In this document: in pieces, positions 1-64,000 of the stretch
Layout of the letters: each line of letters begins with the position of its first letter
Position numbering within the stretch: the stretch's first letter is position 1
NCBI GenBank assembly: GCA_038087875.1
Contig: CM075993.1
Span: 4,342,001-4,406,000 of the forward strand
Reading direction: 5' to 3'
DNA length: 64,000 nt
DNA from: Malacoraja senta
Taxonomy: Eukaryota
The notes under the pieces: model-generated
What the model was told of the DNA's origin: nothing
Database searches by the model: none
Seen by the model: only the letters and a program-made list of their open reading frames with translations
Made by a program: the position numbers and the translations under genes

Positions 1-1532
1 CCCTTCGGCCCAACTTGCCCTGCCACGTCTATACTAGTCTGCCTGCATTTGGCCCTTGTCCCTCTAAACACACGGAGAGCAGCTGAAGGTTCTCCTCAAG
101 GGTCCAAGGCTGTGGCAGAGGCTGTGGTAGACATAAAATGCTGGAGAAACTCAGCGGGTGAGGCAGCATCTATGGAGAGAAGGAATTGTCCTGTGTGTCG
201 GTCGTGACTGGGGTGGGGGAAGAGTGATCCACAGGTGGTCCTGATCTGAGGAGCACGGGGGGGGGGGGAGGAGGAGGTGAAGTGGGGGTGCAGTTTTGAG
301 TGGTGAGGAAATCAAGAGGGGTAGGGTTCAGCGGGAAGTAGGGCGAAGACTGGAAACTGGGGCACAGGTAGAGAAACTGAGGGAGAAACTAATTAAAAAA
401 GGAATTGGGGTAAAGGATGTGAGGATGGGGAACAAAGGAAAAGCCAGAGGCCAAGACTGTCTGTCTGTCTGCAGAATGACACAAAATGCTGGAAAAACTC
501 GGCAGGTCAGGCAGATGATGGAGCACATGAATAGGTGATTTTTTTTTGTTGGATTTTTTAAATTTTAAAATAGGTGCAGGAGGAGGCCATTTGGCCCTTC
601 GAGCCAGCACCGCCATTCATTGTGATCATGGCTGATCATCCACAATCAGTACCCCGTTCCTGCCTTCTCCCCATATCCCTTGATTCCGCTAGCCCCTAGA
701 GCTCTATCTAACTCTTTTTTAAATTCATCCAGTGAATTGGCCTCTACTGCCTTCTGTGGCAGAGAATTCCACAAATTCATGACTTTTCAGGATGGGAGCC
801 ATCTTCAAGAGAGAGTTAGATTTAGCTCTTGGGGCAAAGGGAATCAAGGGATATGGGGAAAAAGCTGGAACGGGTTACTGATTTTGGATGATCATATTGA
901 ATGGCGGTGCTGTCTCGAAGGGCCGAATGGCCTACTCCTGCACCTATTTTCTATGTTTCTATGTTTCAGACTGATGTCTGTCTACACCCATGTATGTGGT
1001 CAGAGTGCATCAGTATGTGCTTGGCATGTGTGTATCCATGCAGGTGTGTGCTAAGACGGGTTGCCCATCATCTTGGAAACATAGGCGCAAAATGCTGGAG
1101 TAACTCAGCGGGACAGGCAGCATCTCTGGAGAGAAGGAATGGGTGACGTTTCGGGTCGAGACCCTTCAGGCCATCGGTCTGAAGATGGGCCTCGACCGGA
1201 AATGTCACCCATTCCTTCTCTCCAGAGATGCTGCCTGTCCCGCTGGGTCACGCCAGCATTTTGTGTCCATCTTCGATGTAAACCAGCATCTGCAGTTCCT
1301 TCCTACACACCTTGGAAACGTACATCCCTCTCCCTCCCAAGACCGCAGCGCACTCTGTGTTAAAAGGAATCGCAAAGGAGAATCTTCCACGCCACAGAAC
1401 TGGAGAGGAATCGACTGTTTGCCCTGCCATCCCCTGTACAATCTGGTCCTTGTGTGAGCAGGTGGCAGTGTGCTGTCATGGGTTAACTACTGCGTTTGTG
1501 CAGGTGTGACCACTTGGTTGTTGCACGAGGGA

Positions 1533-1563
1533 TCAATTATCTGAATTGGAAGAACTTTTGTTC
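1533..1563 (-). CDS. nrg4: Probable terminal coding exon of the nrg4-like gene (RNKSSSNSDN*)
   Basis: Acceptor aaactttaattacag in non-repetitive sequence. The phase-2 join gives a short cytoplasmic tail ending in TGA. Not confirmed by recognisable homology. Confidence 0.45.
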
Positions 1564-1736
1564 CTGTAATTAAAGTTTCTAATTATATTCATTAAATTTC
1601 TTTTATAACTGAAAGATCTAAAATAAATGCATGCAAACTGACAATTTATCGCTGCCTTTTCTCGCTGTATAAAATTGCATACTGGTGTTAACACAAGAAT
1701 ATGATTATTTCCCAAAAATAAGAAAATAGATTCACA

Positions 1737-2147
1737 GTGGATTCACTTCTCCGTGGATTGTCACCTTGTCGTGGTGGAGAAGCTTGTGTGGTCCTGAGAT
1801 CCTGAGAGCGATGCCGTCTGGAGCTATGCTCCTGGTAGGGTCACCCATGGCGGTACCCATGACAAAGAGCAATCCAACCAAGACCTCAACGGTGGAACAG
1901 GCGGAGGACGATGGCTGACCTTACAACGGCTGGGAAGGCGGTTGAAGGCTGCAGCAGAAAAGGTTCTCCGGTAGTCTTGGACTCCATGCCACTGGATCCT
2001 GACCCAGATCTGTCAAGGACCGTGGGGTGGCTGTCTGTGCACCAGTCTCCCCACGTTAAACAAAGTCACGCACAGGCGTCCTCCATATAGGGAATAGCAC
2101 CCTGGAGACACCCATGGTCAGCCATGACCGAAGGGGGCCTAAGAAGA
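1737..2147 (+). mobile_element. Short non-autonomous RTE/Expander-like retroelement
   Basis: The 5' sequence gtcaccttgtcgtggtggag...ctcctggtagggtcaccca resembles RTE/Expander 5' UTRs. It has an (AAG)n tail and a 9-bp direct repeat agattcaca at 1728-1736 and 2148-2156. Confidence 0.65.
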
Positions 2148-2808
2148 AGATTCACATACACTGATTGAATTAGTGATAAATCCCGAGGAAGGAACTGTAG
2201 ACGCTGGTTTAAATCAACAAAGAAGGGTCCTGTCCCGAAACGTCACCTATTCCTTTTCTCCAGAGATGTTGTCTGACCTGCTGGGTTACTCCAGTTTTTT
2301 GTGTCTGTCTTTCGTGATAAATCCTGCAGTTTGCAAGTGAGAAGGAATAGTTTACGTAAAGGTCGGTTGAGTTTGCTGGAGAATTTGTTCCTTTCACAGG
2401 CTGATTATTTACAGTGGGAACTAGGCTGTGCAATAGGAAGTCTGGATTTTATCAACAGAGTATATATAAGCAGGGAAGTCGTGCTTTGTAGAGCATTAGC
2501 TCAGAATCAACTGCGATATTGTTTAATCCTGATGGCCATTTTATAGGCAAGATGTAAAGACGTTAAAGAGGGACAGAAATGATTTACAAAAGAAAGGACT
2601 AGACTTCGATTTGATGGACATTTATCACATGCTGAAAGATGTGGATGTAGTGGATAATGGGAGGCTTGAACTAAACACAGAGCTGAGGAAATCAGTGGGT
2701 CAGGCAGCTGCGGTGGAGAGCGTGGACCGGACATGCCTTTTCGGGTCTAGACACAAAATGCTGGGGTAACTCAGCGGGGACAGGCAGCATCTCTGGAGAG
2801 AAGGAATG

Positions 2809-2842
2809 GGTGACGTTTCGGGTCGAGACCCTTCTTCAGACC
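2809..2842 (-). ncRNA. Minimal hammerhead ribozyme motif (sense to the nrg4-like transcript)
   Basis: Reverse complement reads ggt-CTGAAGAAGGGTCTCGACCCGAAACGTC-acc, with a 3-bp helix I. Confidence 0.65.
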
Positions 2843-3889
2843 CTGAAACATCACCCATTCCTTCTCTCCAGAGTTGCTGCCTGTCCCGCTGAGTCTCTCC
2901 AGCATCTTTGGTTTAAACCAGCATCTGCAGTTCCTTCCTACACCTTTTCGGGTCTGGACCCTTCTTCAGACTGATTGGTGTCGGGGGAGATGGGGGGAGG
3001 GGGTGAGAAAGAGGTGGAGGAAGCTGGAAAAGAGAGGGTGGTTGGGATAAAGCCCGGCAAGTGATAGGTGGATACAGATGCGGGAGGGGTTTGTAGAAAC
3101 AAGAAACTCCCGATGCTAGTTTGCAATCGGACTCCCTTTTGTCTCCTTTAAGTTAGATTTTGCTCTTTGGGAATCAAGGGATATGGGGAGAAAGTAGGTA
3201 TGGGGTACTGATTTTGGATGATCATATTGAATGGCGGTGCTGGCTCGATGGGCCGAATGGCCCACTCCCGCACCTATTTTCTATGTTTTCAAGTCTAGCC
3301 ATTGTCACTTACTCCACATATCTAACCAAGAATACATGGAGTGGCGGAGTAGCTCAGCGACATCCCAGGACAACGTTGTATAGGGAACGTTTCAGCTCGG
3401 GACCCTTCTCAGTCTGAAGAAGGCCCGCAACCCACAACGTCGCCTATCCATGTTCTCCTCAGATGCTGCCTGACCAGCTGCGTAACTCCAGCACCCGGTG
3501 TCTTCTTTTGTAAACATGCATAGTTATAGAGATACAGCAGGGAAACAAGTCTGAAGGATCTACTGGATCCCACGACAGAAAGCAAAGAACAAACGACACT
3601 TAGCTGAGCCAGACAACCTTGTGTCACGTTTATTCCAGAAGCCCCTTTTACCCACATTCTCACCGATCATAACCCGGGTGTAGTATTGCGTACAGTTTTG
3701 GTCACCAAATCTGAGGAAAGAAATTCTTGCCATAGAGGGAGTACAGAGAAGGTTCACCAGACTGATTCCTGGGATGTCAGGACTTTCATATGAAGAAAGA
3801 CTGGATAGACTCGGCTTGTACTCGCTAGAATTTAGAAGATTGAGGGGGGGATCTTATAGAAACTTACAAGATTCTGTTAGGGGTTGGAC

Positions 3890-4089
3890 NNNNNNNNNNN
3901 NNNNNNNNNNNNNNNNNNNNNNNNNNNNNNNNNNNNNNNNNNNNNNNNNNNNNNNNNNNNNNNNNNNNNNNNNNNNNNNNNNNNNNNNNNNNNNNNNNNN
4001 NNNNNNNNNNNNNNNNNNNNNNNNNNNNNNNNNNNNNNNNNNNNNNNNNNNNNNNNNNNNNNNNNNNNNNNNNNNNNNNNNNNNNNNNN
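3890..4089. other. Assembly gap (200 N)
   Basis: N run adjoining a CR1 fragment. Confidence 1.
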
Positions 4090-6817
4090 CTACGAAACTG
4101 CACGTCTTTGGATGTGGGAGGAAATCAGAGCGCCCGAAGGAAGCCCCCGCCGTCGCAGGAAGAACGTGCAAACTCCACAAAGTCAGCATTGAATCTGTGT
4201 CGCTGGCCAGTGAGGCAGCAGCTCTACAACCTGTGGCACTGTAATGGAGAATCTAGAACTGCCCACGATTGTCCAAAGTATTGGGAGCTTGCTGTGTACA
4301 ACCTGGATGTACTGCTCCCTATATTACAACAGTGATTACACCATAGAGTTATACAGCGTGGAAAAGGCCCTTCAGCCCAACTTGCCCATGCTGACCAACA
4401 TGCCCCATCTTCCTGGGTTTGATATCCTTCTGAACCTCTCCGATTCATGTACCTGTCTAAATGTTTCTTAAATGCTGCAGGAGTACCTGCCTCAACCACC
4501 TCCTCTGACAGCTCGTTCCATACACCCGCCACCCTTTGTGTAAAAATGTTACCCCTCAGGTTCCTATTAAATCTTTCGCCCCTCACCTTAAACCCATGTC
4601 CTCTCATTCTCCATTCCTCTGGGCGAAAGACACTGTGCGTTTGCCTCAGCTATTCCTCTCATGATTTTGTCTACCTCTATAAGATCATCCTTCATCCTCC
4701 TGCGCTCCGAGGAATAAAGTCGCAGTCTGCTCAACCGCAAGCCCTCGAGTCTTGGCAACATCCTCGTAAATCAACATCACTGCGTATTATTTTGATAAGC
4801 CAGCCTTTATCTGGAGATCTTGAAAGACATTAGGAATGTACACCCTGTCACACACCCAGATAAACAGATTATGAAGGGCAAAATACCAGCCAAAGTTGTA
4901 ATTTTTGTCCAGTGATCTAGCAAAATATGTCTGCACCATATCTGCATGATCTAACATGGACTATTGCAGCTACATGTGGAGGTGGACGAGAGTTGGGAAC
5001 ACCTTTATCACCACAGCAAATGTTTCTTGCCTTTGGAAGACTTGGTAGAGCATTAAAGATCAAGGCAGATCATTTTGCCTCATTTCTTGCATTTCCTTGA
5101 TTTAGACTGAGGCCATGTCACCGGAGCAGAATTAGACCATTCGGCCCATCGAGTCTACTCCGCCATTCAAACATGGCTGATCTACCTTTCCACACTCAAC
5201 CCCATTCTCCTGCTTTCTCCCCATAACCTTTGACGCCCTTACTAATCAAGAACCTGTCAAACTCCGCTTGTAAAAATACCCACTGACTTGGACTTCACAG
5301 CCATCTGTGGCAATGAATTCCACCACCCTCTGACTAAAGAAATTCCTCCTCGTCTCCTTTCCAAAGGTGTGGGAAGGAACTGCAGATGCTGGTTTACACC
5401 GAAGATAGACACCAAAAGGCTGGAATAACTCAGTGGGACAGGCAGCATGTCTGGAGAGAAGGAATGGGGTGATGTTTCGGGTCGAGACCCTTCTTCAGAC
5501 TGATTGTAGTAAGGAGTATACCAAAGATAGTGCCATTCACAGACAAAATACAAACTGCTGGAGGGTCTGAATCAGTCTAACGAAGGGGGCAGACTCCTTT
5601 AGACTCCTTTCAAAAGGTACGTCCTTTTACACTGAGGCTGTGCCCTCTGGTCCTAGACTCTCCCCTCATTCACTCTATCCAGGCCTTTCCCTATTTGGTA
5701 AGTGCGAATGAGATCCACCCCAGTTCTTCACACCAGTGAGTACAGGTCCAGAGCTGTTAGACGCTCATTATGTGTTCCACTGAGTTTATGCCAGCTCTCA
5801 GAATAGTCTTATTAATCCCCCACATACACCCGCCTTATTTCTGAAGAAGGTCTCGATCCAAAACGTCACCTATTCACGTTCTGCCGAGTTGCTGCCTGAC
5901 CTGCTGAGTCACTCCAGCACTTTGTGGCTTTTTCTGTAAACCAGCATCTGCAGTTCTGTGTTCCTACATCCATCTGCCTATTTCTTGATGTCTCTTCTCT
6001 CACACGTTCCCGTTAGACAATAGACAATAGGTGCAGGAGGAGGCCATTCGGCCCTTCGAGCCAGCACCGCCGTTCAATATGATCATGGCTGATCATCCCC
6101 AATCAGTACCCCGTTCCTGCCTTCTCCCCATATCCCCTGACTCTGCTATTTTTAAGAGCCCTATCTAGCTCTCTCTTGAAAGCATCCAGAGAACCTGCCT
6201 CTACCGCCCTCTGAGGCAGAGAATTCCACAGATCCGATTCCTTTAACCCGATTTCTCCACCAGACACCTACTCCAATTTAGCAGCCAGTTAACATGCCAA
6301 CATGTCTTATGAATGTAAGGGGTCCTGGCCAGCACCTGGGCAGGTACATAGATAGGAAAGGTTTAGAGGGATATGGGCCAAACACAGGCAAATGGGACTA
6401 GCTTAGATGGGGCATCTTGGATGGTATGGATGAGTTAAGCTGAAGTGCCTGTTTCCATGTTGTATGACTGAGGCTGACAGATTCTTGATTTGAACGGGTG
6501 TCGGGTTATGTGGAGGAGGCAGGAGAATGGGATTTGGAGGCAGTGACCAGCCATGGTTGAATGGCGGAGTAGACTTGAAGGGCAGAATGGCTTAATTCTG
6601 CTCCTTGAACTTTTGATCTCTATGACGTGGTCCTACAGAAAACACTGCACGTAGACAACACACAGATCGTTGGACATGAGAGAAAGCTGCACTACCTGCT
6701 GCACCACTTGCAAGCAGGACAACGTCGTTCCTCTTTCCCCTCCTCCCCAACCCTCTCCCTGGCTTGTCCTTCCCCCTGGAGAAGTCAGATGGCCAGCTGT
6801 AATTCATGTGGGCTCAC

Positions 6818-6973
6818 CGGCAATAGCAGTAGGTTCGTCCCGTGATCACAAGTAACACGATGAGCAGGGTCACCACAATGAGAATGACCAGCAACGAGCT
6901 GACGGTCCTCTCCGGCTGCTGGCTGGGCAGCAAGAACTCCTGGCATCGGTTGCCTTTGAAGCTGTTGTTACAC
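6818..6973 (-). CDS. nrg4: Neuregulin-4-like gene, EGF C-terminal half, stalk and transmembrane exon (CNNSFKGNRCQEFLLPSQQPERTVSSLLVILIVVTLLIVLLVITGRTYCYCR)
   Basis: 156-nt exon with acceptor cctcttatctcatacag and donor gtgagc, in frame with the previous exon. It has the GxRC motif of ErbB ligands followed by a hydrophobic run of about 20 residues. Confidence 0.9.
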
Positions 6974-8206
6974 CTGTATGAGATAAGAGGGTCACCTGGT
7001 CACACAACAGGGAAATCGGGCGCGGATAGCTGGCAATAGTTGGAAATATCCCACACAGTAAGCTTCGCACATTCACGTCTCTGCAATTTGATCCCACCAT
7101 TCAATATACTCCTACCAAGAGAAAGGTAGGAGGAAAAAGATTCCATCAGAGTGCTGCAACCCTCTTTAATTTTAGAGATACACAGTGGAAACAGGCCCTT
7201 CGGCCCACCGAGTCCATACTGTCCTTTGATATATTATCCCACTTTCGCATCCACTCCCTACCTACACGAGGAAATTTGCAAAGCCAACTAACGCACAAAC
7301 CTGCACGTCTTTGGAGTGTGGGAGGAAACTGGAGCACCCGGAGGAAACCCACGCAGTCACAGGGAGAACGGGCAAACTCCACACAGACAGCACCCTCTCT
7401 TAAGGTCATAAGTAATAGGAGTAAAATTAGGCCATTAGGCCCATCAAGTCTACACCATTCAATCATGGCTGATCTATCTCCCTCCTAACCCCATTCTCCT
7501 GCCTTCTCCCCATAACCTCTGACACCTGTACTAATCAAGAATCTATCACTGCCTTAAAAATATCCACTGACTTGCCACAATACACTTGTACACTCTGGAG
7601 TTTAGAAGGATGAGAGGGATTCTCATTGAAACATATAAGATTGTTAAGGGTTTGGACACGCTAGAGGCAGGAAACATGTTCCCGATGTTGGGGGAGTCCA
7701 GAACCAGGGGCCACAGTTTAAGAATAAGGGGTAAGCCATTTAGACCGGAGACGAGGAAACACTTTTTCTCACAGAGAGTGGTGAGTCTGTGGAATTCTCT
7801 GCCTCAGAGGCCTTCAGCGAGTACAGGCCCCGTTCCTGCCTTCTCCTATTATCCCCTGACTCCGCTATTTTTAAGAGCCCTATCTAGCTCTCTCTTGAAA
7901 GCATCCAGAGAACCTGCCTCCACCGCCCTCTGAGGCAGAGTGAAGGAATATGTGAAGGAAGGAACTGCAGATGCTGGTTTACACTGAAGATTAGACACAA
8001 AATGCTGGGGTGCTCAATACTTGCAGTACTCAAGAACCTATCGTCAATACATTGTGTGTGTCACTGGCTCTTCCATTCTCTGTATCTGAAGCAGTCAATA
8101 GGATGAGATGGTGGGAGAGGATTTCATGGAGCATAAATAGCTGCCAGCACCAGCTGGGGTGTTACTACCACCAGTAACAATGTTGAAAATGCTATGCGTT
8201 TAATGG

Positions 8207-8733
8207 GTGGCACGGTGGCGCAGCGGTAGAGTTGCTGCCCTACAGCGAATGCAGCGCCGGAGACCCGGGTTCGATCCCGACTACGGGCACTGTCTGTACG
8301 GAGTTTGTACGTCCTCCCCGTGACCTGCGTGGGTTTTCTCCGAGATCTTCGGTTTCCTCCCACACTCCGAAGACGTACAGGTTTGTAGGTTAATTGGCTT
8401 TGGTGTAAATGTAAAAATTGTCACCGGTGGGTACAGGATAGTGTTAGTGTGCAGGGATCGCTGGTCGGCGCGGACCCGGTGAGTCCGCACCGACCAGCGA
8501 TCCCCGCACATTAACATTAACACTACCCTACACACACTGGGGAACAATTTTTACATTTATACCAATCCAATGAACCTACAAACCTGGAGTGTGGGAGTAA
8601 ACCGAAGATCTCGGAGAAAACCCACGGGGAGAACGTACAAACACCGTACAGACAGCACCCGTGGTCGGGATCGAACCCGGTCTCTGGCGCTGTATGCAGT
8701 AGCTCTACCGTTGCACCACCATGCCGCTGCCCT
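8207..8733. mobile_element. Two HE1-like SINEs fused tail-to-tail (+ 8207-8480, - 8481-8733)
   Basis: Both have A/B boxes. Sequence symmetry is centred near 8480. Confidence 0.85.
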
Positions 8734-8757
8734 TGGTTCGTTAAGACTGTGACTTAC

Positions 8758-8845
8758 CAGCAGAATGGAGTGGATATTAGGATGTAGCAGGTGCCTCCAT
8801 TAAAGCAGTAGGAATCGTAGCTATCTGGACAGAGTTCTCCATGTG
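8758..8845 (-). CDS. nrg4: Neuregulin-4-like gene, EGF-domain exon (AHGELCPDSYDSYCFNGGTCYILISTPFCW)
   Basis: 88-nt exon with acceptor tttctgaattctcatag and donor gtaagt. It encodes the first four EGF cysteines in the phase 1/phase 2 pattern typical of ErbB ligands. Confidence 0.9.
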
Positions 8846-9602
8846 CTATGAGAATTCAGAAAGAAGATCCAAAATTAGGGATTGGCATACAAACCGTTCC
8901 AAATACGAACTATGTCACAAAGTACGTATTTTAGCTTTGGTTTGCACTGGCATTGCATGTATTTCTAGTGCTTCTGCTTTGTAAGTGTGGCACAGAGACA
9001 CAGCTTGTAGAGCTGCTGCCTCACAGCTCCAGTAACCCAGGTTCGGTGCTGTCTGTGTGGAGTTTGCACGTTCCCCCTGTGACCGCCTCAGTTTTCTCAG
9101 GTTTGCTCTGGTTTCCTCCCACATCCCAAAAACGTGCGACTCTTGGGTTAATCGGTATCTGTAGATTGCCCCCCCCCCTCCAACCCTTCCCCCCCCTCCA
9201 ACCCCCCCTGCCACCCCCCTGCCCCCCCCCCTCCAACCCCCCCTCCACCCCCACCGAGAGTTGGTGTGAATGTGGGGAGAATAAAATGTGTTTTCTGTCA
9301 GATTTTTGTCAAAACGGGTACTTGATGGGCAACTTTCTCACACACAGGGTGGTGGGTATTTGTGGAGGAATGGACAGGTGGCGTTCTGTGTTGTGACCTT
9401 TTTGTCAGTCTGACCCAAAACCTTGCCTGTCCATTCCCTCCACAGATGCTGCCTGACCCACAGAGTTCCTCCAGCACTTTGTTTTAAGGAAGGTGAAGTT
9501 TGGCCATGGGTGCATTTGGTCATGTCTTTATCCAACCGTGCTCAAGGCAATCATGGATGAGTAAGAAGTATCAGCAGATGCTGGTTTAAACCGTAGATAA
9601 AC

Positions 9603-9922
9603 CACAAACTCTTTGAATCACTTCCCTCTGGAAGGCGACTCCGGACTGTCAAAGCTGCCACAGCCAGACATAAAAACAGTTTTTATCCACGAGTAGTTGC
9701 TCTACTCAACAGCCAAAAATCTGTAGCCTCCCTTTGATCTGGTATTTTGTTGGTTCACATGCTTGATCAATGGTGTTTTATCATTAATGTCTTATTATTA
9801 TTAATGTTTAGTGTTTTCTGTGTCATTCGTAACTGTCACTGTATGTCATGTTATTACTTGTGGGCGGAGCACCAAGGCAAATTCCTTGTATGTGAATACT
9901 TGGCCAATAAACTTACTTACTT
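9603..9922 (+). mobile_element. Rex1/Babar-like LINE 3' fragment
   Basis: Translation HKLFESLPSGRRLRTVKAATARHKNSFYPRVVALLN (LPSGRR...NSF.P motif), then AATAAA and an (actt)n tail. Confidence 0.8.
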
Positions 9923-11164
9923 AGATGGACACAAAAAGCTGGAGTAACTCAGCGGGACAGGCAGCATCTCTGGAGAAAAGGAATAGGCAACTTTCCGGGC
10001 CGAGACCATTCTTCAGACTGAGAGTCAGGGGAAAGGGAATCGAGAGATATAGACGGTGATACAGAGAGATATAGAACAAATGAATGAAAGATATGCAAAA
10101 AAGTAACGCTGATCAAGGAAAGGGGCCATTGTTAGCTGTGGGCTAGGTGAAAACGAGTTACAGACAATGAGACAAATATGAAATATTTTGTCAATCAAAT
10201 ATGAGAAATATATCAAATATGAACTCCTTCCTGATACTGGGCTGAGCTTCTCAGATCTGTTTCCCTGAGTGGAGGTGTGTGGTGACTCGGAATTGGGAAC
10301 TGCTTACACACTGAAGTTATTTGTGGTAGTTATCGGATTGCCAAAGAGCCCAGTCGAGACATGCTGGAAATGGTTAGAGAGTAATGGAGTGTTATCGTAA
10401 GTGGGTGACGCAGATCATGTTGCTCACATAAGGCACCAAGTGATGGAGTAACTCGGCTGGTCAGGCAGCATCTCTGGAGAACATGGCTAGGTGATATTTT
10501 GGGTCGGGACCCTTCTACAGACTGATTGCAGGGGTGGTGGGGGAAGGAAAGACAGTTCAAAGAGTGCAGGGGCAGGACAAAGCGTGGCAGGTCACAGGTG
10601 AAAACAGATGGTGGGGGGGGGGTGTTTGATGCCTGGGCAAGGGTCAGAGATGAACGCGGGGAGCACGGTGGCGCAGCGGTAGAGTTGCTGCCTTACAGCG
10701 CCAGAGCTGCAGGTTCCATCCCGACTACGGGTGCTGTCTGCACGGAGTTTGTACGTTCTCCCCGTGACCCGCGTGGGTTTTTGTGCGCGTTCTTCGGTTT
10801 TCTCCCGCACTCCAAAGACGTACAGGTTTGTAGGTCAATCAGCTTGGGTTTGCATACTGGTAGAAGTGTAAGTTGTCCCTAGTGTGTGTAGGCTTGTGTT
10901 CATGTGTAAACCGGAGATAGACACAAATTGCTGGAGTAACTCAGCGGGTTGCTCAACTCAGCAACAGAGAAAGCTTTTCATTGTGTTCAAGAAGGAACAG
11001 CAGATGCTGGAAAGTCGAAGGTACACAAAAATGCTGGAGAAACTCAGCGGGTGCAGCGGCATCTATGGAGCGAAGGAAACAGGCAACGTTTCGGGCCGAA
11101 ACCCTTCTTCAGACTCTCATTGTCTTTTCATTGTGCTTGTAACGGAGCACTAGACTGTGACACA

Positions 11165-11689
11165 TAGGGTCGCCAACGTTCCCACTCCCAAATAAGGGAC
11201 AAAAGGTCAATATAAGGGACAAATTCCAGACGGCAATTCGTTGACCGACTCGCCCGTGGCTGGCTGGGTGAATGATGAGTTGGCCCCGGGTGCTGGACTG
11301 CACACAAAACCCAGCCGGCGGGCCAGCTGAGGAGTTTTGGCCCGGGCCAAAGTCCAGCGCCCCATCCAACTCGTGAACCGATGATCGGCCATGAGAAGGA
11401 GGGGTTGATGGTGGTGTGGGCGGTAAGCGAAGGTCCGAATGTCGGACAGCTGGCCGGGCTGCCGACCGACCGACGGGGCCACGGGCGAGGCGCTGCTGCT
11501 GCTGCACTCCATGGGCTGCACTACGTCGGGACGGGTGAGGCGGGGACGGACTCGGCGCTCCGACCCGACGGTCCCCTCGACCCGAGTAGTAGCAGTCAAA
11601 TACGGGACAAGGGCGGTCTCATATAGGACAAACCAATTCAGCCCAATATACGGGATGTCCCAGCTAATACAGGACAATTGACAACCCGA
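11165..11689. mobile_element. Non-autonomous hAT (Blackjack-like) DNA transposon
   Basis: Imperfect TIRs tagggtcgccaa / ttgacaacccga, subterminal gggaca repeats, and an 8-bp TSD gtgacaca/gtgacacg (11157-11164, 11690-11697). Confidence 0.8.
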
Positions 11690-12467
11690 GTGACACGTGA
11701 CAATAAGCGAACTAAACGGAATTGATACTGGGTAGGAAAGAACTGCAGATGCTGGTTTAATCTGAAGATAGACACAAAATGCTGGAGTAACTCAGTGGGA
11801 CAGGCAGCACCTCTGGAGAAAAGGAATGGATGACGTTTCGGGTCGTGCCCTCACTTGGTGGCCTTCTGCGCTATCTCCAGACAATGGAGGAGGCCCACGA
11901 CGGAAAAGTCAGTACGGGAATGGGGAGGGGGATCAGCAAACCGGGAGATCAGATGGACCTTGACGGATGGAGCGCAGGTGTTGCTGAACTACATCGAGAA
12001 TATCAGATGTCGAAACGTATCAGACAGAATCATCACGGCATCGTATGTATGATCAGCTTCAGAAAGATACGACGCTGAAGAATCTCCTGAATCCCACGAC
12101 AGAAAGCAAAGAACAAACGACACTTAGCTGAGCCAGACACCTTGTGTCACGTTTATTCCAGAAGCCGCTTTTACCTACATTCTCACCGATCATAACCCGT
12201 GTGTAGTTAAGGCCAATTAGTGCGTCTGACCTCGGAGTTGTTATTGAGCTCTTGTGGCTGGACCTTCTCGTCAGCGGAGACAGGCTGTATGCAAAACCAA
12301 CGTGGGTGTGAAGGCGCCACAATGCTACTGGCAACAACAACTCATTGGAGGGAACCACCATGTTGTCTATTTCGGTGCTGCAGGTTTAGCCTTCAAGAGG
12401 GAACTGGACTAATTCTCTGCTGGCGCGGAAACAGGCCTTTCGGCCCACCTTTCGACCCACTCATTAA

Positions 12468-12773
12468 AGGGCCTGTCCCACTGTACGAGGTAATTCAAGA
12501 GTTCTCCCGAGTTCCCCTGATTCGAACTCGGAGAATTACGGTAATAGCCGTTCGTAGGTACTCGGGGCTCTCGTGGACATTTTTCACAGAGCTGAAAAAA
12601 CTTCACGAGTTACCGCGTTTCCCGAGTACCTGCCGTTAGCGTTACGAGCCGCTACGGGACATCCACGAGCTCCGACGTAGCCGCTACGTACATTCTATGT
12701 ACTTACCACGAGTTTGATTTTTTTTTAAACTCGGGAGAGCTCTTGAATTACCTCGTACAGTGGGACAGCCCCT
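12468..12773. mobile_element. PIF/Harbinger-like MITE inserted in an HE1 SINE
   Basis: TIRs of about 50 bp starting agggcctgtcccactgtacgagg; TAA TSD on both sides. Confidence 0.8.
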
Positions 12774-13166
12774 TAACACGATCCTGCACAAACTAGGGAC
12801 AATTTACAAATGTTCCAAAGCCAATTAGCCTACAAACCTGTACATTTTTGGAGTGTGGGAGGAAACCGGAGCACCCAGAGGAAACCCACGCGGTCACTGG
12901 GAGAACGTATAAACTCCGTCCAGGCCCATAGTCAGTAGCCAGGGTCAAAACCGGGTCTCTGGTGCGGTAGGCAGCAACTCTACCACTGCGCCCCTGAGCC
13001 ACCCTCCCTATGCCACCCCTTGTATCTCTACATAAGCACAAGTACTTGGTGCCATAATCATAATTGAGGAAGAACAAATGCAGATAAGCCTTCCCATTAA
13101 AGATTCCCTGAACATAAGCATAACATTTAACTACCAGACACACACAGGTTCTTTGACATAGAGAGT

Positions 13167-13884
13167 ACTCTTCCCCTTCTATCCCCCCTCCCCCATCCCC
13201 TCCCTCTATCCGCCCACCCCCACCCCCTCCCTCTCTCCCTCTCTCCCCCCTCCCCCACCCCCCTCCCTCTCTACCCCCTCCCTCTCTACCCCCTCTCTAT
13301 CTACCCCTTCCCCTATCCACCCCTTCCCTATCTACCCCCTACCCTATCCACCCCCTTCCCTATCCATCCCCTTCCCTCTCCAACCCCTTCCCTCTCCACC
13401 CCCTTCCCTATCCACCCCCTTCCCTCTCTACCCCCTCTCTATCTACCCCCTTCCCTCTCCACCCCCTCCCCTATCCACCCCCTTCCCTATCTACCCCCTA
13501 CCCTATCCACCCCCTTCCCTATCCACCCCCTTCCCTATCTACCCCCTCCCCTATCCATCCCCTTCCCTCTCCAACCCCTTCCCTCTCCACCCCCTACCCT
13601 ATCCACCCCCTTCCCTATCCACCCCCTTCCCTATCTACCCCCTTCCCTATCCAACCCCTCCCCTATCCACCCCCTTCCCTCTCCACCCCCTTCCCTCTCC
13701 AACCCCTTCCCTATCCACCCCCTTCCCTATCCACCCCTTCCCTCTCTACCCCCCTCCCTCTCTACCATCCTCCCTCCCCTGTGTGTGTGTGGGGGGTGGT
13801 TAGTGTGCGTGTGAAGCCACAGCCCCCCCCCCCCTGCAACCGCACGTTGGGGGAACATACCCAACGGGTCTGCACTTGGTCTAG
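13167..13884 (+). mobile_element. Possible non-autonomous Helitron 3' portion carrying a long pyrimidine-rich tandem array
   Basis: Hairpin cgttggg-ggaacata-cccaacg (13845-13866) followed by CTAG at 13881-13884. The preceding sequence is about 600 bp of (ccacccccttccctat)n-like repeat. Confidence 0.45.
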
Positions 13885-14097
13885 GAACATTTAATTGCCA
13901 GAAACACACAGGTTCTTTGTCGTAGAGAGTGGAAATGTCACTGGTGCAATGGGGAGCATCCCCAGACCATAATCTGGATGACACTTGGGTGTGTGAACAA
14001 CATCCTCCATCGCCCAGCATCGATAACCCTTACCTCATGACCACAACGTCTCTGAATACAGTTACAGTGGGAGCGCCTTAAAGAGCACTAAACCCTG

Positions 14098-14400
14098 GTG
14101 GCACGGTGGCCCAGCGGTAGAGTTGCTGCCTCACAGCGCTCACAGCGCCAGAGACCAGGTTCGATCCTGACCACGGGTGCTATCTGCACAGAGTTCGTGC
14201 CTTCTCCCCGTGGGTTGTCTCTGAGATCTTCGGTTTCCTCCCACACTCCAAAGACGTACAGGTTTGTAGGTTAATTGGCTTGGTTATAAATGTAACTGTA
14301 AAATTGGTCCCGGTGTGTGTAAGGTAGTGTTAACGTGCGGGGATCGCTGGTCGGTGCGGACTCGGTGGGCCGAAGGGCCTGTTCCAAAACTAAAACTAAC
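14098..14400 (+). mobile_element. HE1-like SINE
   Basis: Colinear with 30261-30575. Confidence 0.8.
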
Positions 14401-15524
14401 GAGCACTAAATCCATTTGCTTAGCTTCAGAGCCTTGGGGTTCACTTTTCAATCCTTTAGGCCTTCGGAGGTTGTGTGTGTCCCCGATTTGCACAGAGCAG
14501 GATCCCACGAGCAGCAGACACAGTGAACCATGGATAGCTGGCTGTAGAAGGTACATTGTCCAGCTCCCTTCAGGACCCCAATCCCTCCTTTGTTTAAGCA
14601 CCCCATGTTTTATCCTTTGCATCAACGAGTTGACAGGTCTTGATTTAATGCTTCACCTGAACCCAGAGCCTGTGGCAATGCAACACGACTGACGTTGCAT
14701 GATCACAACCCACGCCCTTATGACATTAGAATTCTATAAATTATATATTCTGGCAGAATTTACTTGCATCATCAAATTGTTATGAATCCAGTGTGCACAT
14801 ATTTCTCTATAGACTATGGGGCCACATTTCCCATCCAGTTTTAAGTAGTTTAGTTTAGAGATACAGCGCAGGCACTTCGGCCCACAAAGTCCGCGATCCC
14901 CACACATTAACACTATCCTACACACACCAGGGACAATTTTTAAAAACATTTGTACCAAGCCAATTAGCCGTCATGCCTTTGAACTGTGGGAGGAAACCGG
15001 AACACCCAGAGAAAACCCACGTGGTCACGGGGAGGACGTACAAACTCCTTACAGACAGCACCCGTAGTCGGGATCGAACCCGTGTCTTTGGCGCTGTAAG
15101 GCAGCAACTCTCTGCCGCCCAAAGTAACCAGTAGGGAACACTGCTTGGAGGGTAGGTATAAGGCACAGAAGGACCATGGAGGCCAGGTCAATGAATTTAG
15201 AGATAGATAGATTCTTGATTAGTAAAGGCGTCAGTGGTTATGGGGAGAAGGCAGGAGAATGGGCTTGAGAGGAGAAGATAGATCAGCCATGATTGAATGG
15301 CGGAGTAGACTTGATGGGCCGAATGGCCTAATTCTGTTCCTATCGCTTATGAACATGGACCAGTAGAGCTGCTGCCTCTCAGCTCCAGTTACCCATGTTT
15401 AACTTTGACTTAGTCTGCTGTCAGGGTGGAGCTTGCATGTTCTTATTGAGACACAAGTGGGTTTCCTCCTGGTGCTCGGGTTTCCTACCACATCCCAAAT
15501 GTGGGTGGGTTGGAGGGTTAATTG

Positions 15525-15838
15525 ATAGTTTAGCTTAGTTTAGTTCAGAGATGCAGCGTGGGAACAGGCCCTTCGGCCCACTGGCTCCGCGACTACCAGC
15601 AATCCCCGCACATTAACACTATCCTACAACTACTGGGGACAATTTTTACATTTACCGAGCCAATTAACCTACAAACCTGTACGTCTTTGGAGTGTGGGAG
15701 GAAACTGAAGATCTCAGAGAAAACCCACGCAGGAGAAGGTACAAACTCCGTACTGACAGCACCCGTAGTCGGGATCGAACCCGGGTCTCCAGCGCTGCAT
15801 TCGCTGTAAGGCAGCAACTCTACCGCTGCGCCACCGTG
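15525..15838 (-). mobile_element. HE1-like SINE
   Basis: Full-length reverse-complement match to the SINE consensus in this window. Confidence 0.8.
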
Positions 15839-16782
15839 ACCGTCCAATTATACCATTACAGCTCCAATACTATATCCTGCACTCTGCATATTTTCTCTTT
15901 GGCAATACCTGTTGTACTCATGTCTGGTATGAAGTGCCTGGATAGGATCCAAAAGAAAGGTTCTCACTGTATCCTGATGTTTGCTTCAATAATAACCCTA
16001 TGGCAACACGATTTCCATAAGGGATTTGGTAACATGCCTCAAAGGTTTTCGTGGAAATTTCAAATTCATGGTGCATGAGGTAACGTATTGGTGTGAACAG
16101 AAGATTGGCTGGTTTTATAGGAATGAGAGAACAGACAGAATAGATCTGTTTATAAGTTCACGTTCGTAAGTCGTAGGGGCAGATTTAGGCCATTCGGCCC
16201 ATCGCGTCCATCCTACCATTCAATCATGGCTGATCTATCATTCCCTCTCAAGCCCAATCTCCTGCCTTTTCCTCATAACCCTTGACACCCGTACTAATCA
16301 CGAGTCTGTTAATCGCTGCCTTAAAATAACACTCCACAGCAATGAATCCCATAGATTCAACACCATCTGACTAAAGAAATTCCTCCTCGTCTCCTCTCTG
16401 AAGGTACATCCTTTTATTCTGAGGCTGTGCCCTCTGGTCCTAGATTCTCCCACTAGTGGAAACGTCTTCTCCACATCCACTCTATCCAGGCCTTTCACTA
16501 TTCGGTAAGTTTCAATGAGGTCCCCCCCTCACCCTTCTAAACTCCAGCGAGTATAGGCCCAGTGCCTTCAAATGCTCATCATATGTTAACCTAATCGTTC
16601 CTGGGATCATTCTCATAAACCTCCTCTGGACCCTCTCCAACGCCAACAAATCCTTCGGCAAATACGGGGCCCAAAACTGCTCACGATACTCCAAATGCCG
16701 GTCTGACCATCGCTTTATAAAGCCTCAGCATTACAAACGAGTGGCAGGACAGTGCTTCACAGTGATGTGGCAGTGACCTGGT

Positions 16783-17330
16783 TCATAGAAACATAGAAAA
16801 CAGGTGCAGGAGGAGGCCATTCGGCCCTTCGAGCCAGCACCGCCATTCATTGTGATCATGGCTGATCGTCCCCTATCAATAACCCGTGCCTGCCTTCTCC
16901 CCATATCCCTTGACTCCACTAGCCCCTAGAGCTCTATCTAACTCTCTCTCAAATCCATCCAGTGACTTGGCCTCCACTGCCCTCTGTGGCAGGGAATTCC
17001 ATAAATTCACAACTCTCTGGGTGAAAACGTTTTTTCTCACCTCAGTCTTAAATGACCTCCCCTTTATTATAAGACTGTGACCCCTGGTTCTGGACTCGCC
17101 CAACATTGGGAACATTTTTCCTGCATCTAGTTTGTCCAGTCCTTTTATAATTTTTTATATGTTTCTATAAGATCCCCCCTCATCCTTCTAAACTCCAGTG
17201 AACACAAGCCTAGTCTTTTCAATCTTTCCTCATATGACAGTCCGGCCATCCCAGGGATCAATCTCGTGAACCTACGCTGCACTGCCTCAATCACAAGGAT
17301 GTCCTTCCTCAAATTAGGAGATCAAAACTG
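16783..17330 (-). mobile_element. CR1 LINE 3' fragment; another diverged copy is adjacent at about 16165-16730
   Basis: MFPMLGESRTRGHSL...QRVVNLWNSLP translation and tail. Confidence 0.9.
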
Positions 17331-17461
17331 TTCAAGAGAAGGAATGGGTGACGCTTTGAGTCGAGACCCTTCATCACCCAAAACGTCACCCATTCCTTAT
17401 CTCCAGTGATGTGGCTTGTCCCGCCGAGTTACTCCAGCATTTTGTGCCTAACATTCCCTAC

Positions 17462-17474
17462 CTGGTGTTTCCAT
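17462..17474 (-). CDS. nrg4: Neuregulin-4-like gene, first coding exon (ATG GAA ACA CCA G = METP+; whole exon 17462-17506)
   Basis: On the minus strand a polypyrimidine acceptor (tttattccttttag) precedes 17506, the ATG is at 17474-17472, and a donor (G|gtaggg) follows 17462. Phase 1 joins the EGF exon in frame. A tiny start exon with no signal peptide matches known NRG4 architecture. Confidence 0.75.
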
Positions 17475-18355
17475 ATCACTGCAGTCCTTTCGAACCGGGA
17501 TCTGACCTAAAAGGAATAAAAGTGTGATTTTAGTAGGTTTCAGGAACGGGGATTGTTGGCTTTTGCCATGTTGGGCTCATTAAATCAGCTGGTGTCAGAA
17601 GAAGATGCTGATTTACAAAAAAAATACCCCGCGCGTGGTGACGGTTTAACGAAAGCTCGCCGACTGAGAGCGACGGACTCTGTACATCAGAGGCACAGAC
17701 AACACCTGGTGGAAAAAAGCACGGGAAACATTGAGCAAAGTCGCAAGCAAGGCTGAGTTCACCCCGTGGACCGGGCAATAGAAACATCGAAACATAGACA
17801 AAAGGTGCAGGAGTAGGCCATTCGGCACTTCGAGCCAGCACCGCCATTCTTTATGATCATGGCTGATCATCCAAAATCAGTTTGAGAAGGAACTGCAGAT
17901 GCTGGAAAATCGAAGGTAGACAGAAATGCTGGAGAAACTCAGCGGGTGAGGCAGCATCTATGGAGCGAAGGAAATAGGCAACGTTTCGGGTCGAAACCCA
18001 AGGGTTTCGACCCGAAACGTTGCCTATTTCCTTGGGTTTCGACCCGAAACTTTGCCTATTTCATTCGCTCCATAGATGCTGCCTCACCCGCTGAGTTTCT
18101 TCAGCATTCTTGTCCACATCCAAAATCAGTTCTCCGTTCCTGCTTTCTACCCCGTATCCCTTGATTTCTTTATCCATGAGAGCTAAATCCAACTCTCTCT
18201 TGAAAACATCCAGCGAATTGGCCTCCACTGCCTTCCGTGGTAGAGAATTCCACAGATTCACAACTCTCTGGGTGAAAATGTTTTTCCTCATCCCGGTCCT
18301 AATCCGAGAGGAGGTGGAGGGAGGTGCTGCAGTAAGATGAACCGGGGGGTCTTAC

Positions 18356-18383
18356 CTTCCACACCTTCGATGTCGCCCCCCCC
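18356..18383 (-). other. Putative 28-nt 5'UTR micro-exon of the nrg4-like gene
   Basis: Good acceptor (cctttgttccacag) and good donor (AAG|gtaaga) 28 nt apart, between the putative first exon and the ATG exon. Confidence 0.4.
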
Positions 18384-18849
18384 CTGTGGAACAAAGGCTG
18401 ACGAGGGTCTTCAGCCAGTGGACTCGATGGGCCGAATGGCCTAATTCTACTCCTATAACTTGTGAACTTGTGGACCAGGCGTGCGCAGAGGGACATCGGT
18501 TCGCGGGACGACCGGAATGGAGGCGACTTCGACAGTGAGCCTTTCCCCTGCCCCAGCTTTCTCACCAACCCCCCAACAAAATCAGTCTGAAGAAGGGTCT
18601 TGAACCCAAAGCATCGGCTAGCCATGTTCTCCAGAGATGCTGCCTGACCCGCTGAGTTACTCATGCACTTTAAGTCCTTTTTTTAACACAAAGCCTGACC
18701 GGCGAGGCTTTTCCTCTCCGAAGAACATAAGGGACACTTGTTTAAGGAGGATCTCAACCTGAAACGTCACCCATTCCTTCTCTCCTGAGATGCTGCCTGT
18801 CCCGCTGAGTTACTCCAGCATTTTGTGTCCATCTATAAGGGATTGGTTG

Positions 18850-19320
18850 GATTTTTTTTTTAAATTATTTTTTTTACAGAGTTCTTACATAGCTTCAATT
18901 TTTAAAGTTTTTTGTTGAAGAAAAGAAATAGAGAAATAAATAAATAAAAGAGACTATAAACTAATAGAAAGGAGAAAGAAAAAAAAAAGCAAGAAGGAAA
19001 GGAGATTACAAATATAAATATTGTGGAGATAGATCCTATGTAAGAACTAGATGTTGAGTATAGTTGTTCATACAACCCTGAACTCAAGTTGTGACTTTAA
19101 TTTTGTGTTAAACCAGTTTACTTTAAAAAAAATCAATAAATGGAGACCATATTTTAGAAAAGAATTCTGGTTTGTCAATTAATACCAATCTTATTTTTTC
19201 CAAATGCAAGATCTCGGTCATTTCCATAATCCACATTTTAATTGTGCGGGTTGCTGGTTTTTCCCAAAATTTAAGTATTGATTTTTTTCGCAGTTATTAA
19301 ACTGTAATCAAGAAAGTGTC
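18850..19320 (-). mobile_element. L1/Tx1-clade LINE 3' fragment
   Basis: Reverse complement encodes roughly LITAKK.ILKFWEKP...KMWIMEMTEILHLEKIR...FSKIWSPFIDF, then a T-rich 3' UTR and A-rich tail. Confidence 0.65.
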
Positions 19321-19576
19321 TCTAGCGGCTGGACTGGTTGGATTTTTATACCAATCCATTTGTTTCTCGGCCACCACTACTGACTAACTTTTACCCAATG
19401 CGCTGTGTTTGAACGCTCCAGCAGCCATGGTAGGATTTGAACTCACATTTCCAGATTATTAATTCAGGCAAAACACAAAGTGCCGGAGCAACTCAACAGG
19501 TCAGGCAACACCTGGGGAGGGAATGGACAGGCGACGTTTCGGATCGTGACCCTTCCTAAGATGGAAGCCACGACTC

Positions 19577-19610
19577 AGTCTGAAGAAGGGTCTCGACCCG
19601 AAACGTCAAC
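19577..19610 (+). ncRNA. Minimal hammerhead ribozyme motif
   Basis: CTGAAGAAGGGTCTCGACCCGAAACGTC intact at 19580-19607. Confidence 0.65.
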
Positions 19611-20295
19611 CATTCCTTGTCTCCAGAGATGCCGCCTGTCCCGCTGAGTTACTCCAGCATTTTGCGTCTATCTCACCTATATCCACCTATCACTCGCCAG
19701 GCTTTGCCCCACTCCCACTCCCTTTTCCAGCGTTCTTCCCCTTACTCCCCATTTGGGGGCTGCCCGGTGGCGCAGCGGTAGAGTTGCTGCCTTACAGCAC
19801 CAGAGACCAGGTTCGATCCTGACTAGGGATGCTGTCTGTACAAAGTTTGTACGTTTTCCTTGTGACCGCGTGGGTTTTCTCCGGGTGCTCCGGTTACCTC
19901 CCACATTCCAAAGACATGCAGTTTTGTAGGTTAATTGTGTTCTGTAAATTGTAAATTGTCCCTGGTGTGTAAAACAGTGATAGTGCTAGTGTGTGAAGTG
20001 GGCCGAAGGGCCTGTTTCCACGCTGTATCTCTAAAGTCTAAAATCTATTGGACTCTTTTTCAGACTGATTTAGCTTGGGTCCCGACTGGAAACATCGCCT
20101 GTCCATTCCCTCCACAGATGCTGCCTGACCCTTTGAGTTCCTCCAGCACTTTGCGCTTAGCTTGTGATTCCAGTATCTGCAGTCTCTGGTATCCCCTTTC
20201 GGCTTACCATTATAGGCAACGTAACCCCTCCCCCCCCCCCCCCCCCCACCCCCCAGCATCGTTTCCCAGCAAAGACACAGAAGCTCTCGACTTAC

Positions 20296-20700
20296 CTGTA
20301 GTGCAGCCTGCCACCTGCAATGGCTTCCCTGAGATCCTTTCAAGTCAGCTTGTGGTACAATTCACTCTTGGACCTGTCATCGTTGCAGGAGAAGTGCGTG
20401 TGGAAGTTGAGCTCCGGGCTGCTGAAATATTTTCTCCACACCTTTAATGGAAGAATCTCAGGTCCCAAGCAGGACGAGCGGACCCCCAAACTAGGGGGTG
20501 GTCTCAGTGTTGTTTGGGGTCCCTGAGTGTACCACCCTGACGGGGTGCAGAACCTCCTCGCTCTGTATCTCACAGTCGACAGACCTCTCCCAGCCCGCAA
20601 CACTTCCTCATTCGAGCACTGCCCACTTTGGCCGACGGCCCAGACACATCTGATCAATCAAATCCATTTCCTACCTTTCCCCCGTAAGCAGCGCTGAGAT
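20296..20700 (-). other. Putative non-coding first exon of the nrg4-like gene
   Basis: Consensus donor CAG|gtaagt at 20296/20295 ends a unique, GC/CpG-richer block. The upstream boundary is approximate. Confidence 0.5.
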
Positions 20701-20800
20701 CCGCCAGGCGGTGGCCGGGGGGAACGAGCTCCGATGAACTGTAAAATTAACCCCGCAATCCCGGCACGATCGGAATGTTTACCCTGGGCTGAAATGTTTT
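20690..20800 (-). promoter_or_regulatory. Putative promoter of the nrg4-like gene
   Basis: CpG-enriched unique sequence (ccgccaggcggtggccggggg, cccggcacgatcgg) directly upstream of the putative first exon. Confidence 0.35.
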
Positions 20801-21223
20801 GGAAATCAGTTTACAACATGGTGAAAGGGCTACTGATTGGGACATGCGTAACTCGTTTGTACAAGTAACAAAGCAGCCTTAGACAGGTTTGTGCAGTAAC
20901 TTCTGCTCAACAAACTTGTTTGACTCACACCACACACCTTCCTGCTGTGTCCCTCAAATACAGTATGTCTCCCTTTTCTCAAAATGCTCCTAATACGTTG
21001 AAATTTCATCCACAGTCGCCAGACTTCCATTGAAACAACTGCTGGGAGCAACAGTATGAAGACCCCCACACACAGTATTAACCACCCCCCCCCCTCACCT
21101 TCACAAATGCATCCAGCCACAATAATTCCCCCCCCCCTCCCTCCACCCCCCCCCCCCACACACACACACACACACACACACACATGGGCGGCACAGTGGC
21201 GCAGCGGTAGAGTTGCTGCCTTA

Positions 21224-21627
21224 AGGGCCTGTCCCACTTTCACAACCTAATTCACGACCTTTTTTAGTCGTGGACATTTTTCATCATATTGAAAAAACGC
21301 CCCGACCTACTTGATGCCACGAGTACCTACGACTAGCATCACGACCTACCTACGACCTACCTACGACCTCCTATAATAATAATAATAATGAATTTTATTT
21401 ACGGGCGCCTCAAGGACACCTTACAGAGATTTATAGTAAACATATAATCAGAATAAAAAAATAAGTTAGAAAGACCAATACACAAATCAGGGACAGAATT
21501 CCTTCTAAAAACACAAAAAAGAAAATCAGAAGCACAATTTGACCTCGTGACGACCATGCTGCGAGTATGGGTCAAGGGCAAACTCGGCAGAGGTCGTGAA
21601 TTAGGTCGTGAAAGTGGGACAGGCCCT
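21224..21627. mobile_element. PIF/Harbinger-like MITE inserted in an HE1 SINE head
   Basis: TIR agggcctgtcccactttcac...; TTA TSD; the SINE sequence resumes exactly (gctgcctta|cagcgccaga). It carries an AT-rich internal insertion at about 21372-21540. Confidence 0.85.
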
Positions 21628-21729
21628 TTACAGCGCCAGAGACCTGGGTTAGATCCTGACTAGGGGTGCTATAGAAATTACAGCTGTGTTTATACATAGT
21701 TCCCCCCATTTCAGGGCGTTATGGTGTAA

Positions 21730-21898
21730 TTTCTACACGGTGAAACCAAAATGTATAAAAATGGCCTTTATTAAAATCTGACAATGTGCACTTTAACCAC
21801 ATGTGATTTTTTTTCTATTACAAATATCAAATTGTGGAGTATAGAGGCAAATAAATACATGCTGGGTATTTGACCCAAACATTATGGAGATCACTGTA
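21730..21898. mobile_element. Tc1/mariner terminal fragment
   Basis: Ends ...caaacattatggagatcactg followed by TA, which is a CAGTG-type Tc1 TIR and TA target. Confidence 0.55.
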
Positions 21899-23069
21899 TA
21901 TCCTCTGGTTCTCAATTCCCCCACTCTGGGCAAGAGCCTCTGTGCATCGATCTACCTGATCTATTCCTCTCACGATCTTTTGCACCTCCTGCTACGTTCC
22001 AAGGAATAGAGTCCCAGCTTACTCAACTTCACCCTATAGCTCCTGGCAACATCCTCGTAAAGTTTATTTCCATATTTTTTACTCACTCACTGCCTTTGAC
22101 TTTAGTTCCAGGGGATATGTTCACAGTCTTAGAATAAAGGGGAGGCCATTTAAGACTGAGGTGAGAAAGAACTTTTTCACCCAGTGAGTGGTGAATTTGT
22201 GGAATTCCCTGCCACAGAGGGCAGTGGAGGCCAAATCATTGGATGGATTCAAGAGAGAGTTAGATAGAGCTCTAGGGGCTAGTGGAATCAAGGGATATGG
22301 GGAGAAGGCAGGCACGGGTTATTGATTGGGGACGATCAGCCATGATCACAATGAATGGCTCGAAGGGCCAAATGGCCTCCTCTTGCACCTATTTACTATG
22401 TATTGAATTACAGACAGGCAATGGGATACCTTGTGGGGAAAAGACATTCTTTGTTTCTCTGAGAGGCTAAAGAGGCTGTGGATAAGTAAAGCTGAATAGT
22501 CCCATTTCCACTGAGAAATTATTTGCCTTTTTGAAAAGAAAATATGTATAACGCATCTTGGGCGGAAATTATACTTCCATTTGTGGTTATGCAGTGTTTA
22601 AGTTCGTAATCGGCTTATTTCGATTGTTTGACTGTGACGAGAAAATGTAACTGAGACACTTGTCTGAAGAAAATATCAAAAAGTGCAAAAAGGACTTAAT
22701 TGCACAAGCATAGGTAGACAAAAATGCTGGAGAAACTGAGGGGGAAAAGCTGTTTATAATCCCAAGTGAGGAATGCATTTTGAAGTGTGTTTTTCAAAAG
22801 TATATTATCCAGGTTATTTGCATTTTGTGATTTATTTTTCCCAATGATTCAATGATACTTTATTGTTACCTTTGTTTGGGCTGCACGGTGGCGCAGCGGT
22901 AGAGTTGCTGCCTCACGGCTCCAGAGACCCGGGTTCGATCCTGACCTCAGGTGCTGTCCGTTGGAGTTTGGAGTTCTCCCTGTTTTCTCAGGCTTTCCTC
23001 CGGGTGCTCCGGTTTCCTCCCACATTCCAAGGACGTGCAGGTTTGTGGGTAAATTGGCTTCTGTAAATT

Positions 23070-23460
23070 GTCAGAAACTTACAAAATTCTTAAGGGGTTG
23101 GACAGGCTAGATGCAGGAAGATTGCTCCCGATGTTGGGGAAGTCCAGGACAAGCGGTCACAGCTTAAGGATAAGGGGGAAATCCTCTAAAACCGAGATGA
23201 GAAGAACTTTTTTCACACAGAGAGTGGTGAATCTCTGGAACTCTCTGCCACAGAGGGTAGTCGAGGCCAGTTCATTGGCTATATTTAAGAGGGAGTTAGA
23301 TGTGGCCCTTGTGGCTAAAGGGATCAGAGGGTATGGAGAGAAGGCAGGTACGGGATACTGAGTTGGATGATCAGCCATGATCATATTGAATGGCGGTGCA
23401 GGCTCGAAGGGCCGACTGGCCTACTCCTGCACCTAATTTCTATGTTTCTATGTTTCTATG
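23070..23460 (+). mobile_element. CR1 LINE 3' fragment (young subfamily) inserted into an HE1 SINE
   Basis: Nearly identical to 56725-57108; SINE sequence on both sides. Confidence 0.9.
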
Positions 23461-24540
23461 TCCTTTGTGTCTAGTTGTCGTGGACTCAGTGGGCTAAAGG
23501 GGCTGTTTCCACACTAAAACATTGGAATTCTCTATTCAAGAAGGCCATGGAGTCTCAGTCACTGATTATATTCAAGATAGACACTGATATAATTTTTTTA
23601 TAATTACAGAATCAAAGGATATGAGATTAATGAATGATAGTTCAAGTTCAAGTTCACATTTATTGCCGCATGCACCAATTCAGGTACAGTGGAATTTGAT
23701 TTACCAAGCAGCCATACAGACAAATGAGCACAATACACAATAGAATACAACATGAACATCCACCACAGTGGAATCAACATTCTTCACTGTGCTGGAAGGC
23801 AATAACTTTGTCATTCCTCCTCCTTTGTTCATCCGTGGTCGGGGCCATGAACCATCCGCAATCGCCACTACGGACAGCCCGATGTACAGGCCCTCTCGTC
23901 GGGATACTCGAAACTCCGACGTCGGGACGGACGGACACTCCACGGCTTGGAGGTCCTGAATCGGCCGCTTCCTACCGGAGACCGCGGCTTCAGGATGTCA
24001 TAGTCCGCGGGCCAGCGATCGGAGCACTTCTTCTAGCGACCCCCGGCAAGGGATGGCCCGGCTCCGCGAAGGAAAGTCCGCTCTGCGCCCGCTGCTGAAG
24101 CTCTGGGCCCGACTCCGGGAAAGGCCGCACCAATCCAAGTTGTTAGGCCGCGAGGGAGGGCGAAATGCAACTAGGAGAAAAGCCGCATTCCACCGAGGTA
24201 AGTGACTGAAAAACAGTCTCCCCCAATTCCCGCCCCCACCCCCCTACACCAAAACACACTTTTAGACATACTAAAAACAAAAAACAAATGGAAAGGACGA
24301 ACAGCTGCTAGCGAGGCGCCACCCGTCGGAAAGCAGTGCTGATTAAACAATCGGATTGACTGGAAGAGGTGACACGAGAGGCCACGCGGACTTTTTTTGA
24401 TATTATCAGTAATCAGATGATCAAATATGCAAAATATTTTTTGGGGCCAACAATATACTTGTCATGCAGGTGATGTATAGATGTGGGTGGAATACTGTAA
24501 AAGAACAAAATATTGCGAGTGGGAGTTTGGTGTAGAGAAG

Positions 24541-24976
24541 ATCAAGTTCAAGTTCAAATGCAAGTGAGTTTATTGTCATGTGTCCCTGATAGGACAATGA
24601 TATTCTTGCTTTGCTTCAGCACAACAGAACATAGTAGGCATTGACTACAAAACAGATCAGTGTGTCCATATATCATTATATAAATATATACACACATGAA
24701 TAAATAAACTGATTAAGTGCAAATAACAGATAAGGGGCTATTAATGTTCAGAGTTTTGTCCGAGCCAAGTTTAATAGCCTGATGGCTGTGGGGAAGTAGC
24801 TATTCCTGAACCTGGTCGTTGCAGGCTCCTGTACCTTCTACCTGAAGGTAGTAGGGAGATGAGTGTGTGGCCAGGATGGTGTGGGTCCTTGATGATACTG
24901 CCAGCCTTTTTGAGGCAGCGACTGTGATAGATCCCCTTGATGGAAGGGAGGTCAGAATTGATATGGACTGGGCAGA
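24541..24976 (-). mobile_element. Rex1/Babar-like LINE 3' fragment; another copy at about 31400-31645(+)
   Basis: Reverse complement encodes IIKDPHHPGHTLISLLPSGRRYRS...FRNSYFPTAIRLLN; (ttgaac)n tail. Confidence 0.8.
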
Positions 24977-25300
24977 TGATTGTAAATGGAGATTAGTGTG
25001 GGGGAAATATTGTCAACATAGTAGATCTTGTTGGGAGGAGTTTAATGTGGGTATTAGTATGGGTGGGGTATGTCTGGGATACTGTTATGGCTGGGTTTGT
25101 GGGGAGATTGCTATGGATGCAGTTTGTTTGAGAGGTTACTGTATATAAGGTTAATGGGGAAGGATTAGTTTAGTTTTTCGTTTAGTTTCGAGATACAGCA
25201 CGGAAACAAGACCTTCGTCCCTCCGAGTCCACGCCGACCAGCACACTAGCACTACCCTATACACACTAGGGACAATTTACAATTATACCGAGCCAATTCA

Positions 25301-25528
25301 AGGGCCTGTCCCACTTTCACGACCTAATTCACAACCTCTGCCGAGTTTGCCCCTGACTCATACTCGCAGCATGGTCGTCACGAGGTTGTAGGAGGTCGTA
25401 GGTAGGTCGTGATGCTAGTTGTAGGTACTCGTGGCATCAAGTAGGTCGGGGCGGTTTTTTCAACACGATGAAAAATGTCCACGAATAAAATAAGTCGTGA
25501 ATTAGGTTGTGAAGGTGGGACAGGCCCT
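25301..25528. mobile_element. PIF/Harbinger-like MITE (same subfamily as 21224, opposite orientation)
   Basis: Same TIRs and internal sequence in reverse complement; flanks tca/taa. Confidence 0.8.
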
Positions 25529-25874
25529 TAAGGCAGCAACTCTACCGCTGCACCATCTTGTCAAGTAGCGGTTTTATTTTTTCCTACTTCATATATAAGC
25601 ATTTAAAAAAGTGCACAGGCAATACAATATTTATTGTTTAAATTATGCAGCGTTGCAGCTGTGACTTCAGTAACTAATTTTAGATTCGTTCCCAGACATA
25701 TCCTTCAAAAGAATTATCACCTCAATAAAACTCAATCACCACACAGCATTTTCTTGCAATAACTCCTGTTCAATAACCTGGATTTCTCCTCTCACTTCCT
25801 CACGATCTTTATCTGTGCCTACAGATATTATGGAAAGGCATTTGTTATTCATCCTTGCTACAGGGACAGGAGAA

Positions 25875-26440
25875 TTTGTGTGTGTTTGCACGCGCGTGTG
25901 CGCCTACAAGATATTTGCATATATGCCTAGCTTTCTATGAGTCTTTGTGTGTATATGTGTGTGTGTGCGTGTGTGCGTGCGTGTGAGACGTGTGTGCATA
26001 TGTATGTGTGTGTGCACGCGTGTGTGTGTATATGCATGTGTGCCTACAGATATTTGCATATATGCCTAGCTTTCTATGAGTCTTTGTGTGTATATGTGTG
26101 TGTGTGTGTGTGCGTGCGTGTGAGAAGTGTGTGCATATGAGTGTGCATATGTATGTGTGTGTGCACGCGTGTGTGTGTGTATATGCACGTGTGCCTACAG
26201 ATATTTGCATATATGCCTAGCTTTCTATGAGTCTTTGTGTGTATATGTGTGTGTGCTTGCGGGCATGTGGGCTTGTTTGTTCGCATGAGTGTGCACACGC
26301 GTGTGTATGCATACTTGTGCGTGTGCACATGTGAATTTGTGTGAGTGTGCACTCACTTGCATGTGTGCATGTGTGAATGTTTGTGTGAGTGTGTGCTCAC
26401 GTGCGTGAGTGCATGCGTGTGTGTGTGTAAGTGCTTGCGT
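25875..26440. repeat. (GT/GC)n-rich region containing three copies of a 140-150 bp tandem unit
   Basis: gcctacagatatttgcatatatgcctagctttctatgagtctttgtgtgtatatg recurs near 25902, 26042 and 26193. Confidence 0.9.
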
Positions 26441-27267
26441 CTAGTAAAACCTGATCTCAAATCATCCTCTACCCCCTTTACAATGGACAAAGACTTTTGT
26501 TCCGTGCACTAGCCAGTTTACAGTGGCCAACCCACATTAAAACATTAACGTATAGGCAATGCCAACCCTTCCAAATGAAATTCAGTGCTGGAACATCAGA
26601 GCCTAATGGACAGCTCCCAGGAGCAAAAGATCCAAATGTCCATCTACCCTTACAACTTGGGAGCTGTTGCCAGGAATAAGAAGATAGACACAAAATAGCC
26701 GGAGACCCGGGTTCCATCCCCAGTACGGGTGCTGCCTGTACGGAGTTTGTACGTTCTCCCCGTGATCTGCGTGGGTTTTCTCCGAGATCTTTGGTTTCCT
26801 CCCACACTCCAGAGACGTACAGGTTTGTAGGTTAATTGGCTTGGTGTAAGTGTAAGTGTAAATATTGTCCCTAGTGGATGTAGGATAGTGTTAATGTGCG
26901 GGGATCGCTGGTTGGCGCGGACCCGGTGGGCCGAAGGGCCTGTTTCCGCGCTGTATCTCTAAACTAAACTAAACTAAACAAAGAATAAATAAAAAGATAG
27001 GTCTATCTATGTTTATAGAAGACAAGGCTCTGGTGAGAGCAAACCAAAGCCAAGCCAATGGGACCCAGCAATCTGGCAGGATTGCTTTGGGTCAGGTGTA
27101 TATTCTGAACATTTCAGTTTGGGATGGGCTGCACAACGCAATAATTTCTAAACTATTTTAGTAATTTCAAATATTTTCACGGGCTTCTCTGTAAACTCCT
27201 CTAAAAATCGCTTCTGACTTTGTGAGTGTTTCCCCATATCTGTAATAGTATGTTTTATGTTTTTACA

Positions 27268-27570
27268 GTTTAGTTTAGTTTAGAAATGCAGCGCGGAAAC
27301 AGGCCCTTCGTCCCACCGAGTCCGCGATGACCAGTGATCCCCGTACACTAGCACTATCATCAGCGACAATTTACAATTTTACCGAAGCCAAGTAACTTAC
27401 AAACCTGCACGTCTTTGGAGTGTGGGAGGAAACTGGAGCACCCGGAGAAAACCCACGCGGTCACGGGGAGAACCTACAAACTCCGCACAGACACCCGCAG
27501 TAGTCGGGATGGAACCCGGGTCTCTGGCGCTGTAAGGCAGCAACTCTACCGCTGTTCCACTGTGCTGCCC
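27268..27570 (-). mobile_element. HE1-like SINE
   Basis: Full-length reverse-complement copy; an oppositely oriented copy lies at 26698-26978. Confidence 0.8.
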
Positions 27571-28204
27571 TTGGGCAAAAAGCCTTGGGACCTGGTTGGA
27601 GTATAGGTTGACCATAGTTGGTCGAGGCTTTAATTTTATATTCAGGCAGATCATACCGAACACCTTTCTTGGAAAGGAGATACAAAGTGACCTGACCAAT
27701 GGATTTTATGCTAAATCGCCCATACAATTTTAAAGCGTTTTCTTGAAGATAGAAATAGTAAGTTCAATAGGTTCAAGTTGAGTTTATTGTCATATGCATG
27801 AGCATGGTGAGGAACAGGAACAATGAACAATCTTGCTTGCAGCAACAACACAGAAACGCGGACTCGGACAAAGCACAAAAACTAATTAGACATAGATTGC
27901 ACATAAAATTTGACAAGATCGAAAAGCATGCGAAAGCATGACATTGGTGCAAAAATATAATGAGAGACGGAACCAAGACGAAAGCAGTGCATGAAATCGG
28001 CCATTGTGTTCCATTGTCGTGGGAGGATTAAGATTGTGGAGGTTAATGTAAGAATTTGAGTGCTGTGGCTGTAGGAATTGTTGCTCTCCCTGTGGGAAGA
28101 GTGGAATTGGAAGGAACGATCTTCCTTGTTGGTGCTTGAAAATTGACACGGGGGTTATAATTCACACGGGGGTTATAATTCAAGGCAAGTGTCAAGTTTG
28201 AAAG

Positions 28205-28730
28205 GGTTCAGACAAGATAGTGTCAAGCTTGAAAGGGTTCAGAGAAGATTTACGAGGATGTTGCCAGGACTAGAGGGTCTGAGCTACAGTATAGGGAGAG
28301 ATTGAGCAGGCTGGGTCTCTATTCCTTGGAGCGCAGGAGGATGAGGGGATGATCTTATAGAGGTGTATAAAATCTTGAGAGGAATAGATCGGGTAGATGC
28401 ACAGAGTCTCTTACCCCAGAGTAGGGGAATCGAGGACCAGAGGACGTAGGTTCAAGGTGAAGGGGAAAAGATTTAATAGGAATCTGAGGGGTGACTTTTT
28501 CACACAAGGGGTGGTGGGTGTATAGAACAAGCTGCCAGAGGAGGTAGTTGAGGCAGGGACTATCCCAACGTTTAAGAAACAGTTAGACAGGTAGATGGAT
28601 AGGACAGGTTTGGATGGATATGGACCAAACACGCAAAGGTGGGACTAGTGTAGCTGTTGGCCGGTTTGGGCAAGTTGGGCCGAAAGGCCTGCTTCCACAC
28701 TGTATCACTCTTTGACTCTATGACTCTATG
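28205..28730 (+). mobile_element. HER1-like (CR1-clade) LINE 3' fragment; related copies at about 4340-4770(-), 39877-40350(-), 57205-57560(+) and 59130-59400(+)
   Basis: Frameshifted QRRFTRMLPGL...RRRMRGDLIEVYKI...FTQ.VVGVWN.LP motifs and a (gactctat)n tail shared with the SINE 3' end. Confidence 0.85.
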
Positions 28731-30260
28731 TTTAATGTAAAAATAATACAAATTGTTCGAGGAACTCAGCGGGTCAGGCAGCATCAGTGGAAGGGCAGCA
28801 TGGCAGAGCAAAAGGGTCTCGAAACGTCACCTATTCCTTTTCTCCAGAGTTGCTGCCTGGCCCGCTGAGTTACTCCAGCTTTTTGTGTCTTGCTGGTACA
28901 ACTGCTGCCTCGCAGCGCCAGAGACCGGGGTTCCATTCTGACCTTGGGTGCTCTCTGTGTGGAGTTTGCATGTTCTGGCTGTGACCATCTGGGTTTCTTC
29001 CCGATGCTCCGGTTTCCGCCCACATCCCAAAGACGTGCGGGTTTGTAGGTCGATTGTCCTCTGCAAATTGCCCCTAGTGTGTACATAGAACATAGAACTA
29101 ACAGTACAGCACAGGAACAGGCTCTTTCAGCCCACAATATCTACGCTGAACCTGATGCCAATTTAAATTAATCTTCTCTGCCTGCACGTGATTCATAACC
29201 CTCCTTTCTCTGTACATCCATGTGCCTATATAAAAGCTTCTAAAATGACACTGCCCAATCTGCCTCCACCACCACCTCTGGTATCTGCAACTCTCGAGAA
29301 GATTGTTAAGGGCTTGGACACACTAGAGGCAGGAAACATGTTCCCGAGGTTGGGGGAGTCCAGAACCAGGGGCCACAGTTTAAGAATAAGGGGTAAGCCA
29401 TTTAGAACGGAGACGAGGAAACACTTTTTCTCACAGAGAGTGGTGAGTCTGCGGAATTCTCCGCCTCAGAGGGCGGTGGAGGCAGGTTCTCTGGATACTT
29501 CCAAGAGAGAGCTAGATAGGGCTCTTAAAGATAGCGGAGTCAGGGGAGAAGGCAGGAACGGGGTACTGATTGGGGATGATCAGCCATGATCACATTGAAT
29601 GGCGGTGCTGGCTCGAAGGGCCGAATGGCCTACTCCTGCACCTATTGTCTATTGTCTATTGAGAACCTAGAACAGGAGTGGATGAGAAAGTGGGATAACA
29701 TAGAACCAGTCTGAACGGGTGATCGATGGCCAGCAAGGACTCGATGGGCCGAAGGGCCTGTCTCCATGCTATATCTCTGAGTAAACATCACAGTCCGACG
29801 GTATCGATATGGGTTTCTCATTATCGTGTCAACATCCAACCACCAGAGGGAGCTGATACCACTAGAATTACAACATTAGTTAAAGAAACTCATTTCTCTC
29901 ACCAATAATTAATTACTCTTGGGTTACGAGTGCCTGATTTATGTACGAGCAAGCATTTGGGATACCGGTGGGATGGATTTGCCCGTAGGCATCTACTGCC
30001 GTGTGGGAACTCAGTTTGTGTCAATATCTAGAAGCCAGGGACTGCAGATGCTGGTTTGCAAAGATAGACACAATGCGCTGGAGAAAACTCAGGCAGCATC
30101 TCTAGAGAGCACGGATAGTGAATTTGCAGGACAGGACACTCCTAAGGATCCCGACCCAAACCGTCACCTATCCATGTTCTCCAGGGATGCTGCCTGACCT
30201 GCTGAGTTACTCCAGCATTTTGTGTCGATCTTCATACCCAACCAAACCTGCTATAGACAC

Positions 30261-30575
30261 GGGCGGCACAGTGGCGCAGCGGTAGAGTTGCTGCCTCAAA
30301 GCGCTTGCAGCGCTAGAGACCCGGGTTCGATCCCGACTACGGGTGCTGTCTGTACGGAGTTTGCACGTTCTCCCCCGTGACTTGCGTGGGTTTTCTCCGA
30401 GATCTTCGGTTTCCTCCCACACTCCAATTTTGTAGGTTAAGTGGCTTGGTATCGGTGTAACTTGTCCCCAGTTTGTGTAAGGTCGTGTTAATGTGCTGGG
30501 ATCGCTGGTCGGTGCAGACTCAGTGGGCCGAAGGGCCTGTTTCCGCGCTGTATCTCTAAACTAAACTACACTAAA
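30261..30575 (+). mobile_element. Near full-length HE1-like tRNA-derived V-SINE (representative of about 25 copies or fragments in the window)
   Basis: A box tggcgcagcgg, B box ggttcgatccc, V-domain core (ggagtttgcacgttctccccgtg...ggtttcctcccaca), 3' tail gggccgaagggcctgtttcc shared with HER1-like LINE ends, and a (taaac)n terminus. Confidence 0.85.
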
Positions 30576-31762
30576 CCATAGTGTACAGCACAGGAGCAGG
30601 CCCTTCAGCCAATCGAGTTTGTGCCGGCCATGATGCCAATCCAAATCTAATCCCATCTTTAGTCAGAGGGTGGTGAATCTGTGGGATTCATTGCCGCATA
30701 CGGCTGTGGAGACCAAGTCATTGTGTATTTTTAAAGCGGAGATTGCTAGGTTCTTGATTAGTAAGGCCGTCAAAGGTTACGGGGAGAGGGCAGGAGAATG
30801 GGATTGAGAGGGAAAAATAGATCAGCCATGACCAAAATGGTGGAGCAGACAGGATGGGCTGAATGGCCAATTTTGCCCCTCTGTCTTATGATCTATTGAC
30901 CTCTCTCTTAAACAGTCCATATTTTTGCCCTACATCATCAATCTTTCTGGAAGAGGCTCTACCACACTTAAATGGGAACCTGAGGGGCAACTTATCCATG
31001 CAGAGGGTGTTAGGTGTATGGAGCAGGCTGCCAGAGGAGGTAATTGAGGCAAGTGCAATAACAACATTTTAAAAGACATTTGGACAGCTACATGGATAGA
31101 AAAGATTTGGATGGGTATGGACCAAACACAGGCACATGGGACTAGCTTAGATGGGACAAAGTTTAACAATAAGGTGCAGGACATATGAAATGAGCTGCTG
31201 GAGGAGGTAGTTGAAGCAGCTACAATAACAACATTTAAAAGACATTCGGACAGGTACATGGATAGGAAAGGTTTAGAGGGATGTGGGCCAAATGTGGGCA
31301 AGGGAAACTATCTCAGATGGGGCATCTTGGTCGGAATAGACGAGTTGGGATGAAGGGCCTTTTTCCTTGATATACGAGTCCACGACCCTAAACCCGACTC
31401 TAAAGCTTCTTCCCCACAGCCATCAGGCTATTAAACACAACGAATAAGCTATGAGTTCTGAACTGCAAAAGACTATATTATTATTTGTTATTTCCACTAT
31501 ATTTGTTATTTATTGAACGTTTTCTTGTTTTTTCCCCGTTTTATACAATGTTTACATATTCACATCTTCTGTTGTGCTGCAGCAAGTAAGAATTTCATTG
31601 CCCCGTCCGGGACATATGACAATAAAACACTCTTAATTCTTGACCTGATACCTACAACTAGCCTGGCTCCAATTTTAAGATGATATCCAACTGTTCATTG
31701 ATTTCTCCATTAGAGGAAATAGTTTCTCCAATAGATTCAAACTAGCCATGGCCAACATTCTT

Positions 31763-32013
31763 CTAACTTCGTAACCCTTACATTCCCTCTCTCTCCATCC
31801 CTCCCCCACCCACGTCACACCACCTTCTCGTTCTCACCCAGCAAACAGCTAACAATGGCCTGTTTCCTTTATCATCGTTACTTTTTTGCATATCTTTCAT
31901 TCTTTCCCCTGACCATCAGTCTGAAGAATGGTCTCGACCCAAAACGTCACCCATTCCTTCTATATTGTAGATGCTGCCTATCCCGCTGAGTTACTCCAGC
32001 ATTTTGTGTCTAT
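31763..32013 (+). mobile_element. Penelope-like 3' UTR and terminal repeat fragment
   Basis: Colinear with 34870-35112, with a degenerate hammerhead core at 31921. Confidence 0.75.
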
Positions 32014-34571
32014 TTCCCGGCATACTTTGGTCCATTTTGTAATCCTGAACTCCATTTATCACAGCAAGAATCTTTCTCGTTCCTCTTCGAAACTTTCTTG
32101 ATTCATTCCCCTCCCACGAGCATTAATTAAGCACGGAGCTCCCTGCAAGACTTCCTGTCGAATTGTTTAACCTGTTTGCCACAACCTAAACTCTTCATCC
32201 ACAATTCCCCGCTGTAATTCTCCCTATGCAAATAAGTCCCTTAATTGAATAGACTATTTGCATAAATGGCTAATTTGCATACAAATGCGTTTGGTCATGG
32301 TCTGACTTGGATTTTTTTTGTGTGACTCTTGTGCTCATCAAATGACAGATGACAACACTGGGACATGCAACACTCTCTATTTTGGGCAGCCACCATCCAT
32401 ATTAAGCACTCCAAGGTCAGCAGGAACATTAACGTTGCCTCCACTCTCTCTCATCGCTTTGACCCAGGTCCATTAGAAAGGGTTTGATAGATATTTCTAC
32501 AGCACCTGTAACGACCTCAAGACTTTCCAAAGAGCTTTACTGCCAAGGAAGTCTAGACACAGTTATATTGTCGGAAATGCAACAGCACGGACATATAAAT
32601 AGCAATGAGATAATGATCAAATCATCACTTGGTCTTTTTAAGTATTTATTGCTCTCAGGTAGTGTCCATATTGTAATTTATGTATTTTTTGTCTGCTTTC
32701 GTTCTGAATGCGTGGGTTTGGTTAGGGGGCTTCTGGAATCTGAATTTCCCTGAGGGATCAATAATGTATTTATTATTATTATTATTTATTATTATTACCT
32801 CCTGAGAAATATTGGCCTGAACACTAATGGGAGCTCCCCTGTTATAGTTCAGGTAGGATTACGGGATCCGGAGAGGGTGCTGGTTTAACAACCTCTTAAG
32901 TTATAGGGAAGATAGACACAAAAAGCTGGAGTAACGCAGCGGGACAGGCAGCTTCTCTAGTCTGAAGAAGGGTTTCGACCCGAAATGTCACCCATTCCTT
33001 CTCTCCAGAGATGCTGCCTGTCCCGCCGAGTCTTCGGTTTAAACCAGCATCTGCAGTTCCATCCTACGCATAAATGATAGGATCAGAACTAGGCCATTCG
33101 GCCCATCAAGTCTACTCCACCATTCAATGATGGCTGATCTATCCTTCCCTCCTAACCCCATTCTCCTGCTTTCTCCCCTTAACCCCTGACACCCTAACTA
33201 AGCAAGAATCTATCTTTCTCTGCTGAAGTCTAGCATGCCGAGTCTTGTGAGGGAACAAAAAAATGACAAAATGATATATTGGAACTGAAACATTCATTGC
33301 TTTAGAACTTTGTTCCTGTTATATTCTTCAGGAATAGCCACTTAGGTAAGTGATGAAGAGTCCTGATGGCTGAGATGATCGGTAAACTAGACAAAGCATT
33401 GATCCATACAGAGCAGGAGGCTTTCACTTGCTGTTCACTCGCCTTAAAAATATACAATGACTTGGCCTCCACAGCCATTTGTGGCAATGAATTCCTCAGG
33501 TTCACCACCCTCTGGCTAAAGAAATTCCTCCTCGTCTCTGGGTTAGGCAGCATGTCTGGAGAACATGGATAGGTGATGTTTCGGGTCAGGACCTACCACC
33601 AATCAAAGTTTTGGCCTATTGGTGTTACTTCAGCATTGAATGTCTTTCAAAGTTTAAAGGACATGTGCGGGGTAGGTTTTTTACAGAGGGTGTTGGGTGC
33701 CTGGAATATAGTTCCAAGGGTGGTGGTGGAGGGAGATACAATAGTGGTGTTTAAAAGGCTTTCAGATAGGCACATTGATGTCAGGATATGGACATCATGA
33801 ATACTGTGTTGATATGGATCACATGCAGGCAGATGAGATTAGCTTAACTTGGCATCGTATTTGGCACGGACATTGTGGGCCGAAGGGCCTCTTCCTGTGC
33901 TGTACTGTTCTATGTCGTATACTTTGAGATTTAGACTTTAGACTTTAGAGATACAGCTCGGCACACTATCCTACACACGAGGGACAATTTTACAACTTAC
34001 CAAAGCCAATGATCCTGTACGTCTTTGGAGTGCGTGAGGAAAGTTGAGCACCTGGAAAAAAACCCACGCGGTCACGGGGGGAGCGTACAAACTCCATACA
34101 GACAGCACCGGTGGTCAGGATCAAACCCGGGTCTCTGGTGCTGTGAGGCAGTAACTCTACTGCTGCGCCACTGTGCCGCACTGGACACATATATATATAT
34201 ATCAATATATATATATATATATATATATATCAATGCAAGTTGAATTCAGTGCACGAGTTTTAATTGACACGGTATTCATTTTTGGACTTTCTGAGAGATT
34301 GTGGTGAGTATGTGCAGCATCTGGTGATTTCTTTTATAAGGTTGGGTTGCAACACCTCAGAAGTTGGGTGTGAAAGTTTTCCGCTACATGGAGCCATCTG
34401 CAGTGATGAGACTTCTGTTGAACAGAAAGGTGGCTAATAGGAGTAGTCACTGACGACACTAATTAATAGGTGTTTCGTAAAGTGGGGAAATGCAATGCTC
34501 TGAAAAACAGAGCCTTGACACATTGAACAACCAGGCAGTAGCTACGCAGATAGTGGGGAAAGTTGATAACT

Positions 34572-35112
34572 CGCACCTCCTCCAACCTCGTCTACTGTAT
34601 CCGCTGTTCAAGATGTGGACTCTTATACATCGGCGAGACCAAACGTAGACTAGGCGATCGTTTCGCTGAACACCTTCGCTCAGTCTCCCTGGACCCACCT
34701 GACCTCCCGGCCGCTAAACACTTTCATTCCCATTCCCATTCCCACACTGACCTTTCTGTCAAGGCCTCCTCCATTGTCAGAGTGAGGCTAAACGCAAACT
34801 GGAGGAACAGCATTTCATATTTCACTTGGGCAGCTTACAACCCAGTGGTATGAATTTTGATTTCTCTCACTTCAAGTAACCCCTGCATTCCCTCTCTCTC
34901 CATCCCTCCCCCACCCAGGTCGCACCAGCTTCTCATTCTCAGCTAACAAAGGCCTGTTTCCTTTATCACAGATACTTTTTTGCATTTGTCCTATATCTCT
35001 CTACATCACCATCTCGTTTTCTTTCCCCTCGATTCCCAGTCTGAAGAAGGGGTCTCAGCCCGAAACGTCACCCATTCCTTCTCTCCACAGATGCTGCCTG
35101 TCCCGCTGAGTT
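34572..35112 (+). mobile_element. Penelope-like retroelement 3' fragment: GIY-YIG endonuclease remnant, 3' UTR and terminal repeat
   Basis: Translation TSSNLVYCIRCSRCGLLYIGETKRRLGDRFAEHLRSV has the VY..CxxC..YIGET..R...RF.EH signature of PLE GIY-YIG domains, frameshifted downstream. It runs directly into the hammerhead-bearing repeat at 35041. Confidence 0.9.
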
Positions 35113-35435
35113 ACATAGAAACATAGAAACATAGAAATTAGGTGCAGGAGTAGGCCATTCGGCCCTTCGAGCCTGCACCGCCATTCAATATGATCATGGC
35201 TGATCAACCAACTCAGTATCCCGTACCTGCCTTCTCTCCATACCCTCTGATCCCTTTAGCCACAAGGGCCACATCTAACTCCCTCTTAAATATAGCCAAT
35301 GAACTGGCCTCGACTACCCTCTGTGGCAGAGAGTTCCAGAGATTCACCACTCTCTGTGTGAAAAAAGTTCTTCTCATCTCGGTTTTAAAGGATTTCCCCC
35401 TTATCCTTAAGCTGTGACCCCTTGTCCTGGACTTC
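35113..35435 (-). mobile_element. CR1 LINE 3' fragment inserted into the Penelope terminal repeat
   Basis: The Penelope repeat is interrupted at gctgagttac and resumes at about 35436-35485. Confidence 0.9.
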
Positions 35436-36018
35436 AGCATTTAGTGTCTATCAGCAATTACTCCAGCATTTAGTGTCTATCTTCACAATACATTTTGGAT
35501 CATGTATTGTGTGTAGAATTTCTCGGAGGCAGCAAAGTATAACAACTATACGTAAATAGAAGATGGAAAAAAAAGCCTGGCTTTGAATTCTTTTGCACTT
35601 GGAAATAAATGTAAGGGTTTATCAATTGAAAATGATGGATGGGGGAGATGCAGAGAAGTTATTTCCCGTCACCGGGGAATTAAGGATAAGGGATGATCGT
35701 CTTAACATCTGACAGAGCCATATTACCTGTAGGAAGGAAATTCGGAAGCATTTTTTTCAATTGAAAGGGAAAGGAAACCTAGCACACTGGCCCAGAGACC
35801 CTGGTTCCTGTATTGATTGAGATTGCTGGGACGGAGGTTGGCGTGATTTTTCAGTTGGGGAGCCAGGAAAAGGGCGGGAGAATGGTTTGAGCTGCTGATC
35901 TAAGAATCGGACTCGAGAGGCTGAAAGCGCACTCCTTGTTACGAGGAGTTACTGAAGATAGACACAAAATGCTGGAGTAACTCAGCGGGACAGGCAGCAT
36001 CTCTGGGTAGAAGGAATG

Positions 36019-36052
36019 GGTGACGTTTCGGGTCGAGACCCTTCTTCAGACT
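36019..36052 (-). ncRNA. Minimal hammerhead ribozyme motif
   Basis: Intact core at 36022-36049 within a Penelope terminal-repeat fragment (about 35950-36200). Confidence 0.65.
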
Positions 36053-36326
36053 GAGAGTCAAGGGAAAGGGAGATACAGAGATAAGGAAGGGTAATGCGTG
36101 AAAACGAAACATCAAAGGGGATGGAGGTCAGGGAAAATGTGGAATAGATCATCGTTAGCTAGGGGAAGGTGATGACGAAGCGTATAGTGATCAAATTTAA
36201 TTGGGGGGGCAGTCAGACTCTCTGACTCCATGGGTTTCCTTTGGGTGCTCTGGTTTCTTCCCACGTGCCAAAGACTTGCAGATAAGTAGGTTAATTGATC
36301 ACTGTATATGGACCCTAGTGTGTAGG

Positions 36327-36705
36327 TCAAGTCAAGTCACTTTTATTTATATAGCACATTTAAAAAACAACTCTCATTGGCCAAAGTGCTTTACATTGGT
36401 GGAAGTACCAACGTTATACAACAGTGGTTCATAGATTAAATACAAACATCACTACATACATACAGCCCTCGCTCAGAGGACGTCAAGAAAGGCTTGGGAG
36501 TAGAGATGAGTTTTAAGTCTCGACTTAAAGGAGTTGATGGAGGGGGCAGTTCTGATGGGAAGGGGGATGATGTTCCACAGTCTAGGAGCTGCAACCGCAA
36601 AGGCGCGGTCGCCCCTGAGCTTATGCCTAGACCGCGGGATGTTCAGTAATCCCCAAGTCGGCCGATCTGAGGGACCTGGAGGTGGTGTGGTGGGTGAGCA
36701 GACTT
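36327..36705 (-). mobile_element. L2 LINE 3' fragment
   Basis: LLNIPRSRHKLRGDRAFAVAAPRLWNIIP..IR.APS..SFKSRLKTHLYSQAF, followed by the L2-type tail gtaaagcactttg...gtgctatataaataaa and (gactt)n. Confidence 0.85.
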
Positions 36706-38663
36706 TTGATGGAGGTAAGGGCAAACCCGTTGAGGGCTTTGTAGACAAGGTGGGAGGAAGGGTATTTGGGGTGGGGGATTTGATGCCGAGCGGTACAATA
36801 AAGTTCTCTATGATCTTCACAAAGCCACCAAGAATGCCCAGAGACAATACCGAGTCCCAGTATAATCATTCGGACACCCGCAGAATGGGGCAAGGAAAAT
36901 AGAAACATAGAAAATAGGTGCAGGAGTAGGCCATTCGGCCCTTCAAGCCAGCGTTGCCATTCAATATGATCATCCAAAAACAGTACCTCATCTACCTCAT
37001 TGGAGACCCATGGACTATCTTTAATCAGACGGTACTGGACTTCATCTTGCACTAGATGTTATTCCCTTTATCCTGTGGACGACTCGATTGTAATAGACAA
37101 GAAATGCTGGAGTAACAGCGGGGTAAGCAACATCTCTGGAGAGAAGGAATGGGTGACGTTCGGGTCGAGACCCTTCTTCAGACGATTGTAATCATGTGTT
37201 GTCTATCTGCTGATTGGATTGCACGCAAAAAAGCTTTTCACTGTACAATGTGAGAATAAATTAAACTAAACTAAACTTGATGGAAACAAAATAGGATTAG
37301 TGTCGGTGTGCCTAGTGGGGGGATTTGTTGGAGATGCAGCATGGAAACAGGCCCTTCGGCCCACTGAGTCCACGGTGACCAGCGATCACCTGGTTCTATG
37401 TTATCCCACTTTCCCATCCACTCCCTGTGCACTAGGGGCAATTTACAGAGTCCAATTAACCTACAAATCCGGGATGTGGGAGGAAACCAAATCCCAGTTG
37501 GAGGAAACCCATGCGATTATGGGAGGAGCTGCAAACTCCACAGAGACAGCACCCGAGGACAGGATGAAAGTTGGGTCTCTATCAGCTGCGCTACTATGCT
37601 GGCTCTTGGGACACTGGGCTTGGTGGCGTGCTGTACGACTCTCTGGTTCGATGAAGTAGGGTAAGACAGAGACGGCTAACTCGAACACCATGGGACGAAT
37701 GGTTTTGTTCTTGACCCCAACCACCTATGATCCTGCATCCTGACAGTTAGACTTGGGACTGCTCAAGAAGCTCTTTCTCGAGAGGAGTGATGATCTCAAG
37801 CTTGCTCTCCCATGAAAGCTTTCGAGATTGGAGACAGCAGCCAGAAGAAAGTGTCTTAAGTGAGATTGATAGGTTTTTCTGAGAGCAGGGTTTAAGAGCT
37901 ACAATAAGAAGCAAGCAGCTACTGTTACATATTCACTGTGACAGATAGGAAATGAATAGCTTGCTCCAGCTGTTAGGTTTCAGTTGATGGCTTACTGTAT
38001 TGCTGCAAAGTTGTTCTGCTTACTGCTCGGCTCAACACGGCTTGGGGCAATGTCAGAGGGGGGCAGTTGCCCACAGCTCCAGCCACCCCTGGTTCGATCC
38101 CCACCTCCGGCACTGTCCGTGTGCAGATTGCACCTTCTCCCTGTGACTGCTTTGACCCCCGCTTTCCTACCACGTGCCTACCATGAGCGGGTTGGCGGGC
38201 TAATCGGCCGATGTGAAGTGCCTGGAGTGTGCAGGAGCCCGGGGAGAGTTGATGGGAATGTGGAGAGAGTAAAATGGGAGTCTTGTGGGATTGGTGTAAG
38301 TGTGTGCTTAATGGTTGACGATGACTTGCTGCTGTTTCCCGTGCGGCCTGACACTATGATTCTGACACATTGGAAGCTCATTACTGAATGAAAAGTCAAG
38401 AGATATAAGAACGTTTAATTGTCATAAGTATCAGTTATGAAGCAATTAAAATCAGCATACGTTGCGGCAGTAAGCGCAGTCCACATCGATAATGTATAAT
38501 AACATTGTGGGGATAAATGACGTGATAATAGGCGTTGTGGAACGCAATTAGGGCACGATGTTCACGCAGAACCCTGGTGGCCATCCACTACATCCTGACC
38601 TATCGCCAGCCGTCTTGACTACGTCTTGCCACTGGATGCAGATAGGCCGGGAGGAGAGAGTGA

Positions 38664-38952
38664 AGGGCCTGTCCCACTTGGGCATCATTTCTAATTTTGT
38701 TGTACATGTTTACATGTTATAATGACAATAAAGTATTCATTCATTCATTCATTTGCGCGTCACGCAGATGGCGCGCGAACATTTTGTACATCCCCAAATC
38801 CTGGGGCCGCCGCGCGCAACCGCGCGTCACTGCCTACATCACCACGCACCATGCGCGCGTAATGCGCACCATGCGCGCATCACGACGCCCGCGTCGTGCG
38901 TCGTGACGCGTAAATGATGACGCGCAAATGACACCCAAGTGGGACAGGCCCG
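38664..38952. mobile_element. PIF/Harbinger-like MITE with a CpG-rich (gcgcgt/acgc) interior
   Basis: TIRs gggcctgtcccacttggg / cccaagtgggacaggccc. Confidence 0.7.
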
Positions 38953-40379
38953 TGTGGCTGACGATTTGCGCAACTCTCCCTCACTTTAATCCAAGTCAAG
39001 CGCAAGTCATGACTTCAGGACCCGTAACGCCCAACCGGGCGAAGCAGGATCACCACAGGAGCGCGTGCAGCTGGGATGAAGCTCGCCGCAGAAGCTCAGA
39101 GGAAGGCTCGACTTCTACTGCAGCGCCCACCCAACTGTGTCCCATATCCGGGCCCGGATCGGTCTCACCAGTCACCTCCGGACCCACAAACAAAAACACT
39201 GAAAGCCATGGTCTTCTTCGTCTACGAAGGACGAACAACAATAAACAAATAATATATGATAAACCAAACACTTAGTAAACAACTACAATATTGGTGCAAA
39301 AACAACCCCAACGTCCCTCGTGCAACCAGAGTCCATGGTTGAGGTTATTGTTGCTCCGTGCTCAAGAGCCTGGTTGTTGTTAGGAAGAAGCTATTGGCTT
39401 GGTAAATGTAAAAATTGTCCCTAGTGTGTGTAGGGTAGTGTCAATGTGCAGGGATCGCTGGTCGGCGCGGAGCCGGTGGGCTGAAGGGCCTGTTTCCGCG
39501 CTGTATCTCTAAAACTAAAATTAAATGAAAAACTTCTATAGATCCCTTCAGTTGGTGGGGGAGGTCATTACCATTGCCTACCACTCGCTGTAATCTCCTG
39601 GGCATTCGGGCTTTCCAAACCAGGCCATGAGGCTACCAGTCAGTATGCTTTCTAACATCTAGGAGCTTAAGTGAGTGGCACTGGTTGTGTCTAGCTTCTT
39701 CACATCTTGCAAAGTGAATAAATACTGCAGATGCTGCAAATCTGAGAACAAATTATATTGTCCTTTCAATGGTCCCTTTGAATATTTCATTCCGTAACAA
39801 AGAAAATATCAGCAAAAAGATAATGAACATGGACACATGCATTTATAAATTCAGCATATCGTGTCCCTGGGATAAAGTCATAGAGTCATAGAGTGATACA
39901 GTATGGAAACAGGCCCCTTCGGCCCAACTTGTCCACACCGGCCAACATGGCCCACCTACACTAGTCCCACCTGCCTGCATTTGGGCCATATACCTCCAAA
40001 CTTGTCTTGTCCATGTACCTGTCTAACTGTTTCTTAAACGTTGGGATAGTCCCTCCCCCACCTACCTCCTCTAGCAGCTTTTTCCATACACCCACCACCC
40101 TTGGTGTGAAAACGTTACCCCTCAGAATCTTTTTTCCCCCTTCACCTTAAACATATGTCCTCTATCCTCAATTCCCCTACTCTGGGCAAGAGACTTTGTT
40201 ACATTACCCGATCTATTCGTCTCATGATTTTATACACCTCAATAAGATCACCCCTCATCCTCCTGTGGTCCAAGGAATAGAGTCCCAACTGTACAACCTC
40301 TCCCTATTAGACACAGGCCCTCGTGTCCTGGCAACATCCTTGTAAATTTGAGGAAGGACATCTCTAATTTGAGGGTGGA

Positions 40380-40907
40380 CATCCTAATTTGAGGAAGGAC
40401 ATCCTCGTGATTGAGGCAGTGCAGCTTAGGTTCACGAGATTGATCCCTGGGATGGCGGGACTGTCATATGAGGAAAGATTGAAAAGACTAGGCTTGTATT
40501 CACTGGAGTTTAGAAGGATGAGGGGGGATCTTATAGAAACATATAAAATTATAAAAGGAGTGGACAAGCTAGATGCAGGAAAAATGTTCCCAATGTTGGG
40601 CGAGTCCAGAACCAGGGGCCACATTCTTAGAATAAAGGGGAGGCCATTTAAGACTGAGGTGAGAAAAAACGTTTTCACTCAGAGAGTTGTGAATTTGTGG
40701 AATTCCCTGCCACAGAGGGCAGTGGCGGCCAAATCACTGGATGGATTTAAGAGAGAGTTAGATAGAGCTCTAGGGGCTAGTGGAATCAAGGGATATGGGG
40801 AGAAGGTTATTGATTGGGGACGATCAGCCATGATCACAATGAATGGCGGTGCTGGCTCCAAGGGCCGAATGGCCTCCTCCTGCACCTATTTTCTATGTTT
40901 CTATGTT
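40380..40907 (+). mobile_element. CR1 LINE 3' fragment
   Basis: ORF2 C-terminal motifs and tail. Confidence 0.95.
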
Positions 40908-41016
40908 TCGAAATCTTCGCTGTACCCTTTCCAGCTTGTGTGCACGTTCTCTAAGGTTACCAGTGAATAGCAACATACAATGAACCTCAATGGAACAACA
41001 TCTGATATCTGTCTCT

Positions 41017-41540
41017 CATAGAAACATAGAAACATAGAAAGTAGGTGCAGGAGTAGGCCATTCAGTCCTTCGAGCCTGCACCGCCATTCAATATGATCAT
41101 GGCTGATCATCCAACTCAGTATCCTGTACCTGCTTTCTCTCCATACCCCCTGATCCCTTTAGCCACAAGGGCCACATCTAACTCTCTCTTAAATATAGCC
41201 AATGAACTGGCCTCAACTACCTTCTGTGGCAGAGAATTCCAGAAATTCACCACTCTCTGTGTAAAAAATGTTTTTCTCATCTCAGTCCTAAAAGATTTCC
41301 CCTTTATCCTTAAACTGTGACCCCTTGTTCTGGACTTCCCCAACATCGGGAACAATCTTCCTGCATCTAGCCTGTCCAACCCCTTAAGAATTTTGTAAGT
41401 TTCTATAAGATCCCCCCTCAATCTTCTAAATTCTAGCGAGTACAAGCCGAGTCTATCCAGTCTTTCTTCATATGAAAGTCCTGACATCCCAGGAATCAGT
41501 CTGGTGAACCTTCTCTGTATTCCCTCTATGGCAAGAATCT
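41017..41540 (-). mobile_element. CR1 LINE 3' fragment
   Basis: ORF2 C-terminal motifs and tail. Confidence 0.95.
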
Positions 41541-42894
41541 CTCCAATGTACCCGGTGACCTCATGTCTAATCCTCAATCAAATCATTCCCTTTTCGCAAT
41601 TCCCAGAAACATCAAAGAAACAGGCGCTTCCGGAGCAGTCTATCAAGCACCGATTACAATCAGATGGGCCAGCAGTCTACAGAACGGCTGCTCGCATCCA
41701 GCAGATGAACTACAGTAAGTAGACATTAGATGAATTCTCGCCACTCTCACCACGAACGCAATCCGCCGAATGCAACGTTAATCGGTCGGGTTAAAGATGT
41801 GTGTGTGGACAAATTCAAGGCGGTGGGTAGTTTCCTCAAACAGTTAAAAAAAAAAAATCACAATGTGTAGGAAGGAACTGCAGGTGCTGGTTTACACCGA
41901 AGATAGGACGCAAAAAGCTGGAGTAACTCAGCGGGACAGGCAGCATCTCTGGAGAGAAGGAACGGGTGTCGTTTCGGGTCGAGACCCTTTTTCAGACTCT
42001 GAAGAAGGGTCTCGAATTTAAAAAAAAACACAAACAAGATACTGAGGTCGCCAAAAAATGCTGGAGAAACTCAGCGGTTGAGGCAGCATCTATGGAGAGA
42101 GACACAAGGGTCTCGACCCGAAACGTCGCCTGTTGCTTCTCTCCATAGATGCTGCCTCACCCGCTGAGTTTCTCCAGCATTTTTTGTCCTCCTTCGATTG
42201 TTCCAGCATCTGCAGTTCTTTCAATAGACAATAGGCAATAGGTGCAGGAGTAGGCCATTTGGCCCCTCGAGCCATTCAATGTGATCGTGGCTGATCATCC
42301 CCAATCAGTACCCCGTTCCTGCCTTCTCCCCATATCCCCTGACTCCGCTATTTTTAAGAGCCCTATCTAGCTCTCTCTTGAAAGCATCCAGCGAACCGGC
42401 CTCCACTGAGGCAGAGAATTCCACAGACTCACCACTGTGAGGCTTTCTTAACCAAGATATTGGGGTCTACTGGATTCCCCCGTTACTGGTACTAAAACCC
42501 CTTCACCGCGATCCCAATAAACAAACAGAGGCGCATAAAATAATCTCCGACCACGCTTAACTGAAACGCGTGGATTTAATGGTCTCCAGCGTCGATGAAA
42601 AGACCGAGTGAGTGTTTGGGCTGGTTGTGCTGGCGCGGCGTCGACTTCTGGCGCTGGAGAATTCAGCACCTTGGTCAGCGCGTCGTGTCTTTCCCTTCTC
42701 AGGGAAGCTCTCTTCTCATTTGGCAGCGAGAGGGGGGTGGGGGGGGGGGGGGGGGGGGGGGGGGGAGGAAGAGGAGGGAGACTCCTGTTTTTTTTTTTTT
42801 ACCCTGCAATTTCTGTTGCATATTCCGTGTGTGTGTGTGTGTGTGTTTTCTTCCACCGCTGTTATTTAGTAAGATGATGTAAATAATAGTTATA

Positions 42895-43057
42895 GCGTGT
42901 GTGAGTGAGTGAGTGAGTGTGTGAGTGTGTGAGTGTGAGTGAGTGTGTGTGTGTGTGAGTGTGCTGAACGAGCTGGCCTCTGGGTTTGCGTGTGTGTGTG
43001 TGTGTATGTGTGTGAGTGTGTGAGTGTGTGAGTGTGTGTGTGTGAGTGTGTGTGTGT

Positions 43058-43110
<53 letters not shown>

Positions 43111-43120
43111 TGTGTGTGTG

Positions 43121-43170
<50 letters not shown>

Positions 43171-43321
43171 AGTGTGTGAGTGTGTGAGTGTGTGTGTGTG
43201 TGAGTGTGTGAGTGAGTGTGTGTGAGTGTGAGTGAGTGTGTGTGTGTGTGTGTGTGAGTGTGTGAGTGTGTGAGTGTGAGTGTGTGAGTGTGTGAGTGTG
43301 TGTGTGTGTGTGTGTGTGAGT

Positions 43322-43360
<39 letters not shown>

Positions 43361-43389
43361 AGTGTGTGTGTGTGTGTGTGTGTGTTATA

Positions 43390-43454
<65 letters not shown>

Positions 43455-43505
43455 AGTGTGTGAGTGTGTGAGTGTGTGTGAGTGTGTGTGTGTGTGAGTG
43501 TGTGC
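42895..43505. repeat. Long (GT)n/(GTGA)n microsatellite
   Basis: Directly visible. Confidence 0.95.
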
Positions 43506-43544
43506 GATTGATAAGACAATTCTGTTTAGATCTATGCTCGATCG

Positions 43545-43816
43545 GTCACCTCGACACCCCGGTGGAGAGATGACGCCAGCATTTTCTCCCACTCCTGCCC
43601 GAGGGGGAGAGGCAGCGGACTGGGTGTAAAAGGAAACCACCGGGCAGACAGAGAGAGGGAGAGGGGAGGGATTGAGAGAGAGAGAGAGAGAGAGAGAGTC
43701 TCGCAGGGGAGACTGACCGACGTACCGACTGCGTGCGTTCAACAACGGAAAGCCCTCTGTTCCACCAAGCCTGCCACAGAATCTTCGCTCGCCGGGATTT
43801 CCAAGACGTGACAGGG
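43545..43816 (+). promoter_or_regulatory. CpG-rich promoter and probable non-coding first exon of a divergently transcribed gene
   Basis: CpG-rich unique sequence with a (GA)n tract, ending at donor GGG|gtaagg (gt at 43817). A second CpG-rich block lies at about 42480-42730. Confidence 0.45.
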
Positions 43817-45074
43817 GTAAGGCATCGGTACACCATTTCCACACGTTAAGGGGGAGGAAATAATTAAATACATGGCTCCCATCCCTTGCTCTTTCGACCA
43901 GAAGCATAGCTTGTGCAAGATGCAGCGTTCTAAATATATATATATATTGTATAATGTCCTTTTCTGTTATAAATAGCCTCGGGGAAGCGATTTCAGCAAA
44001 TTGGGAAAAGCCTTTTGCTGTGTTTTCAAACCGGAGGGTCGTGTGGGATGTGTTATTTCATAGCTTACGTTGAGAATCTGTGCATTGTGTGTGTGTGTGT
44101 GTTTGGGAAGACGCGTGAGTATTTGCCTCTTGGTGGATGGAGTAGGGTCGCGTTACCCAAGGCCCTGCGACTTAACATGTACAGATCATACTGATCTGAA
44201 GGGGTCAGCTGTGTAGATGTGCCCGAGCGCTTGGCGATCCCACCACAAGACCCATGAAACCTTCTTCAAGCCACATTGATTGGAGAGACCTGCGTCCCAT
44301 TATTGAAATCACAGCCTCCTCTCTGGAGACCAGCAAAACCGTTAAATATGGATTCATAAATATTCAGGTAATCCACACGAGACTGTTCTGCCCATCTATT
44401 TATTTTGTTTTCGACCAGGGTCATGCTTTTAATTCCTTTGATGACCACACTGTTTCTACTTCTTCAGCCAGCGAGCCTTTAGCCTGCCAGTCGAGATGGC
44501 CAATGTACCGAGAATTTGGTGATAATCCCACCTTCCTGAAATAACACTGAAGGGGTTTCTCAGGGGGGAAATGTAATGGGGATTGGTGAAGGGGGAAGGG
44601 GTGGGGGTGGAGGTGGGTGGGGGGGGAGATATGTGGGTGTGAGTGCAGAGGGAATGGTGCGTTTTAGATCGACACAATATGCTGGAGTAACTCAGTGGGA
44701 CAGGCAGCATCTCTGGGTGATGTTTTGGGGTCGAGACCCTTCTACAGGTCTGAGACCCTTCTCCATTCCTTCGCTCCAGAGATGCCACCCTGTCCCCGCC
44801 TGGGTTACTCCAGCATTTTGTGTCTATCTTTGATTTAAATCAGCATCTGCAGTTCTTTCCTGCACGAATGGTGCATCTTGTTGGATGTGACTTGGCAAAG
44901 ATTGACCCTATGTGAACTGGCTGAGTATGGGGACAGAGAAGGGCACGAATTATTACCTCCTTCCACACACAGCAGCAGCAGCAGCAGAAACAAAAGTTTC
45001 GTTTTGTTCTGGGTCAGAGTTTTCCTCCTTTATTTTCCTCTTCCTTGCTTTCCTTCCCCACATTTCCTCCCTTT

Positions 45075-45705
45075 ACTCCCCTCCCTCCCTCTCTCCTTCC
45101 GCCTCTCATTCCTTCTCTCACTCTCTCCCTCCCTCTCTCCCTCCCTCTCTCCCCTCCCTCTCTCCCTCCCTCTCTCCCTCCCCTCTCTCCCTCCGTCTCT
45201 CCTCCGTCTCTCCCTCCCTCTCCTCTCTCCTCCCTCTCTCCCTCCCTATCTCCCTCCCTCTCTCCTCCCTCTCTCCCTCCCTCTCCCTCCCTCTCTCCCT
45301 CCCTCTCTCCCTCCTCTTCCCTCCCTCTCTCTCTCCCTCTCTCCCCCCCTCTCTCCCCCCTCCCTCCCTCCCTCTCTCTCTCCTTCTGCCTCTCACTCCT
45401 CTCCCTCTCCCTCTCTCCCTCTCTCCCTCCCTCTCTCCCTCCCTCCCTCTCTCCCTCCCTCCCTCCCTCCCTCTCTCCCTCCCTCCTTCTGCCTCTCACT
45501 CCTTCTCTCCCTCTCCCTCCCTCCCTCTCTCCCTCCCTCTCTCCCTCCCTCACTCCCCCCCTCTCTCCCTCCTCTCTCCCCCTCTCTCCCCCTCCCTCTC
45601 TCACTCCTTCTCTCCCTCTCCCCTCTCTCCCTCTCCCCTCTCTCCCTCTCTCCCTCTCTCCCTCTCCCTCCCTCCCCTCCCTCCCTCCCTCCCTCCCCCC
45701 TCCCG
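45075..45705. repeat. Polypyrimidine (CT/CCCT)n low-complexity tract
   Basis: Directly visible; it is the source of the spurious S/L/P and R/E/G ORFs. Confidence 0.95.
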
Positions 45706-46959
45706 GTATGCGCTTAATTCCCCATCATTTTGTCTCTGAATATAATTAGCAGAACTAGAGGCACAAGGATGGCATTTTGCCAACCTTTCCAATGTACCAT
45801 GAAAGACAATGTTAATTAATGAATGAAAGTGTCGGCGACATAACGACAGGTATGCTGTCACACTCAGCACGCTGCAACAAGTGTCTGATACCTGTGGGTA
45901 TTATCTGTGGGTGATGAATGATTCTGGCTGACACCACTTCTCTGTTTCCCAGACGCCATGTTTTGGTGCGCTGTGTATACCTCACGAACATATCCTGAGC
46001 TTTCACACGGCAACATGATTATGTTGCCAATGTTCAAACTCCAGTTGCTTTGCCCGAACCATACCTTTAATCATGACCCTTCCTCCGTAACAACCTCTTC
46101 AGTTCATAAGTGATAGGAATAGAATTAGGCCATTTGCCCATCAAGTCTACTCCGCCATTCAATCATGGCTGGTCTTTCTCTCCCTCTCAATCCCATTCTC
46201 CTGCCTTCTCCCCATAACCCCTGACTTCTAAACCCAGACTTCCATCTCGCCTCCTTTAAAACAGGTACTGTTTTAAACCTGGCTCTTTGACCAAGAATTT
46301 GGGCATCCATTGAATTGTGACAAAGGCGTCTGGTCTGCTTGCCTTCATTAGTTGTGACATTGGGAATAATATCAGGAAGTCATGATGCAGCGATGTAGGA
46401 CTTTGAGTTTGAGCTTTGTTTATTGTCACATGTACCGAGGTGCAGGAAAAAGCTTTTATTGCATGGTAACCAGTCAGCAGGAAGACTATACATGTTTACA
46501 ATCGGGCCACGTTTGGAATATTGTGTGTATTTCAGGTCGCCCCATTACAGGAAGGAAGTGAAGGCTTTGGTGGGGGTGCAGCAGAGATTTGCCTGATTGC
46601 TGCCTGGATTGGAGTGTATTGGCTCTGAGGATGACTCAGTTGGGTTGCTTTCTCCGGAATGCTGGAAGTTGAAGGGAAGTTTATAAAACGGGCTTCTCCT
46701 TCCGTGTCCATCTTCCATGTTTCAAATGTTGGCCTCGCTGTCATCGTCCGTCCTGAAAAGGACGCAAGCATCCGGCGACAATCAGCGGGAGCCATCACTT
46801 GTTGCAATAGATGATGGAGGTAGCAGAATTAGCTCGGGATACTTCCAGTTTCCAGCCCCCGCGACGTGGACGCTCCTGCTATGGGGCCTATAAAATGGTG
46901 TGAAGCGTAGACAGTTAGAACCTTTATCCCAGGGTTGAAATGTCAAGGGCATAGATATA

Positions 46960-47305
46960 ATAATAATAATAATAATGGATGGGATTTATATAGCGGCTTT
47001 CTAATACTCAAGGCACTTTACATCGCATTATTCATTCACTCCTCAGTCACACTCGGTGGTGGTGAGCTACTTCTGTAGCCACAGCTGCCCTGGGGCAGAC
47101 TGACGGAAGCGTGGCTGCTAATCTGCGCCTACAGCCCCTCCGACCACCACCAATCACTCACACACATTCACACACATTCACACGCAGGCAAAGGTGGGTG
47201 AAGTGTCTTGCCCAAGGACACAACGACAATATGCACTCCAAGCGGGATTCGAACCGGCTACCTTCCGGTTGCCAGCCGAACACTTAGCCCATTGCGCCAT
47301 CTGTC
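46960..47305 (-). mobile_element. tRNA-derived CORE-type SINE with an L2-like 3' tail
   Basis: Reverse complement shows B box ggttcgaatccc, CORE-like gttgtgtccttgggcaagacacttcac, tail gtaaagtgccttgag...gctatataaat and (tta)n. Confidence 0.65.
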
Positions 47306-47960
47306 GTATAAGATGTGGGATAAAGTTTAAAGGAGATGTGCAGAGGTTGGTGGATGCCTGGAACGTGTGGTGGAGGCAGATCCAATCGTGGCGTTTAGAT
47401 AGATAGGACTCTTAAAGATAGCGGAGTCAGGCGATATGGGGAGAAGGCAGGAACGGGGTACTGATTGGGGATGATCAGCCATGATCACATTGAAAGGCGG
47501 TGCTGGCTCGAAGGGCTGAATGGCCTACTCCTGCACCTATTGTCTATTGTCTGTGAAGAGGCTTTATGATTGACTCATGGATATGCAGCAAATGTTGGGC
47601 TGTGGATCATGTGCAGGCTGATGAGATTAGTTTATCTTATCATCACGTGTTGCACGGATACTGTGGGCCAAAGGGCCTGTTGCTGTACTGTTCTTTTCAA
47701 TGTTCTATTTTATAATGAATCCTTCTCAGTTTTGACATCAGAAATGTTCTTTGCTGTCTTGATCCGTTTTACAAAAGAAATCGAGATAGACTACGAACAT
47801 GGAAGCAAAGATGTCAATATTTCCCTTGCGATATCTCCAATCTCCATGTGTTATCGACTTTACTATCTTCCCTCCCCTTTGAATCCTCCTTCAATGGTAC
47901 TTTATTTGTCCCATGTATCGAGGTACAGTGAAATTCATGTTTGTATACGGTACATCAGTC

Positions 47961-48160
47961 NNNNNNNNNNNNNNNNNNNNNNNNNNNNNNNNNNNNNNNN
48001 NNNNNNNNNNNNNNNNNNNNNNNNNNNNNNNNNNNNNNNNNNNNNNNNNNNNNNNNNNNNNNNNNNNNNNNNNNNNNNNNNNNNNNNNNNNNNNNNNNNN
48101 NNNNNNNNNNNNNNNNNNNNNNNNNNNNNNNNNNNNNNNNNNNNNNNNNNNNNNNNNNNN
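47961..48160. other. Assembly gap (200 N)
   Basis: N run adjoining a CR1 fragment. Confidence 1.
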
Positions 48161-48655
48161 TTCGGCCCTTCGAGCCTGCACCGCCATTCAATATGATCAT
48201 GGCTGATCATCCAACTCAGTATCCCGTACCTGCCTTCTCTCCATACCCTCTGATCCCTTTAGCCACAAGGGCCACATCTAACTCCCTCTTAAATATAGCC
48301 AATGAACTGCCTTGACTACCCTCTGTGGCAGAGAGTTCCAGAGATTCACCACTCTCTGTGTGAAAAAAGTTCTTCTCATCTCGGTCTTAAAGGAATTCCC
48401 CCTTATCCTTAAGCTGTGACCCCTTGTCCTGGACTTCCCCAACATCGGGAGCAATCTTCCTGCATCTAGCCTGTCCAACCCCTTAAGAATTTTGTAAGTT
48501 TCTATAAGATCCCCTCTCAATCTCCTAAATTCTAGAGAGTATAAACCAAGTCTATCCAGTCTTTCTTCATAAGACAGTCCTGACATCCCAGGAATCAGTC
48601 TGGTGAACCTTCTCTGCACTCCCTCTATGGCTATAATGTCCTTCCTCAGATTTGA
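48161..48655 (-). mobile_element. CR1 LINE 3' fragment (young subfamily) abutting an assembly gap
   Basis: Nearly identical to the reverse complement of 56578-57050. Confidence 0.9.
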
Positions 48656-50387
48656 ATGGCGGTGCTGGCTCGAAGGGCCAAATGGCCTACACCTGCACCT
48701 ATTGTCTATTGTCTAAGATGTTGGTAAGGCCGCACTTGGTGCGTTGTGTTCACTTTTAGTCACCCTATTCATACGGTCATAAGTGAAAGGAGTAGAGTCA
48801 GGCCATTCGGCCCATCAAGTCTACTCCGCCATTCAATCATGGCAGATCCATCTCTCCCTCCTAACCTCATTCTCCTGCCTTCTCCCCATAACTTCTGACA
48901 CCTGGTAGACAAAAATGCTGGAGAAACTCAGCGGGTGTAGCAGCATCTATGGAGCGAAAAATATTTCCTTCGCTCCATAGATGCTGCTGCACCCGCTGAG
49001 TTTCCCCAGCATTTTTGTCTACCTTCGATTTTCCAACATCTGCAGTTCCTTCTTAAACACTTCTGACACCTGTACTGATCAAGAATCTATCTATCTCTGC
49101 CTTAAAAATATCCACTGACTTGGCCTCCACAGCCATCAGTGACAAAGAATTCCATAGATTCACCACCCTGTGACTAAAGAAAATTCTCCTCATCTCCTTA
49201 CTAAAAGAACATTCTCTAATTCTGAGGCTATGACCTCTCGTCCTCAACTCTCCCACTCGTGGAAATATAGGAAAGTATAGTGCCATTGGAAAGGTCCCAT
49301 TAAAATAGTAAAAGTGTGGAGAAGATATACAAGGATGTTGGCAGGATTCGAGTGCCTGAGCTATAGGGAGAGGTTGGGCTGGCCAGGACTCCATTCCTTG
49401 GAGCGCAGGAGGCTAAGGGGTGATCTTACAGAGATGTATAAAGTAATGAGCGGAATTGATAGGATAGATGGACAGTCTTTCATGTAGGATTAGGGAATCA
49501 TGAACAAGGGGACATATTTAGGATGAGAGGGGCAAGATTTAGTACGAACCTGAGGGACAAATTTGTCACAGATATATGGAGCAGGTATATGGAACGAGCT
49601 GTCAGAGGAGATAGTTGAGTCAGCTACCATAACAACATTTTGAAGACATTTGGACATGGATAGGATAGGTTTAAAGGATGATGGGTCAAACGTGGACAAA
49701 TGGGACTAGCTTAGATGGGGCATCTTGGTCAGCATGGGAGGTTGTGCCTGTTTTCCTGCTGTAAGACCCTATGGCTCCAATTTAGTCTCGTTGTGGTAAT
49801 CATGAAAGTACCAGATTACATAAAAGGTGCCGCTAGCTAATGTCCTTCAGCCAAGGGAATCTGCCATCCACCACTTCTAGCACTGTGTTCCAGGCACCCA
49901 CCACTCTCTGTGTAAAAGAACTTTCTCCGCATGCCTCTTATCAATTCCCCCGCCTGACCTTAAAGCTGTGCCCACTACCCTTTGACCTCTCCACCCTGAC
50001 TGTCTACCCCATCTATCTCTCTCATGGTTTTATATACGTCCATATACTCCCCTCGACCTCCGGTGCCCCAGAGAAAACAATCCCAGTTTGTCCAACCTCT
50101 CCTGATAGCTGGCGCCCTCTAATCCAGGCAGCGTTCTGGGAAACCTCTCCACATTGTTTGTGTAATGGGACGACCAGAAATATGCTCAACAAAGTCTTGC
50201 CTTCGAGTTTGGAATTTCTTTCCTGGATCTTAGTTTAGTTTTGTTTCGAGATACAGCGCGGAAACAGGCCCACCAGGTCCTTGCCGACCAGCGATCCCCG
50301 CACATGAACACTACCCTACACCCACTAGGGACAATTTTTACTTTTAGCAAGCCAATTAACCTACAAACTTGTACATCTCAGCATTAA

Positions 50388-50777
50388 TGTCCTGCATTCT
50401 GCTCCAAAAACACAAGTGGTCACAGGAGTGGAAGGCAACCTCATCTCCATTACACAGCTACATCTCGTCACCAGATAAAAGCTGTCCAGGGTCTGACCTC
50501 CCCAGAGGAACATGGGTGAAGCTCAACAGACTTGGTACTGGAGTTGGGCGTTTCAACGCCAGCGTGCGGAGACGGGGGCTCCGCCTGTGAATGCGGAGCG
50601 GAACAACAGACAGCCAACCATGTCATCTCTGGGTGCCCGCTCTACCATCCACCAAATGGAGCTCTGTCAGGGTCTGGCAGACATTGACGCCAACAGAGAC
50701 AACAACCTGGCTGCTCAACACCCAGCTTGAGATCTAACTATTCCTTTGGTTTATTTATGTTTCATTCGCAAGAAGAA
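50388..50777 (+). mobile_element. RTE-X-like LINE 3' fragment
   Basis: Broken frames encode PGSDLPRGTWVKLNRLGTGVGRF...CECGAEQQTANHVISGCPLY (C-terminal CCHC finger), with tail cattcgcaagaagaa. Confidence 0.7.
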
Positions 50778-53700
50778 TTTGCTCCAAAATTCCGTTCTGT
50801 TGACATCAAAGGAATTAATTTCAGAGAGAAAGTGATTTTAATGATGAAGAATGATGATCAGTTGCTAGGAAGATGTTTGGATATTTCTTTTGGAATAGTC
50901 ACTTTCCCCTATGTTAAGGAGGGAAATATCGATGGTATATCCTGTTTTAACTAACTAGTCTGAATATCAGTGCCTCCTTCAACATAAGTCAGGAACCTTT
51001 TTAGAGAAGGTAGGATTAGCTACTTTAAGAAGATGATACGTTCATCAGGAACTCTTCATCAGAGCCTCTCGTGAAGAGAATTTCACATCGAGAACCTTTA
51101 CTGAAGAACTAACGTCGCAGACGGAAATGTCCCAAGGACATTTGTAGCAGATGGAGTCACTCCATCAGAGTCACTTTTAAACAGAACCTCTTATTATCAG
51201 CGTAGGAAGGAACTGCAGATGTTGGTTGGCACCTGTGATAGACGCAAATGCTGGAGTGACTCGGCGGGTCAGGCAGCATCTCTGGAGAAAAGGAATGGGT
51301 GATGCTTCAGATCGAGACCCTTCTTCAGACTGAGAGCGGACTGACTGAGAGGCTCTCAGTCAGAAGAACTAGCCCCAACCCAAAACATCACCTATCCATT
51401 TTCTCCAGCGATGCTGCCTGACCCACTCTGTTTCTCCAGCACTTTGTGTCAATTCTCTTTTCAAGTGAGGATGTCTAAATACTGGGACTCCATTTAAATC
51501 ACGACTAATGGTTTAAGCAGCTGAACGCACCTTTTGAGAAGTGGGGTGATGGTGAGAATGAGTAATGAGCGATGATTTGATGTAAAAAAAATGTTGATGG
51601 TTATTCTGTTTAATATTAAAAATGCACCAGGATTTAGTTTCTTTAAAGCCATTTCGTGTCTGTATTCCTACCGACCCCGATGAAGGCGATTCTCAGGGAT
51701 ATTATTCATCAATGAGATGCCAGCTCCAAGGATAGACACAAAGTGCCGGAGTAACTCAGCAGGTCAGCCAGCATCTGTGGAGAAAACCAAGAGGTGACTT
51801 TTTGGGTTGGGACCCTTCTTCAGACTGATTGTACGGGTGGGGAGGGGGACTGGAATCAAGAAGAGACCGGGACAACTCATGGCTGGCAACTTTGTCTACA
51901 TCTGTTACCGGCACTGATTTGTGCTTTCAGTTTCCCCCCCACAGTGTGAAGAAGGGTCCCGACCCAAAACGTCACCTAACCATTTTCTCCAGAGATGCTG
52001 CCTGACCCGCTGGGTTACTCCAGCATTTTGGTGTAAACCAGCATCTGCCGTTCCTTATTATTACTCATCTCCAAGGAGTTTTGTTCGGAAAACCGTGCCG
52101 TACCAGGAAAGATTGATGATTGAGGTTCGGCCATAAGATTTTGACTGTTACTCCCTGTTTTCCGTGTCCATTCCCACCCTAGTGCAGTGCAACATTTAAA
52201 ACACATTTGGACAGGTACATGGCTAGGAAAGGTTTGGAGGCATATGGGACAAATGCAGGCAGGTGGGGCTAGTATAGATGGGACACCTTGGTTGCTGTGG
52301 GCAAGTTGGTCAAAGGGCCTGTCTCCATGCTGTGTGACTCCGTAACTCTTAGTGCATGAGTTTTATCTTTCTCTGGGATGTTGGGGGGGGGGTCTCCTGC
52401 CTGTGGGATCGCACCCCGTGAGTTACTACGTTCCACAGGCTGGGAAGGAGGGTAAAAAGACATGGTACAGCAGAAGGTTTAAGAAGGAACTGCAGATACT
52501 GGAAAATCGAAGGAAGACAAAAATGCTGGAAAAACTCAGCGGGTGAGGCAGCATCTATGAAGCGAAGGAAATAGGCAACGTTTCGGGTCGAGACCCTTCT
52601 TCAGACTGCGGAAGGTCGTACGTTCTTGCCTCCACAGATGCTGCCTGGTTCCTCCAGCACTTTGCACTTTGCCCTTTGCCAACAGCAAGCGGAGTTCACC
52701 ATCTATTCAGAGTGACTCAAAATGAATCTAAAGTGGTTGTTATCACATTTCACTCCGGAAAACATTGATTTTTAAACCCCATAGCACTTGTTAAAAAACA
52801 GCATTGGCTGATTATATTTCTTGGCAATTGTGTCACTTTTTAAAACACAGCATCTCAATATCTTCACAGCCAATGAAGGACTTTAACAAAGTCAATATTA
52901 TAATGCAGGAAAAATGTGGTATATTTATTAATGCAGCACTCCATTCTATATTTTATTGATGAATAAGTTTCTATTATTAATACAGTCGGTACATTATATT
53001 AGAAGGTTCAATAGTGATGAAAAGTAATACAATCTGTACTAGAAAGTACATTGCCTAACTTGGAACTAACTCATAAAAAATAATCAACATTTAGTCTGTT
53101 TAGCATTGATTTTAATTAGTAAGGACAGTAAAACTATTCACTGTGTGTTGTGTATGAAATGAACTGCAGATGTTGGTTTAAACCGAAGATAGACACAAAA
53201 TGCTGGAGTAACTCAGCGGGACAGGCAGCATCTCTGGAGAGAAGGAATAGGTGAGGTTTCGGATCGGGTCGGGCCTGAAGAAGGGTCTCGACCCGAAATG
53301 TCACCCATTCCATCTCTCCAGAGATGCTGCCTGTCCCGCTGAGATACTCCAGCATTTTGTGTCTATATCCACCGTGTCTTAATTGAATTGGCATCAAGAC
53401 TTTCTCCTACCCCTCTTTGTTTTCCCTGTCCCCACCCCCCACTCTGGTGAGCACATATTTCTCCCAACGTCTCCCACCTCCCCAGCCGACCTGCTCCTTT
53501 CCCCCCCTCCCCTGTACTGTCGTCACCCATACCCGAGGCCCATATTCCCCTTTTACCACCCCCTCCCCTTTCCCTTCCCCCATCCACTTCCAAAGACATC
53601 CCTTGATGTATTCAAGAGAGAGTTAGATATAGCTCTTAGGGCTAACAGAATCAAGGGCTATGGGGAAAAAGCAGGAACGGGGTACTGATTTTGGATGATC

Positions 53701-54799
53701 AGCCATGATCATATTGAATGGCGGTGCTGGATCAAAGGGCCGAATGGCCTACTCCTGCCCATATGTTCTGTTTCTATGTTTCTACATCGCAACCCCTTCC
53801 AGCTGTTCATTTCACTCCTCCTCTCCTCTCCTCTCCTCTCCTCTCCTCTCCTCTCCTCTCCTCTCCTCTCCTTATCTGACAGCCTTTTGTCCCCTTTCCC
53901 CTCTGGCCTTCTTGACCTATTCCCCCCACCTCACAATCACCCCCTCCCCTCCCACCGGTACCCACCTATCACTTGCCTGGCTCTCTCCCACCTCTCTTTT
54001 GCAGCTCTCTCTCCCCCCCCCCTTCCTTCTCCATCCTGACTGAAGAAGGGTCCCATTCCCAAAAGGCCATCTGTCTATTTACCTCCACAGACGCTGCCTG
54101 ACGCGCTGAGCTGCGTTTCTTTGTGCCAAGGATTAGAGTGCCAGCGTGCGGGCAACGGATTCAGTGCACGGGACAGGGGACTGGCAGAGACTTGCGCGCA
54201 GTGTGAAGTGGGCAGTGGGGGGCATCACCTTCTGAGCGGAGACACAATCACTTTGAGCAGAGCGCGGGGGGAGAGACCATGCATCAGTTTGTGTGATTCG
54301 CCTAGAGACGAAGAGTGTTTTAATTGTGATAGGCACCAGTAATGGAACAATGATTTGTTTATTCGTTGCAGCTTAACAGGATAAGTGACGATTTGGGTCA
54401 GGACCCTTCTTCAAACTCAAGAAGAAGTCTGACAAAGGGCCCCGGCCTGAAACGTCACGTATCCACGTTACTCCAAAGAGCCCTAGTAAGAGCTAAATCT
54501 AACTCTTTCCTGAAAACATCCAGTGAATTGGCCTCCACTGTCTTGTGTGGTGGAGAATTCCACAGATTCACAACTCTCGGGGTGAAAATGTTTTTCACCA
54601 TCTCAGTCCAAACTGTCCAGTAAAGCCTGATTAAAGACAGTCCGAGGGTCTCCAGTGAGGCAGATGGTAGATCTCTAGTTGATGACAGGATGGTTCAGTG
54701 GTGACTGGAACTGCACTACCTTCTGACTGAGACGTGACGATGGTCCAGACAGGCTCTGTAGTCGAGCGGGACACCAAGAGATCTCCCTCAACATTGCAT

Positions 54800-55228
54800 G
54801 CTGTTACTAACACCTATGAGAGAGAAGCGAGTGTTACCAAACTTCTGAATTCTCTGGGGTGGAACCCTCTCCAAGACAGACGTGAAGCTCACCGTTTGAC
54901 CTGTTTTTACAAAATGTTAAATGGTCAGCTCGACATAGATTACAAGACCTACACCAAACCCAAACCAGCTAGGAGCAGACGAGGGCATTCGATCCAATTT
55001 GTGATTCCAGCTACCAAGACAGATGTGTACAGCAATTCATTCTTCCCCCGCACAATTAAAGCATGGAATAATCTCCACCCTACTTTCGTTACCCAACCAG
55101 ATGCAACTAAATTTAAGGTAGCTCTTTCTTCCCAAAAACCCTTTCTGACTTAAGTCCTCCCTCCACCACCTCCAGTTTACATTCCATTTGGAATATGTTG
55201 GAGGGCCAAGAACCAAGAACCAAGAACC
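54800..55228 (+). mobile_element. Divergent CR1-superfamily LINE 3' fragment, distinct from the dominant families
   Basis: Open frame SVTKLLNSLGWNPLQDRR..RLTCFYKM...RSRRGH...YSNSFFPRTIKAWNNL and an (aagaacc)n tail. Confidence 0.75.
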
Positions 55229-56332
55229 CTGACCTGAGTTGTGAACCTCAAGACTTCTGACGCAGAAGGTGTGCATTTTGCCCACCGAGCCAAGCCGACT
55301 GTATTGAGGCAAAGACATTGCAATGGTAAATTATCTGCAGTTTTAGCAGGTGCTGGTGTATGAGTCTGAATTACAGGAAACCGATTTCACGTTTTTTGGT
55401 TCCTTGACACATAAAGTGTTTGTTCATTAATATTGCAGCAGATAATTTCTATCTTAAAATGCTTATTGAGCTGGATATCGGTATGAAATTGAAATGCGTT
55501 ATTTGGATTTCCATTATTAAGAACGTCGTGTTAGCTTTGGGGAACTGAATGTTACCCTTCCTGCAAGCTTGCTCAGCGCTGTTACATTTCAGCACGCTTT
55601 ATTGGTAGGATTGCTGACGTGCCCGTTTACTGTTCAAAGTCGGATTGAATGTCAGTGGTGGACCAGAGGCTCATTGCACCAGCCACTGCCAATTTAGCAG
55701 CACGCCTAGAGCCTGTTTTACCAACTATAGCTGCAGCTCCCTCTGTCTCCCCTCCAGTCTGTTCTGCCGTTCACTGCGATGAGTTCTGATCTAGCTGGGG
55801 CGGCGCAGCGGTTAGAGACGCTGCCTCGTGGCGCCCACGACTCCGGTTCGATCCTGACCTCGGGCACTGTATCCTTGTGGAGTTTGCACGTTCTCCCCGT
55901 GACCTGGTGGGTTTCCTCCGGGTGCTCCGGTTTCCTCCCGCATCGCAAAGACGTGGTGGTTTGTAGGTTAATTGGCCCCCTGTAAAATTGCCCCCAGGTG
56001 TGTGGGAATGGATGAGAATGTGGGATAGCATTGGAACTAGTGTCAACAGGTGATCGATGGTCGAGAACGTCACCCATTCCTTCTCTCCAGAGATGCTGCC
56101 TATCCCACTGAGTTGCTCCAGCATTTTGCATCTACTCAAATAACACTATCCTGTTTCAGAGAAGTTCCTTGTATTCAGAAGCCTTGACAGATCATTCTCT
56201 CTCTCTGTGTCTCTCTCTGTTCTATAGTTACTGTGCAACTATTTCCCCCAAACTTCTAATGTTTAGGAAAGAACTGCAGATGCTGGTTTAAATCGAAGGT
56301 AGACGCAAAATGCTGGAGTAACTCAGCGGGAC

Positions 56333-56366
56333 AGTCTGAAGAAGGGTCTCGACCCGAAACGTCACC
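56333..56366 (+). ncRNA. Minimal hammerhead ribozyme motif in the Penelope terminal repeat
   Basis: agt-CTGAAGA-a-GGGT ctcg ACCC-GAAAC-GTC-acc: CUGANGA and GAAA boxes, a 4-bp helix II, a palindromic ACGU helix III and a GUC cleavage triplet. Confidence 0.7.
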
Positions 56367-56577
56367 CATTCCTTCTCTCCAGAGATGCTGCCTGTCCCGC
56401 TGAGTTACTCCAGCATTTTGTGTCTACCCAGCCTTCTAGTCATGAACTGTTGGTCATGATGTTGGTAATGTGAGGAGATGCTGTGCATGGCTACAGTCGG
56501 AGTCAGTGGCATTATGTTTAAAGTAGATTATGAGATCTGAGTTCCTTGACACATAAAGTGTTTGTAATCTGAGGAAT

Positions 56578-57108
56578 CTGAGGAAGGACATTATAGCCAT
56601 AGAGGGAGTGCAGAGAAGGTTCACCAGACTGATTCCTGGGATGTCAGGACTGTCTTATGAAGAAAGACTGGATAGACTTGGTTTATACTCTCTAGAATTT
56701 AGGAGATTGAGAAGGGATCTTATAGAAACTTACAAAATTCTTAAGGGGTTGGACAGGCTAGATGCAGGAAGATTGCTCCCGATGTTGGGGAAGTCCAGGA
56801 CAAGGGATCACAGCTTAAGGATAAGGGGGAAATTCTTTAAAACCGAGATGAGAAGAACTTTTTTCACACAGAGAGTGGTGAATCTCTGGAACTCTCTGCC
56901 ACAGAGGGTAGTCGAGGCCAGTTCATTGGCTATATTTAAGAGGGAGTTAGATGTGGCCCTTGTGGCTAAAGGGATCAGAGGGTATGGAGAGAAGGCAGGT
57001 ACGGGATACTGAGTTGGATGATCAGCCATGATCATATTGAATGGCGGTGCAGGCTCGAAGGGCCGAATGGCCTACTCCTGCACCTAATTTCTATGTTTCT
57101 ATGTTTCT
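56578..57108 (+). mobile_element. CR1 LINE 3' fragment (young subfamily)
   Basis: Open ORF2 C-terminus QRRFTRLIPGM..LSYEERL..LGLYSLEFRRLR.DLIETYKI..TR.H..FFTQRVVNLWNSLP, 3' UTR hairpin and (tctatgtt)n tail. Confidence 0.95.
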
Positions 57109-59535
57109 AAAGCCAACCAGAATGCTGCTCTCTTAGAGACGAGGCTCTTTACCCAATTCAGGTACATGCGAAAGATCCATGGATATGATTTAAAGAGGAG
57201 CATGTCTATAAAATCTTGAGAGGAATAGATCGGGTAGATGCACAGAATCTCTTGCCCAGGGTAGGGGAATCGAGGACCAGAGGACGTAGGTTCAAGGTGA
57301 AGGGAAAAAGATTTAATAGGAATCTGAGGGGTAACCTTTTTCACACAAAGGGTGGTGGGTGAATGGAACAAGCTGCCAGAGGAGGTAGTTGAGGCTGGGA
57401 CTATCCCAACTTTTAAGAAACAGTTAGACAGGTACATGGATAGGACAAGTTTGGAGGGATATGGACCAAGCGCAGGTAGGTGGGACCAGTGTAGCTGGGA
57501 CATGTTGGTCGGTGTGGGCAAGTTGGGCCGAAAGGCCTGTTTCCACACTGTATCACTCTCGGAGCAGGTCACTATCCCAGATTACATTTATTCGTTTTTA
57601 AGGAAACCCAACAACCACAGATTATCTGGTAGACAAAAATGCTGGAGAAACTCAGCGGGTGAGACAGCATCTATGGAACGAAGGAATAGGCGACGTTTCG
57701 GGTCAAGACCCTTCTTCTATTATAATGCTGTTGACTTTGCCCTGCCCAAATGGAATAATAAATGAGGGATCACAGTTGCAAAAAAAAAATCATTGAGAAA
57801 TATTGATTAGGGACTTGTCTTTTTTACTTCTGTGAAGGAACTACCTGCAATTTAAACATTATTGAGAGAGCTGTACTCTAAATCTAATCTGTGCTTCGAA
57901 CTAACCTGGGAGTGATATACATCCTGGCGAGTTTACCATGTACTCTGAGCTATTTTTAGTGCCCTGATTAATGCATTGATAGAGATTCCCGTCAGTGCAG
58001 TCTTTAAGGCAGATGCGCATCGATTTAAAATAAACAGGTTATTGACTCTGTGGATATACAGATTAGCAGCAGAGAGGAATTTAAACCGACAGGTGTCAAA
58101 TGCGGGACCGCTCAGATCTCTCCAGCCGTGACTTTACACAGCAGGAGATGACAGACTTGCATTCACAAGCGTCTTTACCAGCACCTCGCTGATCATCCCA
58201 AAATGCTTTACAGCCCTTGGGGTTGGCTTGTGGAACCGATGAGTGGATACAAGCCTTCATTCAGCCTGCGGCCTACAACAACTTAAAGCCGCGGTCTCCG
58301 GTGAGGAAGAGCCGATCCTGGACTGACTCTGGACTCTGGTCCTGTCCACGGAGGGGAAATGGAGGAGGATTGGCCAAATTTTTGTGCCTTCCACCACAGT
58401 GTTGAATGCTGTGGTGGATGTTTCTTTATTATTGTATCGCTGCTGACAACCCAAAAATTCCACCAGCTTGGCTGTGTGGTCATTAAAATATTATACTATA
58501 CTTATACTATAAGCTTTTTCCATTGAGAGTAGGGAAGATTCAAACAAGAGGACATGATTTGAGAATTAAGGGACAAATGTTTAGGGGTAACATGAGGGGG
58601 AACTTATTTACTCAGAGAGTGGTAGCTGTGTGGAATGAGCTTCCAGTGGAAGTGGTGGAGGCAGGTTCGATTTTATTATTTAAAAATAAATTGGATAGGT
58701 ATATGGACGGGAAAGGAATGGAAGGTTATGGTCTGAGTGCAGGTAGATGGGATTAGGTGAGAGTAAGCGTTCGGCACGGACTAGAAGGGCCGAGATGGCC
58801 TGTTTCCGTGCTGTAATGGTTATATGGTCATTCATTGGACATCACCACTCAAGAGGGCTGTGGGAGGCTCCAGTATATTTAAGATGAAGGTCAATAGTTT
58901 CAAGAGAGAGAAGTTGGCAGGTGTTGTTACAGTGGCGCAGCGGTAGAGTTGCTGCCTTACAGCGCCAGAGACCCCCGTTCGATCGGCTTGTCTGTACGGA
59001 GTTTGTACGTTCTCCCTGTGGCCGCGTGGGTTTTCATCGGGTGCTCCGGTTTCCTCCCACACTCCAAAGACGTACAGGTTTGTAGGTTAATTGGCTTGGG
59101 ATAAAGGTAACTTTTCCACAGTCTGCTCTCGGGAGAGGTTGACCAGGCTGGTGACTCTATTCCCTGGATCGCAGGAGGATGAGGGGTGATCTTATAGGGG
59201 TGTCCAAAATGATGAGGGGAATAGATCGGGTAGACGCACAGAGTTTCTTGCCCAGAGTTGGGGTATCGAGAACCGGGGGGGCATAGGTTTAAGGTGAGGG
59301 GGGCAAGATTTAATAGGAATCTGAGGGGTAACTTTTTCACGCAAAGGGTGGTGGGTGTTCGGAGCAAGCTGCTGGAGGAGGTAGTTGATGCAGGGACTAT
59401 CTTTAAGAAGGACAGGTACCCTTCTTCGGACTCAGCGGGACAGGGAGCATCGCTTGAGAATGTGGATAAGTGACGTTTCAGGTCGGGACCCTTCTTCGAA
59501 CTCATCGAGTCAGGCAGCATCCCTGGAGAACATGG

Positions 59536-59786
59536 ATAGGTGACGTTTCGGGTCCGTCGGTACTCGGGGCTCTCGTGGACATTTTTCATCATGTTGAAAA
59601 ATCTTCACGAGTCTTCCCGTGCTTACCTGCCGTTAGCGAGTCTTCCCGAGTACCTGCCGTTAGCGCTAAGAGACGTCCCCGAGCTCCGACGTACCCGCTA
59701 CGTTCATTCTCCGTGCTTACCACGAGTTTGGTTTTTTTTTAACTCGGGAGAGCTCTTGGAATGAACTCGTACCGTGGGACAGGGGT
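59536..59786. mobile_element. Truncated MITE related to 12468-12773
   Basis: Shares gtactcggggctctcgtggacatttttca and the right-end sequence aactcgggagagctctt...gtgggacag. Confidence 0.65.
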
Positions 59787-60436
59787 ATAACGTCATCGCT
59801 TTGTGTCCCTCCTTTGTAAGGTTAACCAACGTGCTGACCCTGAGGGGGGGTTTTCGTCGAGATTCAGCCCCTCTTCAAACCTCTGGACGTTCAGGTCTAG
59901 ACTGAGCTCTGGGCCCACCAGCCCACCTCCTCCTCACCTGGACGTCCCCCGCCTGATGTGCCGTGATCGGTTGTCCGCTGCTGGAGGCAGACAGGAGAGG
60001 GCAGCTGGGTACAGATGCCTCACACGTTGTGATGCTCAGGTTGTGAGCCAGAGCTCTGATTGATGGGTCAATTAAGAAGTTGTGGATGTTGTGAGCCCGC
60101 CCCATCACTGGGGGGAGGAAGATGGAGAATTGATTTTGCTTCTGTACGTCTGCGAAAGAGCCGCTCGCAGAAGGTAGGAGATGTAAATGAACCTGCTTGT
60201 AAGAGCTGCTGTTTTACAATCATTAACATTTCCCTACACTTGTAGCTGGCTTGCAGCTATTAGAGAGCTTTAACCTGTGTCTCACTGTCTCCTGGTGCAG
60301 ATCGTTAGAAAATGTTCACCATAGCAATCAGCTGGGAAAAGTTGGCCGATTAGCGATGGTTTGTCCAAATGTCATTTAAATATTGTTTGTATTGCATTAA
60401 GGATTACTATAGTGGATTACATTTGCGAACAAGAAG

Positions 60437-61060
60437 AATAGAAACATAGAAACATAGAAAATAGGTGCAGGAGCAGGCCATTCGGCCCTTCGAGCCTGCA
60501 CCGCCATTTGATATGATCATGGCTGATCATCCAACTCAGTATCCCATCCCTGCCTTCTCTCCATACCCCCTGATCCCTTTAGCCACAAGGGCCACATCTA
60601 ACTCCCTCTTAAATATAGCCAATGAACTGGCCTCAACTACCTTCTGTGGCAGAGAATTCCAGAGATTCACCACTCTCTGTGTAAAAAATGATTTCCTCAT
60701 CTCGGTCCTAAAAGTCTTCCCTCTTATCCTTAAACTGTGACCCCTAGTTCTGGACTTCCCCAACATCGGGAATAATCTTCCTGCATCTAGCCTGTCCAAC
60801 CCCTTAAGAATTTTGTAAGTTTCTATAAGATCCCCCCTCAGTCTTCTGAATTCCAACGTGTACAAGCCGAGTCTATCCAGTCTTTCCTCATATGAAAGTC
60901 CTGCCATCCCAGGAATCAGTCTGGTGAACCTTCTCTGTACTCCCTCTATGGCAAGAATGTATTTCCTCAGATTAGGAGACCAAAACTGGAGGCAATACTC
61001 CAGGTGTGGTCTCACCAAGACCCTGTACAACTGCAGTAGAACCTCCCTGCTCTTATACTC
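60437..61060 (-). mobile_element. CR1 LINE 3' fragment
   Basis: ORF with LVRPHLEYC.QFWSP...QRRFTRLIPG motifs and a (atagaaac)n tail. Confidence 0.95.
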
Positions 61061-61094
61061 AATGACAAAGAATGACAAAGAAGTATTACACCAG

Positions 61095-61420
61095 GGTGGC
61101 ATAGGGCACTGCTCATAGAGCTGCTGCCTCACTGCGTCAGTGATCCGACTTAGACCCTGACTTCAGGTGCTTTGTGTCTGTGTGGAGTTTGCACGCTCTC
61201 CAAGTGACTGCGTGGGTTTCCTCCAGGTGCTCCGGTTTCCTCCCACATCCCAAAGACGTGGGGGTTTGTAGGTTAATTGGCCCTCTTTGTGAATTTCCCC
61301 CTAGTGTGTATGGAGTGGATGAGAAAGTGGGATAACATAGAACGAGTGATCAATAGCTGGTGTGGACTCAGTGGGCCTGTTTTCATGCTGCATCTCTAAA
61401 CTAAGCGATACTAAACTAAA
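61095..61420 (+). mobile_element. Older, diverged HE1-like SINE variant
   Basis: V-domain core plus the variant segment gagtggatgagaaagtgggataacatagaac, also seen near 7230, 29680 and 56010. Confidence 0.7.
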
Positions 61421-61553
61421 CACTATTATATGAAGTATATGATATCTGTGTTAAATATTACAAATATTAAATCTGCATGCACTTTGTGAGAATTCATCCA
61501 CTGTTATTTTCCCCACCCCCAAGTTATTTCTGCCTATAGAGTAGGCCCTATAT

Positions 61554-61886
61554 TGGCCCTGTCCCACGATGCGAGTTTACCCAAGAGCTCTCCCGAGTTT
61601 AAAAAAAATAATCAAACTCGGGGTATTCTAGGAACTCCTATGACCTTCCACGAGTAGTTCACGGGCTCCTACGAGTAAAAAGTAACAATTTTTTCCATCA
61701 CGGGTATCTTTTTACCCGTGGACATTTTTCACAGACTTCACAAGTAAAAAAATACTCGTGATGATAATTTTTTTTACTCGTAGGAGCTCGCGAACATACT
61801 CGTGGACGTTCGTAGGAGTTCGTAGAATACCATGAGTTTGATTTTTTAAAAACTCTTGGGTAAACTCGCGTCGTGGGACAGGGCCG
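61554..61886. mobile_element. PIF/Harbinger-like MITE
   Basis: TIRs ggccctgtcccacgatgcgagtttacccaagag / ctcttgggtaaactcgcgtcgtgggacagggcc. Confidence 0.75.
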
Positions 61887-62139
61887 TTACCCCAATGATT
61901 ATGCTGTTGTACCTCTGTTCTAAGTCCCAAAGGATCTAGTCTACACCTCAGACCCCTAACAATCAAAACATTCTGCTTTCTGCTTTCCAAACTGGAGTCA
62001 ATGTTTGCCCGACCCTCAGAGTTACTCCAGCACTTTGTGTCTTTCCTTGGTAAACCAGCATCCGCAGTCCCTTATTACTACGTGCTCTTGGAACCGCTCT
62101 CTATGTCTGATAATAACCAGATCTTCAGCTTTCAATGAG

Positions 62140-62940
62140 GGCGATGGAAGGGGGTAAGAAGTGCCTCGGATGCTCATCTGCTCTTCTGCGAGATAGTGTC
62201 ATGAGATTTATCTCACCATGCTGAGAGATTTAAGGGGCTGTCCCACTTGGGCGACCTAATTGGCGAGTTTAGAAGAGTTTAGGAGAGTTTGAAAAAATGT
62301 CATGTTGAAGACCTCCTTCCACTATGTAGAAAACCTCCTTTGACCTCCTTCGACTATGTTGAAGACCAGTACGACTAACTCCGGGAAAATTGGACACCGA
62401 ATAGTGGAGAGTGACGACGACCTCCTTCGACCTCCTTCGACCTCCTTCGACCTCCCTTCGACTATGATGTACACTATCTACGACTACCTTCGACTACCCT
62501 CGATTACCTACGACTAACATGCCGACCTACTACGACCTACTGCGACTAAACCTACAAGTAAAAAAAGTATAGATTTTTTCATGGTGACCTTTTTTTACTC
62601 GCGGGCATTTTTCAACATGGTTGAAAAATACGCCGCGACCTAGCCGAGGCCTCGAGTACACGGGGACCACTCTCGAGTATGAAGGAGAGTTACAAAGACC
62701 TCCCACGACCTCGTGTCGACCATGCTGCGAGTATGAGTCGAGGGCAAACTCGCCAGAACTCGCGGATTAGGTCGCCCAAGTGGGACAGCCCCTTTAGTTA
62801 AGCATCCATTGCAAACAGAACAGAACGCCCTCAGTACTGCGTTCAGTATCAGCGTAGTTTTTGTGTCCAAGTATCTGGAGTGAGACTTGAACCTACAACC
62901 TTCTGACTCAGAAGTAAGTGTGTGCCTCCACTGAAGCATT
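62140..62940 (-). mobile_element. Ancient Deu-domain (SacSINE1-like) SINE split by the MITE at 62233-62793
   Basis: Reverse-complement head cagtggaggcacacacttacttctgagtcagaaggttgtaggttcaagtctcactccaga...cagtactgaggg, with Deu-like catgacactatctcgcagaagagcag on the other side of the MITE. Confidence 0.55.
62233..62793. mobile_element. PIF/Harbinger-like MITE inserted in an old Deu-type SINE
   Basis: TIRs aggggctgtcccacttgggcgacctaat; TTA TSD; internal (cgacctcctt)n and cgacta repeats. Confidence 0.8.
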
Positions 62941-63355
62941 TAAACAAGCGTTTAATATGACATAAACTGCCGCTCTGATAATCCAGGGAATTTGCTAACA
63001 ATTCACATTAATGTGTACAGGTTGTTCCATTCCTTTATAACAGGCAATGATATAAAATCCTCTCTCAGCAACATAAGATTATGTGAGTCATGGGACCTCA
63101 GTACTTGCTCTTCTATAGTTTGTTATCTGTCACTTAACAATATCTAACTACCCCCGCAAACATTGCTTTATGTTCCATTATAAATGATACAAAAGTTTAC
63201 ACATCTCATTGTCCAGGGTTTCTTGAGGTGGTAAAGGCACACGTTGTGAGAGTCTTGACTTCACTTTTTAGCCGTGGATGAGTTTGCACAGAAGCAAGGG
63301 AGGATACTGAAAGTTGCGGCTCTGAACGTCAAGGTCCCTGGATTTTGTAGACTAA

Positions 63356-63667
63356 TGGGCCTGTCCCGCTTACGCGACTTTTTCGGCGACTTGCCGGCAC
63401 CCGTCATAGTTGCAGCAGGTTGATAATCCAGCGGGGACCAGAATAAGGAACGACTCTTTGGTTGACTACTCACGACCATACAGGCTTCACCCCACGACAT
63501 GTCGCCAGGGTGTCGCCTGTATGGTCGTGAGTCGTCTCCTCAGTCGCCCAAAGAGTCGGAGCATTTTTCTGGTCGCCGCTGGGTTGTTGAAAACTTTCGC
63601 CGACCTGCAACGACCTATGATGGGTGCCAGCAGTCGCCGAAAAAGTCACGTAAGTGGGACAGGCCCA
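63356..63667. mobile_element. PIF/Harbinger-like MITE
   Basis: TIRs tgggcctgtcccgcttacgcgactttttcggcgact / agtcgccgaaaaagtcacgtaagtgggacaggccca. Confidence 0.75.
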
Positions 63668-63711
63668 TTGGCACTGGTGTGTTCCTACCCCTTGTCGCAA
63701 CCCCTTGTCGC

Positions 63712-64000
63712 AAAGGAATGGGTGACGTTTCGGGTCGAGACCCTTCTTCAGACTGATGTCAGTGGGGAGGGGGAGATACATAGATCAGGAAGTGTAAAGT
63801 GTGAAAGTAGGACAAAGGGTGTGGAGATCAAGGAACATGTCGAATAGATCATTGTTAGCTGGGAGAAGGTAACAACAAAGCAAACAGAAATAAAATGTGG
63901 TCGGAGAAAGTAAGACTGGTCGGAGAACTGGGAAGGGGGAGGGATGGACAGAGAGGGAAAGCAAGGGTTACTTGAAGTTGGAGAAGTCAATATTCATACT
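63712..64000 (-). mobile_element. Penelope-like 3' UTR and terminal repeat (continues beyond the window)
   Basis: Reverse complement matches 34850-35080, including cttcaagtaaccc and the hammerhead core. Confidence 0.8.

What the first reader, a model, noticed from the sequence alone, without database searches (positions are those of the whole stretch)
1179..63751. Window saturated with Penelope-derived minimal hammerhead ribozymes
Seen: a highly repeated ~130-bp unit contains CTGAAGA-A-GGGT(CTCG)ACCC-GAAAC-GTC. Intact or near-intact cores are at 19580, 32962, 35041, 53275 and 56336 (+) and at about 2812, 5472, 11085, 36022, 52577 and 63724 (-), with many decayed copies. Variation fits the fold: the helix II loop is CTCG, TTCG or CCCG, one copy has a U-G wobble in the stem, and GTC-a versus GTT-g keeps an NUH triplet and a base that can pair in helix I. 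At 34572-35112 the unit is continuous with a GIY-YIG remnant, tying it to a Penelope-like element. Established: PLE terminal repeats in many animals carry minimal hammerheads whose palindromic helix III (here ACGU) needs dimerisation. Inference: these copies may self-cleave, possibly in trans between transcripts. The extra A after CUGAAGA and the 2-3 bp helix I are non-canonical.
Basis: partly seen in the sequence, partly recalled or inferred. Interest (0 to 1): 0.8.

Follow-up and report, generated by a model that had tools for sequence, protein, structure and literature searches.

The report
Penelope-end debris carrying minimal hammerheads
About 11% of this skate-like DNA window is made of short, mutating ends of a Penelope-type retrotransposon that carry the minimal hammerhead-ribozyme motif already described for such elements; the scattered copies show no sign of selection on the motif and were likely copied from RNA that had not cut itself.

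Summary
Observation confirmed. A profile finds 70 fragments (42 loci, 11% of the window) of a ~100-nt unit with an optional ~35-nt tail. At 34.6-35.1 kb it follows a GIY-YIG remnant; relatives in skates, rays and sharks carry the Neptune/Nematis-type Cys linker. The motif matches the published minimal PLE hammerhead consensus. The 'extra A' and short helix I are normal for that class, so they are not anomalies.

The functional inference is weak. Only 6 of 32 spanning copies are intact, the core mutates like its flank (6.6% vs 8.0%, p=0.38), G12 is lost in 15 of 51, and no compensatory change is seen. 38 of 70 fragments sit in head-to-head pairs predicted to bury the core in a hairpin.

One addition: copy 5' ends pile up just before C3 (22) rather than at the cleavage site (5), in the window and in contigs of four runs. 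Templates were therefore likely uncleaved and began at an initiator-like TCAGTCT, with Bridge/DPE-like motifs at exact spacing inside the hammerhead. A separate CPEB3-like HDV ribozyme element lies at 46.7-46.9 kb. Verdict: new member of a known kind.

The parts
34566..34879 (+). Broken 3' end of a PLE ORF: GIY-YIG endonuclease with CxxC inside the GIY-YIG core, one frame change, stop at 34877-34879
34880..35037 (+). Pyrimidine-rich 3' UTR / upstream part of the pLTR
35038..35114 (+). Hammerhead unit continuous with the ORF remnant; helix II broken, 3' end cut off
36022..36049 (-). Intact minimal hammerhead core, C3 at 36049, C17 at 36022; in a UTR-bearing copy 35950-36233
36048..36054 (-). 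Initiator-like TCAGTCT (also a CAG 3' splice-site look-alike) where copy 5' ends pile up; A at 36052 would be +1
56336..56363 (+). Intact core in a head-to-head insertion 56260-56455
2812..2839 (-). Intact core in a head-to-head insertion 2748-2944; predicted fully buried in the hairpin
11085..11112 (-). Intact core, subfamily B (TTCG loop, U-G in helix II, GTT-g); unit 10989-11116 with a 13-match target-site duplication
52577..52604 (-). Intact core, subfamily B, head-to-head with an older fragment
63724..63751 (-). Intact core in a UTR-bearing, 3'-cut copy 63712-63999
19580..19607 (+). Core intact but helix I reduced to one pair
32962..32989 (+). Near-intact core, C15.2>T; head-to-head insertion 32900-33070
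53275..53302 (+). Near-intact core, C15.2>T and helix I 5' strand lost; head-to-head insertion 53156-53370
5471..5498 (-). Near-intact core, G16.2>A; unit with tail 5366-5503
1077..1309 (.). Head-to-head insertion, one arm with tail, flanked by a target-site duplication
17880..18122 (.). Head-to-head subfamily B insertion whose arms meet inside helix II; 15-match target-site duplication
48900..49058 (.). Head-to-head subfamily B insertion without the core; 14-match target-site duplication
9913..10156 (-). UTR-bearing copy, core mutated
31760..32019 (+). UTR-bearing copy, G12 mutated
123..63999 (.). Span holding all 70 fragments (42 loci) of the unit

Best explanation
These are 5'-truncated ends of a Penelope-like retrotransposon (likely Neptune type) that carry the known minimal type I hammerhead motif; the dispersed copies mutate without detectable selection on the core and were likely reverse-transcribed from RNA that had not self-cleaved. 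Mechanism. (1) Shown: each insertion holds ~100 nt of the repeat end, often a second inverted arm, an optional ~35-nt tail on one arm and, in 7 of 25 units tested, a 10-15-match target-site duplication. (2) Inferred from the anole element (PMC11167929): the element's protein nicks DNA and starts reverse transcription inside the RNA at the two sites that bound the tail. (3) Inferred here: synthesis runs through the intact hammerhead to the RNA's 5' end, a few bases before C3, likely the transcription start, then switches template or folds back (often at helix II or at short shared letters) to make the inverted arm. (4) Inferred: any cleavage activity belongs to the source elements' transcript, would need two copies pairing through the ACGU palindrome and probably the element's protein, and is not needed to make these copies. 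After insertion the copies are debris.
For: PLE link: GIY-YIG hit; closest proteins from skates, rays and sharks, 62-77% identity among the top 12; relatives have RT, a CX(3-4)CxxC linker and the CCHH motif, the Neptune/Nematis mark (PMC8557442). Motif fits the published consensus position by position. Architecture: 19 head-to-head pairs against 4 tail-to-tail and 5 head-to-tail neighbours (read), the arrangement described for PLEs. Neutral decay: non-CpG core 27/411 versus flank 262/3281, p=0.38; CpG core 6/35 versus 22/134, p=1.0; G12>A in 15 of 51. In contigs of four runs G12 is changed in 13.5-16.5% of summed depth, a flank CpG in 9-13.5%. Uncleaved template: 24 of 70 fragments begin in the 11 positions ending at C3 (22 after dropping two that continue into their own subfamily's UTR) against 5 in the 11 positions around the cut, p=0.0015. 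14 of the 15 joints listed for the runs have one side at 36049-36054. The anole study found unprocessed RNA the main substrate and no reads ending at the cut.
Against: No cleavage or RNA-end data: all 24 runs offered were contigs. The two 11-nt windows were chosen after seeing the data, and local alignment ends are blurred by a few bases. In one search the reference was one subfamily, so the loose ends at 36054 partly mark where other subfamilies' UTRs diverge; 389 joints and 1,066 loose ends were not shown. One listed joint does fall at C17 (one contig). Subfamilies were assigned by eye, and in the oldest the majority letter at G12 is already decayed. At subfamily level the 28-nt motif changes less than the next 21 nt (6 versus 9 variable columns) and U2.1 always keeps a partner (U-A 9, U-G 4, 0 broken), which fits constraint on source elements. 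No full-length element was available, so the clade rests on relatives.
Confidence: 0.78

Rival explanations
1. The dispersed intact copies are working ribozymes that cut host or repeat transcripts as dimers, in cis or in trans.
For: 6 copies are intact; ACGU is self-complementary; the motif class cleaves weakly as dimers or trimers in vitro (PMC4209133) and with protein help in the anole element. Contigs show head-to-tail joints from 36050-36054 back to 35953-35960, so tandem pairs exist in these genomes.
Against: No selection on the core. None of the 5 head-to-tail neighbours in the window has two intact cores. Predicted helix II probability is at most 0.005 in 5 of 6 inverted loci and 0.001 in the lone subfamily A unit; a rival hairpin pairs the core with the sequence 3' of the cut. 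The double-hammerhead fold of two 38-mers is 15 kcal/mol above their best fold, though this model ignores core contacts. Only 1 of 9 Xenopus dimer elements cleaved.
Confidence: 0.1
2. The motif is kept in the source elements partly or mainly as DNA: an internal RNA polymerase II core promoter (initiator at +1, Bridge/MTE at +18, DPE at +28) that overlaps the hammerhead, so every short copy carries its own promoter and is the strong-stop product of that transcript.
For: With the A of TCAGT as +1 the unit matches the mammalian initiator 7/7 (6/7 in one of four subfamily consensuses), Bridge part I 5/5 at +18 and DPE 5/6 at +28 in all four, MTE 8-9/12 (consensus and positions from PMC4581360). 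Of 1,060 initiator matches elsewhere in the window, 1 has both Bridge I and DPE at 5/6 or better. +1 is where copy ends pile up. The CG at +18/+19 is kept in all four consensuses while +16/+17 vary. D. virilis Penelope has an internal promoter with a DPE.
Against: Motifs were tested after the fact, several at once; Bridge part II scores only 2-3/4. The matched letters are largely hammerhead letters. A zebra shark gene model reads through the same motif in the same register but with Arg where the skate frame has Asp, which would break Bridge I (P0006; one copy, protein level only). Published PLE hammerheads vary in spacing. No transcription start was mapped.
Confidence: 0.25
3. The boundary before C3 is a 3' splice site of a PLE 5' UTR intron, and the short copies come from spliced RNA.
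For: A pyrimidine tract (55-95% C+T) ends in CAG just before the core in 9 of 10 long copies. In D. virilis the intron ends at helix I.
Against: No shared first exon upstream of the short copies: the only shared upstream sequences were inverted arms and UTR. Several copies keep 2-7 bases upstream of the AG, and two copies with target-site duplications (37091-37183, 10989-11116) begin at or next to the boundary with no exon.
Confidence: 0.12
4. The unit is an independent non-autonomous family (non-LTR retrozyme) that spreads through circular RNA made by hammerhead cleavage.
For: High copy number; retrozymes are reported to derive from pLTRs and to occur in one cartilaginous fish; head-to-tail joints in contigs.
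Against: No tandem array with two intact cores in the window; arms and junctions differ between insertions; ends are not permuted around the cut site.
Confidence: 0.07

Closest known systems
Minimal type I hammerheads of metazoan PLE terminal repeats (Cervera and de la Pena 2014, PMC4209133)
   Same: CUGANGA plus one unpaired base, G10.1-C11.1, GAAA, palindromic 15.2/16.2 with no loop III, NUH, short helix I; mostly single truncated copies; second copies on the opposite strand nearby.
   Different: Helix II is 4 bp and helix I 2 bp, at the short end of the listed range. No cartilaginous fish is among the species in the supplement parts read.
Neptune/Nematis-type EN+ PLEs (PMC8557442)
   Same: C-terminal GIY-YIG with CCHH, Cys linker in relatives, 5' truncation, inverted upstream copy, 30-40-bp tail at one end.
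   Different: Here mostly ~100-250-bp ends with no ORF; only one ORF remnant in the window.
Anole Poseidon PAc (Frangieh et al. 2024, PMC11167929)
   Same: Tail bounded by two 3' ends; copies include the whole hammerhead, as expected if uncut RNA is the template.
   Different: Other clade; there the ORF starts inside the hammerhead, here no long ATG-initiated frame was seen in the unit.
Non-LTR retrozymes (bioRxiv 2026.07.22.740005)
   Same: pLTR-derived, non-coding, type I hammerhead, high copy number.
   Different: Defined by tandem units that each have an intact hammerhead; none in this window.
L1Tc Pr77/L1TcRz dual promoter and ribozyme (PMC3383444, abstract start only)
   Same: Analogy for the rival reading: one short 5' sequence serving as internal promoter and ribozyme.
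   Different: HDV-like ribozyme in a trypanosome LINE, tested by experiment; here only motif matches.

Membership tests
PLE minimal type I hammerhead | Core CUGANGA and GAAA with NUH | tested here: met
   Present in subfamily consensuses A and B and in 12 of 32 spanning copies with no core change
PLE minimal type I hammerhead | Unpaired base between A9 and helix II; G10.1-C11.1 pair | tested here: met
   consensus
PLE minimal type I hammerhead | Palindromic helix III without a loop | tested here: met
   ACGU in all four subfamily consensuses
PLE minimal type I hammerhead | Helix I of 2 bp or more closing the core | tested here: met
   U-A or U-G plus G-C; third pair absent
PLE minimal type I hammerhead | Compensatory base changes in the helices | tested here: inconclusive
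   0 of 8 pairs with a change on both sides in 13 copies; copies are too close and decay neutrally, so the test has little power
PLE minimal type I hammerhead | Self-cleavage at NUH as a dimer or with protein | not testable with these tools
   No raw RNA reads offered
Penelope-like element (EN+) | C-terminal GIY-YIG endonuclease with CCHH next to the terminal repeat | tested here: met
Penelope-like element (EN+) | Inverted 5'-truncated copy, optional 30-40-bp tail, target-site duplications | tested here: met
Penelope-like element (EN+) | PLE-type RT in the same ORF | tested here: inconclusive
   Not in the window; present upstream of the same endonuclease in relatives P0005-P0007
Neptune/Nematis clades | CX2-5CxxC linker before the GIY-YIG | tested here: inconclusive
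   Remnant starts after the linker; 38 of 80 relatives show it, including the two best hits
Non-LTR retrozyme | At least two consecutive tandem units with complete hammerheads | tested here: not met
   0 of 5 head-to-tail neighbours in the window; genome-wide not tested
Inr/Bridge/DPE core promoter | Exact spacing of downstream elements from the initiator | tested here: met
   Inr, Bridge I and DPE 5/6 at the stated positions; Bridge II not met
Inr/Bridge/DPE core promoter | Capped transcription start at +1 | not testable with these tools
   No CAGE or raw reads

The most novel reading that the evidence does not exclude
The skate PLE hammerhead is dual-coded: as DNA it is an internal Pol II core promoter (initiator 3 bases before C3, Bridge/MTE in helix II, DPE over helix III and the cut site), and as RNA a self-inhibited, protein-dependent ribozyme. 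The flood of ~100-nt copies would then be strong-stop cDNAs that record the transcription start and prove that PLE templates are uncut, which would explain both why the motif persists and why its copies are so numerous.
Probability: 0.22. Interest if true: 0.65.

Novelty: new member of a known kind. Interest (0 to 1): 0.33.

Why it matters
PLE hammerheads are known, and thousands per genome have been reported, so the motif itself is ordinary. Their function is still open: one model has them cut the precursor RNA, while in vitro work on the anole element found cutting unnecessary. A genome this rich in short copies is a fossil record of template ends, and here it favours uncut templates. If the promoter overlap holds, it gives a second reason for the motif's persistence that can be tested with CAGE and a reporter.

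Tried and rejected
No whole genome is held, so no genome-wide copy set. Rfam: no hammerhead family hit; the miRNA hits are the inverted pairs and simple repeats. A pattern from the unit's 3' part found nothing in metagenome or viral contigs, and one for the HDV-like element nothing in metagenome contigs. No RNA holder listed as such among public runs; all were contigs, so expression and RNA ends were not assessed. Two runs guessed to be RNA show the same G12 loss as the others, but the tool marks them as possibly DNA, so this says little. Covariation: none. A protein search with the unit's open frame gave one unnamed hit and no cross-species series. 123 of 192 non-repeat open frames of 45 aa or more were scanned against Pfam with no hit, so no host gene or transcribed strand could be assigned. 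RT stalling at a hairpin was considered for the 5' pile-up and rejected: it predicts ends at the hairpin's 3' side (about 45 nt downstream), where few copies begin. Earlier findings of this scan: none in four look-ups. Lunse et al. on PLE hammerhead dimers was not held; only its title was seen in a reference list.
Full report
Observation. The repeat is real. The core pattern matches 12 places with at most one mismatch and none in 100 shuffles. A profile built from 13 window copies finds 70 fragments in 42 loci, 7,127 bp or 11.1% of the window. The unit is about 100 nt from TCAGT to its first 3' end, with an optional tail of about 35 nt. I sorted the 70 fragments by eye into four subfamilies of 32, 11, 18 and 9.

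What it is. At 34566-34879 a broken frame gives a GIY-YIG hit (E 1.7e-4, just under Pfam's cut-off) and continues through a pyrimidine-rich UTR into the unit. Its best relatives are gene models from Rhinoraja and Leucoraja, then rays and sharks, so the host is probably a skate (inference). Longer relatives hold an RT, a Cys linker and the CCHH-type endonuclease; passages of PMC8557442 give that linker as the mark of the Neptune and Nematis clades. The architecture is that of PLE insertions. Read, there are 19 head-to-head pairs (38 of 70 fragments), 4 tail-to-tail and 5 head-to-tail neighbours, and usually only one arm has the tail. Of 25 PLE units tested, 9 had a flanking duplication of 9 or more matches against 2.3% of 300 random pairs; two of the 9 are artefacts (repeat against repeat, poly-A), leaving 7. 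Passages of PMC3846280 and PMC8557442 describe the same inverted copy, tail and duplication.

The motif against the literature. I read parts 1-2 of 4 of PMC4209133 and parts 1-2 of 3 of its supplement. The consensus there is CUGANGAH, a G-C closed helix II, GAAAN, a palindrome and NUH. The base between 9 and 10.1 is named as a conserved feature, and 2-bp helices I are listed for Culex, Oikopleura and D. virilis. That paper found no activity for a monomer and low activity for dimers and trimers. No cartilaginous fish is in the species list I saw. A 2026 preprint (parts 1-3 of 5 read) reports tandem hammerhead repeats in one unnamed cartilaginous fish; its supplements are closed and may name this family. 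Three paper searches listed no paper on skate PLE hammerheads or on a hammerhead-promoter overlap; the library lacks most subscription journals and repeat databases were not searchable, so the family may already be catalogued.

Are the copies under selection? Against their subfamily consensus, non-CpG core positions differ in 27 of 411 cells and flank positions in 262 of 3,281 (p=0.38); CpG positions in 6 of 35 and 22 of 134 (p=1.0). Positions within 4 nt of an alignment end and gaps were left out. G12 lies in a CpG and reads A in 15 of 51 copies. Contigs from four public runs (6,904 to 338,977 laid per run) show G12 changed in 13.5-16.5% of summed depth; a flank CpG is changed in 9-13.5% in the two large runs. 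These depths are not copy numbers. In 13 aligned copies no pair of the hammerhead shows a change on both sides. In favour of constraint on the source elements, U2.1 keeps a partner in all 13 (U-A 9, U-G 4), and the subfamily consensuses differ at 6 of 28 motif columns, some of them decay in the small old groups, against 9 of the next 21. A zebra shark gene model reads through the motif in the same register with N7 = U (P0006).

Could the copies fold? In 5 of 6 inverted loci the predicted probability of helix II is at most 0.005; in the sixth it is 0.29. In lone subfamily A units a rival hairpin pairs the 5' core with the 20 nt after the cut; in the subfamily B unit helix II reaches 0.30. Helix I is near zero everywhere. 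The double-hammerhead fold of two 38-mers scores -6.1 against -21.1 kcal/mol for the best fold. These models omit core contacts and protein, so they lower the odds without excluding activity.

Where copies begin. If cut RNA were the template, copies would begin at N1.1. Of 70 fragments, 24 begin in the 11 profile positions ending at C3, 20 inside the 5' core or helix II, 10 further upstream, and 5 in the 11 positions around the cut. Two of the 24 continue into their own subfamily's UTR and were dropped: 22 against 5, p=0.0015, with windows chosen after the fact. In the runs, 14 of the 15 listed joints have one side at 36049-36054 (C3 is 36049) and one, in one contig, at C17; 389 more were not shown. 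Depth does not fall going upstream across the cut (34 to 48 million from 36021 to 36029 in X19) and falls to 3 million by 36055, partly because other subfamilies have other UTRs. This agrees with parts 1-2 of 4 of PMC11167929: reverse transcription starts inside the RNA at two sites bounding the tail, unprocessed RNA is the main substrate, the ribozyme cuts only with protein, and no reads end at the cut.

What the boundary is. With the A of TCAGT as +1, the subfamily consensuses match the mammalian initiator (7/7 in three, 6/7 in one), Bridge part I at +18 (5/5 in four), DPE at +28 (5/6 in four) and MTE (8-9/12); Bridge part II is not met (motifs from Table 1 of PMC4581360). One of 1,060 other initiator matches in the window has both Bridge I and DPE at that level. 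This is suggestive but post hoc, and the shark peptide would break Bridge I. The same boundary looks like a 3' splice site, as in D. virilis where an intron ends at helix I, but no common first exon precedes the short copies. Passages of PMC2377424 show an internal promoter with a DPE in D. virilis Penelope.

Verdict. It is a new member of a known kind. The copies behave as decaying debris, and the suggestion that they cut RNA is unsupported, though untested at the bench. The useful addition is the record of template 5' ends just before the core, which favours uncut templates and raises a testable promoter-overlap idea. Interest 0.33. A separate element at 46692-46888 with a CPEB3-like HDV ribozyme may deserve its own follow-up.

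Noticed in passing
window 46692-46888 (-): A ~197-bp non-coding insertion that begins exactly at G1 of an HDV-like ribozyme and is flanked by a 10-bp target-site duplication (9/10 match). Rfam CPEB3_ribozyme scores 32.7 bits against a cut-off of 35, E 3.6e-7. P1 has G1-U plus five pairs, three of them G-C to C-G swaps against the Rfam consensus; P2 7/7, P3 3/3, a possible 2-bp P1.1 and J4/2 GCUAA are present. It is likely a non-autonomous LINE-derived element, and its closeness to the mammalian CPEB3 ribozyme could bear on that ribozyme's origin. Single copy in the window; three paper searches listed no report from cartilaginous fish.
   Followed up: partly
window 17880-18122, 17335-17491, 2748-2944, 53156-53370: Inverted arms often meet inside helix II or at 2-3 shared letters next to the core, which suggests fold-back or template switching at the hammerhead hairpin.
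   Followed up: partly
window 19472-19680, 51199-51471, 52477-52664: Head-to-head pairs whose two arms come from different subfamilies: either switching between different RNAs or insertion next to an older copy.
   Followed up: no
window 5366-5503 (-) and other tailed copies: The tail holds a stretch complementary to the conserved block about 25 nt after the cut site, so tailed RNAs are predicted to form a stem there, a candidate signal for the start of reverse transcription.
   Followed up: no
runs laid on window 35930-36250: Head-to-tail joints from 36050-36054 back to 35953-35960 in 13-29 contigs each in X19, one example in X5 with the tail between: tandem units exist outside this window and would be the best candidates for dimer cleavage.
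   Followed up: no
window 40368-40970, 41116-41577, 48278-48712, 56557-57012, 60536-61162: Several 3' ends of a LINE ORF that looks CR1-like (name recalled, not tested); about 51% of the window is self-repeated.
   Followed up: no
window 3890-4089 and 47961-48160: Two assembly gaps of 200 N.
   Followed up: no
proteins P0001, P0002, P0014: Host gene models from skates and rays that end in this PLE endonuclease; they may be annotation read-through or exon capture.
   Followed up: no

Follow-up and report, generated by a model that had tools for sequence, protein, structure and literature searches.

How does a skate genome come to contain short palindromic copies of the end of a Penelope-like element (PLE), each bounded by direct repeats? 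The locus at 17868-18131 raises this question within a 64-kb stretch of Malacoraja senta DNA (64,000 nucleotides of contig CM075993.1, hereafter the window), where a first-pass annotation had noticed several such cassettes and had offered two readings of them, minimal products of integration or a non-autonomous family mobilised in trans as a hairpin RNA. Our analysis supports the former. We propose, with a probability of about 0.6, that each cassette is a separate, extremely 5′-truncated insertion of an endonuclease-positive (EN+) PLE, formed by two-strand, two-site priming, and not a copy of another cassette. Every count given here is drawn from this one window, 52% of which was self-masked.

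The focal insert (17883-18116) consists of two head-to-head arms of a PLE end, lying between 15-bp direct repeats that match at 15/15 positions (17868-17882 and 18117-18131); the last 3 nt of the left copy are also compatible with the end of the element's tail. Both arms belong to subfamily B, and they differ by 7.3% over 82 columns. Counted from the predicted hammerhead cut, the tailed arm (17883-17999, minus strand) starts at -19, includes the tail of ~37 nt and lacks the CUGA-N-GA half of the hammerhead core, and the untailed arm (18034-18116, plus strand) extends from -19 to about +62. Between them lies a 34-nt junction piece (18000-18033, plus strand) that spans -21 to +12 and duplicates, over 32 nt, the start of the next arm; this duplicated stretch is either a templated insertion or the result of later slippage. 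The earlier description of the cassettes as nothing more than a terminal repeat and its inverted copy holds for the two arms, but the focal centre, which holds this 34-nt piece, is no simple palindrome.

The focal cassette splits a host repeat (~17800-18300, limits approximate, minus strand) that represents the 3′ end of an abundant LINE, presumably CR1-like, ORF-end fragments of which likewise occur in the window. Seventeen paralogous copies of this host repeat in the 64-kb window are without the focal insertion, and in these the target is uninterrupted and single-copy. The 15-bp repeats are therefore a true target site duplication (TSD) and both arms arrived at once, as the first-pass annotation had supposed in treating the cassette as a single insertion event. 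An alternative origin, in which one copy inserted first and an independent second one then hit its hammerhead region in inverse orientation, is refuted for the focal cassette by the single TSD that flanks it, and the 17 paralogous sites carry neither of its arms.

Similar comparisons were made for other cassettes. The window contains 18 paralogous read-through matches for the cassette at 48891-49072, and joints skipping this cassette occur in genome runs, the paralogues being their simplest source. The 16 matches for the flanks of the 2736 cassette are distant PLE ends only, and 6 of the 9 cassettes tested, the flanks of which are unrepeated in the window, gave no paralogous empty site. Four genome or RNA runs were compared over 48600-56700, a region that lies outside the focal cassette; the 15 joints listed of about 38,800 include no skip of 53150, 56262, 51722, 51200 or 52477, and no orthologous empty site was thus seen among them, which is no proof that such sites are lacking. 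One of the runs matches the window without any difference in unique stretches, may come from the source itself and does not count as independent. Contigs of two other runs enter the 53150 arm (29 letters, short of a 31-letter threshold; about 36, as judged from distances to the contig end), which suggests that this insertion is present in two further organisms. An exact 27-nt scan of metagenome contigs returned 0 loci, and no RNA run is listed as containing 16500-20300.

The identity of the arms follows from a unit profile that was built from copies inside the window and that found 72 matches. Read in the sense direction, the unit begins with a minimal hammerhead motif, continues for about 63 nt and ends in a tail of ~37-39 nt, with consensus 3′ ends at +63 and +102 from the predicted cut. 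Longer copies extend upstream; that at 35037 leads back to the frameshifted C-terminal end of the parent ORF (34575-34879, plus strand), which encodes a GIY-YIG endonuclease (Pfam PF01541; 22.9 bits vs a cut-off of 22.6 for 34575-34760) and is followed by a ~160-nt spacer and the hammerhead unit at 35037-35114. This linkage of the unit to a GIY-YIG ORF end across 34575-35114 confirms the Penelope identity given to the cassettes earlier, and on the basis of its sequence we assign the unit to the pLTR end of an endonuclease-positive PLE. The protein fragment of the transposon in the window has its best homologues in skates, rays and sharks, in agreement with a batoid source. The parent ORF fragment in the window is without a reverse transcriptase (RT) domain, and RVT_1, below its cut-off, lies upstream of GIY-YIG in 2 of the 6 homologues scanned; by eye, the linker between RT and endonuclease carries a C-x4-5-C-x2-C motif in five of these six and a degenerate one in the sixth, while the window fragment begins past the linker. 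According to the available portions of PMC8557442, a cysteine motif in this linker marks Neptune and Nematis, and the parent PLE probably belongs to the Neptune clade. The pLTR may contain a ~164-nt intron at 34876-35039 (plus strand), where the ORF stop codon shares bases with a donor-like GT and an acceptor-like CAG abuts the hammerhead.

With a descriptor of our own, 10 complete hammerhead cores were found in the window, all inside the unit, vs 0 in 200 shuffles. These cores possess an extra base after position 9 and a G10.1-C11.1 pair, and 15.2-16.2 is palindromic in 7 of the 10. Rfam returned no hammerhead match at E<=1 across the window, nor at E<=10 within 56250-56450; the unit arms draw sub-threshold Rfam matches to miRNAs.

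The head-to-head arrangement is far more frequent than the placement of the units would predict. Among 71 neighbour pairs formed by the 72 matches, those within 50 nt include 20 head-to-head, 2 tail-to-tail and 4 tandem pairs, and the 20 head-to-head neighbours compare with a mean of 6.5 when strands were shuffled (maximum 15 in 20,000) and of 1.1 under random placement (maximum 6 in 5,000). TSDs were scored on 17 of these pairs, those at 17334, 41864 and 54379 being left out owing to the loss of an outer end. A strong TSD (score of at least 9) was present in 7/17 pairs vs 1/272 mismatched-flank controls, and a further 3/17 had a weak one. In five pairs (3336-3520, 19466-19673, 28746-28892, 51200-51452 and 52477-52664) the arms are 20-32% apart and share no TSD, and these look like stacked independent insertions. 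The remaining 12 pairs are the cassettes proper, although this same-lineage split was made partly by eye and the arms of the 2170 and 32897 cassettes overlap too little for comparison. Strong TSDs flank 7/12 of the same-lineage cassettes vs 3/21 solo copies, a difference (Fisher p=0.016) that is confounded by age.

The four direct repeats on which the first-pass annotation had relied proved genuine and enclose inserts of 154-234 bp. Besides the focal 15/15 repeat, they are those of the cassette at 1069-1319 (untailed arm on the minus strand, tailed arm on the plus strand, subfamily A), the core 9-mer of which (1072/1311) extends to an 11/12 match; of the cassette at 2736-2955, which interrupts an older PLE end within helix II and has a 13-mer TSD (2736/2943) extending to 16/17; and of the cassette at 48891-49072 (14/14; 48891-48904/49059-49072), the arms of which turn at +4/+5, downstream of the cut, so that it retains no hammerhead. 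Two palindromes that had been placed at about 53150-53365 and 56262-56428 are also real. They form the cassettes 53135-53377 (palindrome 53150-53367; tailed minus-strand and untailed plus-strand arms) and 56247-56438 (palindrome 56260-56428; a short tailed minus-strand arm from about +29 and an untailed plus-strand arm from -31 that keeps a complete minimal hammerhead core), and each has a degraded TSD of 10/12, a score of 6 that was attained by 7.7% of the 272 mismatched-flank controls.

A cassette absent from the earlier list, at 2170-2324 (TSD 13/14), comprises a tail-only minus-strand arm (about +67 to +100) and an untailed plus-strand arm (-24 to +67); as read by hand, the two split the RNA between them at about +67, almost without overlap. 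Untailed minus-strand arms are joined to tailed plus-strand arms at 32897-33081 (weak TSD, 9/11), at 42045-42222 (no TSD found; the tail end abuts another repeat) and at 44652-44874 (TSD 9/9; a junction insert, read by hand, repeats the left arm). Two cassettes are old: that at 30030-30232, a tailed minus-strand arm with an untailed plus-strand arm for which a TSD was searched and none found, and the longer one at 51721-52077 (TSD 11/12), the arms of which extend upstream of the hammerhead. At the tail boundary, the tailed arm carries an 11-nt deletion in 2736-2955 and a 22-nt deletion in 32897-33081, and a third such deletion was seen in 51721-52077 (11-22 nt overall). These deletions may be the mark of two colliding polymerases, but short repeats flank them, so a later deletion would mimic this mark. 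A joint of the same type, 56128 to 56290, is present in three genome runs.

As a general account, independent insertion is hardly probable at all. It fits the five divergent pairs, the 2736 cassette does sit in an older PLE end, and in vitro the Anolis Poseidon protein cleaves the pLTR junction of its own element (PMC11167929); yet in the focal cassette and six others one strong TSD surrounds both arms. The earlier worry that the arms might differ in age or subfamily was therefore justified for 5/17 pairs but for none of the six cassettes then named. Together with the nesting of the 2736 cassette, the existence of pairs of unlike subfamily hints that older copies may be targeted close to their hammerhead.

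Could the cassettes instead constitute a family, in which a hairpin RNA transcribed from one cassette is reinserted in trans by PLE protein? The focal cassette is indeed predicted to form an extended hairpin (-164.5 kcal/mol, z=-18.9), which is trivial for a palindrome, and single arms fold no better than shuffled sequence (z -0.5 to 0.25). According to published work, mobilisation in trans requires no more than pLTR sequences (PMC3846280), and non-autonomous derivatives of PLEs are known (PMC8557442; bioRxiv 10.64898/2026.07.22.740005). Against this reading, junction 24-mers recurred at <=3 mismatches in 0/17 junctions in the 64-kb window, and in the only similar pair, 2736 and 17334, the untailed arm lies on opposite sides of the join. 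Moreover, the cassettes are spread over several subfamilies, their outer ends are common to solo copies, one complete core is kept in only 4/12 and two in none, with none in the focal cassette, and in the predicted focal hairpin the untailed start region would be double-stranded. Published retrozymes are, as far as the available text describes them, head-to-tail tandems and not palindromes. The junction test is blind to families below roughly one fifth of the cassettes, and old copies may exceed 3 mismatches; the sample is thus too small against minor families, and the 12 cassettes can exclude a dominant family while leaving room for minor ones. In a poly(A)-selected RNA run of another organism, 6% of which was read, no pile of molecule ends was seen in any cassette, in a type of library that would lose a short hairpin RNA, and the arms at 56262 showed near-equal depth on both strands. 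We consider mobilisation of such a family in trans very unlikely, and the suggestion of it made from the first inspection is not borne out.

What the cassettes do share is their outer ends, and here the first-pass annotation was right that the endpoints are non-random. The 3′ ends of the units are bimodal, with 30/72 at +57 to +76 (untailed) and 25/72 at +90 to +103 (tailed) from the predicted cut. Because both classes occur in solo copies as well as in cassettes, with identical outer ends, the fixed ends of the cassettes reflect two start sites of the parent element. The combination of the classes is regular: 14 of 16 scorable pairs unite a tailed and an untailed arm, 0 unite two tailed arms (binomial p=0.002 at 50:50), and the 2/16 that unite two untailed arms are both among the mixed pairs with divergent arms; all seven strong-TSD pairs have one arm of each kind. 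In the published anatomy, as given in the accessible sections of PMC8557442 and PMC3846280, PLEs carry an inverted, 5′-truncated copy and a 30-40-bp tail that is often at one end only. The available text of PMC11167929 describes the tail, for the Anolis Poseidon protein, as the stretch between two reverse-transcription start sites, and reports that this protein, a predicted dimer, cuts and extends both strands, with start sites alike on both strands in vitro. The absence of like-with-like pairs in our small sample suggests paired use of the two start sites, perhaps with a single RNA as template.

The inner ends tell a different story from the one first proposed, in which the turn-around lies at or near the hammerhead. 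Both arms do turn between about -35 and +5 in 7 of the 12 scorable cassettes, by hand curation, but never at the scissile bond. Likewise, 56/72 unit 5′ ends lie at least 6 nt upstream of the predicted cut (read-through) and 41/72 between -45 and -16, a count that is inflated near -30 by about six older copies whose upstream part is missing from the profile; no 5′ end (0/72) falls within 2 nt of the cut, and the profile under-detects very short arms. This distribution indicates that the copies derive from uncleaved RNA and that the cut does not define the junction, and we reject the notion that cleavage by the hammerhead produces the turn-around. In the accessible part of PMC11167929, ribozyme mutants of Anolis Poseidon leave insertion unchanged, ribozyme cleavage thus being dispensable. 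Junction microhomology is present in the 2736 cassette, where 3 nt within helix II are shared, in the 48891 cassette and, as read by hand, in the 32897 and 56247 cassettes, and templated junction inserts occur at 17868, at 51200 and, again by hand, at 44652. The junctions at 1072, 2186, 32908, 41864, 44666 and 56262 were read manually because the automatic aligner over-extends there.

Many 5′ ends pile up at a TCAGTC ~30 nt upstream of the hammerhead cut, a sequence that resembles the Initiator consensus. Contigs start in large piles at 56332-56334, the beginning of the core region, in three genome runs; the loose letters at 56332 resemble the element's upstream part, and those at 56333-56334 (two runs listed) have no common sequence (agreement 0.31). 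These piles fit a sharp 5′ boundary at the Initiator-like TCAGTC, although a polymerase stop would look identical. The same TCAGTC, at 56332-56334 and in many solo copies, also ends a pyrimidine tract plus CAG that resembles a 3′ splice site; helix I is where the intron end maps in D. virilis (PMC4209133).

We propose that insertion would begin with the GIY-YIG domain cutting the target with a stagger of about 9-17 nt, the length being that of the TSDs observed and the enzyme that encoded by the parent element. Uncleaved element RNA would then be reverse-transcribed from both target 3′ ends, from a distal start site at the end of the tail in one case and from a proximal site about 37 nt upstream in the other. 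The two cDNAs end prematurely, in most cases within the hammerhead motif's 5′ half, presumably where the RNA starts or where the polymerase stalls. Their ends would be joined head-to-head via short complementarity, often from helix II or nearby mini-palindromes, occasionally with the templated inserts seen at the joins, and the end product would be a dead palindromic stub. While the two end classes were observed here, two-site, two-strand priming is extrapolated from the in vitro Anolis Poseidon protein; the model rests on 12-17 cassettes, and the in vitro data concern the Poseidon clade, with coupled use of both sites on a single product outside their scope. Priming from both ends accounts for all 12 cassettes, including 2170-2324, the arms of which meet at about +67, and it accounts for the higher, age-confounded TSD rate relative to solo copies.

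The principal rival is fold-back priming, in which one cDNA stalls at helix II and primes itself, so that the second arm copies the first as a by-product of each insertion. It has been proposed for head-to-head PLE junctions with palindromes (in the available text of PMC3846280), the 2736 cassette turns on microhomology in helix II, and the symmetric turn-arounds of 3/12 cassettes (17868, 30030 and 48891) agree with it, equally well as with two-strand priming. Sub-variants common to both arms in four cassettes also favor fold-back, and they count for two-strand priming as well: in 42045 and 48891 the arms share a rare sub-variant and are mutual nearest neighbours among 53, and the arm partners rank 1-2 in 17868 and 2 in 56247, where a rare sub-variant is again common to both. 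In 5 of the 10 rankable cassettes (subfamily A, old copies), the partners of both arms rank only 5th-24th, and one arm's partner in the 51721 cassette ranks 23rd, so that a shared template is not demonstrated for these. More telling is the relative length of the arms. By hand curation, the untailed arm extends further upstream in 6/12 cassettes, the tailed arm in 3/12, and the two are equal (<=2 nt) in 3/12; hence neither arm is always a copy of the other. Fold-back that began with the tailed arm cannot yield the six longer untailed arms, and fold-back that began with the untailed arm would leave the tail without a template and fails in the three cassettes where the tailed arm extends further. 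The non-overlapping arms of 2170-2324 also count against fold-back. Fold-back, which the first-pass annotation had named as one option and which suits some cassettes, thus has no single direction that fits all 12, and we regard it as unlikely, while a hybrid, in which priming from both strands is joined by fold-back in a subset of events, is possible.

Two-strand, two-site priming has a stricter form, which we put forward tentatively as conceivable and well short of probable. A PLE protein dimer would be bound to use both start sites together on a single RNA, each serving one of the nicked strands, often at the sites of the 5′ pLTR, with run-off at the transcript's 5′ end, the Initiator-like TCAGTC ~30 nt upstream of the cut. 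If true, such obligate-pair twin priming would explain within one model why the tail is one-sided, why the arms are inverted head-to-head and why ~135-nt copies are so abundant.

Several features of the window lie apart from the PLE unit. Inverted-repeat elements unrelated to it were seen at 12467-12774, presumably a Harbinger-type MITE by its resemblance, and at 61606-61847; LINE 3′ fragments form a long inverted pair at 40398-41541 (407-nt arms, 79% complementary), and further inverted pairs lie at 26769-27458 and 567-950. An HDV-like ribozyme candidate at 46822-46899 (minus strand; Rfam CPEB3_ribozyme, 32.7 bits vs a gathering threshold of 35, E 8.5e-07) is single-copy in the window and directly follows a (TAT)n run. 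Its P1 stem seems kept by eye, with G-C pairs swapped relative to the mammalian consensus, although the Rfam alignment pairs it otherwise; a crude exon scan recognised no CPEB exon around it, and our search found no paper on an HDV-like or CPEB3 ribozyme in shark. A candidate exon at 8758-8845 (minus strand) has splice signals and an EGF-like domain, its best PDB match being an EGF/TGF-alpha chimera (E 3.5e-04) and a Pfam match being absent; judged from this exon, the window may be part of a gene for an EGF-family ligand. Two assembly gaps, at about 3890-4090 and 47960-48160, together contain 400 N.

The stubs are minimal inverted PLE insertions, the anatomy of which is already published, and annotators should not call them MITEs, microRNA precursors or a new mobile family. 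Our literature search, which covered few subscription papers and did not extend to Repbase or Dfam, found no paper on short palindromic PLE stubs or on such stubs in skates. The accessible parts of PMC8557442 and PMC11167929 name the formation of PLE inverted repeats and of the one-sided tail as an open question. The structure itself, known PLE anatomy in miniature, matters little; its value is as a natural data set, in which about one head-to-head pair per 3 kb makes start-site pairing and turn points countable and comparable with the in vitro system.

In L1 twin priming, each of the target strands acts as a primer, and the resulting inversion lies within a single TSD and has a microhomology junction. 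The two L1 cDNAs cover different parts of the RNA, whereas those of the cassettes usually overlap, the exception being 2170-2324. As in the minimal metazoan PLE hammerheads of Cervera and de la Pena (2014, PMC4209133), so far as the available text describes them, the motifs here have the core boxes, the extra base between 9 and 10.1, the G10.1-C11.1 pair and the palindromic 15.2-16.2; the predicted hammerhead, absent from the focal cassette, has a helix II of 4 bp, a YYCG loop and a helix I of only 2 bp, as in D. virilis. The same source, in that text, reports most motifs as single and tied to truncated PLEs, with opposite-strand pairs 100-700 bp apart. The non-LTR retrozymes of Li, Clavereau and Pollet (2026, bioRxiv 10.64898/2026.07.22.740005) are likewise protein-free, pLTR-related, hammerhead-bearing short repeats and, according to the portion available, are present in the single chondrichthyan genome sampled. 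By definition, however, they are tandem repeats in head-to-tail order, each unit holding a complete type I hammerhead, whereas the cassettes are head-to-head and mostly without a complete core (one in 4/12, two in none), and we do not class the cassettes as retrozymes.

The closest likeness is to published EN+ PLE insertion units (PMC3846280 and PMC8557442, in the parts available), which have head-to-head inverted arms, a one-sided tail, palindromic or microhomology junctions, a hammerhead motif in the pLTR and the GIY-YIG ORF end upstream. Those sources call the tail optional or "often" one-sided and, in these parts, give no counts of tailed and untailed pairing. The TSDs here are about 9-17 bp vs 8-10 bp in the A. 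vaga examples of the same papers, and, unlike the units described there, the skate insertions retain only ends of ~55-135 nt and are dense, with 20 head-to-head pairs in 64 kb. The Anolis carolinensis Poseidon element PAc, studied in vitro (Frangieh et al. 2024, PMC11167929), belongs to another clade, the homologues here carrying the linker cysteine motif, and the available text on it describes no inverted two-arm products. In that text, as in the cassettes, two start sites bracket the tail; those of PAc lie about 60-100 nt downstream of the hammerhead cut, on an uncleaved RNA template, with both strands extended.
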